Positions 1 through 64,000 of a stretch of 64,000 nucleotides of DNA are shown one piece after another. The stretch lies in the NCBI GenBank assembly GCA_026770705.1, contig JANJGN010000026.1:21762001-21826000 (forward strand). The letters are read 5' to 3'. The notes beneath the pieces are model-generated. The model ran no database searches. It was given only the letters and a program-made list of their open reading frames with translations, and was not told the DNA's origin. The stretch is from Isurus oxyrinchus (Eukaryota). The position numbers and the translations under genes were made by a program. The number at the start of each line of letters is the position of its first letter. Position 1 is the first letter of the stretch.

Positions 1-316
1 ACAAGTTCAGCCAGCAGTAGGAGAGTAGTGGTGGATGGGGATTGTTCAGGCCTCTATTCGAGGAAGAAGTGGAGAGCCATCAGACCATCCCGATGGGGGA
101 TGGAGGTGTAGATGGATTGGACGTCCATGGTGAAGAGGAGGCGGCTGGGGCCAGGGAACTGGAAATTGTTGATATGACGTAGGGTGTCAGAGGAATCATG
201 GATGTAGGTGGGAACGGACTGGACAAGGGGAGAGAGAATGGAGTCAAGATAGCAAGAAATGAGTTCCGTGGGGCAGGAACAGGCTGAGACGATCGGTCTG
301 CCCGGACAGTTCTGTT
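1..316 (-). mobile_element. Penelope-like element reverse transcriptase fragment (runs off window start)
   Basis: Minus-strand translation PGRPIVSACSCPTELISCYLDSILSPLV...LLFTMDVQSIYTSIPH matches PLE RT motifs (RPIVS, TxDVxSLYTxIP). The listed ORF 80..346 is its shadow frame. Confidence 0.85.
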
Positions 317-319
317 GAA

Positions 320-800
320 ATGTTGAAATGTTTGCTCCTCACCCACAGCGTTTCATCTGTTTAAAACCACAAACAGAAAGGTCCAGTTTTCTCCTAGAGT
401 TTGAGACAAATCAGCATCCAAAATGATGCTGAGTCTCAGCCAATGAGGGACATCCGGGCTCAGCCCCGCCCCTCGTACACTCCGATTGGTTGGAGGACCA
501 GCCGCTCACGCACTGTTCTCCAGCCCCACCCCTTCTTCCTATTGGTCCGGAGCTGCCGTCAATCACTCCCTGGGCATTGTGATCTGGAGCATGCGCAGTG
601 CGGGTGATGTCCATGGACAGACGCTTGTTTGTCTCATCTTCAGGCGGGAAGGAGGCGGATAAGCGGAGGCAGCGTTAGGGGCAGTGGGTGGGAGGAGAGG
701 CTTCAATACCCCTAATAAGACAGTACCGAACGGCAGCTGCGGGCTTTCTCTCGGTGCCAGACCTGAGTGGACAAATGTGGGTGAATGAAGGAAATGCAGC
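320..800 (+). promoter_or_regulatory. ZNF promoter cassette and probable non-coding exon 1 of ZNF locus 1
   Basis: CpG-rich; CCAAT/ATTGG x3, CCCCGCCCC, CGTCA, GCATGCGCA; donor-like GG|GTGAAT at 781; near-identical to 32350-32900 and to the reverse complement of 23270-23640. Confidence 0.75.
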
Positions 801-874
801 AATGGGTTTGTTAATGAGAAATTATCTTTAACTCACTTTACTGATCCTGGAGCAGGAGGAGAGAATGGTGTCAA

Positions 875-1010
875 TTTCTATCCTGGACTGACAGGGATGG
901 GTTTTACAGAGGGTTAGAAGGGGAGAATTTGCAGACGGGAAAGTCAAACCAAACATCACATTCAGAGCCGACCCGACACATCAGGACCTGGATATTATCG
1001 GCCTTTGACT
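875..1010 (+). other. Truncated duplicate of the ZNF coding-exon 5' end (acceptor plus UTR, no fingers)
   Basis: TTTTACAG|AGGGTTAGAAGGGGAGAATTTGCAGACGGGAAAGTCAAACCAAACATCAC...CCTTTGA matches the start of the ZNF exons, then breaks into CR1-like sequence. Confidence 0.7.
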
Positions 1011-1647
1011 TTGAGCATCGAGCTCCAGGTCATTAACGCTCACTGTCAGAAAAATTCCTTCCTCATATTCCCCCTTTATCTCTCGCTCGGAATCTGAAAT
1101 CTTTTTTCTGATCAGTTAATGTGAACAGTTTTTCTTTACCTATTCCCCCTAATACAGGGAAGAGGGAGAGTTTGTGGGAAGCAGGGTGCATGAGACGAGG
1201 ATTTACAGGTTTGGGGAAATGAGAGAAAAATGTTCCATATAAACTAGAATTATCTATTCTGAATTTCTATCCCGGACTGACAGTGATCACTTTTAACAAC
1301 TGGTTTTACAGGGTTGCAATGAGAATCTAAAGAGATGGGAAACTCAAAGCAAACATCACATCAAGGTCTGACTGAGTCACTCAATTCATCAAATTCTGAA
1401 TACCATTGTTTTGAATGTAGAAGGAGAAATGTTTGTTCTGTCTGTGGGAAAGGATTTTGAATGTCGTTGTTACTGGAAACTCTGAGTGAGAGTGTTCCAG
1501 CGCACTGACTGTGGAAAGTGCTTTATCCAGTTACACAGCCTGAAAAAAAAAATCACCCTTATTCACAGCAGACAGAAATCATACACACGTTCTCTTTCTG
1601 GACGAGGCTTCAACTGGACCAACCTGGAGAGACAAAAGGACACCAAC

Positions 1648-2579
1648 ATGATGGGTAAACTCTGGAAATGTGGGGTCTGTGGGAAAGGATTCAGGTCCCC
1701 ATCTGAGCTGGAAATTCATCGACGCAGTCACACTGGGGAGAGGCCGTTCACCAGCTTTGATTGTGGGAAGGGATTCACTGAGTCATCCAACTTAGACAGG
1801 CACCAGAGAATTCATACCAGGGAGAAGACATTCACCTGCTCCGAGTGTGAGAAAGGATTCACTCAGTTATCCAGCTTACATTCACACCAGAAAACTCACA
1901 CTGGAGAGAAACCATTCACTTGCTCTGAGTGTGGGAAAGGATTCATTTATTCATCTGCCCTGCTGATACACCAGCAAGTTCACACTGGTGAGAGACCTTT
2001 TAAATGCCCAGATTGTGGGGAGTGCTATAAAAGTTCCAGGGTACTGAGGTCGCATCAATGTGTTCACACCGATGAGAGACCATTCAGATGCTCTCACTGT
2101 GGGACTGGGTTCAGAAGATCATCTCATCTCACTGTGCACCAATGCACCCACACTGGAGAGAGAGACCGTTCACCTGCTCCCAGTGTGGGAAGGGATTCAC
2201 TCAGTCATCTCAGCTGCTGACACACCAGCGAGTTCATACTGGGGAGAGACCATTCACCTGCTCCAAGTGTGGGGAGGAATTCACTTGATCCTTCACCCTG
2301 CTGCAACACCAATGGGTTCATACCGGGGAGAGGACATTCATCTGCTCTGTGTGTGGGAAAGGATTCAGTCGGTCATCCAACCTCACTGCTCACCAGCGAA
2401 TTCACACTGGAGAGAGACCGTTCACTTGCTGCATCTGTGGAAAGGGATTCACAAAGTCGTTCAATCTGCTGACACACCAACGCACTCATGCTGGGGAGAG
2501 AAAATTCAACTGCCCTGTCTGTGGGAAGGGATTCACTCAGTCATGATGCCTCCTGAGACATCAGTGAGTTCATAAGTGA
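1648..2579 (+). pseudogene. ZNF locus 1: C2H2 zinc-finger gene, truncated/disrupted
   Basis: About 11 finger repeats with TGERP linkers; 2-nt AG insertion at ~2160, TGA at 2286 and 2544. ATG1648-2220 could still give 5 intact fingers. Confidence 0.85.
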
Positions 2580-3061
2580 CTGCAAGGGGTTGGATTCTGC
2601 CGTAATTGCTGCTGTTAATCACGTTTAGTATTGATAATTTAAGATTATTTAGTTTGTTTCTGCTGATGTTAACAATCCCTATAACTGACTGGAGTTTAAT
2701 ATTGTGGAGATGTCACTGATTTTTGGGGCTGCATTGTCTTTTTTTAAAAATAGCATCTGTGATCTTTCCCCTTAATTCAAGAACTCTCAACAGGAACCTT
2801 TTTATAATAAAATTATGAACTTTTACTTCAATCCTAAACTGATCTTCGTTGATAAGTCTACAATTCATTGTCTGAAGGATCCAGCAGAAAAGACAAAAGA
2901 CTTTGTGTATATTAACTCCATTAACTTTGAATCTATAATTAAGCTGTTTTTGTCAATTTTTGTTTATTAAATCTCTGATACTCCATTTCCAAAATGAAAA
3001 TTCTAACTCTTTGGCACAAGATAATTTATTGGGAGTGAGTCTCACATGTGCAGCTGCTGGA

Positions 3062-3130
3062 CAGTGGGTAAGGAGGAGGTGAAAATGCAGGTGTTGCATC
3101 TCCTGCACTTGTGTGGAAGGTGCCTTGGGA
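3062..3130 (-). mobile_element. Penelope-like fragment (Cys-rich linker region)
   Basis: Reverse complement resembles 62785-62855 (GGCACC..GATGCAACACCTGC..TTCACCTCCTCC). Confidence 0.55.
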
Positions 3131-3299
3131 CGTTTATAATTTCTGTATTTCTAAAAGTAAACATATTATAGAAAGGATTTGCCTCGTGTGTGTTCTCACT
3201 GCATGACTGACAGACATTCTGTCTAAGTAAGTTGAAGTTGTTGCCATTGGTCTGTCTATGTTCATTCTTCCTTTGGAAAACTGGTTTGAAAAGTAATAT

Positions 3300-3572
3300 T
3301 TGACAGGATTAGGACTGAGATGAGAAATTTCTTCATCCCGAGAGCGGTGAGCCTGTGGAATTCATTACCACAGAAAGTAGTTGAGACCAAAACATTGTAT
3401 GCTTTCAAGAAGGAGTTAGATATAGCTCTTGGGGCGAAAGGGATCAAAGGGTATGGGGAGAAAGCGGGAGCAGGCTATTGAGTTGGATGATCAGCCATGA
3501 ACATAATGAATGGTGGAGCGGGCTTGAAGGGCCAAATGGCCTCCTCCTGCTCCTAGTTTCTATGTTTCTATG
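3300..3572 (+). mobile_element. CR1-type LINE 3' end
   Basis: RTEMRNFFIPRAVSLWNSLP ORF2 end; GAAGGGCCAAATGGCCT..CCTGCTCCTA hairpin; TTCTATG tail repeats. Confidence 0.85.
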
Positions 3573-4744
3573 ATTTATATGAAAGCCCCTGACAGTTATA
3601 TTCACCCACCATCAAATAAAGACACTTTATAATATTCTGTGTCACATGAAACCCTTTGTGGATGAAAACGGGATCTGCTGCAGTCATCAAAGTAGATTGA
3701 ACACATTTTCACTGAAATTAAGTTAACCGGATGCTTGTGATCCTTGGTTTTGGTTTTAATCATTTTATTAGAAACTGCTCATTTCATAAAGGCGTTTATA
3801 TATTTGGTAAATAGGTGCAGACTGTTTATTGAATCAGACAGTGGAGCAGGAAAATACTCACTTGATTCGATCTTCATTGTGTGGGGATTTACATTCAAAA
3901 CTCATTGGTAACGTCACTGCACCACCTGAGGTCAGCTCAGACTGGGGGTTCTGTATGTTGTCTGTGAGCGTTAATCCGTAAATAACAGTATTTAGGAATG
4001 TAAACCTGGACGAATGGAACTCAACTTCTAATTTGACATATGTGATTCACAAGTGAGTTCACAACACCTGTTTAATCAAATTCCTGTGCTCTACACTCTA
4101 GCGTTCTTTCAACCCACCTCCAGAAATATATAAAGATAATCAAGGCTTTCTCAGCAGAATGAGAAGAGTTCTACTCTTCTCTGATTGTTGGATTGCTCCT
4201 TACGAGGCTCACACTGCTATGAAACCTTCTAGTTCCGTCTCAGGGAGAAACCACTCCTCCACACATCACTGATTCAGGCAGTATATCAGTGAGCCTCCTT
4301 CCTCAAAATGGATGCCAAAACCTCTCCTCCTGTTACAGTTCTGTCTTTGCAGCAGCGCAGCAAGATTGGGAGAGACAGAATCTGTGATTGGAAGAGATGC
4401 TGCTCACTGATTCTGTCTCTCACAAAGGTTTTACTTCCAGTGCTTGTCCCTGTGATTGAATTTTCATGGGTTTTTGTGGGGTGAATTTTCCCGCTGCCCC
4501 TGTGCATTGTGTGGTTCTGAAATACTGTCAGTCTGATTTTAAGGCTTCCTAGAATAATGAACTGATCCAAATTTGAAATGATCCATATCCCCGTCTGAGT
4601 TCCAGATTTTAATGCAATTGTCGAATCCGGAAAACATATATAAGTTAACCCCTTTAAACCTGATTCAGCACATTCCCTCCACACATAATACAAGAGATTG
4701 TCTTTGAGATCAGTTGTTCCTTTGTAGTCAGTATTGTCCTGAAG

Positions 4745-4852
4745 ACCATAAGATGTAGAAGCAGAAGTTGGCCATTCGGCCCATTAAGCGTGCTCTGCCA
4801 TTCGATGAAATCATGGCTGACCTGATAATCCTCAATTACACTTACCTGCCTT
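4745..4852 (-). mobile_element. CR1 3' tail fragment
   Basis: GGCCATTCGGCCC..TCATGGCTGA is the reverse complement of the CR1 tail. Confidence 0.7.
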
Positions 4853-4984
4853 AATGATGACAGTATTAACCTTCTCCCTAACCTGTCCTGACCCTTCCAT
4901 TATTTATTTTTTTGAAACTAGGGACTCTCCTTGTTCGAATGGTGACATTCCCTGTCTGCCCAGTTATTGTTGCATCACTAAGAT

Positions 4985-5170
4985 ACAAGCAAAGTACTGC
5001 AGATACTGCAAATCTGAAATAAAAACAGAAACTACTGGAAAAAATCAGCAAATCTGACAACATCTGTGGAGAGCCTGAAGAAGTCATATAGACTAGAAGT
5101 CTATAACTGTATTTCTCTCTCCACAGATGCTGTTAGACCTGCTTAGTTTTTCCAGCAGTTTCTTTTATTT
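4985..5170. repeat. Inverted pair of Penelope-terminal repeat fragments with decayed hammerhead-like core
   Basis: 5010-5073 is the reverse complement of CTCTCCACAGATGCTG..GACCTGCT..TTTTCCAG at 5116-5170; degenerate CTGAAGA.AGTC..GACT.GAA between them. Confidence 0.65.
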
Positions 5171-5214
5171 TACATTATTTATTATTATTTCATCATGTTG
5201 CCACAATTCGCTAA

Positions 5215-5760
5215 CAAATGTTGAAATGTTTGCTCCGCAACCATAGGGTTTCATCTGTTTAAAGCCACAAACAGTAAGGTCCAGTTTTCTCCTGGAGTTT
5301 GAGACAAATCAGCTTCAACCAACGAGGGAGATCCGGGCTAAGCCCCGCCCCCTCATTCACTCTGATTGACTGGAGGACCAGCCGCTCCCGCTCGGTCCTC
5401 CATCCCCGCCCCCTCTTCTTATTGGTCCGGAGCTGACGTCCATCACTCCCCGGGCATTGTGATCTAGAGCATGCGCATTGCGGGTGAAGGCGATTGACAG
5501 ACTTTTGTTCGTCTCATCTTCGGGGGTAAGAGAAATGGCGGAGTGGAGGGAGAGATGGGGCCGGTGGGTGGACGGGGCAGGTTCATAAGTACTCGATGAG
5601 GCTCTGAATCCAGGATAAGAAGCTACCGGTGCCGCGTTTGTTTCTGTGGGGTGGAGGTTGCGGGCATCGCGTCTCCAGTGAAAGGCCCGCCATCTTGAGC
5701 GGGGTCATTGTGCATCAGGGCGCATGCGCAATCATCCATGTCCCTGTCAGCAGGAGGAGA
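5215..5760 (+). promoter_or_regulatory. ZNF promoter cassette and exon 1 region of ZNF locus 2
   Basis: Same cassette as 320-640; TGACGTC, GCATGCGCA, YY1-like CCGCCATCTT (~5687), GCGCATGCGC (~5720). Confidence 0.75.
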
Positions 5761-6179
5761 GAATGTTGTGAATTTCTGTCCGGGACTGATGGATGGATTT
5801 TGGAAACTCCTTTTAAAGGGGATCGGAGAAGGGGAACATTTACGAGTCACTCGATTCATCAAGGCGGGAATATTATCGGCCTCTGAGTGTAAGCATTGAG
5901 TTCCAGGTCATTACCACTCACTGCAAATATTTCTTGCTCACATCCCCCCTGTTGAGTTTGCCAAAAATTTTAAACCTGTCTATGACAATCTTACAATTAG
6001 CTATTACCTTATCTAAAACTACCATAAACTTGTACTTCTCTATCAAATCCCCCTTCAATCTCCTTTGCTCCAAGGAGAACAAGCCCAGTTTCCCCAACCC
6101 AACATTGCAACTATAATCCCTGGAACTATAATGGTAAATTGTCTCTGCACCATCTCAAGGACCCTCACATCCTTCATAA

Positions 6180-6790
6180 TTATTGTGATCACTGGTTTGT
6201 GCAGACCCAGACGTTCTGTGTTCACACCGACAATTGCGCGGTGTCATCATCCCGCTCCCCAGGTATTTCCTCAACTGGGAGATTTTTCTCTGACTCCAGT
6301 GCTTCTGATATCTCTCCAGCTGCAGGCTTCAGTGGGAGATTTTAAAATTGAAAACAGCGAAATTGTTTCAGAGGTGATTATTTTTGACCATTCATCTACA
6401 TTTATTGCTATGCTCCGTAATCTGAGAGAGGTTCTGTGTCTCTGGGGCTGGTGTGACTTCTTTAATATGGATCTGAATCCATTGCTGTCTTTCACCTCTA
6501 CCCTCCTGATCACCTCTCTGCCATGGTTTAACTTCCATTGCCTTTAATTTTAGTTTTGTTTAGTATTTCACTGTTACTTCTACTAAATGAGGTTTTCACC
6601 GCTGCCCATCCCCTGGCCATGTGCAGCTGGCTTAACAGCTTTATCTTCCCACCATACCTTTCATAGTCAGGAATTGTTTTTTCCTGTGGTATCGTCCATT
6701 TCTCTTCTGTTGCTGTGCTTATAGTGACCATCAAATTTTGCACCATTTTTATTCCCTGGAATTCATTCTGCACATTGAAATGTTAACTCT
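6180..6790 (+). other. Conserved intronic block of lineage-A ZNF genes with candidate non-coding exon 6263-6372
   Basis: Paralogous to 21660-22305(-), 27980-28560 and 33280-34090; CCCCAG|GTATTTCCTC...CAGAG|GTGA. Confidence 0.6.
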
Positions 6791-6802
6791 GTTTCTCTCT
6801 CA

Positions 6803-7165
6803 TATGAACATACGGATTAGGAGCAGGAGCAGACCACTCAGCCCCTATCATTTAATAAGATCATGGCTGATCTGATTGTAACCTCAACTTCACATTCCCG
6901 CCTACTCCGATAACATTGCACTCCCTTGCTTGTCAAGAATCTATCTACCACTGCCTTAAAAATATTCAAAGACTCTATTTCCAGCACCTTTTGCAGAAGA
7001 GAGTTCCAAAGACTCACAACCCTCTGAGAGAAAAATATTCTCCTCATCTCTGTCTTAAATGGGTGACCCCCTTATTTTTATACAGTGGCCCCTAGTTCTA
7101 GATTCTCCCACAAGAGGAAACTTCATCTCCACATCCACCCTGTCAAGACTCCTCAGGATCTTGAG
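6803..7165 (-). mobile_element. CR1 LINE 3' end
   Basis: ORF 6838..7047 MRRIFFSQRVVSLWNSL; CR1 tail. Confidence 0.85.
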
Positions 7166-7294
7166 TGTTACATGCATACATTGTGAGCCCCCAGTTACAT
7201 GTGGAGAAGATGATGTTTGACCTTCTTGACCACAGTCTGCGCGGTGAAGGTGTACCCATAATGCTGTTAGATAAGGAGTTACAGGTTATTCACC

Positions 7295-7575
7295 AAGCGA
7301 TGATGAAGGATTGGTGATTATTGACCAAGTCCACATCACTAAATTGTAGTTATATCACACTTTTGATGCAATGAAACGTTCCAAGACATTTAGCAAAAAT
7401 GTGACAAAGCACCAGTTCAAATAAGGAGATAATAGGCAGGTGACCAAAGCTTGGTCAAAGTGTTGGGTTTTAAGGAGCATCTTAAAGGAGGAAAGTGAGG
7501 TGGAGAGGTTTAAGGATGAAACATCAGAGCTTGTGGCCTTGGCAACTGAAAGAACGGCCACCAATAGTGGATTCA
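7295..7575 (-). mobile_element. L2 LINE 3' fragment in lineage-A intron
   Basis: FKMLLKTQHFDQA-type L2 end; equivalent fragments at 20095, 28930, 34600 and 61570. Confidence 0.65.
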
Positions 7576-7750
7576 TTAAGCTCAATTTCACAGTCTCCCT
7601 TTGTGTATTTTTTGTGGGTCCTCTCTCACTCCCTTTTTTCTGTTTTAAATCAATTTCATTGTTATTAGAAGTGGACCGTTTGCAGTCAGAAAACAGCATC
7701 TGAAGGAGTCATCCAATGCACCGTAACCTGAACAGCACAGCATTTTGAAC

Positions 7751-8680
7751 ATGGAAGGAAAAAGCACTGCTCAAAGTGGAGAGAAACCATGGAAATGTGG
7801 AGACTGTGAGGAGAGATTCAGTTACCCATGTGAGCTGGAAACTCATCGACGCACTCACACTGGGGAGAGGCCATTTACCTGCTCCGTGTGTGGGAAGGGA
7901 TTCTCTCGATCATCCCAGCTGATTACACACCAGCGAGTTCACACCGGGGAGAAACCATTCACCTGCTCCAAGTGTGGCAAGGGATTCACTCAGTCTTCCA
8001 ACCTGCTGACACACCAGCGGGTTCACACTGGGGAGAGACCTTTTCAATGCCCAGACTGTGGAAAGTGTTATAGAAGTTCTGGGGACCTGATGTCCCATCA
8101 ACGTGTTCACACTGATGAGAGACCGTTCAGGTGCTCTCACTGTGGGGCTGGGTTCAGGGGATCATTTCAACTCACTGTACACCAGCGAATTCACACTGGG
8201 GAGAGGCCATTTACTTGCTATATGTGTGGCAAAGGATTCACTCAGTTATCCCACGTGCTGAGACACGAAAGAGTTCACACTGGGGAAAGACCTTTTGAAT
8301 GCCCAGACTGTGGGAAGTGCTATAAAAGTTCCGGGGAACTGATATCCCATCAACGTATTCACACTGATGAGAGACCATTCAGGTGCTTTTACTGTGGGGC
8401 TGCTTTCAGGGGATCATCTCAACTTTCTGTACATCAGCGAATTCACACTGGGGACAGGCCATTCACCTGCTCTGAGTGTGGGAAGGGATTCACTCAGTCA
8501 TCCACCCTGCTGAATCACCAGCGAGTTCATACTGGGGAGAGGCCATTCACCTGCTCCGAGTGCGGAAAGAGATTCACTCGATCGTCCCACCTGCGAGGTC
8601 ACCAGCGAGGTCACATGATGGGAGGGCATTCACCTACACCGTGTTTGGGAAGAGATTCAGTCGGTCATCCACCCTGTTGA
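7751..8680 (+). CDS. ZNF locus 2: C2H2 zinc-finger protein, 10 fingers, no effector domain
   Basis: Family start AACATGG (MEGKS) at 7751; 10 CxxC-12-HxxxH fingers with TGERP/TDERP linkers; an 11th finger is decayed in another frame. Confidence 0.92.
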
Positions 8681-8894
8681 GTCACCAGTAACTACAGTGA
8701 ATGGATTTTGCTGTTAATCACATCCAGGATTGAACTATGTTCATTGGGGTCTGTTTATGCTGATGTTAATACATTCCAGCCCAGTTATAGATGTTAATAT
8801 TCAGGATAGAATTCAAATAAATCATTTTCGTGTTAAACATACATGATGTTGAGTCTTTTTAATATCTCGAACACGTTACTTCATTTTGAAGGGC

Positions 8895-9605
8895 TCCCTC
8901 TCTCTTCTGTTTGCTCCATCCTCACCTCAACAACAACTGTCAGGAGTTCAGGAGCTTCTTTGTCACTGAGATAATCCGATCAGCTGCCTCTGCTGCTTTC
9001 CTCCCTTCCACTAGCCCACCAGGCCAAACTGTCTCTAAAGCCCCTTCTTGATGTAGCCCTGAATCTGGTTCTTTCTTTCGCTTCTCTCCCATCTCTCCTC
9101 AGACCCTCTCAGAACTTATCATTTCCATAAAACCCACCTCCTCTGTTGACCCTATTCCCGCTATACTACTTCTCCCTGTTCGCTGATCTTGTTAACAGTT
9201 CTCTCTCTTCAGGTACTGCCCTTCATTCCTTTAACTATGTCATCATCACCCACTCCTCAATAAAACAAACCCTTGACACCAATGTCCTTGCAAACTACTG
9301 CCTCATCTCTAACCACCCGTTTCCTCTCCAAAGTCCTTGTCACCTCCCAAATCTATGCATTTTTTCCCCCAGAACTCCATGTTTGAAACCTTTCAATGAG
9401 ATTTCTGTCCCTGCCACAATATCAAAGCAGCTCTTATTGAAGTCACAAATTACATCCTATATCAATATGACAGAGATAAATTCCCTCTCATTGTCCTCAT
9501 CTTGTCTACAGTCTTTGATACCGTTGACCAAACCATCCTCCTCCAATGCCTCTCCACTGTTCTCCAGCTGAGTGGGACTGCACGCTCCTGATTCCTTTCT
9601 TATCT
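8895..9605 (+). mobile_element. L2 LINE RT-region fragment
   Basis: Decayed LDTNVLANYxxISN, KVTN and FDTVD motifs; the same position downstream of loci 4, 6 and 11. Confidence 0.8.
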
Positions 9606-9609
9606 TTTT

Positions 9610-9730
9610 AAAATTCATTTCTGGGGTGTGGGCTTCACTAGCTGGGCCAGCATTTATTGCTCATCCCTAATTGCCTTTGAGAAAGTGCTGGTGAGCTGCC
9701 TTCTTGAACCGCTGCAGTCATGGTGTACCT
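9610..9730 (-). mobile_element. Non-LTR retrotransposon/SINE-shared 3' tail
   Basis: CCAGCATTTATTGC.CATCCCTAATTGCC.TTGAG; same as 29530-29620. Confidence 0.6.
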
Positions 9731-9739
9731 GTCATTAAT

Positions 9740-10135
9740 GGCGACTGGACTACCCACAGTCCCATGCGTCTCAGAAACCGCTCTATCTGCTGCAAGTTGG
9801 CGGCAGTTCCGCGCATGCTCGGCGGATTCTGGGCTCTTTGTTTGAGGTTGTTTCCGGAGAGAAGCCGGGAGCGGCGGATTGTGAAAGTGGCGAATGTTCA
9901 TTATTCAATATTCGGCTCTGGGGCCGCACTCGGGATTTGTGAACCCCGCCCCCCCCCCCCCCCCCCGCCGCCCGTGACTTCTCACCTGACACCTCACAAT
10001 GCCCAAGTGACTGACGGCAGCTCCGGACCAATAATAACAGCGGGGGCGGGACTGGAGGATCGAACGAGAGCGGCTGGTCCTCCAGCAAATCAGAGTGAAT
10101 GAAGGGCGGGGCGTGCGCATTGTGGGTACTGGAGC
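9740..10135 (+). promoter_or_regulatory. Promoter/exon 1 region of ZNF locus 3 (cassette inverted relative to gene)
   Basis: CpG-rich; ACTACCCACAGTCCC ZNF143-like site, GCGCATGC, poly-C; 9835-10110 is the reverse complement of 27230-27505; acceptor CACAG| at 10201. Confidence 0.7.
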
Positions 10136-10575
10136 CGGAAGGCCTATTTAGAATTTCTATCCTGTGTCTTAAGTGATGAGTTTTCTAAACTCCTTTCACA
10201 GGTGGTTAGATGGGGAGGATCTACAGACGGGAAAATCGTAACAAACATCACATCATAATCTGACAGAGTCACCAGATTCATCAGGACCTGAACATCATCA
10301 GCCTTTCAATGTGCAAGGAGAAATGTTTGTCTGCTTCTGTCTGTGGGGAAAAATTTCAAAGATCAGTGTGGCTGGAAAAGCACCGAGACACAGACACACC
10401 TGAGTGAGAGTGTTCCAGTGAACTGACTGTGGAAAGAGCTTTAACCAGTTATACAGCCTGAAAAAACATCACAGCATTTGCAGTGGGGAGAACCTGTTAC
10501 ACGTATTCTGTGTGGACGAGCTTCAACTGATCATCCAACCTAGAGAGACACAAACGTACGAAGAACACCAGCACC

Positions 10576-11289
10576 ATGGAGAAACCGTGGAAATGTGATG
10601 ACTGCGGTAAAGGATTCAATTATCCATCCCAGCTGGAAATGCATCGACGCAGTCACACTGGGGAGAGACCATTCACCTGTTCCCTGTGTGGGAAGGGATT
10701 TACTCAGACAACCAAACTCATGTTACACCAGCAAATTCACACTGAGGAGAGGCCATTCAGCTGCACTCGCTGTGGAATGAAATTCAGGAGTGCATCCACC
10801 CTGCTGAGGCACCAGCAGCTTCATACTGGGCAGAGGCCATACACCTGCTCCATATGTGGGAAGGGATTCAGTCAGTCATCTGGACTTTGCACACACCAGC
10901 GAATTCACACTGAGGAGAAGGCATTCAGCTGCACTTCCTGTGGAAAGAGATTCAGGCAGTCATCCGAGCTCAATGAACACCAGAGAATTCACACTGGGGA
11001 GAGGCCATTCATCTGCACCGTGTGTAGGAAGGGATTCACTCGGTCATCCCACCTTCTGAGACACCAGCGAGTTCACACTGAGGAGAGACCATTCAACTGC
11101 ACTTCCTGCGAAAAGAGATTCAGGCAGTCATCCGACCTCAAAGCACACCAACGAGTTCACACTGGGGAAAGGCCATTCACTTGCCGTGTGTGTGGGAAGG
11201 GATTCACTCAGTCATCCCACCTGCTGACACACCAGCGAGTTCATAAGAAACTGCAGGAGTCGGATTCTGCTGTTATTGTTTGCTCTTAA
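10576..11289 (+). CDS. ZNF locus 3: C2H2 zinc-finger protein, 8 fingers
   Basis: Kozak ACCATGG; 8 intact fingers; uninterrupted ORF. Confidence 0.92.
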
Positions 11290-11689
11290 TCACATCCAGG
11301 ATCGCTAGTCTGACAATATTTGGTTTGTTTCTGTTGATACCAACAAACCCTATAACTGGCTGGAGTTTAATATTGTGGAGATATCACTGATTTTCGAGGC
11401 TGCATTGTCCTTTTTTAAAAACAACATCTGTGATCTTTCCCCGTAATTCAAGAACTCTCACCAGGAACTCATTTACAATAAAATTATGATCTTTTACTTC
11501 AATTCTAAATTGATCTTTGGTGTAAAATCTACATTCAGTGTCTGAAAGGTTCCATGATTAACATCTGCAATTAGAAAGTGCCGATTAATCCTTGCTGACA
11601 ATTCTTACTGACTTACATATTCTTCACAGTGACACCTCCGTTATGAAATTAAATTATCACAGAACATTAAAGAAAACTGTAAAATATTT

Positions 11690-12160
11690 TACAGGCAGTT
11701 GTTCAATAAAAGCTTCAACAATCAACATTGATATTGAAGAAGTTTGGAAGTCGCTGAGTTCAATCATTTCTGACACAACAGCAACATTTGGTAAAGGTGG
11801 AACTGGTTTGAGACCTACTCAGCAGAGATGACATCTGTCATTGAAGCAAAAAGCAAAGGCCACCTGATGCACAACATAAACCTAACAGCTGGAACACTAC
11901 ATAACTTGAAAGTCTCTGAGATAGTCGTGCAAAAGACAGAGAGTTACTGTGTAAATAAACAATGGATCAGCCTACATCAAGAAATCCAAACTGCCTGTGA
12001 CAATGGAAATCTGTGTGCTCTGTATGATGGGATCAATTGGACACTTGGTCTGAAAATCCCCAAATTTATCCTCCTGAAATTGGCAGATGGTGGAGTACTC
12101 ACCAACAAAAGTAAACAGTATATAATTTAACAGTACTGTGAGCTGTACTCCCGTGAGACT
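11690..12160 (+). mobile_element. RTE-clade LINE, left part (split by CR1)
   Basis: Homologous to 43900-44375; resumes at 14731. Confidence 0.7.
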
Positions 12161-12169
12161 CCCATGAGT

Positions 12170-14730
12170 CACTGTGGGTGACCTTAATCTACATATAGAT
12201 TGAACAAACCAAACAAGCGATAATATTGTGGAGGAGGATTTCCTGGAGTGTGTACATGATAGTTTTTTAGACCAATACGTTGAGGAACCAACCAGAGAGC
12301 AGGCTATCCTAGACTGGGCATTGTGCAATGAGAAAGAATTAATTAACAATCTTGTTGTGCAGGGTCCCTTGGGGAAGAGCGACCATAAAATGATAGAATT
12401 GTTCATTAGGATGGAAAGTGAACATGTTGAATCCAAAACTAGGGTCCTGAATCTGAATAAAGGGAACTATGAGGGTATGAGGTGCAAGTTGGCAATGATG
12501 TATTAGGAAACCTTACTAACAGGATTGACAGTGGATTGGCAATGGCTAATATTTAAGAAACATATGCATAAGTTACAACAATTATTCCTGTCTGGTGCAA
12601 GAATAAAATAGGAAAGGTGGCTCAACCATAGATTATAAAAGAAATTAGGGATAGTATTAGATCCAAAGAGGAGACATATAAAAATGCCAGAAAAAGCAGC
12701 AAGCCTGAGGATTGGGAGCAGTTTAGAATTTAACAAACGTGGACAAAAAGATTGATCAAGAAGGGGAAAATGGAGTATGAGAACATAAAAGGAACATAAA
12801 AACTGACAGAAAACACTTCTATAAATATATGAAGAGAAACAGATTAGCGAAGACAAATGTAGGTCTCTTACAGTCAGAAATGGGGGAAATTATGATGGGG
12901 AACAAAGAAATGGCAGAAGAATTGAACACATATTTTGGTTCTGTCTTCACAAAAGAGGACACAAATAATTTCCCAGAAAAGTTAGGCAACCAAGGGTTTA
13001 GTGAGAGGGAGGAATTGAAGAAAAGCAGTATAAGTAAAAAAAAAATGGTGCTAGAGAAATTAATGGGGTTAAAGGCTGAAAAATCCCCAGGGCCTGATAA
13101 CCTACACCCCAGAGTACTAAAGGAAATGGCCCTGGAAATATTGGATGCACTGATGGTCATCTTCCAAAATTCTATAGACTCTGGAGCAATTCCTACAAAT
13201 TGGGGGTGGCAAATTTAACCCCACTGTTTAAAAAAGGATGGAGAAAAAAACAGAATTACAGACCAGTTAGCCTAATGTCAGTAGTGGGGAAATTGCTAGA
13301 ACCTAGTATAAAAGATGTGGTAACAGAACATTTGAAAAGCATTAACAGGATTAGATAAAGTCAGCATGGGTTTATGAAAGGGAAATCATGCTTAACTTAA
13401 TGTACTGGAATTTTTTGAGGATGTAACTAGTAGAATAGATAAGGGAGAACCAGTGGATGTGATGTATCTGGATTTCAAGAAGGCTTTTGCTAAAGTCCCA
13501 CGTAAGGGGCTAGTGGGAAAAATTAAAACACATGGGATTGGAGGTCATATACTGGCATGGATTGAGAACTGGTTGACAGACCGGAAACATAGAGTGGGAA
13601 TAAATGGGTCTTTTTCCAGGTGGTAGGCGGTGTACCGCAGGAATCAGTGCTTGGGCCCCAGTTATTCACGATATATATAAATGACTTGAGTGAGGGAACC
13701 AAATGCAATATTATAAATGCAACAAAAACAAAATACTGGAAAAACTCAGCAGGTTTAGCAGCATCTGTGGAGAGAGAAACAAAGTTAACGTTTCGAGTCC
13801 GTAAGACCCTTCTTCAGAGCAATATTTCCAAGTTTCCTGATGACCCAAAACTGGGTGGGGTTGTGAGTTGTAAGGAGGATGCAGGGAGGTTCAGGGTGAT
13901 TTAGACAAGTTGTGTGTGTGGGCAAACGCATAGCAGATGCAGTATAACGTGGATAAATGTGAAGTTATACACTTTGGTGTGAAAAACAGAAAGGCAGAGT
14001 ATTTTTTAAATGGTGATATATTGGGATGTACAAAGGGATCTGGGTGTCCTTGTACACCAGTCAATGAAAATAAACAGGCAGCAAGCAATTAGGAAGGCAA
14101 ATGGTATGTTGGCCTTCATTGCAAGAGGATTTGAGTTCAGAAGTAGGGATGTCTTACTGCATAATACAGGCCTTGGTGAGACCACATCTGGAGTATTACA
14201 TGCAGTTTTGGTCTCCCTACCTGAGAAAGGATATATGTGCCTTAGAGGGAGTACAGCGAAAGTTCACTAGGCTGATACCGGGGATGGCAGGACTGTTGTA
14301 TGAGGAGAGATTAGTTTGAGTGGGCCTGTATCCATTAGAGTTTAGGAGCATGAGAGGGGACCTGATTTAAATGTATAAAATTCTAACTGGGCTAGACAGA
14401 CTAGATGCAGGGAGGATGTTTCCCCAGGCTGGGGAATATAGAACCAGGGGCCACAGCCTCAGGATATGGGGCAGACCATTTAGCACTGAGATGAGAAAAA
14501 GTTTCTTCATTCAGAGGGTGGTCAACCTGTGGAATTCTCTGCCACAGGAGGCTGTGGAGGCCGGGTCACTGAGTATATTCAAGAAAGAAATTGGTCAATC
14601 TTTGGATATTCGGGGCATCAAGGGAAAGAAAGCGGAAATATGTTGTTGAGATAGAAGATCAGCCATGATCATATTGAATTGCAGAGCAGGCTCGAAGGGC
14701 CGAATGGCCTGCTGCTGCTCCTGGTTTCTA
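12170..14730 (+). mobile_element. CR1 LINE (endonuclease end, RT, 3' UTR), decayed
   Basis: FLDQYVEEPTREQAILD, LGKSDH, KSPGPDNLHPRVLKE, GVPQxSVLGP.LF.IYINDL, RPHLEY..QFWSP; CR1 tail at ~14700; TGAGAC flanks both sides. Confidence 0.93.
13713..13818 (-). mobile_element. 106-bp Penelope-terminal insert with hammerhead-like motif, nested in CR1
   Basis: TSD GCAATATT at 13705-13712 and 13819-13826; minus strand CTGAAGA-A-GGGTC-ttacg-GACTC-GAAA-C-GTT-AACT. Confidence 0.8.
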
Positions 14731-15120
14731 TGAGACAAACATGACCCAGTCTGCGTTTGACGCTCTCCAGCAGGTTCCTGTCAGGGTTGAGTTGGACGAG
14801 GAAACCTCATCCCTTGAGCTGGTAAAGGCCATTGATTGTCCAGCAAGCAGAAAGACATCAGCAAGGATAGAATTCCAGCTGAACTGCTCAAGCACGGAAA
14901 GTCTCATCTACCGCCACACCATCATCTCCTCCTTCTCTGTTGGAAGGAAGGATCCATTCCTCAGGACATGCATGACACAAAATTCATCACAATGTACAAA
15001 AACAAAGGTGATAGAGGTGATTGCAATAACTACAGGGACATCTCAATTTTAAGCATCACTGTGAAGGCCTTCGCTGGAGTCATATTTAGAAGACCCCATC
15101 GACTTGCAGACTGAGTGTAT
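14731..15120 (+). mobile_element. RTE-clade LINE, right part
   Basis: DRIPAELLK...WKEGSIPQDMHD..ITMYKNKGDRGDCNNYRDISILS, typical of RTE/BovB-like RT. Confidence 0.85.
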
Positions 15121-15454
15121 ACAGAACAGCCTACAGGAATCAGCTTTCCTGAAAAAAATGGGCACCGACCTTTTCACAAGCTTTGTTTGCTGGGTCTCAG
15201 AGAGCTATACATTAGGCCGCACCCACCAACAAAAAACACTAGGGCTTAAAGGGGCCTTGCAGCTGTCAGGAAACAGTTGGATCTCCAATGGTAGCCAGTG
15301 CTTCCTGAGAGCTCGTGAGCCCAAAATATGCTATCTGATCCCACTGTGGGTCACTATCCTCAGCTTGGGAAGCCTTGACTTAAACTGAAACTATAAAATG
15401 GGAACGGGTTTTTAATGTTCTTGTCACAGTCTAAGCATTTAAGCCCTCTCTCTC

Positions 15455-15678
15455 TCTCTCCAGTGTGAACTCACTGGTGTGTTTGAAGGCTGGATGACTG
15501 AGTTAATCCATACATGGAGCAGATGAACAGCCTCTCCCTGACATTCATGTGCTAATGACTTCCAACTCAAATGAGTAATTGAATCTCTTCCCACCTCCCT
15601 TCATTAACACGGTTTCTCCCCAGTGTGACTAAGCTTGTGTCTTGACAGGCCAGGTGATCGGCTGAAACCTCGTCCAGG
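15455..15678 (-). pseudogene. Zinc-finger gene relic (2-3 decayed fingers, lineage A type)
   Basis: Minus strand GRGFSRSPGLSRHKLSHTGEKP...HQ*VHTGE. Confidence 0.7.
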
Positions 15679-15839
15679 GATATGGGGAAAGAGTGGGGAA
15701 GTGGGATTAACCGGATTGCTCTTTGAAGGAGCCAGTGCAGATTTGATGAGCCGAGTGGCCTCCTTCTGTTCTGCACTATGATGAGATCATATGATTCTAT
15801 AACAGGATAATTTTCATAATAAACACCAAATGATTGAAT

Positions 15840-16625
15840 CATAGAGCTGAGAAGGTGGTCCTTCAGCCTGTTGTGTCTGTACTGCCTCTGAAAATGTTAC
15901 CATTTTTCAACTCCCCTGATCTTTCTCCTGAGCCCTGGAAACCTTTCCTTATGAAATAAAAGTCAAAAATCACTTTTGAAAGTTATTATTGGATCTGCTT
16001 CCACCAGTCATTCAGACAATGTGTTCCAGATCATCAGAACTCAGAGTAAAATAATCACTCCTCATTTTCACCCTGGAATTTTTGCCAATTATTTTAAATC
16101 TGTTTTCTGTGGTTACCAACCATCCTGCCAATGGAAACAATTTCTCCCAATGTAGATGAAAACTCTTCAAAAATGTCCACACCTCTATTCAATCACTCTT
16201 AATCTTCTCTGCTCTAAAGAGAACCATCCCAGCTTCTCCAGTCTCTCCACATAATGGAAACACCTCATCCCTGATACTATTCTGGTCAATTTTTCGTGTA
16301 CCCTCTCCAAGGCCTTGACACCTTTCCTGAAGTGTGGTGCTCAGAACTGAACACAATACTTGAACTGAGGATTAAAAAGTGATTGATAAAGAATCAGTGT
16401 GACTTCCTTGCTTTTGTTCTTCATGTCTCCATTAATAAATGAAGGACTCCATTAGTTTTTCTTAATCAAATTTAATTAAATTAATCAAGCTTAATCAAAT
16501 TTTCCTGTTACCTTCAAAGATTTGTGTCCATACACTCCCAGGTCACTCTGTTCCTGCACTCTGTTTAAATTTGTACCATTTAGTTTATTCTGCCTCTCCT
16601 CATTCCTCCTTCCTAAATGCATCAT
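15840..16625 (-). mobile_element. Old CR1 LINE 3' fragment
   Basis: Reverse complement of the YCVQF*APHFRK..KALERV region and tail. Confidence 0.7.
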
Positions 16626-16840
16626 TGACTGAGTCACTTTGGGATGTACTGAGGTTGTGAAAAGTGCTAAATGAACACAGGAACTTTCACCTCCACATGC
16701 TGTCCACAGGGCAGTTCTCCTGTTGCAGTGGGACCAACATTCGTGTTTTAACTAACACCACCGAGAAAACTGGATTAATCGGTCACTCGTCTGATTGCTC
16801 TTTGTGGAATCTTACCTTGTTCAAACTGGCTGTCACGAAA
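16625..16840 (+). mobile_element. DeuSINE-like fragments
   Basis: CACTTTGGGATGT.CTGAGGTTGTGAAA tail and ATTGCT.TTTGTGG.ATCTT..AAACTGGCTG core-like segment, recognised from memory. Confidence 0.45.
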
Positions 16841-16844
16841 TGGT

Positions 16845-18275
16845 AACAACTTGTATTTATATAACACAACTAGTGTAATAAAATAACCCAAGGTGCTTCA
16901 GAGGAGTTTCATAAAGAAGAATTTCACCCCGAATCACATCGGGTGACATCTGAGTAGATGGCCAAATGGTTGATTGGAGGGGCAGATTTTAACAAGCATC
17001 TTTAATCGATAGAGAGCTGGAGGGGTGGAGAGGATTAGGGAGGGAATTTCAGAGCTTCATGCCTGGACATGGCCACCAATGGTTGAGTAATTAAAGTCAA
17101 GGATGCCAAAGAGGCCAGAATGAGAAGAATGCAGTTATCTCAGAGGGTTGTGCCACTGGAGATTACAGAGGCGGGAAAGGGGGAGGTCATGGGGGGGATT
17201 TGAAAGCAAGGATGCAAACGTTAAAATTGAGACATGGCTTGACCAGATGCCAACGTTGGTCAATGAGCACGGGGGGGGTGATGGGTAAAAGGGACGTGGT
17301 GTGAGAAAGCACCCGGGCAGCAGAGTTTTGAACGATCTCATGTTTCTGGGTGGGGACAGGATGAATGTGAGAGGCTGGTCAGGAATGTATTGGAATTGTC
17401 AACTCGAAAGTTAACATGGGCGTGGATGAGGGTTTCAGCAGCAGATGAGCTGGCGTAGGGTGGAGACAACAGCTCATCTTCCAGTCAAATCAGACACCAA
17501 GATTATGAGGAGTGTGGTTCCCAGGGAGAGGGATGGACTCAGTAGTTAGGGACTGGAATTTGTAGTGGTGACTGGACAATGGCTTTGGTCTTCCCAATTT
17601 TTAATTGGAGGAAATTTCTGCTCATCCAGTACGGGGTGTGGGATAAGCAGTCTGATAATTTAGTAATAATGGAGGAATGGAGAGGGATGGTGGTGAGGTG
17701 GAGCTGGGCATTGTCAGTGTACATGTGAAAACTAACACGGTGCTTTTGGATGATGTCAACTAGTGGCAGCATATAGATGAGAAATAGGAGGGGCCAAGGA
17801 TAGATTCTTGGGGCACACACAAACCAAGGTCTTTGGAGAGGAAAGGGAGATTGGAGATGGGGCGGTAGTTTGCAAAGATGGCGGGATCAAAGGTTGTTTT
17901 AGTTTGGGTGATGCTGGTGCATTTAAAGGTGAGAGGGGCAAAACCAAAAGAGCGACAGAACTGTTAACAATATCAGCTAACATGGGGAGGATGGATGGCC
18001 AACAGTTTAGTGAGAATGGAGTCAAGGGAGCAGAAGGCAGGTCTCACGGATAGGCTAAACTCTGAGGAAGTTAGAAGATAGGACAGAAATTGGAAAGAGA
18101 TGCAAGTTCAGGGCTCAGACAAGGAAGGGCTTCAGAAACAGTTTGGCCCGGTGAGCTATTGGAAGGGAGGGAAGCAGCAGAGGCAGCTGATCGGATTGTC
18201 TCAATTTTAGTGACAAAGAAGCTCCATGAACTCCTCACACTTGTTGTTGGAGGTGAGGTTGGAGGAGACAGGCGA
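16845..18275 (-). mobile_element. L2 LINE fragments
   Basis: PLLFLIYMLPL..IIQKHRVSFHMYTDN.QL, WMSRNFLQLKIGKT, FFVTKIETIRS. Confidence 0.85.
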
Positions 18276-18448
18276 GAGAGCTTCAAAAGGATATTAAAAA
18301 GATTCAACACAGTGTTTAATACAAAACTGATTTATTAGACCTTTATCCAGAATATCAACCACTATAACTGGGTTGAGGTTTATTATCAGCAGAAACAGAC
18401 CCCAATGAACATGGTTCAGTCCTGGACGTGAACAACAGCAAAATCCAA

Positions 18449-19495
18449 TCACTGTAATTGTTTGTGAACTCGCTGATGACTCATCAGGGTGGATGACCGA
18501 GTGAATCTCTTCCCACACACAATGCAGATAAATGGTCTCTCCGCACTGTGAACTCGCTGGTGTTTCTGCAGGTGGGATGACTGACTGAATCCCTTTCCGC
18601 ATTCAGAGCAGATAAATGGCCTCTCCCCAGTGTGTGCTCGCTGGTGTACAGTGAGTTCAGATGACCACCTGAACCCAGCGCCACATTGAGAGCATCTGAA
18701 TGGTCTCACATCAGTGTGAATACGTTGATGGCGCATCAGTTCCCCAGAACTTTTATAGCACCTTCCGCAGTCTGGGCATTTAAAAGGTCTCTCATCAGTG
18801 TGAACTCGCTGGTGCCTCAGCAGGTGCGATGACTGAGTGAATCCCTTCCCACACTCGGAGCAGAGGAACGGTCTCTCCCCAGTGTGAATTCGCTGGTGTA
18901 CAGTGAGTTCACATGATTGCCTGAACCCAGCCCCACAGTGAGAGCACCTGAACGGTCTCTCGTCAGTGTGAAAACGTTGATGGGACATCAGTTCCTCAAA
19001 ACTTTTATAGCACTTCTCACAGTCTGTGCATTTGAAAGGTTTCTTGTCGGTGTGAATTTGCTGGTGTCTCATCAGGTTTGATGAACAAGTGAATCCCTTC
19101 CCACACACAGAGCAGGTGAACGGTCTCTCCCCAGTGTGACCTCGCTGGTGTATAAGCAGGGTGGATGACTGAGCGAATCCCTTCCCACACTTGGGGCAGA
19201 TGAATGGCCTCTCCCCAGTGTGAACTCTTCGGTGTGTCAGCAGATCAGATGAATTAATGAATCCTTTCCCACACTCGGAGCAGGTGAACGGCCTCTTCCC
19301 AGTGTGAACTCGCTGGTGTTTTCGCAGGTAGTTTGACTTTGTGAATCCCTTCCCGCACTCGGAGCAAGTGAACGGCCTCTCCTCAGTGTGAATTCGCTGG
19401 TGAATTTCCAGCTCAGATGGGTAATTGAATCCATTCTCATAGTCCCCACACTTCCATAGTTTTTCCCCAGAGTGAATGGTGCTTTTTGGTTCCAT
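18449..19495 (-). CDS. ZNF locus 4: C2H2 zinc-finger protein, 11 intact fingers plus 1 degenerate
   Basis: ATG (MEPKS) at 19495; open ORF; first finger has C->Y; polypyrimidine acceptor at ~19605. Confidence 0.92.
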
Positions 19496-20094
19496 GTTCA
19501 AAGGCTGATGATATTCAGGTCCTGATGAATTGGGTGACTCATTCAGATCCTGATGTGATGTTTAGTTTGAGTTTCTGAACTGCAAATTCTCCCCTTCTAA
19601 TCTCCTGTGCAACTGACTTAAAACAGAAAAAAGGGAGTGAGAGAGAACCCACACATACCAAAGGCAGGTTGTGAAACTGAACTGAATGAATCTGGTAATT
19701 TGTGCAGCTGGAACTAGGAACAAGTGATCATGAAAACTGCTTGATTGTCGTAAAAACCCAACTGGTTCACTAATTCCTGCAGGGAAGGGAACCTGCCACC
19801 CAGTCTAGGCCAACACAAGACTCTAGGCACTATGGGAGGAGAGAGAGAGAGAAGTGGGAGAGGCAGGTAGCAAACGAGAGACAAACTCAACCATAACTGT
19901 GACAGAAACTCCCAAACCCTCAACCCCCACCACTTGGAAGGACCAGGGTTACAGGTTTTTGTGAACACCATCAACTCTAAGTTCCCCTCCAAGTCACGCA
20001 CCATCCTGACTTGCCTGACATCCAGTCCTGGATGAGAAGAAATTTCCTCCATTTAAGTATTGAGAGAGTGAAGCCATTGACTTCAGTCCCTGTA

Positions 20095-20850
20095 ATAAAC
20101 TCCACTCCCTAGTCACCAACTCCATCCCTCTCCCTGGAAACTGTCTGAGGCTGAACCAGACTATTCATGATTTTTATGTAACATCTGACCCCGAGATGAG
20201 TTTACAATCACATTTCAGTGTTATCACCAAGACTGTCTATTTCCACCTCAGTAACATCGTCTGACTCCGCCCTAGTCTCAGCTCATCTGCTACTGAAACT
20301 CTCATCTATTCCTTTGTTACCTCTAGACTTAACTATCCTAACATACTCCGGGGCGGCCAACCTCCCACATTCAACCTCCCTGTAATCTGCTGCCTGTGTG
20401 CTTACTCACACTAAGTTTTGTTCACCCATCACCCCCTGAGCTCGCTGACCGACAAAGGTTCCTGTTTAAGAAGCACCTGCATTTTAAAACTTATAGCCTT
20501 GTTTTCAAATTCCTCCCCAACTGTTCCCTATCTCTGTGATCTCCTTCTGCCTCACAACCCTCCAAGATATCTGCACGCATCTAATTCCAATCTCCTGAAC
20601 TTTCTTGATTTTAACTGTTCCCACACCTTCAGCTTCCATGACTGAGGAATTTCCTCCCTAAACCTCTTTGCCTCTCAACTTCGCTTTCCTTTAAGATGCT
20701 TCTACCTATTTCACCACAATCTGGTCACCTGCCCTAACATTTCCTGATGTATCTCGGTGTCAAACGTTGCTTTGAAACATTTCTGTGAAATGCCTTGGAA
20801 TATTCTAGTATGTAAAGGCACAATATAAACACACATTGTTGTTGTTGACT
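20095..20850 (+). mobile_element. L2 LINE 3' part in intron of locus 4
   Basis: ITKTVYFHL, FVTSRLNY motifs; TGT-repeat tail at ~20840. Confidence 0.75.
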
Positions 20851-21659
20851 TGGACATATATCACTGTTCCTTCCTCATCGCTGGGTGAATAACCTCTAAC
20901 TCCTTATCGAACAGCATCATGGGAGCATCTTCAACACACGGACTGTAGTGGTTCAAGAAGGTCAAACATCATATTTTCCACAGGTAACTGGGGATGGGTA
21001 ACATCTGCTGCTGGTCTTGTTAATGACACCCAATCCCATGAATTAATTTTAAAAATATGTCCATGTAAAGTAGATTGAAAGCATCCACAGAAATACTTTT
21101 CCCTAAATCAATACTCTTTTACATTGACTGAACAGTGTCCATTCAACAACCTTATCTCTCCTGAAATCTATCTCCCTTGACAATTTCACATTGGAAATTT
21201 CTGGGTCTGACTGGATTCCAAAGTCCTTAGGGTTAAACCCAGCAGCTTCTACTCCAGTTCAAACTGTTGCAAAAAAAGGTTTTCAAAAGAGAACTGGATA
21301 ATCACCTGAAGATAAAAAAACACAATTGCTGGACTATGAGGAATGGACAGGGGAGTGGGACTAACTGATTTGGAGTTGCAGAGAACCAGAATGGGCACGA
21401 TGGGCTAAAGGGCCTCCTGTTTTTTGTTATCATAGTCTGATTCTATTAAATAGACCTGCACTGAAGGCCAGGGACTTCTGTAACAGCCTCACTGCTGCAA
21501 ACCAGCGCTTAACTGGTCTGCCTGTGTCTCTGAACTCAGAGTGCCGCCTGTAATAAAATAACAGCAAAATACTGCAACTGATGGAAATCTGAAATAAAAT
21601 GGGAAAATTCTGGAAGTACCCAGTAGGTCAAGCAATATCTGTGGAGAAAGAAACAGTTA

Positions 21660-22305
21660 AAGTTTCAGTGTGTTAATGAATTATGGGGAATAAAAATGGT
21701 GCAGAATTTGATGGTCATTATAGCTCAGAAGTGAAAGAGAAATGGGCCATAGCACAGGAAAAACAATTCCTGACTGAAAGATACTGTGGGAAGATAAAAC
21801 TGATAAGCCAGCTGCACATTGTTGAGGGAAGGGCGGCTGTGGAAAATGCATTTTTACATGGTCAGTGAAAGAAACAGTAAAATACTAAACATAACTAAAA
21901 TATACCCATTAATTAGGCAACAGCAGAGAGGTGATCAGCGACAGCAGAGGTGAAAAAGAGCAATGGATGGATATGGATTCAGATCCACAGTGAAGGTGTC
22001 ACACCAGCCCCAGAGCCATGGAATCTCTCACAGATAACAAGGCATAACATTAAATGCTCTAAATTGTAGATGGATGCTGAATAATACTCCCCTCTATAAC
22101 AATTCCACTGTTTTCATTTTTAAAATCTCCAGCTGGAGCCTGCAGCTGGAAAGATATCAGATGCACTGGAGTCAGAGAAAAAAATTTTCCAGTTGAGTAA
22201 ATACCCGGGGAGTGGGGTGATGTCACTGAGCAATTGTCAGTGTGTGATGACATCACAGACACGAACACAGAACATCTGGGTCTGTGCAAACCAGTGATCA
22301 CCACA
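21660..22305 (-). other. Conserved lineage-A intronic block (locus 4 copy)
   Basis: Reverse-complement paralog of 6180-6790; the candidate splice sites are mutated here. Confidence 0.6.
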
Positions 22306-22744
22306 CATTATGAAGGACGTGAGGGCCCTTGAGAGGGTGCAGAGGTTTGAAGGATGAAGCATTTTAGTTGCAATGTTAGATTGGAGAATTGGGGTTGTTC
22401 TCCTTGGAGCAAAGGAGATTGAGGAGAGTTGACAGAGGTGTACAAGCTTATAAGGTACATAAAGAAAAACTGTTCCCATTATTTGATTGTAAAAGGATTA
22501 TGAAAACAAATTGAAGATTTTGAGCAAGAGATACAGGGGGAATGAGAGTAAGACCTTTTTTTACACAGTGAGTGGTGATGACCTGGAAATCGATGCTTAA
22601 ACTCAAAGGCCAATGATATTCAGGTTCTGATTAATCGAGACTTAATGTTATCTTTGGTTTGTCTCAAAACCCTCTCCTTACCACCTGTAAAAGGAGTTTC
22701 TAAAATCCATCCCTGTCAGTCCGAGATAGAAATTCACAACATTG

Positions 22745-23070
22745 GTATACAAAATTATGAGGGGCATAGAAACTTTTCCCTTTATCGAAGGTGTCAATAA
22801 CCATGGGGTATAAATTTAAGGTAAGGGGCAGGAGGTTTAGAGGGGATTTGAGGAAACATTATTTCTACCCAGAGGGTGGCTGGAATCTGGACTACACTTG
22901 CCTGAGGGGGGGTGGTAGAGGCAGAAACCCTCACAACATTTAAGAAGTATCTAGATCAGCATTTGAAACGCCATCGCATTCAGGGCTATGGGCCAGATGC
23001 TGGAAAATAAATAGGTGCTTGATGGCCAGCACGGACACGATGGGCCGAAGGGGCTGGTTCAGTGCTTGTT
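22745..23070 (+). mobile_element. CR1 3' fragment
   Basis: YKIMRGI..F.QRVAGIW; GATGGGCCGAAGGG tail. Confidence 0.75.
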
Positions 23071-23089
23071 TCACTCGCTGTCTGTCATT

Positions 23090-23640
23090 CCTGCTGACAG
23101 GGAGAGTGGTGACCGCGCATGCGCAACCCCATGACGCTGGCGGCCGTTAACCCGGGCCTTTCACCGAGAAAGATACCGCTCCGTTAAAACAAACAAAGTA
23201 CCTGAAGCTTCTTGTTTATGGCGTTGAGGCCTCCGCTGGGTGTTTGTGAAGCCTCCCCTCCCACTCACCGCCCCTAACGCTGCCTCCGCTTATCCGCCTC
23301 CTTCCCACCTGAAGATGAGACAAACAAGCGTCTATCCATGGACATCACCTGCACTGCGCATGCTCCAGATCACAATGCCCGGGGAGTGATTGACGGCAGC
23401 TTCACAACAATAGGAAGAGGGGGCGCGGCTGGAGGACCGATCGTGAGCAGCTGACCTCCATCCAATCGGAGTGAATGAGGGGCGGAGCTGAGCCCGGATC
23501 TCCCTCATTGGCTGAAACTCTGCATCGTTTTGGAAGCTGATTTGTCTCAAACTCCAGGAGAAAACTGGACCTTTCTGTTTGTGGCTTTAAACAGATGAAA
23601 CCCTGTGGGTTTGGAGCAAACATTTCAACCTTTGTTAGTG
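23090..23640 (-). promoter_or_regulatory. ZNF promoter cassette and exon 1 of locus 4
   Basis: Reverse complement of the cassette at 320-700; GCGCATGCGC at ~23115. Confidence 0.75.
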
Positions 23641-24519
23641 AAATGGATTCATTCTGGACAGTCAGCAGGGATTATTTCAGGAAATTACAGTGTAGTGATT
23701 GTTTCTCTTTGAAATCATCCCTTGGAGAACAGTGTGAATTAGTGGAAGAACTCACAGGCTGTTTAATGCTCTTTCCATGTCTGGAACCATTTAATTCCAG
23801 CCGATCTGTTGGTCCGGCTTCAACCGGGAGAGTTTGATGAATTCCCATAACTCACAATGGGAATGGACAGCCAGACCCGCCGGACACACTGATCCTGCCT
23901 GACGTCAACCCAGAATGAGCTGGAGAGCCGTCTCCACTCACCAGGACTATCTGCAATGTGGTTTCTGACTCAAAGGTGGGAATGTGAAGTTATTCTTTAT
24001 TAATAACCGTAAAAGTTACGATTGCCACCGAACTGACAGATCTCCTTTGTATATCCACTCCAAAAAAAGTCTTGATTTTACTTTTGCAATTTAATAGTGG
24101 TACTTAGATAATCTAACCACCTACTTCCTTGTGAGAGTGCTGAACTACAGTAGCCGAAGAAACCTAGCTATCCTCTACCAAGCCTCTCCTCATCCTCTCA
24201 GAATGAAATCATTCCTATCTTTGTCCAGTATTTTCCATTATCCATAAAGAAATTGTCTCAGTTTCTGCATTATGAAGCTAATCAAGCTCCTCCAATGTTC
24301 ATTCTAATTGAGTTTGATTTATGGTTAATTGTCAATTATCACATCTGCTTGTGTTTCTGCCTTATCTTTATGTTCAGCCTGGTTTTGCTCGAGTGAACTT
24401 TCTGTGGTCAGAATTCAGTTCAGTGACCCCTGTCCAGCTACATGTATTCTCTCAGGGTAACTGGATTTATGTCCATGGTGTCTGTGTTAGACGTTGAGTC
24501 ATTGTTTGATAACCCGTGC

Positions 24520-24755
24520 AGTGAAATCAGAAACAACTTGTTCACATAAAAGGTGATGCAAATCTGGACCAATCTCCACAAAAAGGCGGGCATCAATTGA
24601 AACTTTCAATTGGGAATCGATAGATTCTTGTTAAATAAAGATCTCAAAGAAAATGGATCGAGGATGGGAAAATGGAGTTGAGGTCCAGATCAACTATGAT
24701 CTAATTGAATGGGGGAGCAGACTTGTGGGATTGAATAGCCTCATCTTGTTCCTTT
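24520..24755 (+). mobile_element. Decayed CR1 3' tail
   Basis: GATCTAATTGAATGG..AGCAG..GAATAGCC..GTTCCT. Confidence 0.55.
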
Positions 24756-25258
24756 GTCCTGGCTGCTGTTCCTCCAGCAATGATTATCTCAGAGTGGGAC
24801 CAGTTTGGGATGTCACTGTGGGGCAGGATGTTCAGTATCCAACCCTGAGCTGTCCCAGAAAGGAGCAATTTGTGATGTCCCCTTGGGGTGCAGGTGTCTG
24901 ACCCTGAGATGCGCCAGGAAGGGAAGTTTGTGATGTTCCTGTGGGGGGCAGTATTTCAGCATCTGACCCTGAACTGCCCTCACACATCCTGCTGTGACCC
25001 ACAGTCATTCAAAAACAAAGTCCAGACGCAAACATTACTTTCATTTCCTAAATGTTTCACTGGGATTCACCACATTCATGGTAGCTTCCATTACTGGAAG
25101 TAAGCTTTTTAGAAAGTGACCCTTCCCATTTTACTTTATACAACATGCAGATTAAATGTATATGAGTATTAAACTTCAGCCCAGTTATTAACATCTGCAG
25201 CAACAAACCCCAACTGTGAGAATGCAGCAGAAATAACAGCAGAACCTAATCCCCGCAG

Positions 25259-26785
25259 TCACTTGTGAATTCGCTGGTGTCTCAGCAGGGTAGATGATAG
25301 ATTAAATCACTTCTCACACACGGAGCATGTGAAAGGCCTCTCCGCAGTGTGAATATGCTGGTGTTTCCGCAGACCGGATGAGTCAGTGAATTCCTTCCCA
25401 CACACGGAGCGGGGAAATAGCCTCTCTCCAGTGTGACTGCACTCGTGCCTCAGCAGTTCCCTTTTGCATTTAAAACTCTTTTCAGAGTCAGAACATTTAA
25501 ATTGTCTCTTAACAGCATGAACAAGTTGGTGTGAAATCAGGGTGCTTATCCGAGTGAAACCCTTCCCACACAGGGAGCAGGTGAATGGCCTCTCCCCAGT
25601 GTGAACTCGATGATGTTCAGTGAGGTGGGATTGATTAATGAATTGTTTCCCACATACAGAACAGCTGAATGGCCTCTCCCCAGTGCGAATTCGCTGGTGT
25701 GTTAGCAGTTATTTATGTTTTTAAAACTCTTCCCACAATCAGAATATTTAAATGGTCTCTTAACAGTGTGAACAAGCTGATTTTTATTGAGCTACGATAA
25801 CTGAACGAATTCCTTCCCACACACGGAGCAGACAAACAGCCTCTCCCCAGTGTGAGTGCACTGGTGTTTCAGCAGGTTGCAGGAGATAGTGAATTCCATC
25901 CCACATGCAGAGCAGGTGAATGGCCTCTTCCCAGTGTGAGTGCTCTGGTGCCTCAGCATTTAAAGCTCTTGTCACAGTCAGATCATTTAAATGTCTCTTA
26001 TGAGTGTGAACTAGTCGGTGTGAAATGAGGCTGCTTGACCGAATGAATCGCATCCCACAGTCAGAGCAGGTGAATGGTTTCTCCCCAGTGTGAACTCGCT
26101 GGTGTTCAGACAGCTGGGATGAATTAGTGAATCGCTTCCCACATACAGTATAGCTAAACCGCCTCTCACCAGTGTGAGTGTGTTGGTGCCTCAGCAAATC
26201 CCCTGTACTTTTAAAGCTTTTCCCACAGTCAGAACATTTAAACGGTCTCTTATCACTGTGAACAAGTTGATGTTTATTGAGCTGCGATGACTGAGTGAAT
26301 TCCTTCCCACACACAGAGCAGGTGAATGGCCTCTCCCCAGTGTGAATGCATTGGTGTTTCAGCAGATCCCTTGTGTTTTTAAATCTCTTCTCACAGTCAG
26401 AACATTTGAACAATACCTCATTAGTGTGAACACGAGAGTCTGACAAAAGATGCGAAAAAGCATGAAATCGCTTCCAACATTGAGTACAGGTGAAAGGCCT
26501 TTCTCCAGAGTGAATTCGCTGGTGTCTCAGAAGTTGGGATGACTGAGTGAATCCTTTCCCACACACCAAGCAGGTGAACGGCCTCTCCCCAGTGTGAATA
26601 CGCCAATGAATTTCCAGCTCTGATGGGTAATTAAATCCCTTTCCACAGTCCCCACATTTCCAAGGCTTCTCCCCAGTGTGATTGTGCATGTGTTTTGAAA
26701 GGTCAGATGATCGGGTAAAACCTCGTCCACACTCGGAACACATGAACTGTTTCTCCCCACTTTGAACAGGGCTCTTTGCTTCCAC
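25259..26785 (-). pseudogene. ZNF locus 5: long (~18 repeats) C2H2 gene, disrupted
   Basis: Family ATG is GTG (26785); two broken fingers; frameshift at ~25990 plus further indels; family stop CACAAGTGA at 25259. Confidence 0.82.
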
Positions 26786-26944
26786 GTTCAACGTCTGATG
26801 ACGTTCAGGCCCTGATGAATCGGTTGACTCTTGTCAGATCCTGAGGTGATGCTTAGTTTTCGTTTCTAGTCAGCAAATCTGCCTGTAAAAGGAGTTTCCA
26901 AAGTCCATCACTGTCAGTCCAAGACAAAAAAAATCACAACATTC

Positions 26945-27510
26945 CCACTTCCGGGTCCAGGATGACTGCGCATGCGCCCATCTGGACTTGCCCCTATAAA
27001 GATAGGGTCGCGCATGCTCTCCGCTGCATATTGCCCCCTCCAACAATGGCGCCCCGTTGATGCAAAACTAATACCTTGATTTTCGGAGTTTCACGGCTGC
27101 AAGGAATATGTATGAATCCTCCCCGCCTAAACCGCTCTATTCATCTCCTGCTCTCCTGTTGTTTCTCATCCGGATTCAGCACCAGGAATTGCTCGGTGCC
27201 GCGCGCAAAGCTCCCGTCGTGACGCGAAATCCCCGCCCCATTCACTCGGATTGGTTGGAGGACCATCAGCTCGTTCGGTCCTCCAGCCCCGCCTCCTATT
27301 CGTCCGGAGCTTCCGTCAATCAGCTGGGCATTGTGAGCTGTCAGGTGAGAGGTCACTGTCAGAGCGGGTTAATAAAACCCAGGCAGGGGGGCGGGGTTTA
27401 CAAATCCCGAGTGCGGCCCCAGAGCCGAATATTGAACAATGAACATTCTCCACTCTCACTATCCGCCGCTTCCGGCTTCTCTCCGGGAACAACCTCAAAC
27501 AAAGAGACCA
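26945..27510. promoter_or_regulatory. Bidirectional CpG-island promoter between head-to-head loci 5 and 6
   Basis: GCGCATGCGC, ATGGCG, GC boxes, ATTGG; CAG|GTGAGA donor at ~27345; loci 5 (-) and 6 (+) diverge from it. Confidence 0.7.
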
Positions 27511-27570
27511 GGGGGAGACAGTGGCCTAGTGGGAATGTCACTGGATCAGTAATTCAGAGACCCAGGGTCA
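27511..27570 (+). mobile_element. tRNA-derived SINE head fragment
   Basis: GGGGGAGACAGTGGCCTAGTGG (box A-like) ..CACTGGA..AGTAAT.CAGAG. Confidence 0.5.
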
Positions 27571-27702
27571 TTACCCAAGACATTATCACTCGCTGCGTCA
27601 AAAGAAGGTCTTCCTCACATCTCCCTTCTGTATCTCTTGCACAAAATCTTTTTGATTAGTTAATGGGAACAGTTAATCTTTATCTACCTGGTATAAAACT
27701 AG

Positions 27703-27812
27703 CACAAGTTCTGTTGAAGAGTCATACGGACTCGAAACGTTAACTGTGTGCCTCTCCCCAGATGCTGCCAGACCTGCTGAGTTTTTCCAGGTATTTTCAC
27801 TTTTGTTTTTGT
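27703..27812 (+). mobile_element. Penelope-terminal short insert with hammerhead-like motif (27703-27748)
   Basis: CACAAGTT-CTGTTGA-A-GAGTC-atacg-GACTC-GAAA-C-GTT-AACTGTG followed by the GATGCTGCCAGACCTGCTGAG tail. Confidence 0.75.
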
Positions 27813-27979
27813 TTTATAAACTTGTACACCTCTATCAAATCTCCCAGCAATCGGCTTCACTCCAAGAAGAACAATCCCGATTCCTCCAACCTAACCTTGC
27901 AACTATAATCCCTCATTCCTGGAACCATTCTGGTAAATCTCCTCTGCACCCTCTCATAGGCCCTCACATCTTTCATAAT

Positions 27980-28560
27980 GTGTGGTGATCACTGGTTTGC
28001 ACAGACCCAGATGTTCTGTGTTCGTGTCTGTGATGTCATCACGCACCAACAATTACACGGTAACATCACCCCGCTCTCCAGGTATTTCCTCAACTGGGAG
28101 ATTTTTCTCTGACTCCAGTGCTTCTGATATCTTTCCAGCTGCAGGCTCCAGGAGATTTTAATATTGAAAACAGTGGAGTTGTTTCAGAGGTGAGTATTTT
28201 GACCATTCATCTGCATTTTAGAGCTTTAAGTTCAATGCTGTGTTATCTGTGAGAGGTTCCATGGCTCTGGGGCTGGTGTGGCTCCTTTACTGTGGATCTG
28301 AATCCATGTCCATCCATTGCTCTGTTTCATCTCTGCCCTCCCTGATCACCTCTCTGCCTTTGACTAACTTCCTCTGTCTCTTCTAATGGGTGTGTTTTAA
28401 CCATGTTTAGTATTTTACTGATAGTTATGCTGATCAGGTCTAACTGAGGCTTCCACCGCTGGCCATCCCTGACCATGTGCTGCTGGCTTCCCAGTTTTAC
28501 CTTCCCGCAGAATCTTTTATATTCAGGAATTGTTTTACTTGCACCACAATTCATTTCTTT
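27980..28560 (+). other. Conserved lineage-A intronic block (locus 6 copy) with best-preserved candidate exon 28082-28188
   Basis: CTCTCCAG|GTATTTCC...TTCAGAG|GTGAGT. Confidence 0.6.
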
Positions 28561-28929
28561 TCCTTTTGTTTTATTGCAGGATTTTTTCACAGAACCGAGT
28601 CTACAAACACATACAGACCAACTCAGAGCTGGTTTGTAGCAGGATAGGCATTGGTGGCAGATGTTCGCCCCTGGCCTCCACTACAGGTCCATTTTCTTCA
28701 AGTCATATAGAAGGAGGCTCTTTAACTCATTGTGCCCATGCTGGCTCTCTGCAAGATCTGATCGGTTAGTCCCACAAGATCAGCATATATTACCAATCCC
28801 CAGTTAGCTGTGGAGAAGATGTTTGACCTTGACCTGCTGCAGTCTGTGTGGTGAAGGTGTTCCCACAATGTGTTTGGTAAGGAGTTATAGGGTTTTCGGC
28901 CAGAAATGAAGAAATGGTGATATATGTAA

Positions 28930-29495
28930 AACAGCAACAACAACACATATTTATATAGCACCTTTCATATAATACAACTTTCCAATGTGTGTTTCACAGG
29001 AGTGTTCTAAAGCAAGATTTGACACCGAGCCCACATATGGAGAAGTTAGGGCAGATGACAACTAGTTTGGTCAAAGAGTTAGTTTTTAAATTGTATCTCA
29101 AAGAACAATAGAGAGGTGGAGAGGTTGGGGAGGAAATTCCACAGGTTATGGCCTTGGCAAGCCAGGTAGGAGTGAGTAAAACCAGGAATTCTCAGGACGC
29201 CAGAATTAGAGCAGTGCAGATATCTCAGAGGGTTGTGTGGCTGGAGAAGATCACAGAGAAAGGGATGAATGCAACCATGAGGAGGATTTGAAAACAAGGA
29301 TGAGAAATTTAAAATTTTGGTGCTTCTTAAATGAGACGTTTGTAGGCCAGTGAGCACAGGGCTGAAGCGTGAACAAGACTTGGTGTGAGGAAATGCACAG
29401 CAGAGTTTTGGATGACCTCAAGATTACAGGGAGGTTGAATGTGCGAGGCCGCCTGGAAGTGAGTGAGGATAGTTAAATCCAGAGGCAACTAAGGA
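28930..29495 (-). mobile_element. L2 3' fragment
   Basis: CAA-repeat tail on + strand; NLWNFLP motif. Confidence 0.7.
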
Positions 29496-29499
29496 TTTT

Positions 29500-29980
29500 T
29501 TAAAAATTCCTTGACGGGATGCTGGCTGCGCCAGCATTTATTGCCCATCCCTAGTTGCCCTTGAGAAGGTGGTGGTGAACTGTCTTTTTGAACCGCTGCA
29601 GTCCACATGGTGTAGGTACACCCACAGTGCTGTTAGGAAGGGAGTTCCAGGATTTTGACCCAGCAACAGTGAAGGGACGGCTGATATATTTCCAAGTCAG
29701 GATGGTGAGTGACTTGGAGGGGAGCTTCCAGGTGGTGTTTCCACCTAACTGCTGCCCTTGTCCTGCTGGGTGGTAGTGGTCGAGGGTTTAGAAGGTGCTG
29801 TCAAAGGAGCCTTGGTGAATCCCTGCAGCGCATCTTGTAGATGGTACACACTGCTGTCACTGTGCATTGGTGGTGGAGGGAGTGAATGTTTGTGGGTGTG
29901 GTGCCAATCAAGCGGGCTGCTTTGTCCTGTCTGGTTCCAAGCTTCCTGAGTGTTGTGGGAGCTGCACTCATCCACGTGCA
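29500..29980 (-). mobile_element. Non-LTR retrotransposon 3' end (CR1/L2/Jockey group)
   Basis: Minus strand AWMSAAPTTL.KL...DKAARLIG...HSLHH..TV..VYxIYKM-like residues plus tail. Confidence 0.65.
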
Positions 29981-30433
29981 CCTGTGACCCTGGTCCTTCT
30001 TGGTGTGGAGGTTAAGGGTTTGGGGTGTTCTGTCAAAGTTCTGACTGAGTTGTAGAAAAATAAAATCTCTCTCGCTTACCGCCTGCGTCTCCCACCCCTC
30101 TCTCTCCTCTCATGGAGGCTAGAGTTTTGTGTACGTCTGGGCTGGGTGACAGGTTCCCTTCCCTGATGGACATTAGTGAACCAGTTGGGTTTTTATGACA
30201 ATTGGCTTCTTTAATGGTCACGTTTTCCTAGTGCTAGCCCCACAAATTACTCGATTCATTCAGTTCAGTTTCACAATTCGTCTTTGTGTTTTTGTGGATT
30301 CTATCTCACTCCCTTTTCTCTGTTTTAAATCAATTTCACAGGGGATTAGAAGGGAAGGATTTGCAATTGGGAAACTCAAACCTAACATCACATCAGGTTC
30401 TGGTGAAGTCACCCAATTTACTAGACTTTGAAC

Positions 30434-31110
<677 letters not shown>

Positions 31111-31314
31111 CTGCAGGGGTTGGATTCTGCTGTTAATCATATTCAGGACTGAACTATGTCATTGTAGTCTATTTTTGCTGATGTTAATAAACTCTAGCCC
31201 AGTTATTGGGGTTAATATTCTGGATAAAAGTGAAATATATTAGGTTTGTGTTAAACACAGTGCGGCAAATCATTTTAATATCTCTTAACACAAGTTAGTT
31301 TCTTTTGAAATGCT

Positions 31315-32232
31315 CTCCCTTTCCCCATCTCCTTCATCCTCACCTCCAACAATAAGTGTGAGGAGCTCTTGGAGCTTCTCCATCACTAAGATTCGGACAA
31401 TCTGATCAGCTGCATCTGCTGTTTCCCTCCCACTATTCCACTGGGCCAAACTGTCTCCAAAGTTCCTCCTTGTCTTAGCACTGAACTTGCATCTTTCTCC
31501 CGTTTCTCTCCTATCTCCCATCAACACCTGTCAGAGCTCATCTTGTCAATGAGATCTACGTCCTAGTCCTTCACTCCTAACCCCACTACACTGCTGATGC
31601 TCCATTTTCCCCATTTTAGCTGATACTGTTTATGGTTGTATCTCTTTTTGATATTGTCCCTCTCACCTCTAAATCCACCATCATCACCATCCTGAAAAAA
31701 AAAACCTTTGATCCCCACCATCCTTGCAAACTAGTGCCCCATCTCCAACCTGCTTTTCCTCTGCAAGGACCTTGAACTTGGTGTCCCCCAAGGATCTATA
31801 CTTGGTCCCTCCTATTTCTCATCTACATGCTGCCACTAGGCAACACCATCCAAAAGCACCTTGTTCGTTTTCACATGTACACTGACAATGCCCAGCTCTA
31901 CTTCAGCACCATCCCTCTTCATTCTTCCACTGTTACTAAATTATCAAACCGATTATCCAACATCTAGTACTGGATGAGCAGAAATTTCCTCCGATTAACA
32001 GTTGGGGAGACCAAAGCAATTGTCTACAGTTGCCACTACAAATTCTGTTTCCTAACTACCGAGTCCATCCCTCTTTCTAGGAACTGTCTTGAGGCTGAAT
32101 CACACTTAAGAATCTTGATGTCTGTTTGATCTCAAGATGACTTTCCCACCACTTATCCACACCATCACAAATACCACATATCTCCCCCTCCATAACGTTA
32201 CTTGTCTCCACCCACAGCTCATCTGCTGCTGA
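31315..32232 (+). mobile_element. L2 RT fragments
   Basis: GVPQGSILGP, IYMLPLG, FHMYTDN.QL; paralogous to 17500-18275(-). Confidence 0.8.
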
Positions 32233-32349
32233 GAGAGGAGATGAATATCCTGTTACTGATTATTCAGTGGTCATTTTTTCCCTTTCCCACTACATTGCAA
32301 ATAAATCATCCCTGCTGTCTGTCCTGAATGAATCCATTTCAATAACAAC

Positions 32350-32965
32350 TGTTGAAACGTTTGCCCCAAACCCACAGGGTTTCATCTGTTTAAAGCCACA
32401 AACAGAAAGGTCCAGTTTTCTCCTGGAGTTTGAGACAAATCAGCTTCCAAAAATGATGCCGAGTTTCAACCAATGAGGGAGATCCGAGATCAGCCCCGCC
32501 CCTCGTTCACTCCGATTGGTCGGATGACCAGCTCTCCCGTTCGGTCCTCCAGACCCGCCCCTTCTTCCCGTTGGTCCTGAGCTGCCGTCAATCACTCCCC
32601 AGGCATCGTGATCTGGAGCATGCGCAGTGCGGGTGATGTCTATGGACAGACGCTTGTTTGTCTCATCTTCAGGCGGGAAGGAGGCGGATAAGCGGAGGCA
32701 GCGTTAGGGGCAGTGGGTGGGAGGGGAGGCTTCACAAACACCCAGTGGAGGCCTCAACACCCCCAGTAAGACAGTACCGGGCCCGCCTTTGCACCGAACG
32801 GAACGGCAGCTGCAGGCTTTCTCCCGGTGCCAGGCCCGAGTGGACAAATGTGGGTTAATGAAGGAAATGCAGCAATGGGTTTGTTAATGAGAAATTATCT
32901 TTAACTCACTTTACTGATCCTGGAGCAGGAGGAGAGAATGGTGTCAATTTCTATCCTGGACTGGC
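32350..32965 (+). promoter_or_regulatory. ZNF promoter cassette and exon 1 of locus 7
   Basis: Near-identical to 320-890 including the intron start. Confidence 0.78.
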
Positions 32966-33039
32966 ACTGATGCATTTGTTTACAAAAAATCATCTTTAAC
33001 TTTACAGGAAGCAGGAGGGGAGACAGTTTAATATCACAA

Positions 33040-33270
33040 TTAACTAACTTGCGGGAGTTTTTTGAATTGGTAACAGAGAGGGTTAATGTGAGCAATGATG
33101 TGATGTACATGGATTTCCAAAAGACATTTGATACAGTGTCACACAACAGACTTTAAGCTGTGAGCAAAGTTCTAGCTCATGGAATAAAAGGGACATGAAC
33201 AACAATGATACGGAATTGGCTGAGTGACAGGTAACAAACAGTAGTGGTTAATAGAAGTTTTTTCCACTGG
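33040..33270 (+). mobile_element. CR1 RT fragment
   Basis: DVMYMDFQKTFDTVSH..NWLSDR motif. Confidence 0.7.
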
Positions 33271-33414
33271 AGTTCGTGAGTATTTCCTCAACTGGGAGAT
33301 TTTTCTCGGACTCCAGTGCTTCTGATATGTTTCCACCTGCAGGCTGCACCAGGGGATTTTAAAATTGAAAACTGAAATTGTTTCAGTGGTATTTCTGACC
33401 ATTCATCTGCAATT

Positions 33415-33656
33415 AACCTGGACTTAGGACTGGTGTAGGTCGTTCAATGGTGTCACTAAGCAAATGGCAATATACAACCAGCCTGACAACTTGTGAATGT
33501 GGAACTGAGCCACAGACTATGCAACATCTCCTGCAATGCCTATCACTAGAGGAACCCTACACTGTTGCAGATCTTGCCGAATTCAACAGCAAGGTGCAAA
33601 AATATGTCCAGTTCTGGCTGGGCCATGTATAGACTGTCCGTGGACATGATAAGAAT
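33415..33656 (+). mobile_element. 5'-truncated LINE 3' end (CCHC knuckle; RTE-X/Vingi-like)
   Basis: CECG.EPQTMQHLLQC; 10-bp TSD ATCTGCAATT at 33405-33414 and 33657-33666; absent from paralog at ~28210. Confidence 0.75.
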
Positions 33657-34599
33657 ATCTGCAATTTAGAGCTTTTAATTCTATGCTCTGTTATTTGTAT
33701 GAAGTCCCACGTTTCTGGGGCTGGTTTGGCTACTTTACAGTAGAAGTGAACCCAAGCCCATCCATTGGTCTATTTCACCTCTGCCCTCCCTGATCACCTC
33801 TCTGCCATTATATAACTTCCTCTGCCTCTGATAATGAATGTATTGTAGTTATGTTTGGTATTTTAATGTTACTGCCATTGACTATGTCTAAATGAGGTTC
33901 CACTGCTGCCCATCCCCCAACCATGTGCTGCTGGCTTTCCATCTTCCCACATGATCTTTCATTGTTACGTCTTGTTTAGCCTGCGCTATTGTCCATTTCT
34001 CTTCCATGTCTAACCTTATACTGCAAGTCAAATTCTGCACCATTTTTATTCCCCGTAATTCATTCTGCGCATCCTGAAATGTTAATGCTGTTTCTCGCTC
34101 CAAAGAAATTGCCCGACCTGCTGAGTATTCCCAGCGTTTTTTATTTTTATTTCAGATTTCCAGCAGCTGCAGTATTTTACTATTATTTTATTCCAGGCAT
34201 CGCTCAGAGAACCAAGTCTGGAAACACAGACAGATTGATTAAGAGCTGGGTTGCATCATGGTGGGCTTTGGTGGCAGAAGCTGATCTCTGACCTCCAATG
34301 TAGGTCCTTTTTCATTGAGTCATAGAATCATTGAGTGATTACAATGCAGAAGAAGACTATTTAGCACGTTGTGCTCAGGCTGGCTCTTGACAAGAGCAAA
34401 TCAGCTCCCATGTCCCTGTCCTTTCACCAACAGGACCAGCAGCATATATTACCAATCTCCAGTTGCCTGTGGAGAAGATGAGGTTTGACCTTCTTGAACC
34501 ACTGCAGTCCATGTGGCGGAGGTGCTCCCACAATGTTGTTAGATAAGGAGTTACAGGTTATTCACTCTGTGATGATGAAGGCCATATATGTCCAAGTCA

Positions 34600-35640
34600 A
34601 CAATACTAATTTATATTTATGTCACGCTTTTGATGCAGTACAATGTTCCAAGATGTTTCACACAAATGTTACAAAACAGCATTTGACAACAAGCCACATA
34701 AGGTGATATTAGGGCAGGTGATCAAAAGCTTGGTCAGAGGTAGGTTTTAAGGAGTGTTTTAAAGGAGGAAAGCGAGGTAGAGGGATGGAGAGGTTTAAGG
34801 AGGAAATTCCAGAGCTTGTGGCCTTGGCAACTGAAAGAAGGGCTCAACCAACAGTTGAGCGATTAAAATCAGGAGTGGTCAGCAGGCCGGAATTATAAGG
34901 GCGCAGATATTTCAGAGGATTGCGTGACTGGAGGAGGTTAGAGAGACAGAGAGGGGCAAGAGCATGGAGGAGATTACAGACAGGGATGGACAGGAGTGTG
35001 GAGGAGATTACAGACACAGGGACGGACAGGAGTGTGGAGGAGATTACAGAGACAGGGATGGACAAGAGCATGGAGGAGATTACAGAGCCAGGGAGGGACA
35101 AGAGCATGGAGGAGATTACAGAGACAGGGAACATGGAGGAAATTGAAAACAAGCATGAGAACTTAAAAATGTAGGTACTTATTAAATTGGAGCTTTTGTA
35201 AGTCAGTGAGCATAAGGGTGATGGACATATATGATTTGGCGCAAGGAAGCACATGACAATGGAGTTCTGGGTGAGCTCAACATTAGAGGAGGTTGAATGT
35301 GGGAGCTGCCAGCGGGTGCGTTAGGATAGTTCAGCCTAGAGATAACAAAGGAATGGGTGACGGTTTCAGCAGCAGATGAGCTGAAACCAGGATAGAGCCG
35401 GGCAGTGTTACTGAGGTGAAAATAGGCGGTTTTGGTGATGTGGATATGTGGTTGAAAGCTCATTTTTGGGTGAAATATGACACCGAGGTTGTGAACAGTC
35501 TGATTCAGCCTCACACAGTTCCAGGGAGAGGGATGGAGTCGGTGGCTAGGAAATGGAGTTTGTAGTGGGGACTGAAGGGCTTCCCGATATTTTAATGGAG
35601 TAAATTTTTGTTCATCCATTACTGGATGTCAGACAAGGCA
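34600..35640 (-). mobile_element. L2 3' part in intron of locus 7
   Basis: VHNLGVIF..MSF.PHI..TKTAYFHL..HSFVISRLNY. Confidence 0.8.
34960..35145. repeat. 36-bp minisatellite, ~5 copies, expanded inside L2
   Basis: Unit GAGCATGGAGGAGATTACAGAGACAGGGATGGACAA. Confidence 0.9.
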
Positions 35641-35989
35641 AGACCGTGGGGGACTTGTCGGTGATGGTGTTCACATACACCTGTTACCCTGGTCCTTTTG
35701 GGTGGGGGAGTTTGAAAGTTTGGCAGGCTCTGTCAAAGTTCTGGTCAAGTTGTAAATATTTAAAATCCTTTTCCTTAGCCCCCTGCTGCTCCATCCCTCT
35801 CTCTCGCTCCATTTCTCTCTTTGTGCTTTTGTAGGTTCTCCCTCACTGTCTTTTTTTTCTATTTTAAATTAATTTCACAGGGTGCTAGAAGGGAAGGATT
35901 TGCAGTGAGGAAACTCAAACCAATCATCACATCTGGATCTGATGCAGCCTCCAAATTTATCATAACTGGAATATCATTTGATTTTGAAC

Positions 35990-37114
35990 ATGGAAGGAAA
36001 AAGCACCGTTCACAGTGGAGATAAACCGTACACGTGTTCTGTGTGTGGACGAGGCTTCAGCCGATCATCTGGCCTGTTGAAACACAAGTGCAATCATACG
36101 AGGGAGAAACTATGGAAATGTGAGGACTGTGGGAAGGGATTCAATTACCCATCTGACCTGGAAACTCATCGGCGCACTCACACTGGGGAGAAGCCATTCA
36201 CTTGCTCTGAGTGTGGGAAGAGATTCACTCACTCATCCAGCTTGCTGAAACACCAGCGGGATCACAATGGGGAGAGACCATTCACCTGCTCCAAGTGTGG
36301 GAAGGGATTCACTACCTCATTTCACCTGCTGACACACCAGCGAATTCACACTGGGGAGAGGCCATTCACCTGCTCTGACTGTGGGAAGCGATTCACTCAG
36401 TCATCCCAACTGCGAGCCCACCAGCGCACTCACACTGGGGAGAGACCCTTCAGTTGCTCTGACTGTGGGAAGGGATTCACTCAGTCATCCCACCTGCTGA
36501 CTCACCAGCGCAGTCACACTGGGGAGAGGCCATTCACCTGCTCCAAGTGTGGGAAGGGATTCACATGTTCATCACGTCTGCTGACGCACCAGCGAGTTCA
36601 CACTGCTGAGAGACCTTTTAAATGCCCAGACTGCGAGAAGTGCTATAAAAGTTCTGGGGAACTGATGTCCCATCAACGTGTTCACACTGAGGAGAGACCG
36701 TTCAGGTGCTTTCAATGTGGCACTGGGTTCAGGCGATCATTTGAACTCACTGTACATCAGCACAGTCACACTGGGGAGAGTCCTTTCACCTGCTCTGAAT
36801 GTGGGAAGGGATTCAGTATTTCATCCCGCCTGCTGATGCACCAGCGAATTCACACTGGGGAAAGGCCATTCATCTGCTCTGAGTGTGGGAAGGGATTCAC
36901 TCAGTCATCCCAACTGTCGACACATCAGCGCACTCACACTGGGGAGAGGCCATTCACCTGCTCTGTGTGTGGGAAAGGATTCACTTGCTTATCACACTTG
37001 CTAACCCACCAGCGAGTTCACACTGGGGAGAGGCCATTCACCTGCTCCAATTGTGGGAAGGGATTCAGTACCTCATCCAACTTACTGAAACACCAACGGG
37101 TTCACATTGACTAG
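35990..37114 (+). CDS. ZNF locus 7: C2H2 zinc-finger protein, 13 fingers
   Basis: [10 protein letters not shown] start after acceptor TTTCACAG|35881; 13 intact fingers; TAG in a linker, then decayed fingers to ~37675. Confidence 0.93.
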
Positions 37115-38250
37115 AGACCTTTTAAATGCCCAGGCTGCAGGAAGTGCTATAAAAGCTCTGGAGACCTGTTGTTCCACCAAAATGCTCACTGATATGAAAC
37201 CTTGCAAGTGCTCCCACTGTGGGACTAAGTTCAGGCAGTCATCTCATTTCACTGTCCACCAGCGCAGTCACATTGAGGAGAGGCTGTCTCATGCTCAGGA
37301 TGTGGGAAGAGAATTGATCAGACATGCACCCTTCTCAAATACCAGCAAGTTCTCACCGGAGAGAGGCCAATCACCTGCTCCACGTGTGGGTGGGGATTCA
37401 CTCAGTCATACAGCCTGCTGTTGGACAGCCATTCACTTACTCCAATTGTGGGTAGGGATTCACGGAATCAACTGACCTGATGAATCACCAACATGTTCTC
37501 ACTGGGTAAAGGCTGTGCAGGTGATATGAACATGAAATTGGATTCATTATTTCATCCAATCTTTGGACAGAGCAGCAAGTTCACACTGGGCTGAGACTAT
37601 TCACCTGCTCCGTGTGAGGGAAGGGATTCACTCAGTCATTTAAACTTCTGACTGATCAGTGAGTTCACACTGAATAGTGGATGTTTCTGTGTGTGTGTGT
37701 ATGTGTATATCTCCTTGTAAAGGGATTTGATCATCATGAAAACTGTAAAACTGTCAATGACAAAGTGGAATGAGGCTATTCACCTGCTTCCTGTCTGGAA
37801 ACACATTTCCTGATAATGGATATTGTACTTAACAGAGATCCTGGAATTCATTTCAAATTGTTAGAGTGCTGCTCCCTAAAAGCTAAATGCATTTTGTGTT
37901 TTTACAGAATTATCTGTCTCCCTTTAAAGAAGCTCGGAAACTAGGGAACACAGAAACATTGTTTTAATGCTTTTTTTTTAGTACATAACCCGTTACACAC
38001 AGAGACCATGAGATTACTGGATACTCACAGGAGGACTCATCAGAAATAGTTGTGAGCACATTATTTGAATCTGATCAGTCTGATCAAAGGTAGACATGGT
38101 CAACAACACCAAGCTTTTGTGTATTGATCCTTTTTGACTTTAGTAATGTTTCGCTAACTTGATGATAACATGTCAACATATTCTGGTTATTTGTTTATCA
38201 AACAGAATACAGTAACCCTTTAAATCTGTCACAAAACTATCATATTTTTC

Positions 38251-39178
38251 ATAATATTGTTGCGTATTGTAAAGTAGGCTTATGTTTGTGTGTGTGGATG
38301 GTTCTGTCTGCGTGGCTGATTTAATTAAATTAGAGATGGATAGACTGCAAGGTTCAAATTATCAAAGGAGTCACGTATAAAAAGGGCATGTGAAATGTTA
38401 ATGAATGAAGTAGGGTAAAGCCTTGGCAGATAGAATTTGCATTTTAAGATATGTGCAGAGGTGTTTGGTTTTCAAAAATACATGATGAGATGTTGACAAC
38501 TAACAAGATAAATAAGGCAGGTTATTATGCTGAGTTTTCCCAAAAGTGCTGGCCATAATGACAACATAAAAGATTTTCATATAATGGGAAAAGTAAATGC
38601 CAAAGACATGAAGGAACAATGGGGTTTAGAGATTAAAGAGGAAGAAATATATTTAAAGAAGGGTGGAAGGCTGTGTGTGGGGTGGCCGTGTAATATCTGA
38701 AAGGTACAAGTGTAAAACCAACTTGGAGAAAAGCCTCTAGCCACTTTGCAGAAGTCTGCTGTTCCCGTAGCCAAAGTTGTGTTAAAAGCTTTTGGAACAC
38801 CACTGTTGAGTGGGTAACCTTGCTGGATTGTCACAATAAATTTAAAATCTATTTTGGACTGTTGCCTTAAAGGGGGTGTCTGGTTAACTAGGAATTTGTA
38901 GTCTGGAGTCTGGTTAACTAGGAATTTTGGAAATTGTTATAATATGGAGTAACCATGTAACTGTAATCTTGTGTATGTGATTTATGCTTTTCTTTTGTTA
39001 ATAAATGTTTTAATTTGATTTCCAAAATCTCTAAAGGTGTTAGTGGACGTATCACTTCTGAATCAGTGCACAAATCTTCTGGTAATAAATACAAGTTGCA
39101 AAACCATTGTGCTAGCGTGGCCAAGGCTCCCTTGTGTATTTACTCAGTCTGGCAAATACCACTTGCCATATCATAACA
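38251..39178 (+). mobile_element. Solo-LTR-like insertion (~0.93 kb)
   Basis: TGTT (38258)...AACA ends; AATAAA signals near 39000 and 39085; absent from the paralogous site at ~47980(-); possible TTTC TSD. Confidence 0.6.
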
Positions 39179-40527
39179 TTTCATCTCATAAATGATGTAA
39201 TCCTCGTTAGTGAATCTGTGCGATATCGTCATTGCTCTTCTCATGATTTCTACCTGAACATCTGATCTCGTTCTGAGAGACTTAATAACGTCTTTGTATT
39301 CAGTCCGTCTCCTGACCCTCTGACTCAGTGCCGAGGACATACATTGTCTGTTCTTCCAGATCATTAATGTATTGGTGTCTGTTCACAGGCTCTAATCTTA
39401 TCCTCAGTATGACCTCCTAGAGCCTACTTCTATTGCAGATTCTTAGTTTAATGTGTGTAAGTGTCTGTACTATTGAGAAATGTTTAATAGAGTTATTAGA
39501 ATTATTCAAGTCTTCCTCACCTGGCCTTCCCACTGTCTACATTCCCCACCTCGAGGCTCAAGAAGATTCTTCCTTTTGTAGCTTCAAAGCTTTTCTCTTG
39601 GTCAGTGCAAACATTTCCATTATATTCTTTCTCCTTGTAACCTGTCTTACAATTCTTTCCATCCCACAGACCATCAATAGAAGAGGAATTAGCATCATCT
39701 GTAATACTAGGAGGAAAGTACATGCTGTGATTATCCAGGGATGTTCTTCTGTATTTTACTCTATCTCCAACCAGGGATGATCACCCAGGTGACAATAGAT
39801 CACTCAAATGTTATTGCTTGTTGTTTCCCGTGTCCCAGGTGTTGTTCAATATTGATTTAAACTTCAGAGAAAACCATGAAATTGTATGGCCAAAACCATT
39901 CAGAATCACTGGAGGATAATGTGTGAGTGTGAATGTGGGTCTCTGTGTTTGAGTGTGTGGTTGTCTGTTATGGGTATATGTGTGCCTGTGTGCAGGTTTC
40001 TGTGTATGGGTGTCTGTGAGCGTGTGTGCTGTTTCTTATTAACTGTAAAACAAACCTTCCCCTCTCTGAGCAGACAATGTTGGTTCTCCTAGAATCTCAT
40101 TGAATGATTTGAATGGTACCATTCAGAGATTCTTCATCCAGAGTGAAGCTATAGGCTGACCGTCTGCTGCGTAAAATCTGACATCTACACAACCAGGCCC
40201 CATTTCTCCTGGAACAACACAAGCTGACTGCTACTTTCCAGATCCCTTCCTTTCCCCTCACTATCATCCTCAGATAGTTCACAAATTCCTTGTACACATC
40301 ATCCTCCAACTCATCTATGGTCTCCACCTCACTTTAAAGACTTCCATTGCTCTTATCAACAGTTAGCAATGGGATAGCTGCTAACATAGAAATCAGTTCT
40401 GAAATACTGTCACTCTGATTTTAAGGCTTGCCGTAGGAGTACGTGGAACCAGATCTTCCCACCTCACACCAATACATATTCCCATCTGAGTTCAACATTT
40501 TAATGCGATTGTCCAATCTAGGAAACA

Positions 40528-40566
40528 AGTTCTGAAGAAGAGTCACATGGACTCGAAACATTAACT
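40528..40566 (+). ncRNA. Minimal type I hammerhead ribozyme-like motif
   Basis: AGUU-CUGAAGA-A-GAGUC-acaug-GACUC-GAAA-C-AUU-AACU: canonical core boxes, 5-bp stem II, 4-bp stem I. Confidence 0.62.
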
Positions 40567-40631
40567 CTGTCTTTCTCTCCACAGATGCTGTCAGGCCTGC
40601 TGAGTTTTTCTAGCAATTTTTGTTTTTGTCA
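40528..40631 (+). mobile_element. 104-bp Penelope-terminal insert with hammerhead motif
   Basis: TSD AGGAAACA at 40520-40527 and 40632-40639; empty site in paralog at ~4630. Confidence 0.82.
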
Positions 40632-40894
40632 AGGAAACATATATCATTTAACCCCTTTAAACCTGATTGAGCACCCACACTCCATGCACACAAACTACAA
40701 GAGATTGTCTTTGAGACCAGTTGTTGCTGTATATATATGAACAGTTTGAACCTTCTCCCTAACCTGTCCTAACCCTTCTGTTGTTCGTTTATTGAAAACA
40801 AGGACACTCCTTGTTCTAATGGTGACATTCCCTGTTTGCCCAGTTATTCCTTGAAGTAACCCTTGAATTAGTTCTGCATTGTTTCATCATGTTC

Positions 40895-41930
40895 CCACAG
40901 TTTACTAACAAATGCTTGCTCCACACCCACAGGGTTTCATCTGTTTGAAGCCACAAACAGAAAGGTCCAGTTTTCTCCTGGAGTTTGAGACAAATCAGCA
41001 TCCAAAATGATGCAGAGTCTCAGCCAATGAGGTTGGTCCGGGCTCAGCCCCGCCCCTCATTCATTCCGATTGCTCGGAGGACCAGCCGTTCAGTTTCTCG
41101 CACGCGGCCCTCCAGCCCCGCCCCCTCTACCTATTGGTCCGGAGCTGCTGCCAATCAGCCGAGCAGTGTCAGCTAGAGCATGCGCACTGCCGATGATGGT
41201 GATGATTAACTGAGATGGCTGTATGGAAATTCTCAGCCGGTGAGTTATCGCCGGTTGGGTCATGAAGGAGGGAAGGAACCGGCGGGTGGGTTGGGAGGAT
41301 TCATAAACACCTTGTGTAGGCTGCAAGTCCCCAATATGAAGCTCCTGTGTGGTATCTGAACTGGCTACAACTGCTCGGGCTTTTCCCCGAGACAGGCCCC
41401 GGTTAACGGCCGCCACCTTTATCGGGCACAATGTTGCAGCCGAGCGTCTGCGGAGACAATGACAGCCCCGCCCCTCATTCACTCCGATTGGTTGGAGGAC
41501 CAGGCTGTCTCGCTCGGGCCTCCATCCCCTCTTCCTATTGGTCCGGTCCTCCCGTCAATCACTCCCCGGGCATTGTGAGCTGGAATAACCGTTATGAATA
41601 ATTATTAGCTCCTGGTTTGCAGCTGCGGGGCTTCTCCCTCCCGGGAACTGGCCCAGGTTAACGGCCGCCATCCTGGGTCAGCGAGTGGAGGAAGGTTCAC
41701 ATCAGAGGATGGGGGAGGGGGGGACAATAAATAAGAGGTTACGCTTTGGGCTCAAATCTGATCTGTGGGAAGGAAGGAAACCCTGGGAGGTGGGCGGGGA
41801 GGATTCAGAAACACCCACTGGAGGCCCCAAATCCCCAATAAGAACCTGCAGGTCCCGCGTCTGCAGCTCGGGGTCTTCTTGCTTTCTGGTGACGCAACAA
41901 AGAGTGGGCGGGGCTTCAGGGTCCCAGTGA
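40895..41930 (+). promoter_or_regulatory. Promoter/exon 1 region of locus 8 with tandemly duplicated cassette
   Basis: Cassette at 40895-41190 and again at 41463-41585; GTTAACGGCCGCCA at ~41402 and ~41657. Confidence 0.72.
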
Positions 41931-42863
41931 CCAGGAGAGAAAATAATCGATTCATTGATGATATTCTCACTCTCCACACACACTTGAGAACAGAACCCAG
42001 CCAGAGTACAGAGAGGGATAAAACTGGGAGTGAGGAAAGGAATGGTGTGATGTGTTTGGGAGGATGACGAACTCTCATGGAGAAAATTAAGGGACAGCCT
42101 GCCATGGGAGTCCATACGAGTCAATGGTGGGATGCTGCCAGAGTTGGTGGGGCGGGGGTGGGGGTAATGGGGGAAATAGCTGCCGGAGATGTTTGAACAC
42201 AGAAGCAGTAGACGATAGGGTACTGTAAGGGTTGCGACCAGAAAGGTTCAATTTACAGGACAAACAGTGTTCCGGCACCAGGACAGTTGACTCTCAAATA
42301 CTGAACAATGTTGTAAAATACTGTACAGTTGGTCACTCTGGGTTTTGGATTCCAGCACGGGGAGGAGGAAGACTGTGTAGGGTGAGGATTTACTGCTTTG
42401 CAGGAACAAGAGGATAGCATGTTCCATAGAAACTAGGTTTGTCTGTTCAGAATTTCTATCCTGTATTTGCACTGATGAGTTTTGTAAACTCCTTTTCCAG
42501 GGTATTAGAACGGGTGGAGTTACATTCAGGAAGCTCAAACCTAACATCACAGCATGGTCTGACAGAGTCACTCGATTCATCAGGACCTGAATAACATCAG
42601 CGTTTCAATGTGGAAGGAGAAATGTTTGTCTGTTTTGTCTGTGGGGAAATGTTTCAAACATTATGTGACTGGAAAATCACCAAGACACATACACCTGAGT
42701 GAGAGTGTTCCAGTGAATTGACTGTGGAAAGAGCTTTAACCAGTTACACAGCCTGAGGAAACATCAGATCATTCACAGTAGGGAGAAACTGTGCACCTGT
42801 TGTATATGTGGACAAGGATCAACCGATTGTCCAACTTGGAGAGACACAAAAAATACCGGTACC

Positions 42864-43454
42864 ATGGAGAAACCGTGGAAATGTGAGGACTGTGGTAAAG
42901 GATTCACTTATTCATCCCGGTTGGAAATCCATCGACGCATTCACACTGGGGAGAAGCCGTTCAGCTGTTCTGTGTGTGGGAAGGGATTCACTCAGTCATC
43001 CGGCCTTCGGTCACACCAGCGAGTTCACACTGAGAAGAAACCGTTCAGCTGCACAACCTGTGGAGAAAGGTTCAAGTCTTCATCCATCCTCAATGAACAC
43101 CAGCGGATTCACACGGGTGGGAGACCATTCACTTGCTTCGTGTGTGGGAAGGGATTCACTCAGGTATTTGCCCTCCAGTCACATCACCAAATGCACACGA
43201 AGGAGAATCCATTCAGCTGTACTTCCTGTGGAAAGAGTTTCAGGCAGTCAACCGACCTCAGTGAGCATCAACGCACTCACGTTGGGGAGAAGCCATTCTC
43301 CTGCTCCGTGTGTGGGAAGGGATTCTGTTGGTCATCTCAACTGCTGACACATCAACAAGTTCACACTGGGGAGAGGCCATTCACCTGCTCCTTGTGTGGG
43401 GCGGGATTCACTCAGTCACAACACCTGCTGAGACACGAGCGGGTTCACAAGTGA
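42864..43454 (+). CDS. ZNF locus 8: C2H2 zinc-finger protein, 7 fingers
   Basis: ACCATGG start; 7 intact fingers; family stop CACAAGTGA. Confidence 0.92.
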   Translation: MEKPWKCEDCGKGFTYSSRLEIHRRIHTGEKPFSCSVCGKGFTQSSGLRSHQRVHTEKKPFSCTTCGERFKSSSILNEHQRIHTGGRPFTCFVCGKGFTQVFALQSHHQMHTKENPFSCTSCGKSFRQSTDLSEHQRTHVGEKPFSCSVCGKGFCWSSQLLTHQQVHTGERPFTCSLCGAGFTQSQHLLRHERVHK

Positions 43455-43899
43455 CTGCAGGAGCTGGGTTCTGCTGCTGTAATTGCTGCTGTGAATCACA
43501 CCCAGGACTGATAGTCTGACAATATTAGGTTTGTTTCTGCTGATGTTAACAACCCTGGCTGGAGTTTAATATTCTGGAGATGTCACTGACTTTCAGGGTT
43601 GCAATGTCTGTTTTTAAAAGCACCATTTGTGGTCTTTCCCCTGAATACAAGAACTCTCCCCAGGAACCAGTTTACAATAAAATTTTGGATTTTACTTCAA
43701 TCCTAAATTGATATTTGATGCAAAATCTACAATTCAGTGTCAGAAAGGTTCCAGTGATTAACATTTCCAGTTATAAAGTGCTGATTAATCCTTGCTGACA
43801 ATTCTTACTGACTTGCACATTCTGTCAGTGACACCTTCATCATGAAATTAAATTAATAAGGAACATTAAACAAAATAGTGAAACCTTTTACAGGCACAT

Positions 43900-44822
43900 C
43901 AATAAAAGCTTCATCAATCAACACTGATATTGGTGAAGTTTGGAAGTCGCTGATTCAGTCATTTCTGACACAGCAGCAGTAACATTTGGTAAAGGTGGAA
44001 CCCACAACAATGACTGGTTTGAGACCTACTCAGCAGAGATGATATCTGTCATTGAAGCAAAAAGCAAAGCCTACCTGATGCACAACATAAACCCAACAGC
44101 TAGAACACTGCATAACTTGAAAGTAGCCAAGATGATTGTGCAAAAGACAGGGAGATATGGTATATATAAACACTGGATTAGCCTATGTCAAGAAATCTAA
44201 ATTGCCTGTGACAATGGAAATCTATGTGCTTTGTATGATGGGATCAAAAGAGCGCTTGGTCCGACCATCACCAAAGTTGACCCCTGAAATCACAGATGGT
44301 GAAGTACTCACTGACAAAAGTAAACAGATGTCCCACTGGACTGAACATTAGTGTGAGCTGTACGCCTGTGAGACAGACATCTCCCAGTCTGTTTGACTCT
44401 CTCCTGCAGCTTCCCATCATGTTTGAGTTGGATAAAGAACCCACATCATTTGAGCTTGACCAGGCCCAATTATTCTTAGCAAGCAGAAAAGCACCCGGCA
44501 AGGATGGAATTCCAACCAAACTGCTCAGGTACAGGGAGTCCCAGATTTTGTGAGCACCTCCTTCTGTGGAAGGTAGCATCTGTTCCACAGGACATGCATG
44601 ATGCAGAAGTCATCACAATATACAAAAACAAAGGTGAGAGAGGAGATTGCAACAATTAGAGAGACATCTCACTCCTTAGCCTCACAGGGAAGACCTACAC
44701 TACGGTCATGCTTAAACACTTTATCTTTTTGCAGACCGAGTGTATCCAGGATGACAGTGCAGTTTCTGTGCTGGCAGATCTACAGTGGAAATGATCTTCT
44801 CCATGCACCAGCTACAAGAGAA
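43900..44822 (+). mobile_element. RTE-clade LINE fragment (uninterrupted paralog of 11690-15120)
   Basis: KAPGKDGIP.KLL, IYKNK..DCNN.R.ISLLS; no CR1 at ~44375. Confidence 0.82.
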
Positions 44823-46390
44823 GCATACAATTGGGATTTAAAATGCTGCCAGCTTCTGTGCCGAGAAAAGTGAAACGTTATAATTACTGAGTGAAAGTAA
44901 ACCTTTTAGCGTGAATTATAATTTACTTGTAGAACTGTAAAAGGCACCGAAAAGTTGGATTCCCTAAAGATAAGCTTCAGCCTTGAAGTTATGATCTGGA
45001 ACTTACAAGCTGTAGGGAGCTCCACTCTCTTTGACTCTTTTTGGTTTAAGAAGGTTGAAGCTTCAATGCTAACTTATTTAGTTTTAATTTTCTTCAGTTA
45101 TATTACAGTCATTTGCAAAGGTGTGTGATAAAAGCTCAACTCACCTTCTTTGGTTCAGAGGTCAGGAACTCCAGTTCGGAAATGCACGTCAGATGACCTG
45201 AGATGGAGCACCATTATTTTGGTGTGCCAGGGAGGGGGAGAGGGAGAAGTTCCCAAACCAGGGAGAAATCCCCAAAAGTAGTCCCAGGTAAGGGATGAAA
45301 ATCAGGGACAGGAATAGGTCCCCTTAAATGAGTTAAAGCAAAGGAGCAGATAAACAGGCTCAGAGTTAAATAAGGAGCTGCAGTGAGCAGACTTGTAGTG
45401 AAGTGAGCTTGAGAGAAGCCCTAAAGATCTGAGAAGGCAGATGAAGGTCAGTGACTTGGGTACCTCTTTGAAGCAGTGGTGTTCCGTTTGACAAAGATCT
45501 GAAATTGTGCTTGGAATGTGATGCTTGAGTGTACTCGAGAATCCGGGGAAAGGAATCTCGGGAGAGATTGAAACCCTGTGAGGTGGGACATTATTGAAAC
45601 TGTCCGAGTGGGAATGACTTTTGGAAAGAATTCCAAGGTGAGATCTTCAGATGTGGAGATTGGAAACCCTCATGAGAAAGACAAAGTTTCAGTGGGATCG
45701 GTTGGCTCACAATGTGACAAATGTCTGGGTGGGTTCTGGAGCAATCCATGGGATCTGCTTTGGTTGCATCTGTCATTGAAAATTCAGAGTGCGTCAAGGA
45801 GAGAGGACAGGAATGTTAAGTTCTCTGATAAGAAAAATTGCAAGGCTATCGGGGACAGTAGTTAACTGAATAATCAGTTATCGAACTCAGTAAAGTGATC
45901 AGCTTAGCAGAGGTGCTTCTGGAAGGTGGAGTTTAGGGAACTCATTTGTTCACTTTGCAGTTGAACAAGCAATGAGTTTAGAGTGTGTTTTTTGGGTGTC
46001 TTGGGGAGAGACACAAGTTGCGTGATAAGCATCAAGTGAATGTTCAGGAATTCACTGGAAGAAAACTGTTTGCAACTGTGCCAGACCCAAGTGAGAAGCT
46101 TTTGTGTCAAGCTAGTGGTAACTCTTCACTGGTTTATGTGTCTGTAAATATATTTCTGGGGTAAAGGAAATAGCATCAATCTGAAGTGTCTTTTTTTGTT
46201 GGTATTGAGATCTTTCCAACCTTTTTGTCGTGTTTAGTAATTAGTTTATTTCTTGCATTAGAAGTTCATCAACAGACTCCTGTTGATGAACTTTGCTTCA
46301 CAGTTTCTTCAAAAAAATTTAGGATCTGTCAAACCAGGATTCGCTCTGGGATCTTATTGTCAAGTTTTAACATCAGCTGAGATTGTAACA
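44823..46390 (+). mobile_element. LTR-like insertion truncating the RTE
   Basis: Ends ATTGTAACA; left end TACAAT partly complementary; no coding signature; no TSD seen. Confidence 0.42.
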
Positions 46391-48429
46391 GTAATCTGAA
46401 GAGAGAACAAAAGAGCTGTGAGAAATACCAAAAGAATTGGAGAAAAAATATGGTGTTTGGTTCATTCATCTTTGATCTGAAAAGAAAAGTTACATAAAGT
46501 TGACACAATTGTGCACATTTGAGAACGTTTGCTCCAACTTTCCGCAAACAAGCGAAGACGTTAACTCCTGTCCCACTGAGACAGTTTGAACTGAAGACTT
46601 CACCTTTTAAAGATTTGGATTTATCCCACTTGCTATTTTTCACAACAAAATGTTTGATAATGGGAGATTTGGGAGTTAGGTCTAAACTGAATTGTAAGTA
46701 TTTCCATCTCTGATGTAAAAACACCAAAATACACGAATATTGAGTTGGGCAGTAAAGTTCCTCCAGGGCTCATGAATGAGGTCGAATGGTAATTGATGGG
46801 ATGGCCCACTTAAAATAATAGAGAAAATCATGCCACCAAATGGAAGTTGGAATAACTCATTCTGGGTATAGTTCAAGAAAATAGATTAATCTGGTATCCA
46901 TGTACATTTAAATGTAAGAAGGGAAAGTGTAGATGAGACTAGTAAATTGAAAGCCTTTTGTTGAAGATGTTAGAATTCTTGCCTCTGAACTTTTCAAGGA
47001 AACTGCATTTAATAGTCTGGCCACTACCTGAGGCATTACAGTGGGGAGATGAGCCAAGATCGTCAGACACCCTCTTGATCTTTTGGTAAGATTACCTGAA
47101 AGCTAAGAGTGGCTTGTATCATACGGCATGTGTAGCATGATATTGGAATACTGGTGTGTGTGTCCCAATGTGATTTGTTACATGTGAAGTAATTAACATG
47201 TGGAAATGCATGGTGAACCTGCTCTGTGGAATGAAACCCAGACATGCCCAGGAACTCAACAACACAACAACATAAAGTGATTAATGTGGTTAGTAGAATG
47301 AGATTTTTTATGTTATCAGTGCTGCATAGAGAAACAGACTTTAAAACAATCAGGATAGAATTAAACACATTAAATTCACCCTCCTACTGTTAACATTGAG
47401 TGGTTCATTGTTACACTGGGTGATCTGCCCCCCATGCAGATAGTGTGAAGTACAGGACAACATCCCTGGATAATCACTGCCTCTAATTTCCTCTTGATAT
47501 TACCGATGATGCTAATTTCCCCTAATGTTCAAGGCCTGGTTGATAAAGAGAATTCAAAGACAGATTACAAGGGGAAAGAATACAATGGAAATGTTTGCAC
47601 TGACCAAGTGTGAAGCTTTGAAGCAACAAAAGGAAGAACATTCTTGAGCCTCAAGGTGGGGAATGTAGACAGAGGGAAGCCAGGTGAGGAAGATCTGAAT
47701 AATTCTAATAACTTTATTAAACATTTCTCAAAGGTATGAAGCTGTAATAGAAGCAGGAGATCCTATTGAGGAAAAGATTAGACAGGAGTAGATCAATGAT
47801 CTGAAAGGACAGATAATGTATGTTCTCAACACTGAGCCAGAGGGTCAGGGGATGAACTCAATACAAAGACTTCATTAAGTCTCTCAGAAAGAGATGAGAT
47901 TTTCAGGCACAAACTGTGAGAAAAGAAATTACATTATCTCTCAGACTCATTTAAAGAGGATTAAATCATTTCCAAGATGAGTCCATTAGATTGATCTTTT
48001 ACCATTTTAATAAACAAAAACAGAAGATGTTAATATTTGTTATCAAGTTAGCAAGACCTTACTAAAACAAAAATGGTTCAATACACAAAAGCTTGGGGCT
48101 CTTGACCTGGTCTAACTTTGACCAGGGTAACCAGATTAGAACAATGTGCTGATCGCACTCACAACTCTTTCTGATGATTCCTCCCGTGAATATCCAGTAA
48201 TCTCATTGTCTCAGTATGTAGTCACTTGTGTAATAGAAATAAACATTAAACAACAACCCATTGTTTCCTACTTTCTAAGCTTGTTTGAAGAGGGTCTGGG
48301 TACAGATAATTGTGTAAGAACACAATGTATAATTAGCCTTTTAGGGGCCAACATCCTGTTACAATTTGAAATTAATCCAGAGATCTCTGAAAAGCAGTGG
48401 ATCCATTATCAAATTTATTTCAACATAGG

Positions 48430-48915
48430 AAGCTGGTAAATGACTGATTGATTCTTTTCCCATGCACACAGCAGGTGACTAGCCTCTCCCATGTGAACTC
48501 GCTGGTGTAACAGCAGGCGAGATGACTAAGTGATTCCTTTCCAGCAGACAGGTTAAGTGAATGGCCTCTCCTTTGTGTGAACTCGCTGGTGTAACAGTAG
48601 GTTGGATGACTGAGTGAATCTCTTCCAGCAGATGGGGCAGGTGAATGGCCTCCCCTGTGTGAGTTTGCCAATGACTTTCCAGCTTGGATAATTGAGTTCC
48701 CGCAGTCCTCATATTTTCACAGATTCTCCATTTTGTAAGTCTTCTTGTGTCTCTCAAAGTTAGATACCCAGTTGAAACCTGGTCCACACACAAAACACGT
48801 GTACAGTTTCTCTCTGCTTTGAATGGTGTGATGTTGTCCAGGCTGTGAATGGTTAAAGCTCTTTCCACAGCCAGTGCACTGGAACACTTTCACTTGGGTG
48901 TGTATCTTGGTGCTT
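48430..48915 (-). pseudogene. ZNF locus 9: heavily decayed lineage-B pseudogene
   Basis: Minus-strand finger remnants ([10 protein letters not shown] shadow frame, HTGE) with many stops and indels. Confidence 0.8.
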
Positions 48916-49049
48916 TACTCCTTGTGATGAGAACCAACTCAATGTGCCATCTGCATCATTCTTGTCCTCCACTCCCAGTTTTCTCCCTCCTTCTACTCTG
49001 GCTGGGTTCAGTTCTCACTTGTGTGCAGACTGGAAATAAAATCAATGAC

Positions 49050-49290
49050 AATAATTTTCTTCCCTGGTCACTGGGACCCTGAAGCCCCACCCACTCCCTG
49101 TTCCCTCACCAAGATGGCCACACATTTGCTGGGCTACTTCCTGAAGCAAGATGGCAGCCATCAACCTGGGCCTGTTCCCGGGAAAAAGCCCCAGAGTGGC
49201 AAATGTGGGCCCTGCAGGTTCTTATTCAGGTCTTGCGGCCTTCACCAGGTTTTTCTAAAACCTTGATCCCCTGCATGCCACCAGCTCACC
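49050..49290 (-). promoter_or_regulatory. Decayed exon 1/promoter of locus 9
   Basis: Homologous to 41880-42010 (inverted) and 56390-56590; CpGs largely mutated. Confidence 0.55.
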
Positions 49291-49759
49291 TGCCTGAAGA
49301 GTGCATCTGGCACTTGCATGGTTCTGGTCAAAGCAACACAGGGCATGCTTCAGATACTGTCCAACACTACACCTGCACACTGACTTGTGTGGAGTGAACA
49401 GGGCACATTTACTTCTGTGGGGATTGTTGGGCAAAAACCCTGACATTGAAAATCCCAAATAGTAAATAATGGTTGATCTCTGTGATGCCATTGAGATGCA
49501 CAAATTAATTAAATCAATAAAATTAATTTAAAAAGTCTCACATATTCAAGTTCACTGGAACTCTGACATGAATGAGATGAATAACAGCTGAATCCAACAC
49601 CTGTAATCACAGATGAACTGGTGTCTCATTTCTTTCCATACATAGGATATTTAAACAGTCTCTCTCCATAAGGAATGTATTGTGAATTAACTACTTTAGT
49701 CTTTTAAAGCATTTCTCAAGGTGAGAGAATTTAATATGCCTGTTCCAATGTGGAATTCA

Positions 49760-50060
49760 CTCAGGGCAGGTACAACACGTGTTAGAAACAGAGTAAAGGT
49801 CCCTTTACACTTTCCCATCAAATATTCCCAAGGTAGGTCCAACAAATGTTAGAATTAGATAGTGAGCAAAGCTCCCTCTAAATTGTCCCGTCAAACACAC
49901 CCAGGGCAAGTACAGCCCAGGCTAGCTCCAGATAAAAACTCCCACAATGTGCCACATCAAACAGTGCCACAGAGCAGGTACAGCACAGTTTTAATAAGAG
50001 AGTAAAACTCTTTCTGCACTGTCCCATCAAACTCTCCCAGCCAATATTGAGCAGGGTTCA
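49760..50060. repeat. Degenerate ~65-bp satellite, 4-5 copies
   Basis: Unit like CCCAGGGCAGGTACAGCAC..GTTAGA.ACAGAGTAAAGCTCCCTCTACACTGTCCCATCAAAC. Confidence 0.8.
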
Positions 50061-50144
50061 GGGAGGTGAGATCCCAGGCACTGCACTGATGTCATAAAGC
50101 ATCACCATTCTATCCATCTGGTCCTCTCCTTGTCCCTTTAAAGG

Positions 50145-50472
50145 TGGAGAACTGGGACATCCTGTCTCCAAACACATCCCACCCTGTTCATACTGAGAAT
50201 CCCAGGCTGGAGAACTGGGACATATGTCTCCAAACACATCCCACCCTGTTCATACTGAGAATCCCAGTGTGGAAAACTGGGACATCCTGTCTCCAAACAC
50301 ATCCCACCCTGTTCATACTGAGAATCCCAGTGTGGAAAACTGGGACATTCTGTCTCCAAACACATCCCACCCTGTTCATACTGAGAATCCCAGTGTGGAA
50401 AATTGGGACATCCTGTCTCCAAACACATCCCATCCTGTTCATACCGAGAATCCCAGGGTGGAGAACTGGAAT
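50145..50472. repeat. 63-bp minisatellite, ~5 near-identical copies
   Basis: Unit TGGAAAACTGGGACATCCTGTCTCCAAACACATCCCACCCTGTTCATACTGAGAATCCCAGTG; explains the 21-aa repeat ORFs. Confidence 0.95.
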
Positions 50473-50649
50473 GTGCTGGTATGTGTCCAGGACAAATTAC
50501 TATTTGCAAGGTGAAGGTACATCAGCAGCAGGAGTTAGTGAAGAAGTTGATGGTAATAACCAGGCAGACTAACTCACCAGGGAAGCTGATCCAGTGGGGA
50601 TTCCATGGGATCCACCCAAAATACAATCATTGGCACTGTAACCTGACTG

Positions 50650-50930
50650 AAGAGTTTAAGATTATGAAGGGGTTCAATAATCCAAATAGGGATTTCATGA
50701 GAAACTCCTTTACCCAGCAAGTGGTGAGAATGTGGAATTTGCTACCACAGCGAGTGGTTGAGGCGAATAGCGTGAATACATTTAAGCACAAGCTAGATAC
50801 ATAAATGAGGGAGAAAGGAATAAAAGGATATGCTGATGGGGGAAGTGAAGAGAGGTGGGAGGATGCTCATGTGCAGCATAAATACTGACAGACCAGTTGA
50901 ACTGACTGGCCTGGCCCTGTGCTGTAGAGA
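50650..50930 (+). mobile_element. CR1 3' fragment
   Basis: FKIMKGF..RNSFTQQVVRMWNLLP..FKHKLD. Confidence 0.75.
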
Positions 50931-50974
50931 CAATGGAACAGGAACAAACATATTTATTTTATATCTCCCTGTAG

Positions 50975-51550
50975 TGGTAGATACAGAGTCACCAAAGAAA
51001 TTTGGGCCAGACTTAGCAAGGGTCATGGCATTGTGAGCTCACTTAACAGAGTATGAAGCAGCCACAGCATCTTGATTACAACAAACATGTGACTTGTGAA
51101 AGCCCTTGTGTGGCCGGTGACTATGTACGAGTGTGAAAGCTGGACTATCAAGAAGAATGAGGAGGCTCGAATGAGAGCATTTGAAATGAAAGGCCTCAGA
51201 TGGATATTCTGTGTGTCATGGACGGTGAGGAGGACAGACAAGTGGGTGCTCGAGAAAGCTGGTGTTAAGAGGAACTTGTTTGAGGCAGTGATATCAGGGA
51301 AGCTCACAGAGTTTGGACACGTGATGTGAACAGGAGGCGAGTGTTTGCAAAAAGAGGTAATGCAAAAACAAACACCTGGAAAATGTGCACAAGGAAGACC
51401 CAAGATGGAATAGATGGATAATATCAGAAGGCGGACTGACCTCTCAATGGGACAGGCAGAGAGAGCAGCAGAGAATAGAAATCAGTGGAGAAAGATTATT
51501 CATAGTGCGGCAACCCTCGAAACAAGGACAGGTAAAAAACAAGATAAGAC
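50975..51550 (+). mobile_element. RTE-clade LINE 3' end
   Basis: KALVWPVTMYECESWT..AFEMK.LR.I..VSWT, FGHV, GRP.MEx.DNI. Confidence 0.85.
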
Positions 51551-51771
51551 ACCTGTAGGATAGGAAAAACACTATTTACTATCCAGGATAAAATAAATGT
51601 ACTTCATCTGCCTTTGTTGATCATTTCACTGGAAACGTACACTCCCAGGCTCAAAAAGCATCAGTCCACTGGAAGGAAAGTCATGAAACTGGCCAGCCCA
51701 GCAGAAAGAAACCCTCCGACCCTCCCACTTCACCAACTGTCAGAAGGAACATGGTTCAGTCCTGGATGTGA

Positions 51772-52470
51772 TTAACAGCAGAATCCAACCCCTGTAATCA
51801 CATGTGAACTCTGGTGTCTCAGCCAGTGGAATGAATCACTGAATCCCTTCCCACACTTAGAGCAGGCGAATGGTTTCTGCCCAGAGTGAACTCGCCAGTG
51901 TTTCAGCAAATTGGAAGACTGAGTGAATCCCTTCCCACACTCAGAGCAGGTGAACAGCTTCTGCCCAGAGTGAACTTGCCGGTGTTTCAGCAGATTTGAA
52001 GACTGAGTGAATCCCTTCCCACACGTGGAGCAGATGAATGGTTTCTCTCTGCTGTGAACTTGCTGGTGTGTTAGCAGTGTGGATGTATCCTTAAATCCCT
52101 TCCCACAGTCAGAGCAGGTCAACTGCCTCTCCCCAGTGTGAACTCGTTGGTGTGTTAGCAGTGTGGATGAATCCTTAAATCCCTTCCCACAGTCAGAGCA
52201 GGTCAACAGCCTCTCCCCAGTGTGAACTCGCTGGTGTCTCAGGAGAAGGGATGAATTAGTGAATCCTTTCCCACATTGAGAACAGATGAATGGCCTCTCT
52301 CTGCTGTGAACTCACTGGTGTGTCAGCAGTGTGGATGACTGAGCGATTCCCTTCTCACACTTCGAGCAGATGAACAGTCTCTCCCCGGTGTGACTGCGTC
52401 GAAGAGTTTCCAGCTCAGACGAGGTTCTGAATCCCTTCCCAGAGTCTCCACATTTCCACGGTTTCTCCAT
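51772..52470 (-). pseudogene. ZNF locus 10: 8-finger gene with nonsense mutation
   Basis: ACCATGG start at 52470; TGA (from CGA) at 52312-52314 with the frame continuing to 51772; first finger lost Cys and His; last finger frameshifted. Confidence 0.85.
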
Positions 52471-53029
52471 GGTGCCAGTGTCCTTGTGTCTCTCCCGATT
52501 GGATAAATAGTTGAAGCTTCGTCCACACACACAACACGTGTACAGCGTCTTCCCACTGTGAATGGTGTGATGTTTTTCAGGCAGTGTAACTGGTTAGAGC
52601 TCTTTTCATAGTCAGCGCATTAGAACACTCTCACTTGGGTGTGAGACTTGGTGCTGTTCTGGTCAAACTGATGTTAAAATGGTCAATGGTACTCACATCC
52701 CAACGAATAAAGTGATGTTAGATCATGATGTGACATTTGTTTTGCGATTTCAGTCTCCAAATCTCCCCTTCTAATATCCTGTAAAACGAATTTACAGAAA
52801 GTCATCATTGTCAGTACGGGATGTAAATTCAGAACAGACAATTCCAGTTTTTATGGATCATTCTTTCCTCTCTCGTTCCCCAAAAGCTGTAAATCTCTGC
52901 CCCACACCCTCTCCCTCCATTCTCACTCTGCTGTACCTAAGATACACCCTCTCAATTCTCCAGAAGGTGCTGCTTCATGCTGATCGACAGATCAATACAC
53001 ACCGCTTTCTGTCCTCAGCACAGAGATCA

Positions 53030-53585
53030 TAACATCATAAGAAATACGAACAGGAGTAGGCCATTTGGCCCATCAAGCCTGCTCTTCCATTCAATAGGAT
53101 CATGGTTGATCTGATTGTGATCTTAACTCCAATTTCCTGCCTGTCACCCATGACCCTTGACTCTTGTCAATCAAAAGTCTGTATAACTCAGCCTTGAATA
53201 TATTCAATGACTTGGCCTCCATTACTCTCTGGGGAAGAGAATTCCACAGAATAATGGCCCTCTGATAGAAGAAATTTCTCCTCAATTCCATGTTAAATGA
53301 GAGACCCCTTATTTTGAGGATCTGCTCCCCTAGTTCTAGAATCCCCCATGAGGGGAAACACCCTCTCTTCATCGACCCTGTCAACCCCCCTCAGAATCTT
53401 ATAGGTTTCAGTAAGATCACCTCTCATTCTTCTAAACTCCCATGAGTACAGGCCCAACCTTTCCTCATAAGACAACATCTTCATCCCAGTAATCAGCCTG
53501 GTGATCCTACTCTGAACTGCTCCCAAGTTATTCTTGGGAATAGCTCCCCTTAATTAAGGACACCAAAACTGTACACAGTACTCCA
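53030..53585 (-). mobile_element. CR1 3' end in intron of locus 10
   Basis: SYEERLGLYSWEFRRMRGDL.ETYKIL; tail. Confidence 0.88.
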
Positions 53586-53589
53586 TGTA

Positions 53590-56372
53590 TTGTGATCTGA
53601 AAGCTATTACAGAGACATAGCTTCAAGGTGGCAAAGGCTGGGACCTGAATATTCAAGGGCACATGGTGTTTCAGAAGGACAGGAAGCTAGGAAAAGGTGG
53701 ATGGGTAGATCTGTCAGTTAAGGATGACATTAGTACAACAGAGACAGATGACCTTAGTTCTGGAGATCAAGATGTAGAATCAGATTGGGTAGTGATAAGA
53801 AATAGTAAAGGTAGTGATAATAAATAGTAAAGGTAGGAAGTCACTTGTGGGAATAGTTTATAAGCCCCCTAACAGTAACCACACTGTAGGACAGGGTGTG
53901 TAGAAGGAATAATGGTAGGTATTAATCCAGGTATTTTTATATTTATTTTTGTTTTGGATTTCCAGCATCCGCAGATTTTTGCTTTTAAGAAATAATAGGG
54001 GCTTGTGAGAAAGATACGGCAACAATCTTGGGTGATTTTAACCTACATGTAGATTGCATGAATCCGAACGGCAAAGTTAACCTGGAAGATGAGTTCGTTG
54101 GGTGTTTTCGGAACAATTTCTTAGAGCAGCATGTGCTACAGACAATCAGAAAGCATCTGGTAATGTGTAATGGGAAGGGATTAATTAATGGCCTCATAGT
54201 AAAGGTGCCCCAAGGTAGCAGTGATCATAATATGATTGAATTTTGTATTCAGTTCGAGGGAGAGAAGGGTCTAAGACTAGTGTTTTGAACTTAAATAAGG
54301 AAAATTATGAGGGTATGAAGACACAGCTGGCCAAAGCGAACTGGGAAATTAGACTAAGTGTTAAGTCAGTAGAGATGCAGTGGCAGAAATTTAAGGAGAT
54401 ATTTCATAATACTCAGAAAGATTCCATTGAGAAAAAAGACTCTAGGGGAAATATGTACCATACGTAGCTAACTAAGGCAGTTTAAGATAGTATCAAATTG
54501 AAAGAAAAAGTGTACAATTATGTGAAGATTAGTGGCAGGTTAGAAGATTGGACAGAATATAGAAAAAGCAAAGAACGGCTAAAAAATGAGGAAGAATTTA
54601 GAGTACAAGAGAAAGCTAGATGGAAATATGAAAGCAAATTGTAAGAGTTTCTATGGGTATTCAAAAAGGAAAAGAGTAAGTAAAGTGAACATTGGTCCTC
54701 TACAGGACGAGTCTGGGAATTAATAATGGAAAATAAGGCAATAGAAGATGAATTGAACACATATCTTGCATCTTCACTGTGCAGGTGAAAGGAAGGGAGG
54801 GACTTAAAACAATTACAATCACCAGGGAGAAAGCACTGAGAAAATTATTAGAACTGAAAGTTGAAAGATCCCTGGGTCCTGATTGTCTTCAACTTCGGGT
54901 CCTAAAAGAAGTAGTTGCTCAGACAGTAGATGCATTTGTTTTAATTTTCCAAAATTCCCTAAATTCTGGAATGATCCCAACAGATTGGAAAATTCCTAAG
55001 GTAACACCTTCATTCAACACAGAGGGACAGAAAGCAGGAAATTACAGCCCAACAAGCTTAACATGTGTCACTGGGGAAATGCTGGAATCTATCATTAAGG
55101 TTATAGTGGGACACTTGGAAAATCTCAGTGCAATCAGCTAGAATCAACAGGGTTTTGTGAAAGGGAAATTGGCTTGAGGAAGTAACAAGCAATGTGGATA
55201 AAGGAGAATCTGTGGATGTGATGTACTAGATTTCCAGGATTGACAAGTGCCACATCAAAGGTTACTATACAAAATAAGCTCATGGTGTTCGGGATAACAT
55301 ATTAGCATGGATAGGGGATCGATTAGCTAACAGGAAACAGAGAGTTGGCATAAACAGATCATTTTCAGGTTGGCAAAATGTAACGAGTGAAGTGCCACAG
55401 GGATCAGTGCTGGGCTTCAACTATCTACAACCTATATTAATGGCTTGGATGATGGGGCTGAATGTATGATTGCTAAATCTGCTGATGACATAAAGATAGA
55501 TAGAGGCACAAGTTGCCAAAAATCATAAGGAGTCTGTAAAGTGATATAGACAGGTTAAATGAGTGGGCAAAAATTTGGTAGATGGAGTATAATGTAGGAA
55601 AATGTGAACCTGTGCACGTTGGCAGGAAGAATAGAAAAGCAGCATTTTATATAAACGGAGAGAGACTGCAGAACTCTGAGATGCAGAGGGATCCGGGTGT
55701 CCACTATCTGAATATCAAAATGTTAGTGTGTAGGCACAGCAAGTGATTAGGAAGGCAAATTGAATGTTTTGGTTTGTTGCAAGGGCAATGGAATATAAAA
55801 GTTGGGATGTTTTGCCACAGTTGGACAGGTTGTTAGTAAGACCACATCTAGAGCACTGTGTACAGTTTTGGTCTCCATATTCAAGAAAGGGGTATAAATG
55901 CGTTAGAAGCAGTTCAGAGAAGGTTCACTTGAATGATCCCTGGGATTGGGGTTATTTTACGAGGCAAGGTTGGACAGGCTGGTCCAGTATACATTGGAGA
56001 TTAGAAGAATGAGAGGTGATCTTATTAAAACATATAAGGTCCTGAGGGGCCTTGACAGGATGGATGCTGAAATGATGTTTCCCCTTGTGGGGGAGACTAG
56101 AAATAGGGGACATAGTTTAAAACTATTTAAGGCAGAGATGAGATTTTTTTTCTCTCAAAGGGTCGTGAATCTTTGGAATTTGTTTCCCCAGAGAGCGGTG
56201 GAGAATGGGTCTAATCAATATTTTTAAGGCAAAAGTTATATAAACTCTTGACTAACAAGGGGGTGTAAAATTTCAGGGGAAAGCAGAATGTGAACTGGAG
56301 GTTACAGTCAGATCAGCCATGATCTTATTGAATGGTGGAGCAGGGCCGAATGGCCTATTCCTGCTCCTAATT
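53590..56372 (+). mobile_element. CR1 LINE ORF2 (endonuclease to 3' UTR), decayed
   Basis: AITET, GDFN, SDHN endonuclease motifs; VPQGSVLG, ADD, RPHLEHCVQFWSP; tail GGGCCGAATGGCCTATTCCTGCTCC. Confidence 0.92.
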
Positions 56373-56374
56373 CC

Positions 56375-56772
56375 CGCTCACCGAACAATCCCTCTTCCCT
56401 CACCAAGGTGGCCGCCCATGTGCCTCGATCCCTGAACAAGCCCCGCCTTCCTCTCTCAAGATGGCGGCCTGTTGCCTGGATAACACGGCCCGTCACCGGG
56501 GAGGAAGCTCCACCTCCCTGATCCGCCCTGACTCGCAATATGGCGGCCAGTAAGCCCGCTACGCGGCCTTGTTATCGCGGGGCCAATGGCCTGTTATTCA
56601 GGGCCTGGGGCCTACCCCAGAAGTTGATCCAGTTCCCAGTCCAGCCGCGGTTTCCATTCGTACCCTGTGCTCACAATCTCCTCCCGCCTCCCGAACCGTC
56701 CGCTCCTCCTGACTTTGTCACCATGACTGACACTGAGCATGCTCAGAGCGCGCGCGCGCGCGCGCACGCACG

Positions 56773-56813
<41 letters not shown>

Positions 56814-56900
56814 ACACTGCACCTGCGCACTGGACTCCTATAGTCATTGATAGGGGACTTTCTGAAGCGTGGGATGTTGTGGGTAAACAAACCACCATTG
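56375..56900 (-). promoter_or_regulatory. CpG-island promoter and exon 1 of locus 10
   Basis: YY1-like AAGATGGCGGC at ~56458; minus-strand donor CG|GTGAGC at ~56381; CpG-rich. Confidence 0.68.
56747..56815. repeat. (GC)n-(GCAC)n-(CA)n alternating purine-pyrimidine tract
   Basis: Seen directly. Confidence 0.95.
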
Positions 56901-57129
56901 ACAGCTTGAACAGCGGACTGAAAATTAATGTCTCGGTATCCCAAGCGAGATCGGGGCCAAAGGCATAATACAACATAAGCGCCTATAATATGTAGAAAAT
57001 CGAAAGCCTGGGCCTTCCATACCTGATACCAAGTCTGTTCAATGCACCTCGCCTCCCTCACCAATATCAGATTGGAAAAGAGTCAAAAAAGGTGATCAAC
57101 AAGGACCAGTTCTCGTAGCACTGCTAATT

Positions 57130-57990
57130 GGACCTGAGAACAAGTAATTCAATGTCAAAATTTGCAGCTGATACCAAATTAGGGGCGTATATCTAAAACT
57201 GAGGAAAAATGTAACATACACATTACAAAAGTTCCAGCCTGGGCAGTGAAGTGGCAAGTGAACATTAACATAGATAAGTTGTGACGATGCACTTTGATAT
57301 GAAAAATACAAACATCACCTGCATCTGAGAAAATAAGAAAGTTACTGGTGCAGAAGAGCAAAGCAATCTCTGGATAGAAGTGAACAATTCATTAAAACCA
57401 TCACTGCAAGTCAGCACATCAATTAAAAATGCTTACAAAGGAGTGGCATTTATTTCTAGAGGTACAGAATTCAGAAATAGTGAAATTATGTTCAATTTGT
57501 GATCCTGTGCACAGCTCTGGTTTCTGTTCTACTGAAAGGACAAAGAAGCACAAGTGAAAGTGCAAAATGATTTGCAAGGACAAATCTCATAACTGAGATT
57601 TTGCAGTTTTTTGAAAGATTGAACAGGTTTGGGCTTTTATCTTTCAAAAAGAGAAGACTTTGAGGTGGTAGAGGTCTTTTAAATTATTAACTTGTAGGAG
57701 AATAAAATACTAGGTCCATATGTACAAGATGGTAACTAATAAATCCAACAGGCAAATAAGGAGAAACATCTTTACTCAGAGAATGGTTAGAATGTGAAAT
57801 TCACTACCACAGGAGGTCGTTGAGGTGAAATAGCTTAGATGTTTTTAAAAGGAAAGGAGATGGTTACATGAGAGAAGAGAATAGAAAGATAAGCTGAAAG
57901 ACTAAGATGAGGAAGATGGAATGGAAGGAGATTCATGTTGAAGATAATCACCCAGGCTAGTTGAAACAAATGGTCTGTTCCTGGACCCAA
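57130..57990 (+). mobile_element. Old CR1 RT/3' fragment
   Basis: KFAADTKLG, RRNIFTQRMVRM motifs. Confidence 0.7.
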
Positions 57991-58289
57991 TATTCCCTGT
58001 CCTCACCACCCAGCTTCTGATCAGCATGTTGCACATCCACCACTTGGACTGCACATGCTCAGAGTACAATCCGGTGCTTCTGTAGTCATTGATGAGGCAC
58101 ATTCTCTCACATGGAAAACTATGGGTTGTAACAGTGTCATTGAAAACCCAACTGGTGAACAGTAATTTTCACCAACAGATTGAGATGGGACCAATGGCTT
58201 GTAATCCAATGAGGCAGAATTGGATCATTTCTCTGGTCTGTACAGTGTGGCCCAGGAGGTGGATTAATAGTCAGGCCCATGAAACCTCC

Positions 58290-58870
58290 CTCCACCATAA
58301 ACTTTGTTACCCTCATTACCAGCTCTATCCCCCTCCCTGAACCAGGCCAATTGCAACCTTAGTTTCCTATTTGACCCTGAGGTGAGGGCTGAGCTACGGA
58401 CGATATATCCACTCCAACACTAAGATCACCTCCGTCCACCCCTGTAATATCAGTTGTTTCCATCCTGCCTCAGCACATTTGCTGCTGAAATCCTCATCCA
58501 TGACTTTGTTACATCCAGAATCGACAATCCCAATCTTCTCCTGATTGGTCCCCTATCTTCCACCCTGTATAAACTTACCCTCCTTCAATACTCTTCTGTG
58601 TGGTCAGCAGTTTAGTAGGAATAGGATCAATCAAGCAGAAGGTGGATCCCATGGACAAGAGGAGCTCTTGAGGGGATAAGGGGAGACAGGAAAGAAACTA
58701 AAGAAAGATGTGAGTTTAGGGCTACAGCTGGGCCGATCTTGAGGCGCAGTTTTTCCTGGTGGGCTAGTGAGAGGGAGGGAAGAGGAAGTGGCAGCTGATC
58801 AGATTGTCTCAATCTTAGAGACAAAGAAGCACCATGAGCTCCTCACACTTGTTGGTGAGGAGGAAGAGAC
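58290..58870. mobile_element. L2 fragments (+ at 58290-58590, - at 58620-58870)
   Basis: FVTSRID motif; the minus fragment matches the L2 piece downstream of other lineage-A genes. Confidence 0.65.
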
Positions 58871-59094
58871 AGGGAAGAGGGAGAGAGGCACTAATTTGTG
58901 AGAGAGATCAAAATGACTCATCATACTGTCTGTTAAAGCTGATTTATTTGACTTTTATCCAGAGTATTAACACATATAACAGGGATAGAGTTTATTATCA
59001 TCAGCAGAAACAGATTCCAAAGCTATTTTTGTTTTGATACAAGTGATGGAGAATTACCGGGAAGGTCAATACAACATGGAGATTGTTTTAAATA

Positions 59095-59215
59095 AAAGCA
59101 AAATACTATGATTGCTGGGAAACTGAAATAAAACCAGAAAATGGTGAAAAACTCAGCAGGTCTAGCAGCATCAGTGGAAATAGAAAAACCAAGTTAACAT
59201 TTTGCGTCCATACAG
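59095..59215 (-). repeat. Penelope-terminal repeat, degenerate
   Basis: AAAACTCAGCAGGTCTAGCAGCATC, the reverse complement of the shared tail. Confidence 0.7.
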
Positions 59216-59249
59216 ATTTCCTTCCCTGAAGGACATTAGTGAACCAAAG

Positions 59250-59765
59250 ACCCAATCTATGGACTGTCGGTTTGAGCCTAAGGAAGACAATCAGAGTGAA
59301 GGTGTAAAGATGATGGGTGAATACTTGGACAACATGAGTAGCTTCAAATACCTGGGGTAACTTGGACAATATCAAGAAGAGAGGACAACGACTGGATACT
59401 AAAGAAATACAGATGCTGAGATGGATGTGTGGAGTGACAAGAAAGGACAGGATTAGAAACTAGTACATCAGGGGGTCCGTGAAGATTGTGGAAACATCAA
59501 AGAATGTAGCTGAGAAAAGATTGAAATGGTCTGGTCATTTGTCGTGGAGAGAGACAGGAAATGTGGTGAGGTGAGTGATGGACATGGGACTGTCAGGAAG
59601 AAGGAGAAGATGAAGGTCTAAGACCAGATGGAAAGATATGGTGGCCAGAGACAGAAATGCAGTGGGATTGGAAGAGGAATGTGTGAGTGTCAGGAGGAGA
59701 TAGAGAAGGTGATCAAGCAGCTTTGTGGTGACCCCAAGTAAAATGGGAGGAAGAGGAAGAAGAAA
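59250..59765 (+). mobile_element. RTE-clade LINE 3' end in 3' UTR of locus 11
   Basis: FKYLG, MLRWMCGVTRKDRIRN, RLKWSGH; GAA-repeat tail. Confidence 0.8.
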
Positions 59766-59811
59766 AAACATATCCCTGGATGTGGTTAACAGCAAAATCA
59801 AATCACAGTAG

Positions 59812-60928
59812 TTACTCATGAACTCGCTGATGTCTCAGCAGGTTGGACAAGTCAGTGAATCCCTTCCCACACTCAGAGCAGGTGAATGGCCTCCCCCCAG
59901 TGTGAATCCACTGGTGCCTCAGCAGGTTGGCTGACTGAGTGAATCCCTTCCCACACTCAGAGCAGGTGAACGGCCTCTCTCCAGTGTGCGTGCCCTGGTG
60001 CTTCAGAAGGGTGGATTAATCAGAGAATCCCTTCCCGCACTCAGAGCAGGTGAATGGTCTCTTCCCAGTGTGAATTCGTTGGTGTACAATAAGGTCAGCT
60101 GATCGCCTGAACCCAGTCCCACAGTGAGAGCATTTGAACGGTCTCTCCTCAGTGTGAACATGTTGGTGGGAGATCAATTCCCCGGAACTTTTATAGCACT
60201 TCCCACAATCTGGGCATTTAAAAGGTCTTTCATCAGTGTGAACTCTGGTGTATAAGCAAGTCAGATGACCGAGTGAATCCCTTCTCACTCTCTGAGCAGG
60301 TGAATGGTCTCTCCCCAGTGTGAGTGAGCTTGTGTAAATGCAGGCTGCCGGATGGAGTGAATCCTTTCCCGCACTCGGAGCAGGTGAATGGCCTTTCCCC
60401 AGTATGAACCTGCCGGTGAGCCAACAGGTTGGATAATTGAATGAATCCCTTCCCACACAGAACAGGTCAATGGTCTCTCCCCAGTGTGAACTCGCTGGTG
60501 TGTCATCAGGTGGGATGACCGAGTGAATCCCTTCCCACACACAGAACAGGCGAATGGTCTCTCCCCAGTTTGATCATGCTGGTGTGTCAACAGATAGGAT
60601 GACTGAGTGAATCCCTTCCCACACTCGGAGCAGGTGAATGGCCTCTCCCCAGTGTGAACTCGCCGGTGTGTCAGCAGGGTGGCTGACCGAGTGAATTCCT
60701 TCCCACACCAGAGCAGGTAAATGGTCTCTCCCCAGTGTGAATTCGCTGGTGAATCTGCAGGGCAGATGAATGAGTGAATCCCTTCCCACAGACCTCACAT
60801 TTCCATGGTTTCTCCCTCATGTGATTGTGCTTGTGTCTCGACAGGCCAGATGATCGGCTGAAGCTCCGTCCACACACAGAACACATGTACGGTTTCTCTC
60901 CATTGTGGATGGTGCTTTTCCCTTCCAT
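59812..60928 (-). pseudogene. ZNF locus 11: ~13-finger gene with several frameshifts
   Basis: [14 protein letters not shown] start; fingers spread over 4 ORF-track frames through small deletions. Confidence 0.87.
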
Positions 60929-61254
60929 GTTCAAAATGTGATAATATTCATGTGAACATAAATTGGGCAACTCCATCAGATTCTGATGTGATGTTTGGTT
61001 TCAGTTTCCCTCCCCTTCTAATACCCTGTGAAATTTAAAACAGAAAAAAAAGAGTGACAGAGAACCCACAAAAACACAAAGACAAACTGTGAAATTGTGC
61101 TGAATGAATTTATGGGACTTGCAATCGGAAAAAAGACCATGAAAGCTGAAGGGCTGTCATAAAAACCCAACTGCTTCATTAATGTCCTTCAGGGAAGGGA
61201 AACTGTCACCCAGTCTGGACCTAACCGGGAATTTGGACACAATTGAAGGAAAAA

Positions 61255-61428
61255 GAGAGAGAGCGAGAGAGAGAGAGAGAGTGCAAGAAAGAGAGTGTGA
61301 GCAAAAGAGAGAGCACAAACGAGTGTGAGAGCACAAGCGCGAGAGGGAGAAAGAGATATAGAAAGAGAGGTAGCGAGAGGGAGAAAGAGAAAGAGAGACA
61401 GAGCGAGAGGCAGCGAATGAAAGAGAGT
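61255..61428. repeat. GA-rich microsatellite/low complexity
   Basis: Seen directly; shorter equivalents in other lineage-A introns (~19840, ~30100, ~35800). Confidence 0.9.
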
Positions 61429-61569
61429 CCTTTTATAAATCTACAGTTTGGCCAAAAGGTGACAGAACCTCCCAAACCGTCAAGCTTAACCACCTGGAAG
61501 GACCAGGGTAGAAGGTGTATGTGAACACCATCGCCTGCAAGTTCCCCTTCAATTCAGACACCATCCTGA

Positions 61570-62200
61570 CTTGTCTAACATCCACTCCTGGGTGAACAGA
61601 AATTTCCTTCAACTAAATACTGGGAACATGATTGCCATTGTCTTCAGTCCCTGCTGCAAACTCCACTCCATAACCACTGACTCCATCCCTCTCCCCAGAA
61701 ACTGTCTGAAGTTGAACCAGACTGTTCACAAGATTGCTGTCATCTTTTACCCCGAACTGAGCTTCTGACAACCGATCAGCATCATCACCAAGATCGCCTA
61801 TTTCCACCTCAGTAACATTGCTCGGCTCTTTCCTAGTCTCAGCTCATCTGCTTCTGAAACTCTCCTCTATTCCTTTGTTACCTCTAGACTTCCCATCCAT
61901 ATCTCTGTAATCTCCTCCAGTCACATAACCCTTTGAGATAACTGCACTCATCTAATTGCAGCATCATGAACATTCCACATTTTAATCATATCAGCAATGG
62001 TGGCCATTGTTTCAGTTGCCTAGGCCCAAGCTCTGGAATTTCCTTCTTAAACTTCTCCAATTCTTTACCTCATTGACTAAGCTTTTGGTCGCCTGCTCTA
62101 ATATCACCTTATGTGACTCGGTGTCTAATGTTGCTTTGTAACATTTCAGTGAATGGCTCGGAAAGTTTTATTGTGTTAAAGACACAATATAAATCATTGT
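61570..62200 (+). mobile_element. L2 3' part in intron of locus 11
   Basis: NFLQLN, ITKIAYFHL, FVTSRL; paralogous to 20030-20850. Confidence 0.78.
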
Positions 62201-62215
62201 CATTGATGATGATCC

Positions 62216-63705
62216 CACCCCTCCATCATTTTCACGTGGTCCATCTCTGACACTTCCCTTCCCTTCCTTGACCTCTCTGTCTCAATCTCTGGTGATAGAC
62301 TGTCCACCAATATCCATTACAAACCCACCGACTCCCACAGCTACCTCGACTACAGCTCCTCACACCCCGCTTCCTGTAAGGACTCCATCCCATTCTCCCA
62401 GTTCCTTCGCCTTCGTCGCATCTGTTCCGATGATGCTACCTTCAAAAACGGTTCCTCTGACATGTCCTCCTTCTTCCTTAACTGAGGTTTTCCACCGACG
62501 GTCGTTGACAGGGCCCTCAACCGTGTCCGGCCCATCTCCCGCGCATCCGCCCTCACGCCTTCTCCTCCCTCCCAGAAACATGATAGGGTCCCCCTTGTCC
62601 TCACTTATCACCCCACCAGCCTCCGCATTCAAAGGATCATCCTCCGCCATTTCCGCCAACTCCAGCATGATGCCACCACCAAACACATCTTCCCTTCACC
62701 CCCCTTATCGGCATTCCGTAGGGATCGCTCCCTCTGGGACACCCTGGTCCACTCCTCCATCACCCCCTACTCCTCAACCCCCTCCTATGGCACCACCCCA
62801 TGCCCACGCAAAAGATGTAACACCTGCCCCTTCACTTCCTCTCTCCTCACCGTCCAAGGGCCCAAACACTCCTTTCAAGTGAAGCAGCATTTCACTTGCA
62901 TTTCCCCCAACTTAGTCTACTGCATTCGTTGCTCCCAATGTGGTCTCCTCTACATTGGAGAGACCAAACGTAAACTGGGCGACCGCTTTGCAGAACACCT
63001 GCGGTCTGTCCGCAAGAATGACCCAAACCTCCCTGTCGCTTGCCATTTTAACACTCCACCCTGCTCTCTTGCCCACATGTCTGTCCTTGGCTTACTGCAT
63101 TGTTCCAGTGAAGCCCAACGCAAACTGGAGGAACAACACCTCATCTTCCGACTAGGTACCTTACAGCCTTCCGGTCTGAATATTGAATTCAATAACTTTA
63201 GGTCGTGAGCTCCCTCCCCCATCCCCACCCCCTTTCTGTTTCCCCCTTTTTTTCCCCTTTTTTTTCCCTATAAATTTTATAGATTTTTCTTTTCCCACCT
63301 ATTTCCATTATTTTTAAATATTTTAAAATCTTTTATGCTCCCCCCACCCCCACTAGAGCTGTACCTTGAGTGCCCTACCATCCATTCTTAATTAGCACAT
63401 TCGTTTAGATAATATCACCAACTTTAACTTTAACACCTATGTGTTCTTTTGTCCCATTGTCACTGACATCTTTTGATGATCTGCTTCTATCACTGCTTGT
63501 TTGTCTACACAAGCACCTCTGTCTCTCTCTCTCTCTCTCTGCCCCCCCACACACACACCTTAAACCAGCTTATATTTCAACTCTTTCTTGGACTCGAAAT
63601 CAAGTTCTCTCGAAGGGTCATGAAGACTCGAAACGTCAACTCTCTTCTTCTCCGCCGATGCTGCCAGACCTGCTGAGTTTTTCCAGGTAATTCTGTTTTT
63701 GTTTC
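62216..63705 (+). mobile_element. Penelope-like retroelement, 5'-truncated: RT C-terminus, GIY-YIG endonuclease, terminal repeat
   Basis: Frame 62216-63208: LPFLDL, YKPT, YLDYSSSHP, CxxxxCxxC, NLVYCIRC..CGLLYIGET.R.L.DRF.EH; one in-frame TGA at 62483. Confidence 0.93.
63603..63641 (+). ncRNA. Hammerhead-like motif in the Penelope terminal repeat (variant core)
   Basis: AGUU-CUCUCGA-A-GGGUC-augaa-GACUC-GAAA-C-GUC-AACU; the first box deviates from CUGANGA. Confidence 0.5.
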
Positions 63706-63809
63706 ACAACTAAAATCGTTGGTCCCAACTAGCTTCCAAAGTCCTTGAGGTTAAACCCAGAAGCTTCTCCTTCATCTCCACTCCAGCTCAAATTGATGCA
63801 ACAAAACAA

Positions 63810-63965
63810 AAGGAATTGGATAAGATCCTGGAGAGAAAACAAAACTACTGGGCTATGAGGAAAGGGCAGGGGAGTGGGACTAACTGATCTGTACTTGCAG
63901 AGAGACAGCACAGGTACGATGGACTTAATGGCCTCCTTCAGTATTGTAACCATTCAATGATTCTG
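63810..63965 (+). mobile_element. CR1 tail fragment
   Basis: GGGGAGTGGGACTA..ACGATGG..AATGGCCTCCTTC; paralogous to 21290-21445. Confidence 0.6.
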
Positions 63966-64000
63966 TGAAAAAGGACCCATTCTGGGGGCCGGGGATCAAC

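Follow-up and report, generated by a model that had tools for sequence, protein, structure and literature searches.

Genomic evidence supports the presence, in a 64-kb stretch of Isurus oxyrinchus DNA (the window), of tandem C2H2 zinc-finger (ZNF) genes whose reading frames encode fingers only, without a known silencing domain. This effector-less architecture, proposed in an initial annotation of the window, was borne out by a single coding stretch per gene, a closed frame upstream of the start codon, neutrally evolving upstream segments and the lack of any Pfam effector upstream of the intact loci. By analogy with known systems, policing of jumping genes by this shark family is likely and, because no known silencing domain is encoded, the fingers themselves would then do the silencing.

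Organization of the array

A six-frame scan of the window yielded 96 finger-like matches, a few lone ones being due to chance. The matches form 11 loci plus one minus-strand finger fragment at ~15453–15676, giving twelve loci as annotated, five of them intact (loci 2, 3, 4, 7 and 8) and seven disabled by stops, frameshifts or lost starts (Table 1). At least five C-X2-C-X12-H-X3-H fingers joined by TGERP-type linkers, and the clustering of paralogs with birth and death, place the genes among the tandem (poly) C2H2 ZNFs. The array sits on a 40-Mb contig rich in similar zinc-finger genes; among 183 sampled loci, only 68 passed the intact filter. The coding sequence had been described as starting within ~15 aa of the first finger, and the distance is indeed 6 or 15 aa, except at locus 4, where the first canonical finger lies 43 aa in because a Cys is missing from the finger at 15 aa. 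Position 320, annotated as the start of the array, belongs to the locus 1 promoter module and is not a gene start.

Seven promoter-like modules have a CpG observed/expected ratio of 0.61–0.88, versus 0.32 for the window, and contain CCAAT and GC boxes; transcription would be driven by this CpG-island promoter and run through non-coding exons. The start context is strong, with a purine at −3 in 50/50 genes and G at +4 in 49/50. A joint of 28874 to 30357 found in two presumed RNA runs, considered as a repeat-like upstream exon spliced near the locus 6 acceptor, was rejected: 19 letters do not match the window, and the source is probably a paralog.

The birth-and-death process claimed for the array was corroborated by duplicate blocks of 45 kb at ~90% identity, in which different copies survive. 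Loci 6 and 11, dead in the window, are intact in the duplicate block. Comparison of the blocks showed that birth and death proceeds via duplication of whole multi-gene blocks.

Table 1. Features of the window, with positions counted from its first nucleotide.
Feature	Position	Strand	Basis
Locus 1 CpG-rich promoter-like module; same module precedes most loci	318–900	+	self-BLAST, CpG o/e
Locus 1, type B, dead (frameshift, stops), 10 fingers	1669–2573	+	
Locus 2 promoter-like module	5184–5588	+	
Locus 2 CDS, type A, intact, 10 fingers; in-frame TAA 7724–7726	7751–8680	+	
Locus 3 promoter-like module, reversed relative to locus 7 module	9829–10112	.	
Locus 3 predicted 5' UTR: acceptor, decayed linker and fingers; TGA 10528–10530	10202–10575	+	
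Locus 3 CDS, type B, intact, 8 fingers; starts at constant finger	10576–11289	+	
Twelfth locus: finger-gene fragment, dead	15453–15676	-	
Locus 4 CDS, type A, intact, 11 canonical fingers; constant first finger without one Cys	18449–19495	-	
Locus 4 acceptor-to-ATG segment, 109 nt, TAA 19562–19564	19496–19604	-	
Locus 4 promoter-like module	23220–23677	-	
Locus 5, dead (GTG at start position, frameshifts, stop)	25265–26785	-	
Promoter-like module between divergent loci 5 and 6; possibly shared	27231–27511	.	
Locus 6, dead; counterpart in duplicate block C26:25.489 Mb intact, 9 fingers	30342–31104	+	
Locus 7 promoter-like module	32303–32860	+	
Locus 7 acceptor-to-ATG segment, 109 nt, stops 35906–35908 and 35963–35965	35881–35989	+	
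Locus 7 CDS, type A, intact, 13 fingers; dead fingers then to ~37670	35990–37114	+	
Locus 8 promoter-like modules	40878–41584	+	
Locus 8 predicted 5' UTR, decayed linker and fingers; TGA 42714–42716	42501–42863	+	
Locus 8 CDS, type B, intact, 7 fingers	42864–43454	+	
Locus 8 post-stop segment: 18 open codons in finger frame, then second stop; family-wide vestigial tail	43455–43511	+	
Locus 9, dead fragment	48440–48916	-	
Locus 10, type B, dead (stop near N-terminus)	51802–52593	-	
Locus 11, type A, dead; counterpart C26:25.520 Mb intact, 13 fingers	59818–60928	-	

The frame upstream of the start codon

The TAA stops reported upstream of the ATG were found at 19562–19564 (minus strand, locus 4) and 35963–35965 (plus strand, locus 7), together with an additional TGA (35906–35908) in the pre-ATG segment of locus 7. 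Locus 5, named as a further closed-frame gene, carries GTG in place of the family ATG and is a broken gene. Across the family, the interval from splice acceptor to ATG contains an in-frame stop in 31/32 aligned type A genes, and 0/22 type B genes are open over the ~115 codons back to the acceptor. The claim that no N-terminal domain can be spliced on held with few exceptions: one of the 32 type A genes is open to the acceptor, and at least 3/18 type B genes, including locus 8, have a weak AG 80–85 nt ahead of the ATG that is not followed by an in-frame stop. Since the crude acceptor pyrimidine score barely separated real from cryptic AGs, splicing past the stop may occur on rare occasions.

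These exceptions bear on the idea that a distant or unrecognised upstream coding exon is spliced to a weak acceptor past the in-frame stop, supplying an N-terminal effector in the manner of FiNZ or KRAB exons. In favor of it, the acceptor is in phase 1 and the sequence before the ATG can be read, in the finger frame, as a linker. Against it, the linker-containing shark proteins have no upstream domain in common, and contigs of presumed-RNA runs span the stop-containing interval 35881–35998 with three differences. The acceptor-to-ATG segment evolves neutrally in the independent-pair test (dN/dS 0.95 for type A, 1.01 and 0.90 for type B) and its indels are mostly frameshifting. Three conserved upstream blocks gave no coding signal in 18 frame tests, the largest z, 2.0, falling in an antisense frame; no block thus qualified as a FiNZ-like exon, as judged indirectly, by coding signal. 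Upstream of the five intact loci, Pfam searches in three sense frames found no effector, including SCAN, BTB or ZAD domains, and returned weak matches to decayed fingers and one sub-threshold unrelated match. The five intact products contain finger-type families only, in agreement with the initial annotation. Among 147 candidates, a KRAB search gave three matches, which lie elsewhere in the genome and not on the array contig; SCAN-like matches on C26 numbered 0 of 150 scored (4267 candidates). We regard a hidden upstream exon as very improbable.

The other end of the protein could also harbor an effector, if the 17-codon post-stop segment were translated by readthrough, or in stop-less members, and recruited a cofactor. 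This tail is open and in frame in 16/16 type B genes, without frameshifting indels in eight pairs; the first stop is mostly TGA-C, the Isurus oxyrinchus genome includes members whose stop codon is deleted, and two horn shark gene models hold the tail in frame at the C-terminus. However, its dN/dS is 0.96 for type A genes and 0.76 for type B (z 0.8), only 14/31 type A tails are open, there is no fixed readthrough motif, and an open tail is as frequent among broken type B genes (18/19 located) as among intact ones (22/23 in frame), making a C-terminal effector very improbable. An apparent coding signal from star-type dN/dS against the majority line (0.40, type B) was non-independent and was ruled out by the pair test and the broken-gene control. 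A candidate splice donor where the last finger ends was likewise rejected, the consensus being missed at −1 and +5 and the GT missing in 4/42 sequences. The decayed linker and the tail also account for the spurious fused shark ZNF models that gene predictors yield.

The constant finger

A constant, atypical N-terminal finger was recognised by similarity in 60/64 intact genes, with two more recognisable Cys-broken copies, and is almost always single-copy per gene. Skate, smooth-hound and horn shark proteins contain it too. Type B genes start 6 aa before it, and the finger preceding it is degenerate or absent in 17/40 type A genes. The sequence before the ATG resembles a decayed linker plus fingers, suggesting that the genes were cut back from a longer ancestor to this finger; the N-terminal part of the ancestral gene would have decayed into 5' UTR up to that point. 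Relatives of the pre-ATG segment were shark sequences in 8/10 matches, as expected of the lineage-specific family that had been proposed. Homolog searches with the whole locus 7 protein, or with finger plus tail, were overwhelmed by matches to generic fingers. Constraint on the constant finger does not clearly exceed that on the last one (dN/dS 0.41 versus 0.46), and the constant finger has lost zinc ligands about as often (3/62, locus 4 included) as internal fingers (34/588 slots); its +3 and +6 residues are still variable, as in a DNA reader.

Selection on the fingers

The 694 fingers compared carry 366 distinct contact fingerprints. Wide variation had been noted at helix positions −1, 2, 3 and 6, and was seen at −1, +3 and +6 (3.1–3.5 bits) but not at +2, which is Ser in 498/694 fingers (1.9 bits). 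In the independent-pair test the last finger has a dN/dS of 0.52 in type A (z 3.9) and 0.38 in type B (z 3.6), showing that, by this codon measure, the fingers are under purifying selection. Pooled over 16 young pairs, the pairwise dN/dS of contact residues is 0.52 (bootstrap 0.30–0.82) versus 0.40 for the scaffold; with three older pairs added it rises to 0.73–0.84, versus 0.34–0.36, never exceeding 1. Relative to their duplicates, locus 7 changed 0/52 contact residues and locus 8 changed 1/28. The rapid adaptive change implied by an arms race finds no support in these pooled pairwise values, which stay below 1 throughout.

Discussion

The explanation we favor, at about even confidence, is that these finger-only shark genes multiply and die by block duplication and that their proteins likely bind DNA, likely repeats, and would repress through the finger array itself. 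The variable downstream fingers likely would contact the DNA, and repression would run through the array, most likely by a partner recruited by the constant N-terminal finger, or else by plain occupancy. A less probable account makes them finger-only DNA binders without a dedicated anti-transposon role, kept in a duplication-prone region by ordinary purifying selection for gene, satellite or self-cluster targets while most copies die by drift. The duplicated blocks with different survivors, the conserved contact residues of young duplicates and the low share of intact loci fit it; it sits poorly with a family-wide diversity concentrated at −1, +3 and +6, a contact dN/dS about twice that of the scaffold once older pairs are included, and the correlation of ZNF and retroelement counts across animals reported in PMC10547256.

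C2H2 arrays can also bind RNA or proteins. With no chromatin effector present, these proteins might act mainly on RNA or as protein scaffolds rather than on DNA, which the canonical TGERP-type linkers and the classical variability at DNA-contact positions make highly unlikely. Returning to repression through the fingers, a broader and rather speculative extension would give sharks and rays a chromosome-scale transposon-control repertoire whose ancestral N-terminal effector was lost and replaced by a constant finger that recruits a co-repressor, the downstream fingers reading the target. If true, vertebrates would have an alternative to KRAB and FiNZ with a finger serving as the handle. Tandem ZNF ORFs number from one to several thousand in cartilaginous fish, and the Isurus oxyrinchus genome lacks a KRAB-ZNF expansion; the shark family makes testable whether large finger repertoires need an attached silencing domain. 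It offers a common start context for pooled knockdown, a constant finger for pull-down and mutation, and a fossil of the lost N-terminal part.

The expansion of shark ZNFs is already known, having been counted in the supplement of PMC10547256 (1851 ZNF ORFs in white shark, 3586 in small-spotted catshark and 1223 in thorny skate), and these sets very probably belong to the same family as the array. They are only counted there; the main text of that paper gives no match for shark, catshark, cartilaginous or chondrichth. A literature search covering few subscription journals turned up no paper on how shark ZNF arrays are structured. A close likeness is to the cyprinid FiNZ-ZNF genes of zebrafish chromosome 4q (Wells et al. 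2023, PMC10547256); both families have hundreds of tandem C2H2 genes on one repeat-rich chromosome region, are lineage-specific and stand outside the KRAB/TRIM28 system. According to the same paper, knockdown of FiNZ-ZNFs de-represses TEs in zebrafish, and ZNF counts track retroelement counts across animals. FiNZ is described there as a conserved, acidic domain of 28 aa encoded by a separate upstream exon, whereas the shark genes have no upstream coding signal, and 4/7 FiNZ clades are positively selected, whereas the pooled contact dN/dS of the shark genes is below 1.

Sarcopterygian KRAB-ZNFs, which act through KRAB-TRIM28, share the tandem clusters, the birth and death, the finger array in one last exon behind a linker and the 21-aa fingers with 7-aa linkers; the shark contig, however, lacks KRAB, and stops close the shark linker, which evolves neutrally. 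Emerson and Thomas (2009, PMC2604467) reported predicted poly-ZF genes lacking an annotated N-terminal domain in all species that they studied. While that study left undecided whether they were real or incompletely annotated, the genomic tests presented here favor real finger-only genes in the shark.

Gene architecture

The window (see table) holds 12 finger loci, five intact and seven dead, as the initial annotation had counted them, and the two TAA stops that it named were found in place. Most loci are preceded by a common module, rich in CpG and bearing CCAAT and GC boxes, which we read as the promoter. The module also lies reversed ~480 nt ahead of some genes, with a second gene ~3 kb off on its other side, an arrangement that suggests bidirectional promoters. 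Two start architectures were distinguished among 68 intact genes. Type A (42/68, including loci 2, 4 and 7) has a 15-aa leader and a predicted splice acceptor 109 nt before the ATG, while in type B (22/68, including loci 3 and 8) the ATG is placed 6 aa ahead of the first finger, and the acceptor ~345–375 nt upstream. Start contexts are strong, and the stop falls one codon past the last His in 49 of the 68. An upstream ATG within the acceptor-to-ATG segment of 23 of the 42 type A genes could dampen translation.

An atypical N-terminal finger, the constant finger, is marked by Trp-Lys ahead of the first Cys, Tyr-Pro at −1/+1 and Glu at +5. Of the 64 type A and B genes, 62 carry a recognisable copy and 59 keep every zinc ligand; just two extra copies exist among these genes. 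Skate, smooth-hound and horn shark proteins contain the finger too. N-terminal erosion halts at this finger, since the finger preceding it in type A is degenerate (9/40) or absent (8/40) and type B starts there. A special role is nevertheless opposed by a dN/dS like that of the last finger (0.41 versus 0.46), by degeneration as frequent as in internal fingers and by the Cys-less version in locus 4; it is a candidate handle, nothing beyond.

Positions of the features discussed (window coordinates unless a contig is named; C26, contig carrying the window; C34, another contig of the genome G000)
Feature	Position	Remarks
Window	G000:C26:21,762,001-21,826,000	C26, 40.3 Mb; genome, 4.98 Gb
Promoter module	27231-27511; 9829-10112	
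Type A acceptor-to-ATG segment (example)	35881-35989	
Contigs of runs guessed to be RNA	35881-35998; 35890-35998	3 and 4 differences
Tail of locus 8	43455-43511	
First duplicate of 18-62 kb	C26:25.477-25.522 Mb	same orientation
Second duplicate, of 23.6-60.6 kb	C26:22.81-22.85 Mb	inverted
KRAB-A-like exons (L211; L212)	G000:C34:17128973-17129083; 17698231-17698341	near-identical
Penelope-like retroelement remains	62193-63208 (+); 54-338 (−)	weak GIY-YIG match
CR1-type LINE reverse transcriptase fragments, presumed from translations	12200-14730; 53000-56400; 3300-3570; 6800-7160	amid finger genes
Minisatellite	50144-50469	63-nt unit, 5.2 copies, 93% matches
Minisatellite	34929-35130	36-nt unit, 5.7 copies

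Sequence flanking the finger array

The acceptor is in phase 1, and the segment downstream of it is readable as a linker in the finger frame, running on in type B into two or three decayed fingers. The initial annotation held that no N-terminal domain could be spliced on at loci 4, 5 and 7. Across the family the frame is nearly always closed: among 32 aligned type A genes, 31 have stops in the segment, and none of the 22 type B genes is open back to the acceptor. In the enlarged set, the ATG is preceded by at least 36 open codons in 3 of the 42 type A genes; of these, one is truly open, another is divergent and the third is misclassified. Two loopholes remain: the single open type A gene, and weak in-frame AGs that lie 80–85 nt ahead of the start codon in at least 3 of 18 type B genes (locus 8 among them) and that the acceptor score fails to dismiss.

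For dN/dS, genes were paired along the tree with each branch used at most once, synonymous changes were set against the expectation from the same base changes placed at random positions, and the last finger served as positive control. In type A, dN/dS was 0.52 for this control (15 pairs, z 3.9) and 0.95 for the acceptor-to-ATG segment. In type B the control came to 0.38 (8 pairs, z 3.6), and two parts of the acceptor-to-ATG segment to 1.01 and 0.90. Most indels in this segment shift the frame. Coding signal was absent in every frame of three upstream elements: the promoter core (75 copies), a conserved block with an acceptor (60 copies) and a putative middle exon (20 copies). The claimed lack of an effector domain is borne out by finger-only reading frames and by Pfam, which found none upstream of the five intact loci; shark gene models containing the linker have no upstream domain in common. 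A KRAB search of the genome produced 147 candidates and three matches: a weak one on contig C5 and a pair on C34. The C34 pair looks PRDM9-like and probably represents duplicated PRDM9-type genes. SCAN-like sequence (4267 candidates) is spread over the large chromosomes, probably as retrotransposon gag remains. Contigs from runs only guessed to be RNA cover all or most of this segment at locus 7, and loose ends from paralogs bear the same TAA, which speaks weakly against a hidden upstream effector. On the best reading, the family's ancestor was a longer gene, the N-terminal part of which has turned into 5′ UTR by decay.

After the stop, ~17 codons stay in the finger frame until a second stop. 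This tail is in frame and open in 16/16 type B and 14/31 type A genes, and type B tails show two in-frame indels and no frameshifting ones (8 pairs). A 3-nt deletion removes the stop codon in some paralogs (10 of 16 parsed loci, of 30 extracted), and two horn shark gene models terminate in the tail, in frame and without the stop. Its dN/dS is 0.96 in type A and 0.76 in type B (z 0.8). The tail is open in 18 of 19 broken type B genes where locatable, versus in frame in 22 of 23 intact ones, the broken-gene control being 47 genes outside the intact classes, some in fact intact with other endings. We read the tail as a vestige, translated at times, rather than a demonstrated effector.

Extent, duplication and selection

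With 177 aa of locus 7 as query, the first look yielded 23,814 candidates; among the 150 scored, matches span C26 from 0.4 to 39.5 Mb and reach contigs C38, C42, C20 and small ones. In 1.864 Mb of sampled genome there are 183 loci with at least three fingers; 68 passed the strict intact filter, a count that is too low because the filter discards genes like locus 7 (an intact ORF, then dead fingers). Density on C26 is uneven, with 172 loci in 1.704 Mb, most blocks being picked near matches, and 4 loci in 140 kb of seven 20-kb blocks picked without a match; extrapolation gives roughly one to four thousand loci. Dozens of unplaced small contigs, such as C126, C225, C336, C342 and C358, bear one finger gene in almost identical form, which suggests either that it was amplified on a large scale very recently or that the assembly is redundant. 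Penelope-like copies near C26:25.50 Mb are 97–99% identical, which suggests recent activity. Eight of ten matches to the pre-start segment are from basking shark, white shark, horn shark and a sawshark; the two weakest are catfish and vole. This spread points to a shark, probably a lamniform, as the source.

The proposed birth-and-death is upheld by the two block duplicates, 88–93% identical to the matching parts of the window; loci 6 and 11 have died in the window but survive intact in the first of them. Against their duplicates, dN/dS is 0.45, 0.31 and 0.21 for loci 4, 7 and 8, with 6/44, 0/52 and 1/28 contact residues (helix positions reading DNA) changed. Contact dN/dS was 0.52 (0.30–0.82) in 16 pairs of at least 90% identity (scaffold 0.40) and 0.73–0.84 in 13 pairs including three at 84% (scaffold 0.34–0.36). 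These ratios indicate purifying selection, with contact sites freer than the scaffold. Fast adaptive change of contact residues is not supported: the pooled values, averages that can hide selected sites, carry no arms-race signal. Wide helix variation was confirmed for −1, +3 and +6 (3.1–3.5 bits) and was overstated for +2, which is Ser in 498 of 694 fingers.

Possible function and relation to known systems

At the sequence level, three things are established: reading frames that encode fingers only, selection acting on those fingers, and block duplication. The canonical linkers make DNA binding probable, as does the pattern of variability; by analogy, the targets would be repeats and the outcome repression. 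Lacking an effector domain, the proteins could repress only through the array itself, by occupancy or via a partner site borne by the fingers. We give such finger-only, repeat-directed repression about an even chance; the main rival, a family without a special role against transposons, appears rather unlikely.

In the portions of PMC10547256 used here, 703–3586 ZNF ORFs are counted in at least seven sharks and rays and 475 in elephant shark, with no discussion of these ORFs in those parts of its main text, and FiNZ is placed on an upstream exon. In the parts consulted of the other sources, finger-only predictions occur in every species studied, their reality being left open there (PMC2604467); the origin of KRAB-type ZNFs is dated later than the divergence from cartilaginous fish, whale shark having PRDM9 alone (PMC11603059); and coelacanth has >200 aKRAB-ZNFs (PMC8835667). 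Apparently, the literature searched holds no description of this family's structure. By the features tested it is a poly-ZNF expansion that does not match KRAB-, FiNZ-, SCAN-, BTB- or ZAD-ZNFs, and its reality as a finger-only family is well supported.

Follow-up and report, generated by a model that had tools for sequence, protein, structure and literature searches.

This locus of the shark Isurus oxyrinchus raises the question of what fixes the ends of inserts of about 105 nt that carry a hammerhead motif and a common tail. The window, which is the whole 64-kb stretch of DNA that was analyzed, is a tandem C2H2 zinc-finger cluster with segmental paralogy, which made empty sites available for comparison. 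Its C2H2 zinc-finger exons have 84-nt repeats and number at least a dozen, several of them being frameshifted; also seen were LINE fragments at ~12780–14000 and ~54750–55620 and a minisatellite at 50144–50469 (63-bp unit, 5.2 copies, 93% matches). An earlier note on this DNA, which listed four copies (A, B, C, and D), read the short inserts as a non-autonomous SINE/retrozyme-like family delimited by its ribozyme. The combination of a hammerhead-based profile with a tail-only profile, which recovered all fragments irrespective of the hammerhead, gave 11 hammerhead/tail fragments in the window (Table 1). These are copies A to E, the inverted arm I located beside E, the old copies F, G, H, and J, and the tail-only copy K. 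All four copies listed before were present, but the inverted pair E/I and five older or shorter fragments had been missed, the latter at 59208 (minus strand), 34076 (plus), 21666 (minus), 6777 (plus), and 53926 (plus). Because G, H, and J are found at paralogous positions, they were counted as one insertion.

Table 1. Hammerhead/tail copies in the window and the TSDs of copies A and B
Feature	Position	Strand	Description
Copy A	40528..40631	+	Hammerhead and short tail; G to A decay of the stem III palindrome
Left TSD of A	40520..40527	+	Right copy at 40632–40639; empty paralog at ~4625–4640
Copy B	13713..13818	-	Starts 1 nt before core; lacks stem I 5′ strand; interrupts LINE RT frame
TSD of B	13705–13712 and 13819–13826		Exact 8-bp repeat
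Copy C	27707 to ~27810–27812	+	D-like subfamily; core CUGUUGA; stems I–III intact; empty paralogs at ~22450 and ~6024
Copy D	62213..63705	+	5′-truncated PLE; hammerhead 63603–63641, core broken; tail ends at 63705
Copy E	5075..5176	+	Sense arm of inverted pair; starts at first base of core
Copy I	~4980..5073	-	Inverted arm, long tail; ends ~11 nt short of cut site
Copy F	59090..59227	-	Old; long tail; 5′ end in hammerhead region, ill defined
Copy G	34075..34190	+	Old; long tail; 5′ end within stem II; empty paralog at ~28570
Copy H	21555–21666	-	Same insertion as G after segmental duplication
Copy J	6777–6812	+	Same insertion as G after segmental duplication
Copy K	53926..53987	+	Tail only; D-like; long tail

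Judged from its sequence, copy D is a 5′-truncated endonuclease-positive (EN+) Penelope-like element (PLE). It consists, in this order, of an RT thumb, a CX4CxxC linker, a GIY-YIG with CCHH, a 3′ UTR/pLTR, the hammerhead, and the tail; the RT thumb-like sequence, the linker, and the GIY-YIG lie within the frame 62486–63208, and the RT core has been truncated away. The GIY-YIG was matched in Pfam with an E value of 1e-4, and the D protein matched RT-GIY-YIG proteins of elasmobranchs (sharks, rays) with 54–64% identity (6 of 28 matches). An RT-linked GIY-YIG with CCHH and a pLTR with a minimal type I hammerhead, by which EN+ PLEs are recognized, are both present, as are the optional 30–40 bp tail, an inverted truncated partner, and TSDs, which are further traits of this group. 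The CX4CxxC linker, taken by itself, points to a position of the element nearer to Neptune/Nematis than to Poseidon. Copies A, B, and C are each 77–82% identical to D at 63603–63705, which agrees with the earlier observation that A and B carry the same tail as that copy. The tail shared with D, which carries the GIY-YIG, also bears out the Penelope origin proposed for the short inserts, and the entire insert is PLE-derived.

The independent insertion of the short copies by PLE machinery, as the earlier note had it, was supported by TSDs and empty sites. The two 8-bp TSDs are exact 8-mers, at 40520 and 40632 for A and at 13705 and 13819 for B, while at 20,000 random positions a 105-nt span had such an exact repeat at its two ends, to within 3 nt, in 0.17% of cases. 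In the paralog near 4630, insert A is absent and its target is present once; empty paralogs also exist for C (22450 and 6024) and for the E/I insertion (~40855). No TSD was found for D, F, G/H, or E/I, and only a 6-mer for K. The placement of B inside CR1 held insofar as a LINE RT frame is split by B: when the flanks were translated separately, the left one ended with ...TKCNI and the right one started with SKFPDD.... We take this LINE to be CR1 from a likeness of motifs and from a paralog at ~55400–55620, while a Pfam search of its two short flanks gave no match. A and B start 4 nt and 1 nt upstream of the CUGAAGA core, as described before, and the third copy, expected at ~27703, is present at 27707–27810, although its core is CUGUUGA instead of CUGAAGA; its 5′ end is ambiguous, 3 to 10 nt before the core. 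At 4980–5176, a head-to-head inverted pair of a long-tail arm and a short-tail arm forms one insertion, and this arrangement fits priming from both target strands. It was also seen, post hoc, that the target flanks of A (40518–40527) and B (13819–13828) are similar to the sequence that precedes the D hammerhead (7/10 and 6/10 bases, respectively), which is a hint of microhomology joining or of target preference.

The 3′ ends fall into two classes. In D numbering, A to E end at 63702–63706, while F, G, H, I, and K end ~35–40 nt further. The same two classes were found in the public DNA run X1, with loose ends at 63702–63706 and 601 contigs that continue at 63704 into the long tail. They match the two RT starts and the 30–40 bp tail of the anole PLE, for which in vitro data explained the tail by two internal RT start sites (Frangieh et al. 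2024, PMC11167929). The long tail folds back in copy I (4980–5065, minus strand; z -1.9, with 8 of 200 shuffles as good), and the same was noted for F, G, and H; this fold-back is a candidate RT-start structure in the folding model. The long tail also contains two tracts that resemble splice acceptors, and most A-type copies have a short open reading frame in it. Across the copies, the tail reading frame is open in A, B, C, E, G, H, and I, but contains stops in D and F. When proteins that begin with this frame were looked for, none was found among 909 candidates, the search being weak because about half of the query was host flank. A scan of viral contigs for the tail motif gave 0 matches; in metagenome contigs, 0 and then 3 matches were obtained, and the 3, which share only the motif, were dismissed as chance.

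The motif agrees in its core, stems I and II, and palindromic stem III with the minimal type I hammerhead descriptor as given in PMC4209133. Its elements follow in the order stem I 5′ strand, core, stem II, GAAA, palindromic stem III, cut, and stem I 3′ strand. A scan of the copies with Rfam gave no hammerhead match, none at E≤1, so the hammerhead call rests on the published descriptor. Cleavage is predicted after 63637 (D numbering), which is ~30 nt inside the short inserts and downstream of their 5′ edge. An RNA delimited by cleavage would start at the cut and lack the core, while the short inserts keep the core, which leaves delimitation by the ribozyme unsupported. No 5′ end lies within 3 nt of the cut among the 8 short ends in the window and the 13 back-joints in X1 (0/21), and the summed depth across the cut site does not change (ratio 1.01). 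These two results speak against the inserts being "ribozyme-delimited".

None of the five hammerhead-bearing copies is an intact canonical ribozyme. A is without the stem III palindrome, B and E are without the stem I 5′ strand, and D has a changed G5, while C, non-canonical at core position A6, is a putative ribozyme. In the D-like subfamily, core position 6 seems to be a pyrimidine (63607–63613; CUGUUGA in C at 27711–27717; similar in the X1 joints). The conservation of stem II claimed before was confirmed as far as pairing is concerned (96% of cells), but there were no compensatory double changes, and the one exchange seen is a single G-U without a compensatory pair. The accompanying variation of loop II was rejected as a sign of selection, because the loop of D is unlike ~85% of the run depth at 63624, i.e., it is private decay; the loop II differences are subfamily traits and private decay. 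In C (27702–27751) and A (40521–40575), stem I is extended past a single bulge by pairing of the bases that precede it with those that follow it; in A, the preceding bases are host DNA. The inserts contain an uncut hammerhead, through which RT has copied. This agrees with the anole finding that cleavage is unneeded and uncut RNA is the substrate; in that study uncut RNA was the substrate in vitro, the hammerhead was protein-assisted, and no RNA-seq reads ended at the cut (PMC11167929).

Instead, the 5′ ends of the short copies tend to be at the hammerhead upstream edge, ~30 nt before the cut. The starts of A, B, C, and E range from ~6 nt before the core to its first base (for C possibly 10 nt before), while the 5′ ends of F, G/H/J, I, and K are further inside the element. 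Thus, 4 of the 8 short ends in the window cluster within ~7 nt (scan p 0.051), with G, H, and J counted once and D left out (4/9 if included). The contigs of X1, about half covered, were compared over 63562–63801. They contained at least 13 single-locus back-joints, 6 of 13 of which restart at 63600–63608 (scan p 0.014; p 1e-4 to 5e-4 with the interval preset from the window copies), 4 of the 6 restarts having been placed by eye from the letters between, with a raw count of 5/13 in 63600–63610. One forward skip in X1, two joints of X16, and 3 unlisted X1 joints are outside the 13-joint count. The depth at the back-joints was 22–66, compared to ~30 in unique flank. Five of the 6 clustered joints lead to internal tail positions at 63643–63696, and such varied targets suit RT jumping at a template end, unlike a circle, which has a single junction. 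Although the samples are small, the window ends and the X1 joints at the upstream edge support a non-random 5′ boundary at the hammerhead, as had been claimed.

Two further signals at this edge were set aside. The 5.6-fold rise in depth is confounded by a sister subfamily. The loose ends at 63603, 52 in number, are short (median 13) and have a common consensus with an agreement of 0.47, which is as high as in the true tail extension; they are probably not host flanks but a sister subfamily with different upstream sequence. Their consensus resembles a branch point, a pyrimidine tract, and an AG, and the homology between subfamilies appears to break at the AG just before the hammerhead (63590–63605). 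By analogy with Penelope of D. virilis, this acceptor-like AG could possibly be the end of an intron at helix I. In that element, a 5′ UTR intron at 416–491 ends at helix I, transcription starts at 371, ~120 nt upstream of the hammerhead, and the pLTR contains an internal promoter (PMC2377424, PMC4209133). A literature search, with subscription papers, Repbase/Dfam, and supplements beyond its reach, found no description of a preferred 5′ boundary at the hammerhead upstream edge.

The short inserts also differ in descent. In a tree, C groups with the long copy D (bootstrap 90–92), apart from A, B, and E, in alignments of 70–100 nt and with no long A-type copy in the window. By this grouping of sequences, the inserts starting at the edge belong to two subfamilies or more. 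The unit forms no tandem array in the window, and X1 shows only single-locus partial tandems with varied junctions; as to a Pol III promoter head, there was no tRNA and no Rfam match on any copy. The idea of a distinct SINE/retrozyme family was not supported, as the inserts are not one clade, form no tandem array in the window, and have no tRNA-like head. The data favor a recurring by-product of autonomous PLEs over one SINE, and secondary amplification or a self-propagating lineage of short copies may have occurred.

The best explanation, which we hold at about even confidence, is that the short inserts are run-off copies of the end module of autonomous EN+ PLEs, made on a template RNA whose 5′ end is near the upstream edge of the hammerhead. 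The boundary likely marks the start of the template RNA rather than a separate family cut out by the ribozyme. As is known for this class, GIY-YIG would nick AT-rich DNA and the nick would prime reverse transcription; the traces of this step seen here are the TSDs and the empty sites. RT would then begin within the tail, at either of two start sites, which would account for the short-tail and long-tail 3′ ends in the shark. It would copy through the uncut hammerhead and stop in an interval of ~9 nt around the 5′ strand of stem I, where the RNA would have its physical 5′ end, produced either by transcription initiation or by processing. Since both ends of a PLE transcript are expected to bear the module, use of the 5′ module would give a ~105-nt insert resembling a "strong-stop" product, and use of the 3′ module would give long copies such as D. 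At the stop, RT could join the target, jump to an internal point of the template, which would give a partial tandem, or meet a second cDNA from the other strand, which would give an inverted pair such as E/I. The clustered joints, at single-locus depth and leading into the internal tail, are as template jumps at an RNA end would give. Several observations count against run-off. The start in D. virilis ~120 nt upstream means that a start at the hammerhead edge is not the known arrangement, the protein search (0/909) leaves the 5′ module at the head of the ORF as a conjecture, 4 of the 8 short window ends are elsewhere, and the samples are small. A bolder version, which we regard only as tentative, is that shark PLE transcripts begin at the hammerhead upstream edge and the ~105-nt strong-stop product is routinely made, inserted, and used in telomerase-style template jumping; this product may then be amplified in turn, as the smallest PLE unit of a non-autonomous kind, and give rise to retrozyme arrays. 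Such re-amplification could be based on the signals for protein binding and RT start that the unit would keep, possibly along with an internal promoter.

A less probable explanation of the edge is that the RNA is longer, that RT stalls or is displaced where it meets the protein-bound hammerhead, and that microhomology serves to join the cDNA. An RT stall at RNA structure is expected at the entry side, which here is the 3′ side of the stems (63629–63641), and not after they have been crossed; moreover, the folding of whole copies was not better than that of shuffled sequences (z -0.75 to +2.0). On the other hand, F and G/H/J start inside the hammerhead and I just after it, the flanks of A and B resemble the upstream bases of D, post hoc, and the anole hammerhead is reported as protein-assisted (PMC11167929). 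Joining guided by stem I is more doubtful still. The second cDNA would be primed from the other target strand, possibly on ribozyme-cut RNA. Its terminal sequence, complementary to the stem I 3′ strand, would anneal to the part of the first cDNA that is complementary to the stem I 5′ strand. The inverted junctions, counted in E/I and in one joint of X16, do combine a sense start at 63606–63607 with an inverted arm end at 63646–63650, 9–12 nt past the cut, and the PLE protein nicks and extends both strands (PMC11167929). Neither junction, however, is the exact overlap predicted, B is without overlap, and no opposite-strand joint is among the X1 joints listed. The complementarity around stem I in A and C would also suit this reading, but in A the complementary bases are host DNA.

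There is little probability, too, that the short copies are a separate non-autonomous SINE/retrozyme family, bounded by the ribozyme and with master copies of its own, as the earlier note read them. Their uniform length, TSDs, and very high module abundance are what such a family would show, any module-bearing transcript could serve as template, given that the shortest active 5′ truncation described is 20 nt into the ORF (PMC11167929), and PLE-derived retrozymes with monomers, including one from a chondrichthyan, are described in a preprint (bioRxiv 10.64898/2026.07.22.740005). Against it are the lack of ends at the cut, of a tandem unit in the window, of an intact ribozyme, and of compensatory change, the joints without the fixed junction of a circle, and the origin of the inserts from more than one clade. 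It is similarly improbable that 5′ truncation was random and that the cluster arose by chance and by recognition bias, with homology between subfamilies ending at the hammerhead edge. In its favor, the window scan gave a p value of no better than 0.05, subfamily divergence confounds the signals from loose ends and depth, and PLEs are described as heavily truncated (PMC4209133, PMC8557442). However, A, B, and E are bounded by a TSD, an empty site, or an inverted arm and not by loss of homology, the tail-only profile found all fragments regardless of the hammerhead, and the X1 joints are an independent set.

The shark copies share much with known systems, as these are presented in the cited texts. 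Single dispersed minimal hammerheads were described as "probably related to truncated PLEs" (Cervera and de la Peña 2014, PMC4209133), and tails and inverted partners are standard in EN+ PLEs (Craig et al. 2021, PMC8557442). Like such truncated elements, the shark copies have an extra base before stem II, a palindromic stem III, mostly single motifs, the tail, inverted pairs, and TSDs, while the preferred 5′ boundary at the hammerhead upstream edge sets them apart from what these papers describe (PMC4209133, PMC8557442). In rotifers, solo pLTRs and microhomology 5′ junctions were reported (PMC3846280). Poseidon PAc of Anolis likewise has two 3′ ends a tail apart, ~90–140 nt past the hammerhead, inserts with an uncut hammerhead, and priming on both strands (PMC11167929). 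It differs in that the CX2-5CxxC linker of Neptune/Nematis, present in shark D, is absent from Poseidon, its tail is AC-rich while that of the shark is U-rich, and its ORF starts at the hammerhead, an arrangement that is conjectural for the shark element (PMC11167929). Retrozymes are tandem units (Cervera and de la Peña 2020, PMC7229834; PMC6765202), which a 2026 preprint derives from pLTRs (Li et al., bioRxiv 10.64898/2026.07.22.740005). The animal non-LTR retrozymes resemble the shark copies in being non-coding and PLE pLTR-derived, with a type I hammerhead and existing monomers, but their ribozymes release linear and circular RNAs from the tandem units, whereas the shark copies are scattered, decayed, and flanked by TSDs, with ends that are not set by the cut (PMC7229834; bioRxiv 10.64898/2026.07.22.740005).

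An analogy may also be drawn to LTR retroelements. Their minus-strand strong-stop DNA is a short cDNA made from near the RNA 5′ end to that end, from which it jumps to another template. The likeness, which is one of analogy only, is in the short cDNA reaching the RNA end and in the template jump, while the shark product would be target-primed, inserted as such, and made without a tRNA primer.

The elements themselves are an ordinary and very common repeat, and both single PLE hammerheads and PLE-derived retrozymes have already been published; the boundary at the hammerhead edge is one under-described regularity. It bears on open questions about PLEs, which are how they are copied in vivo, how pseudo-LTRs and partial tandems originate, and what role the hammerhead has. 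The position of the boundary upstream of the cut argues against cleavage as the step that defines the inserts, and a fixed 5′ boundary in abundant short copies would be a fossil read-out of the template RNA end and of RT jumping.
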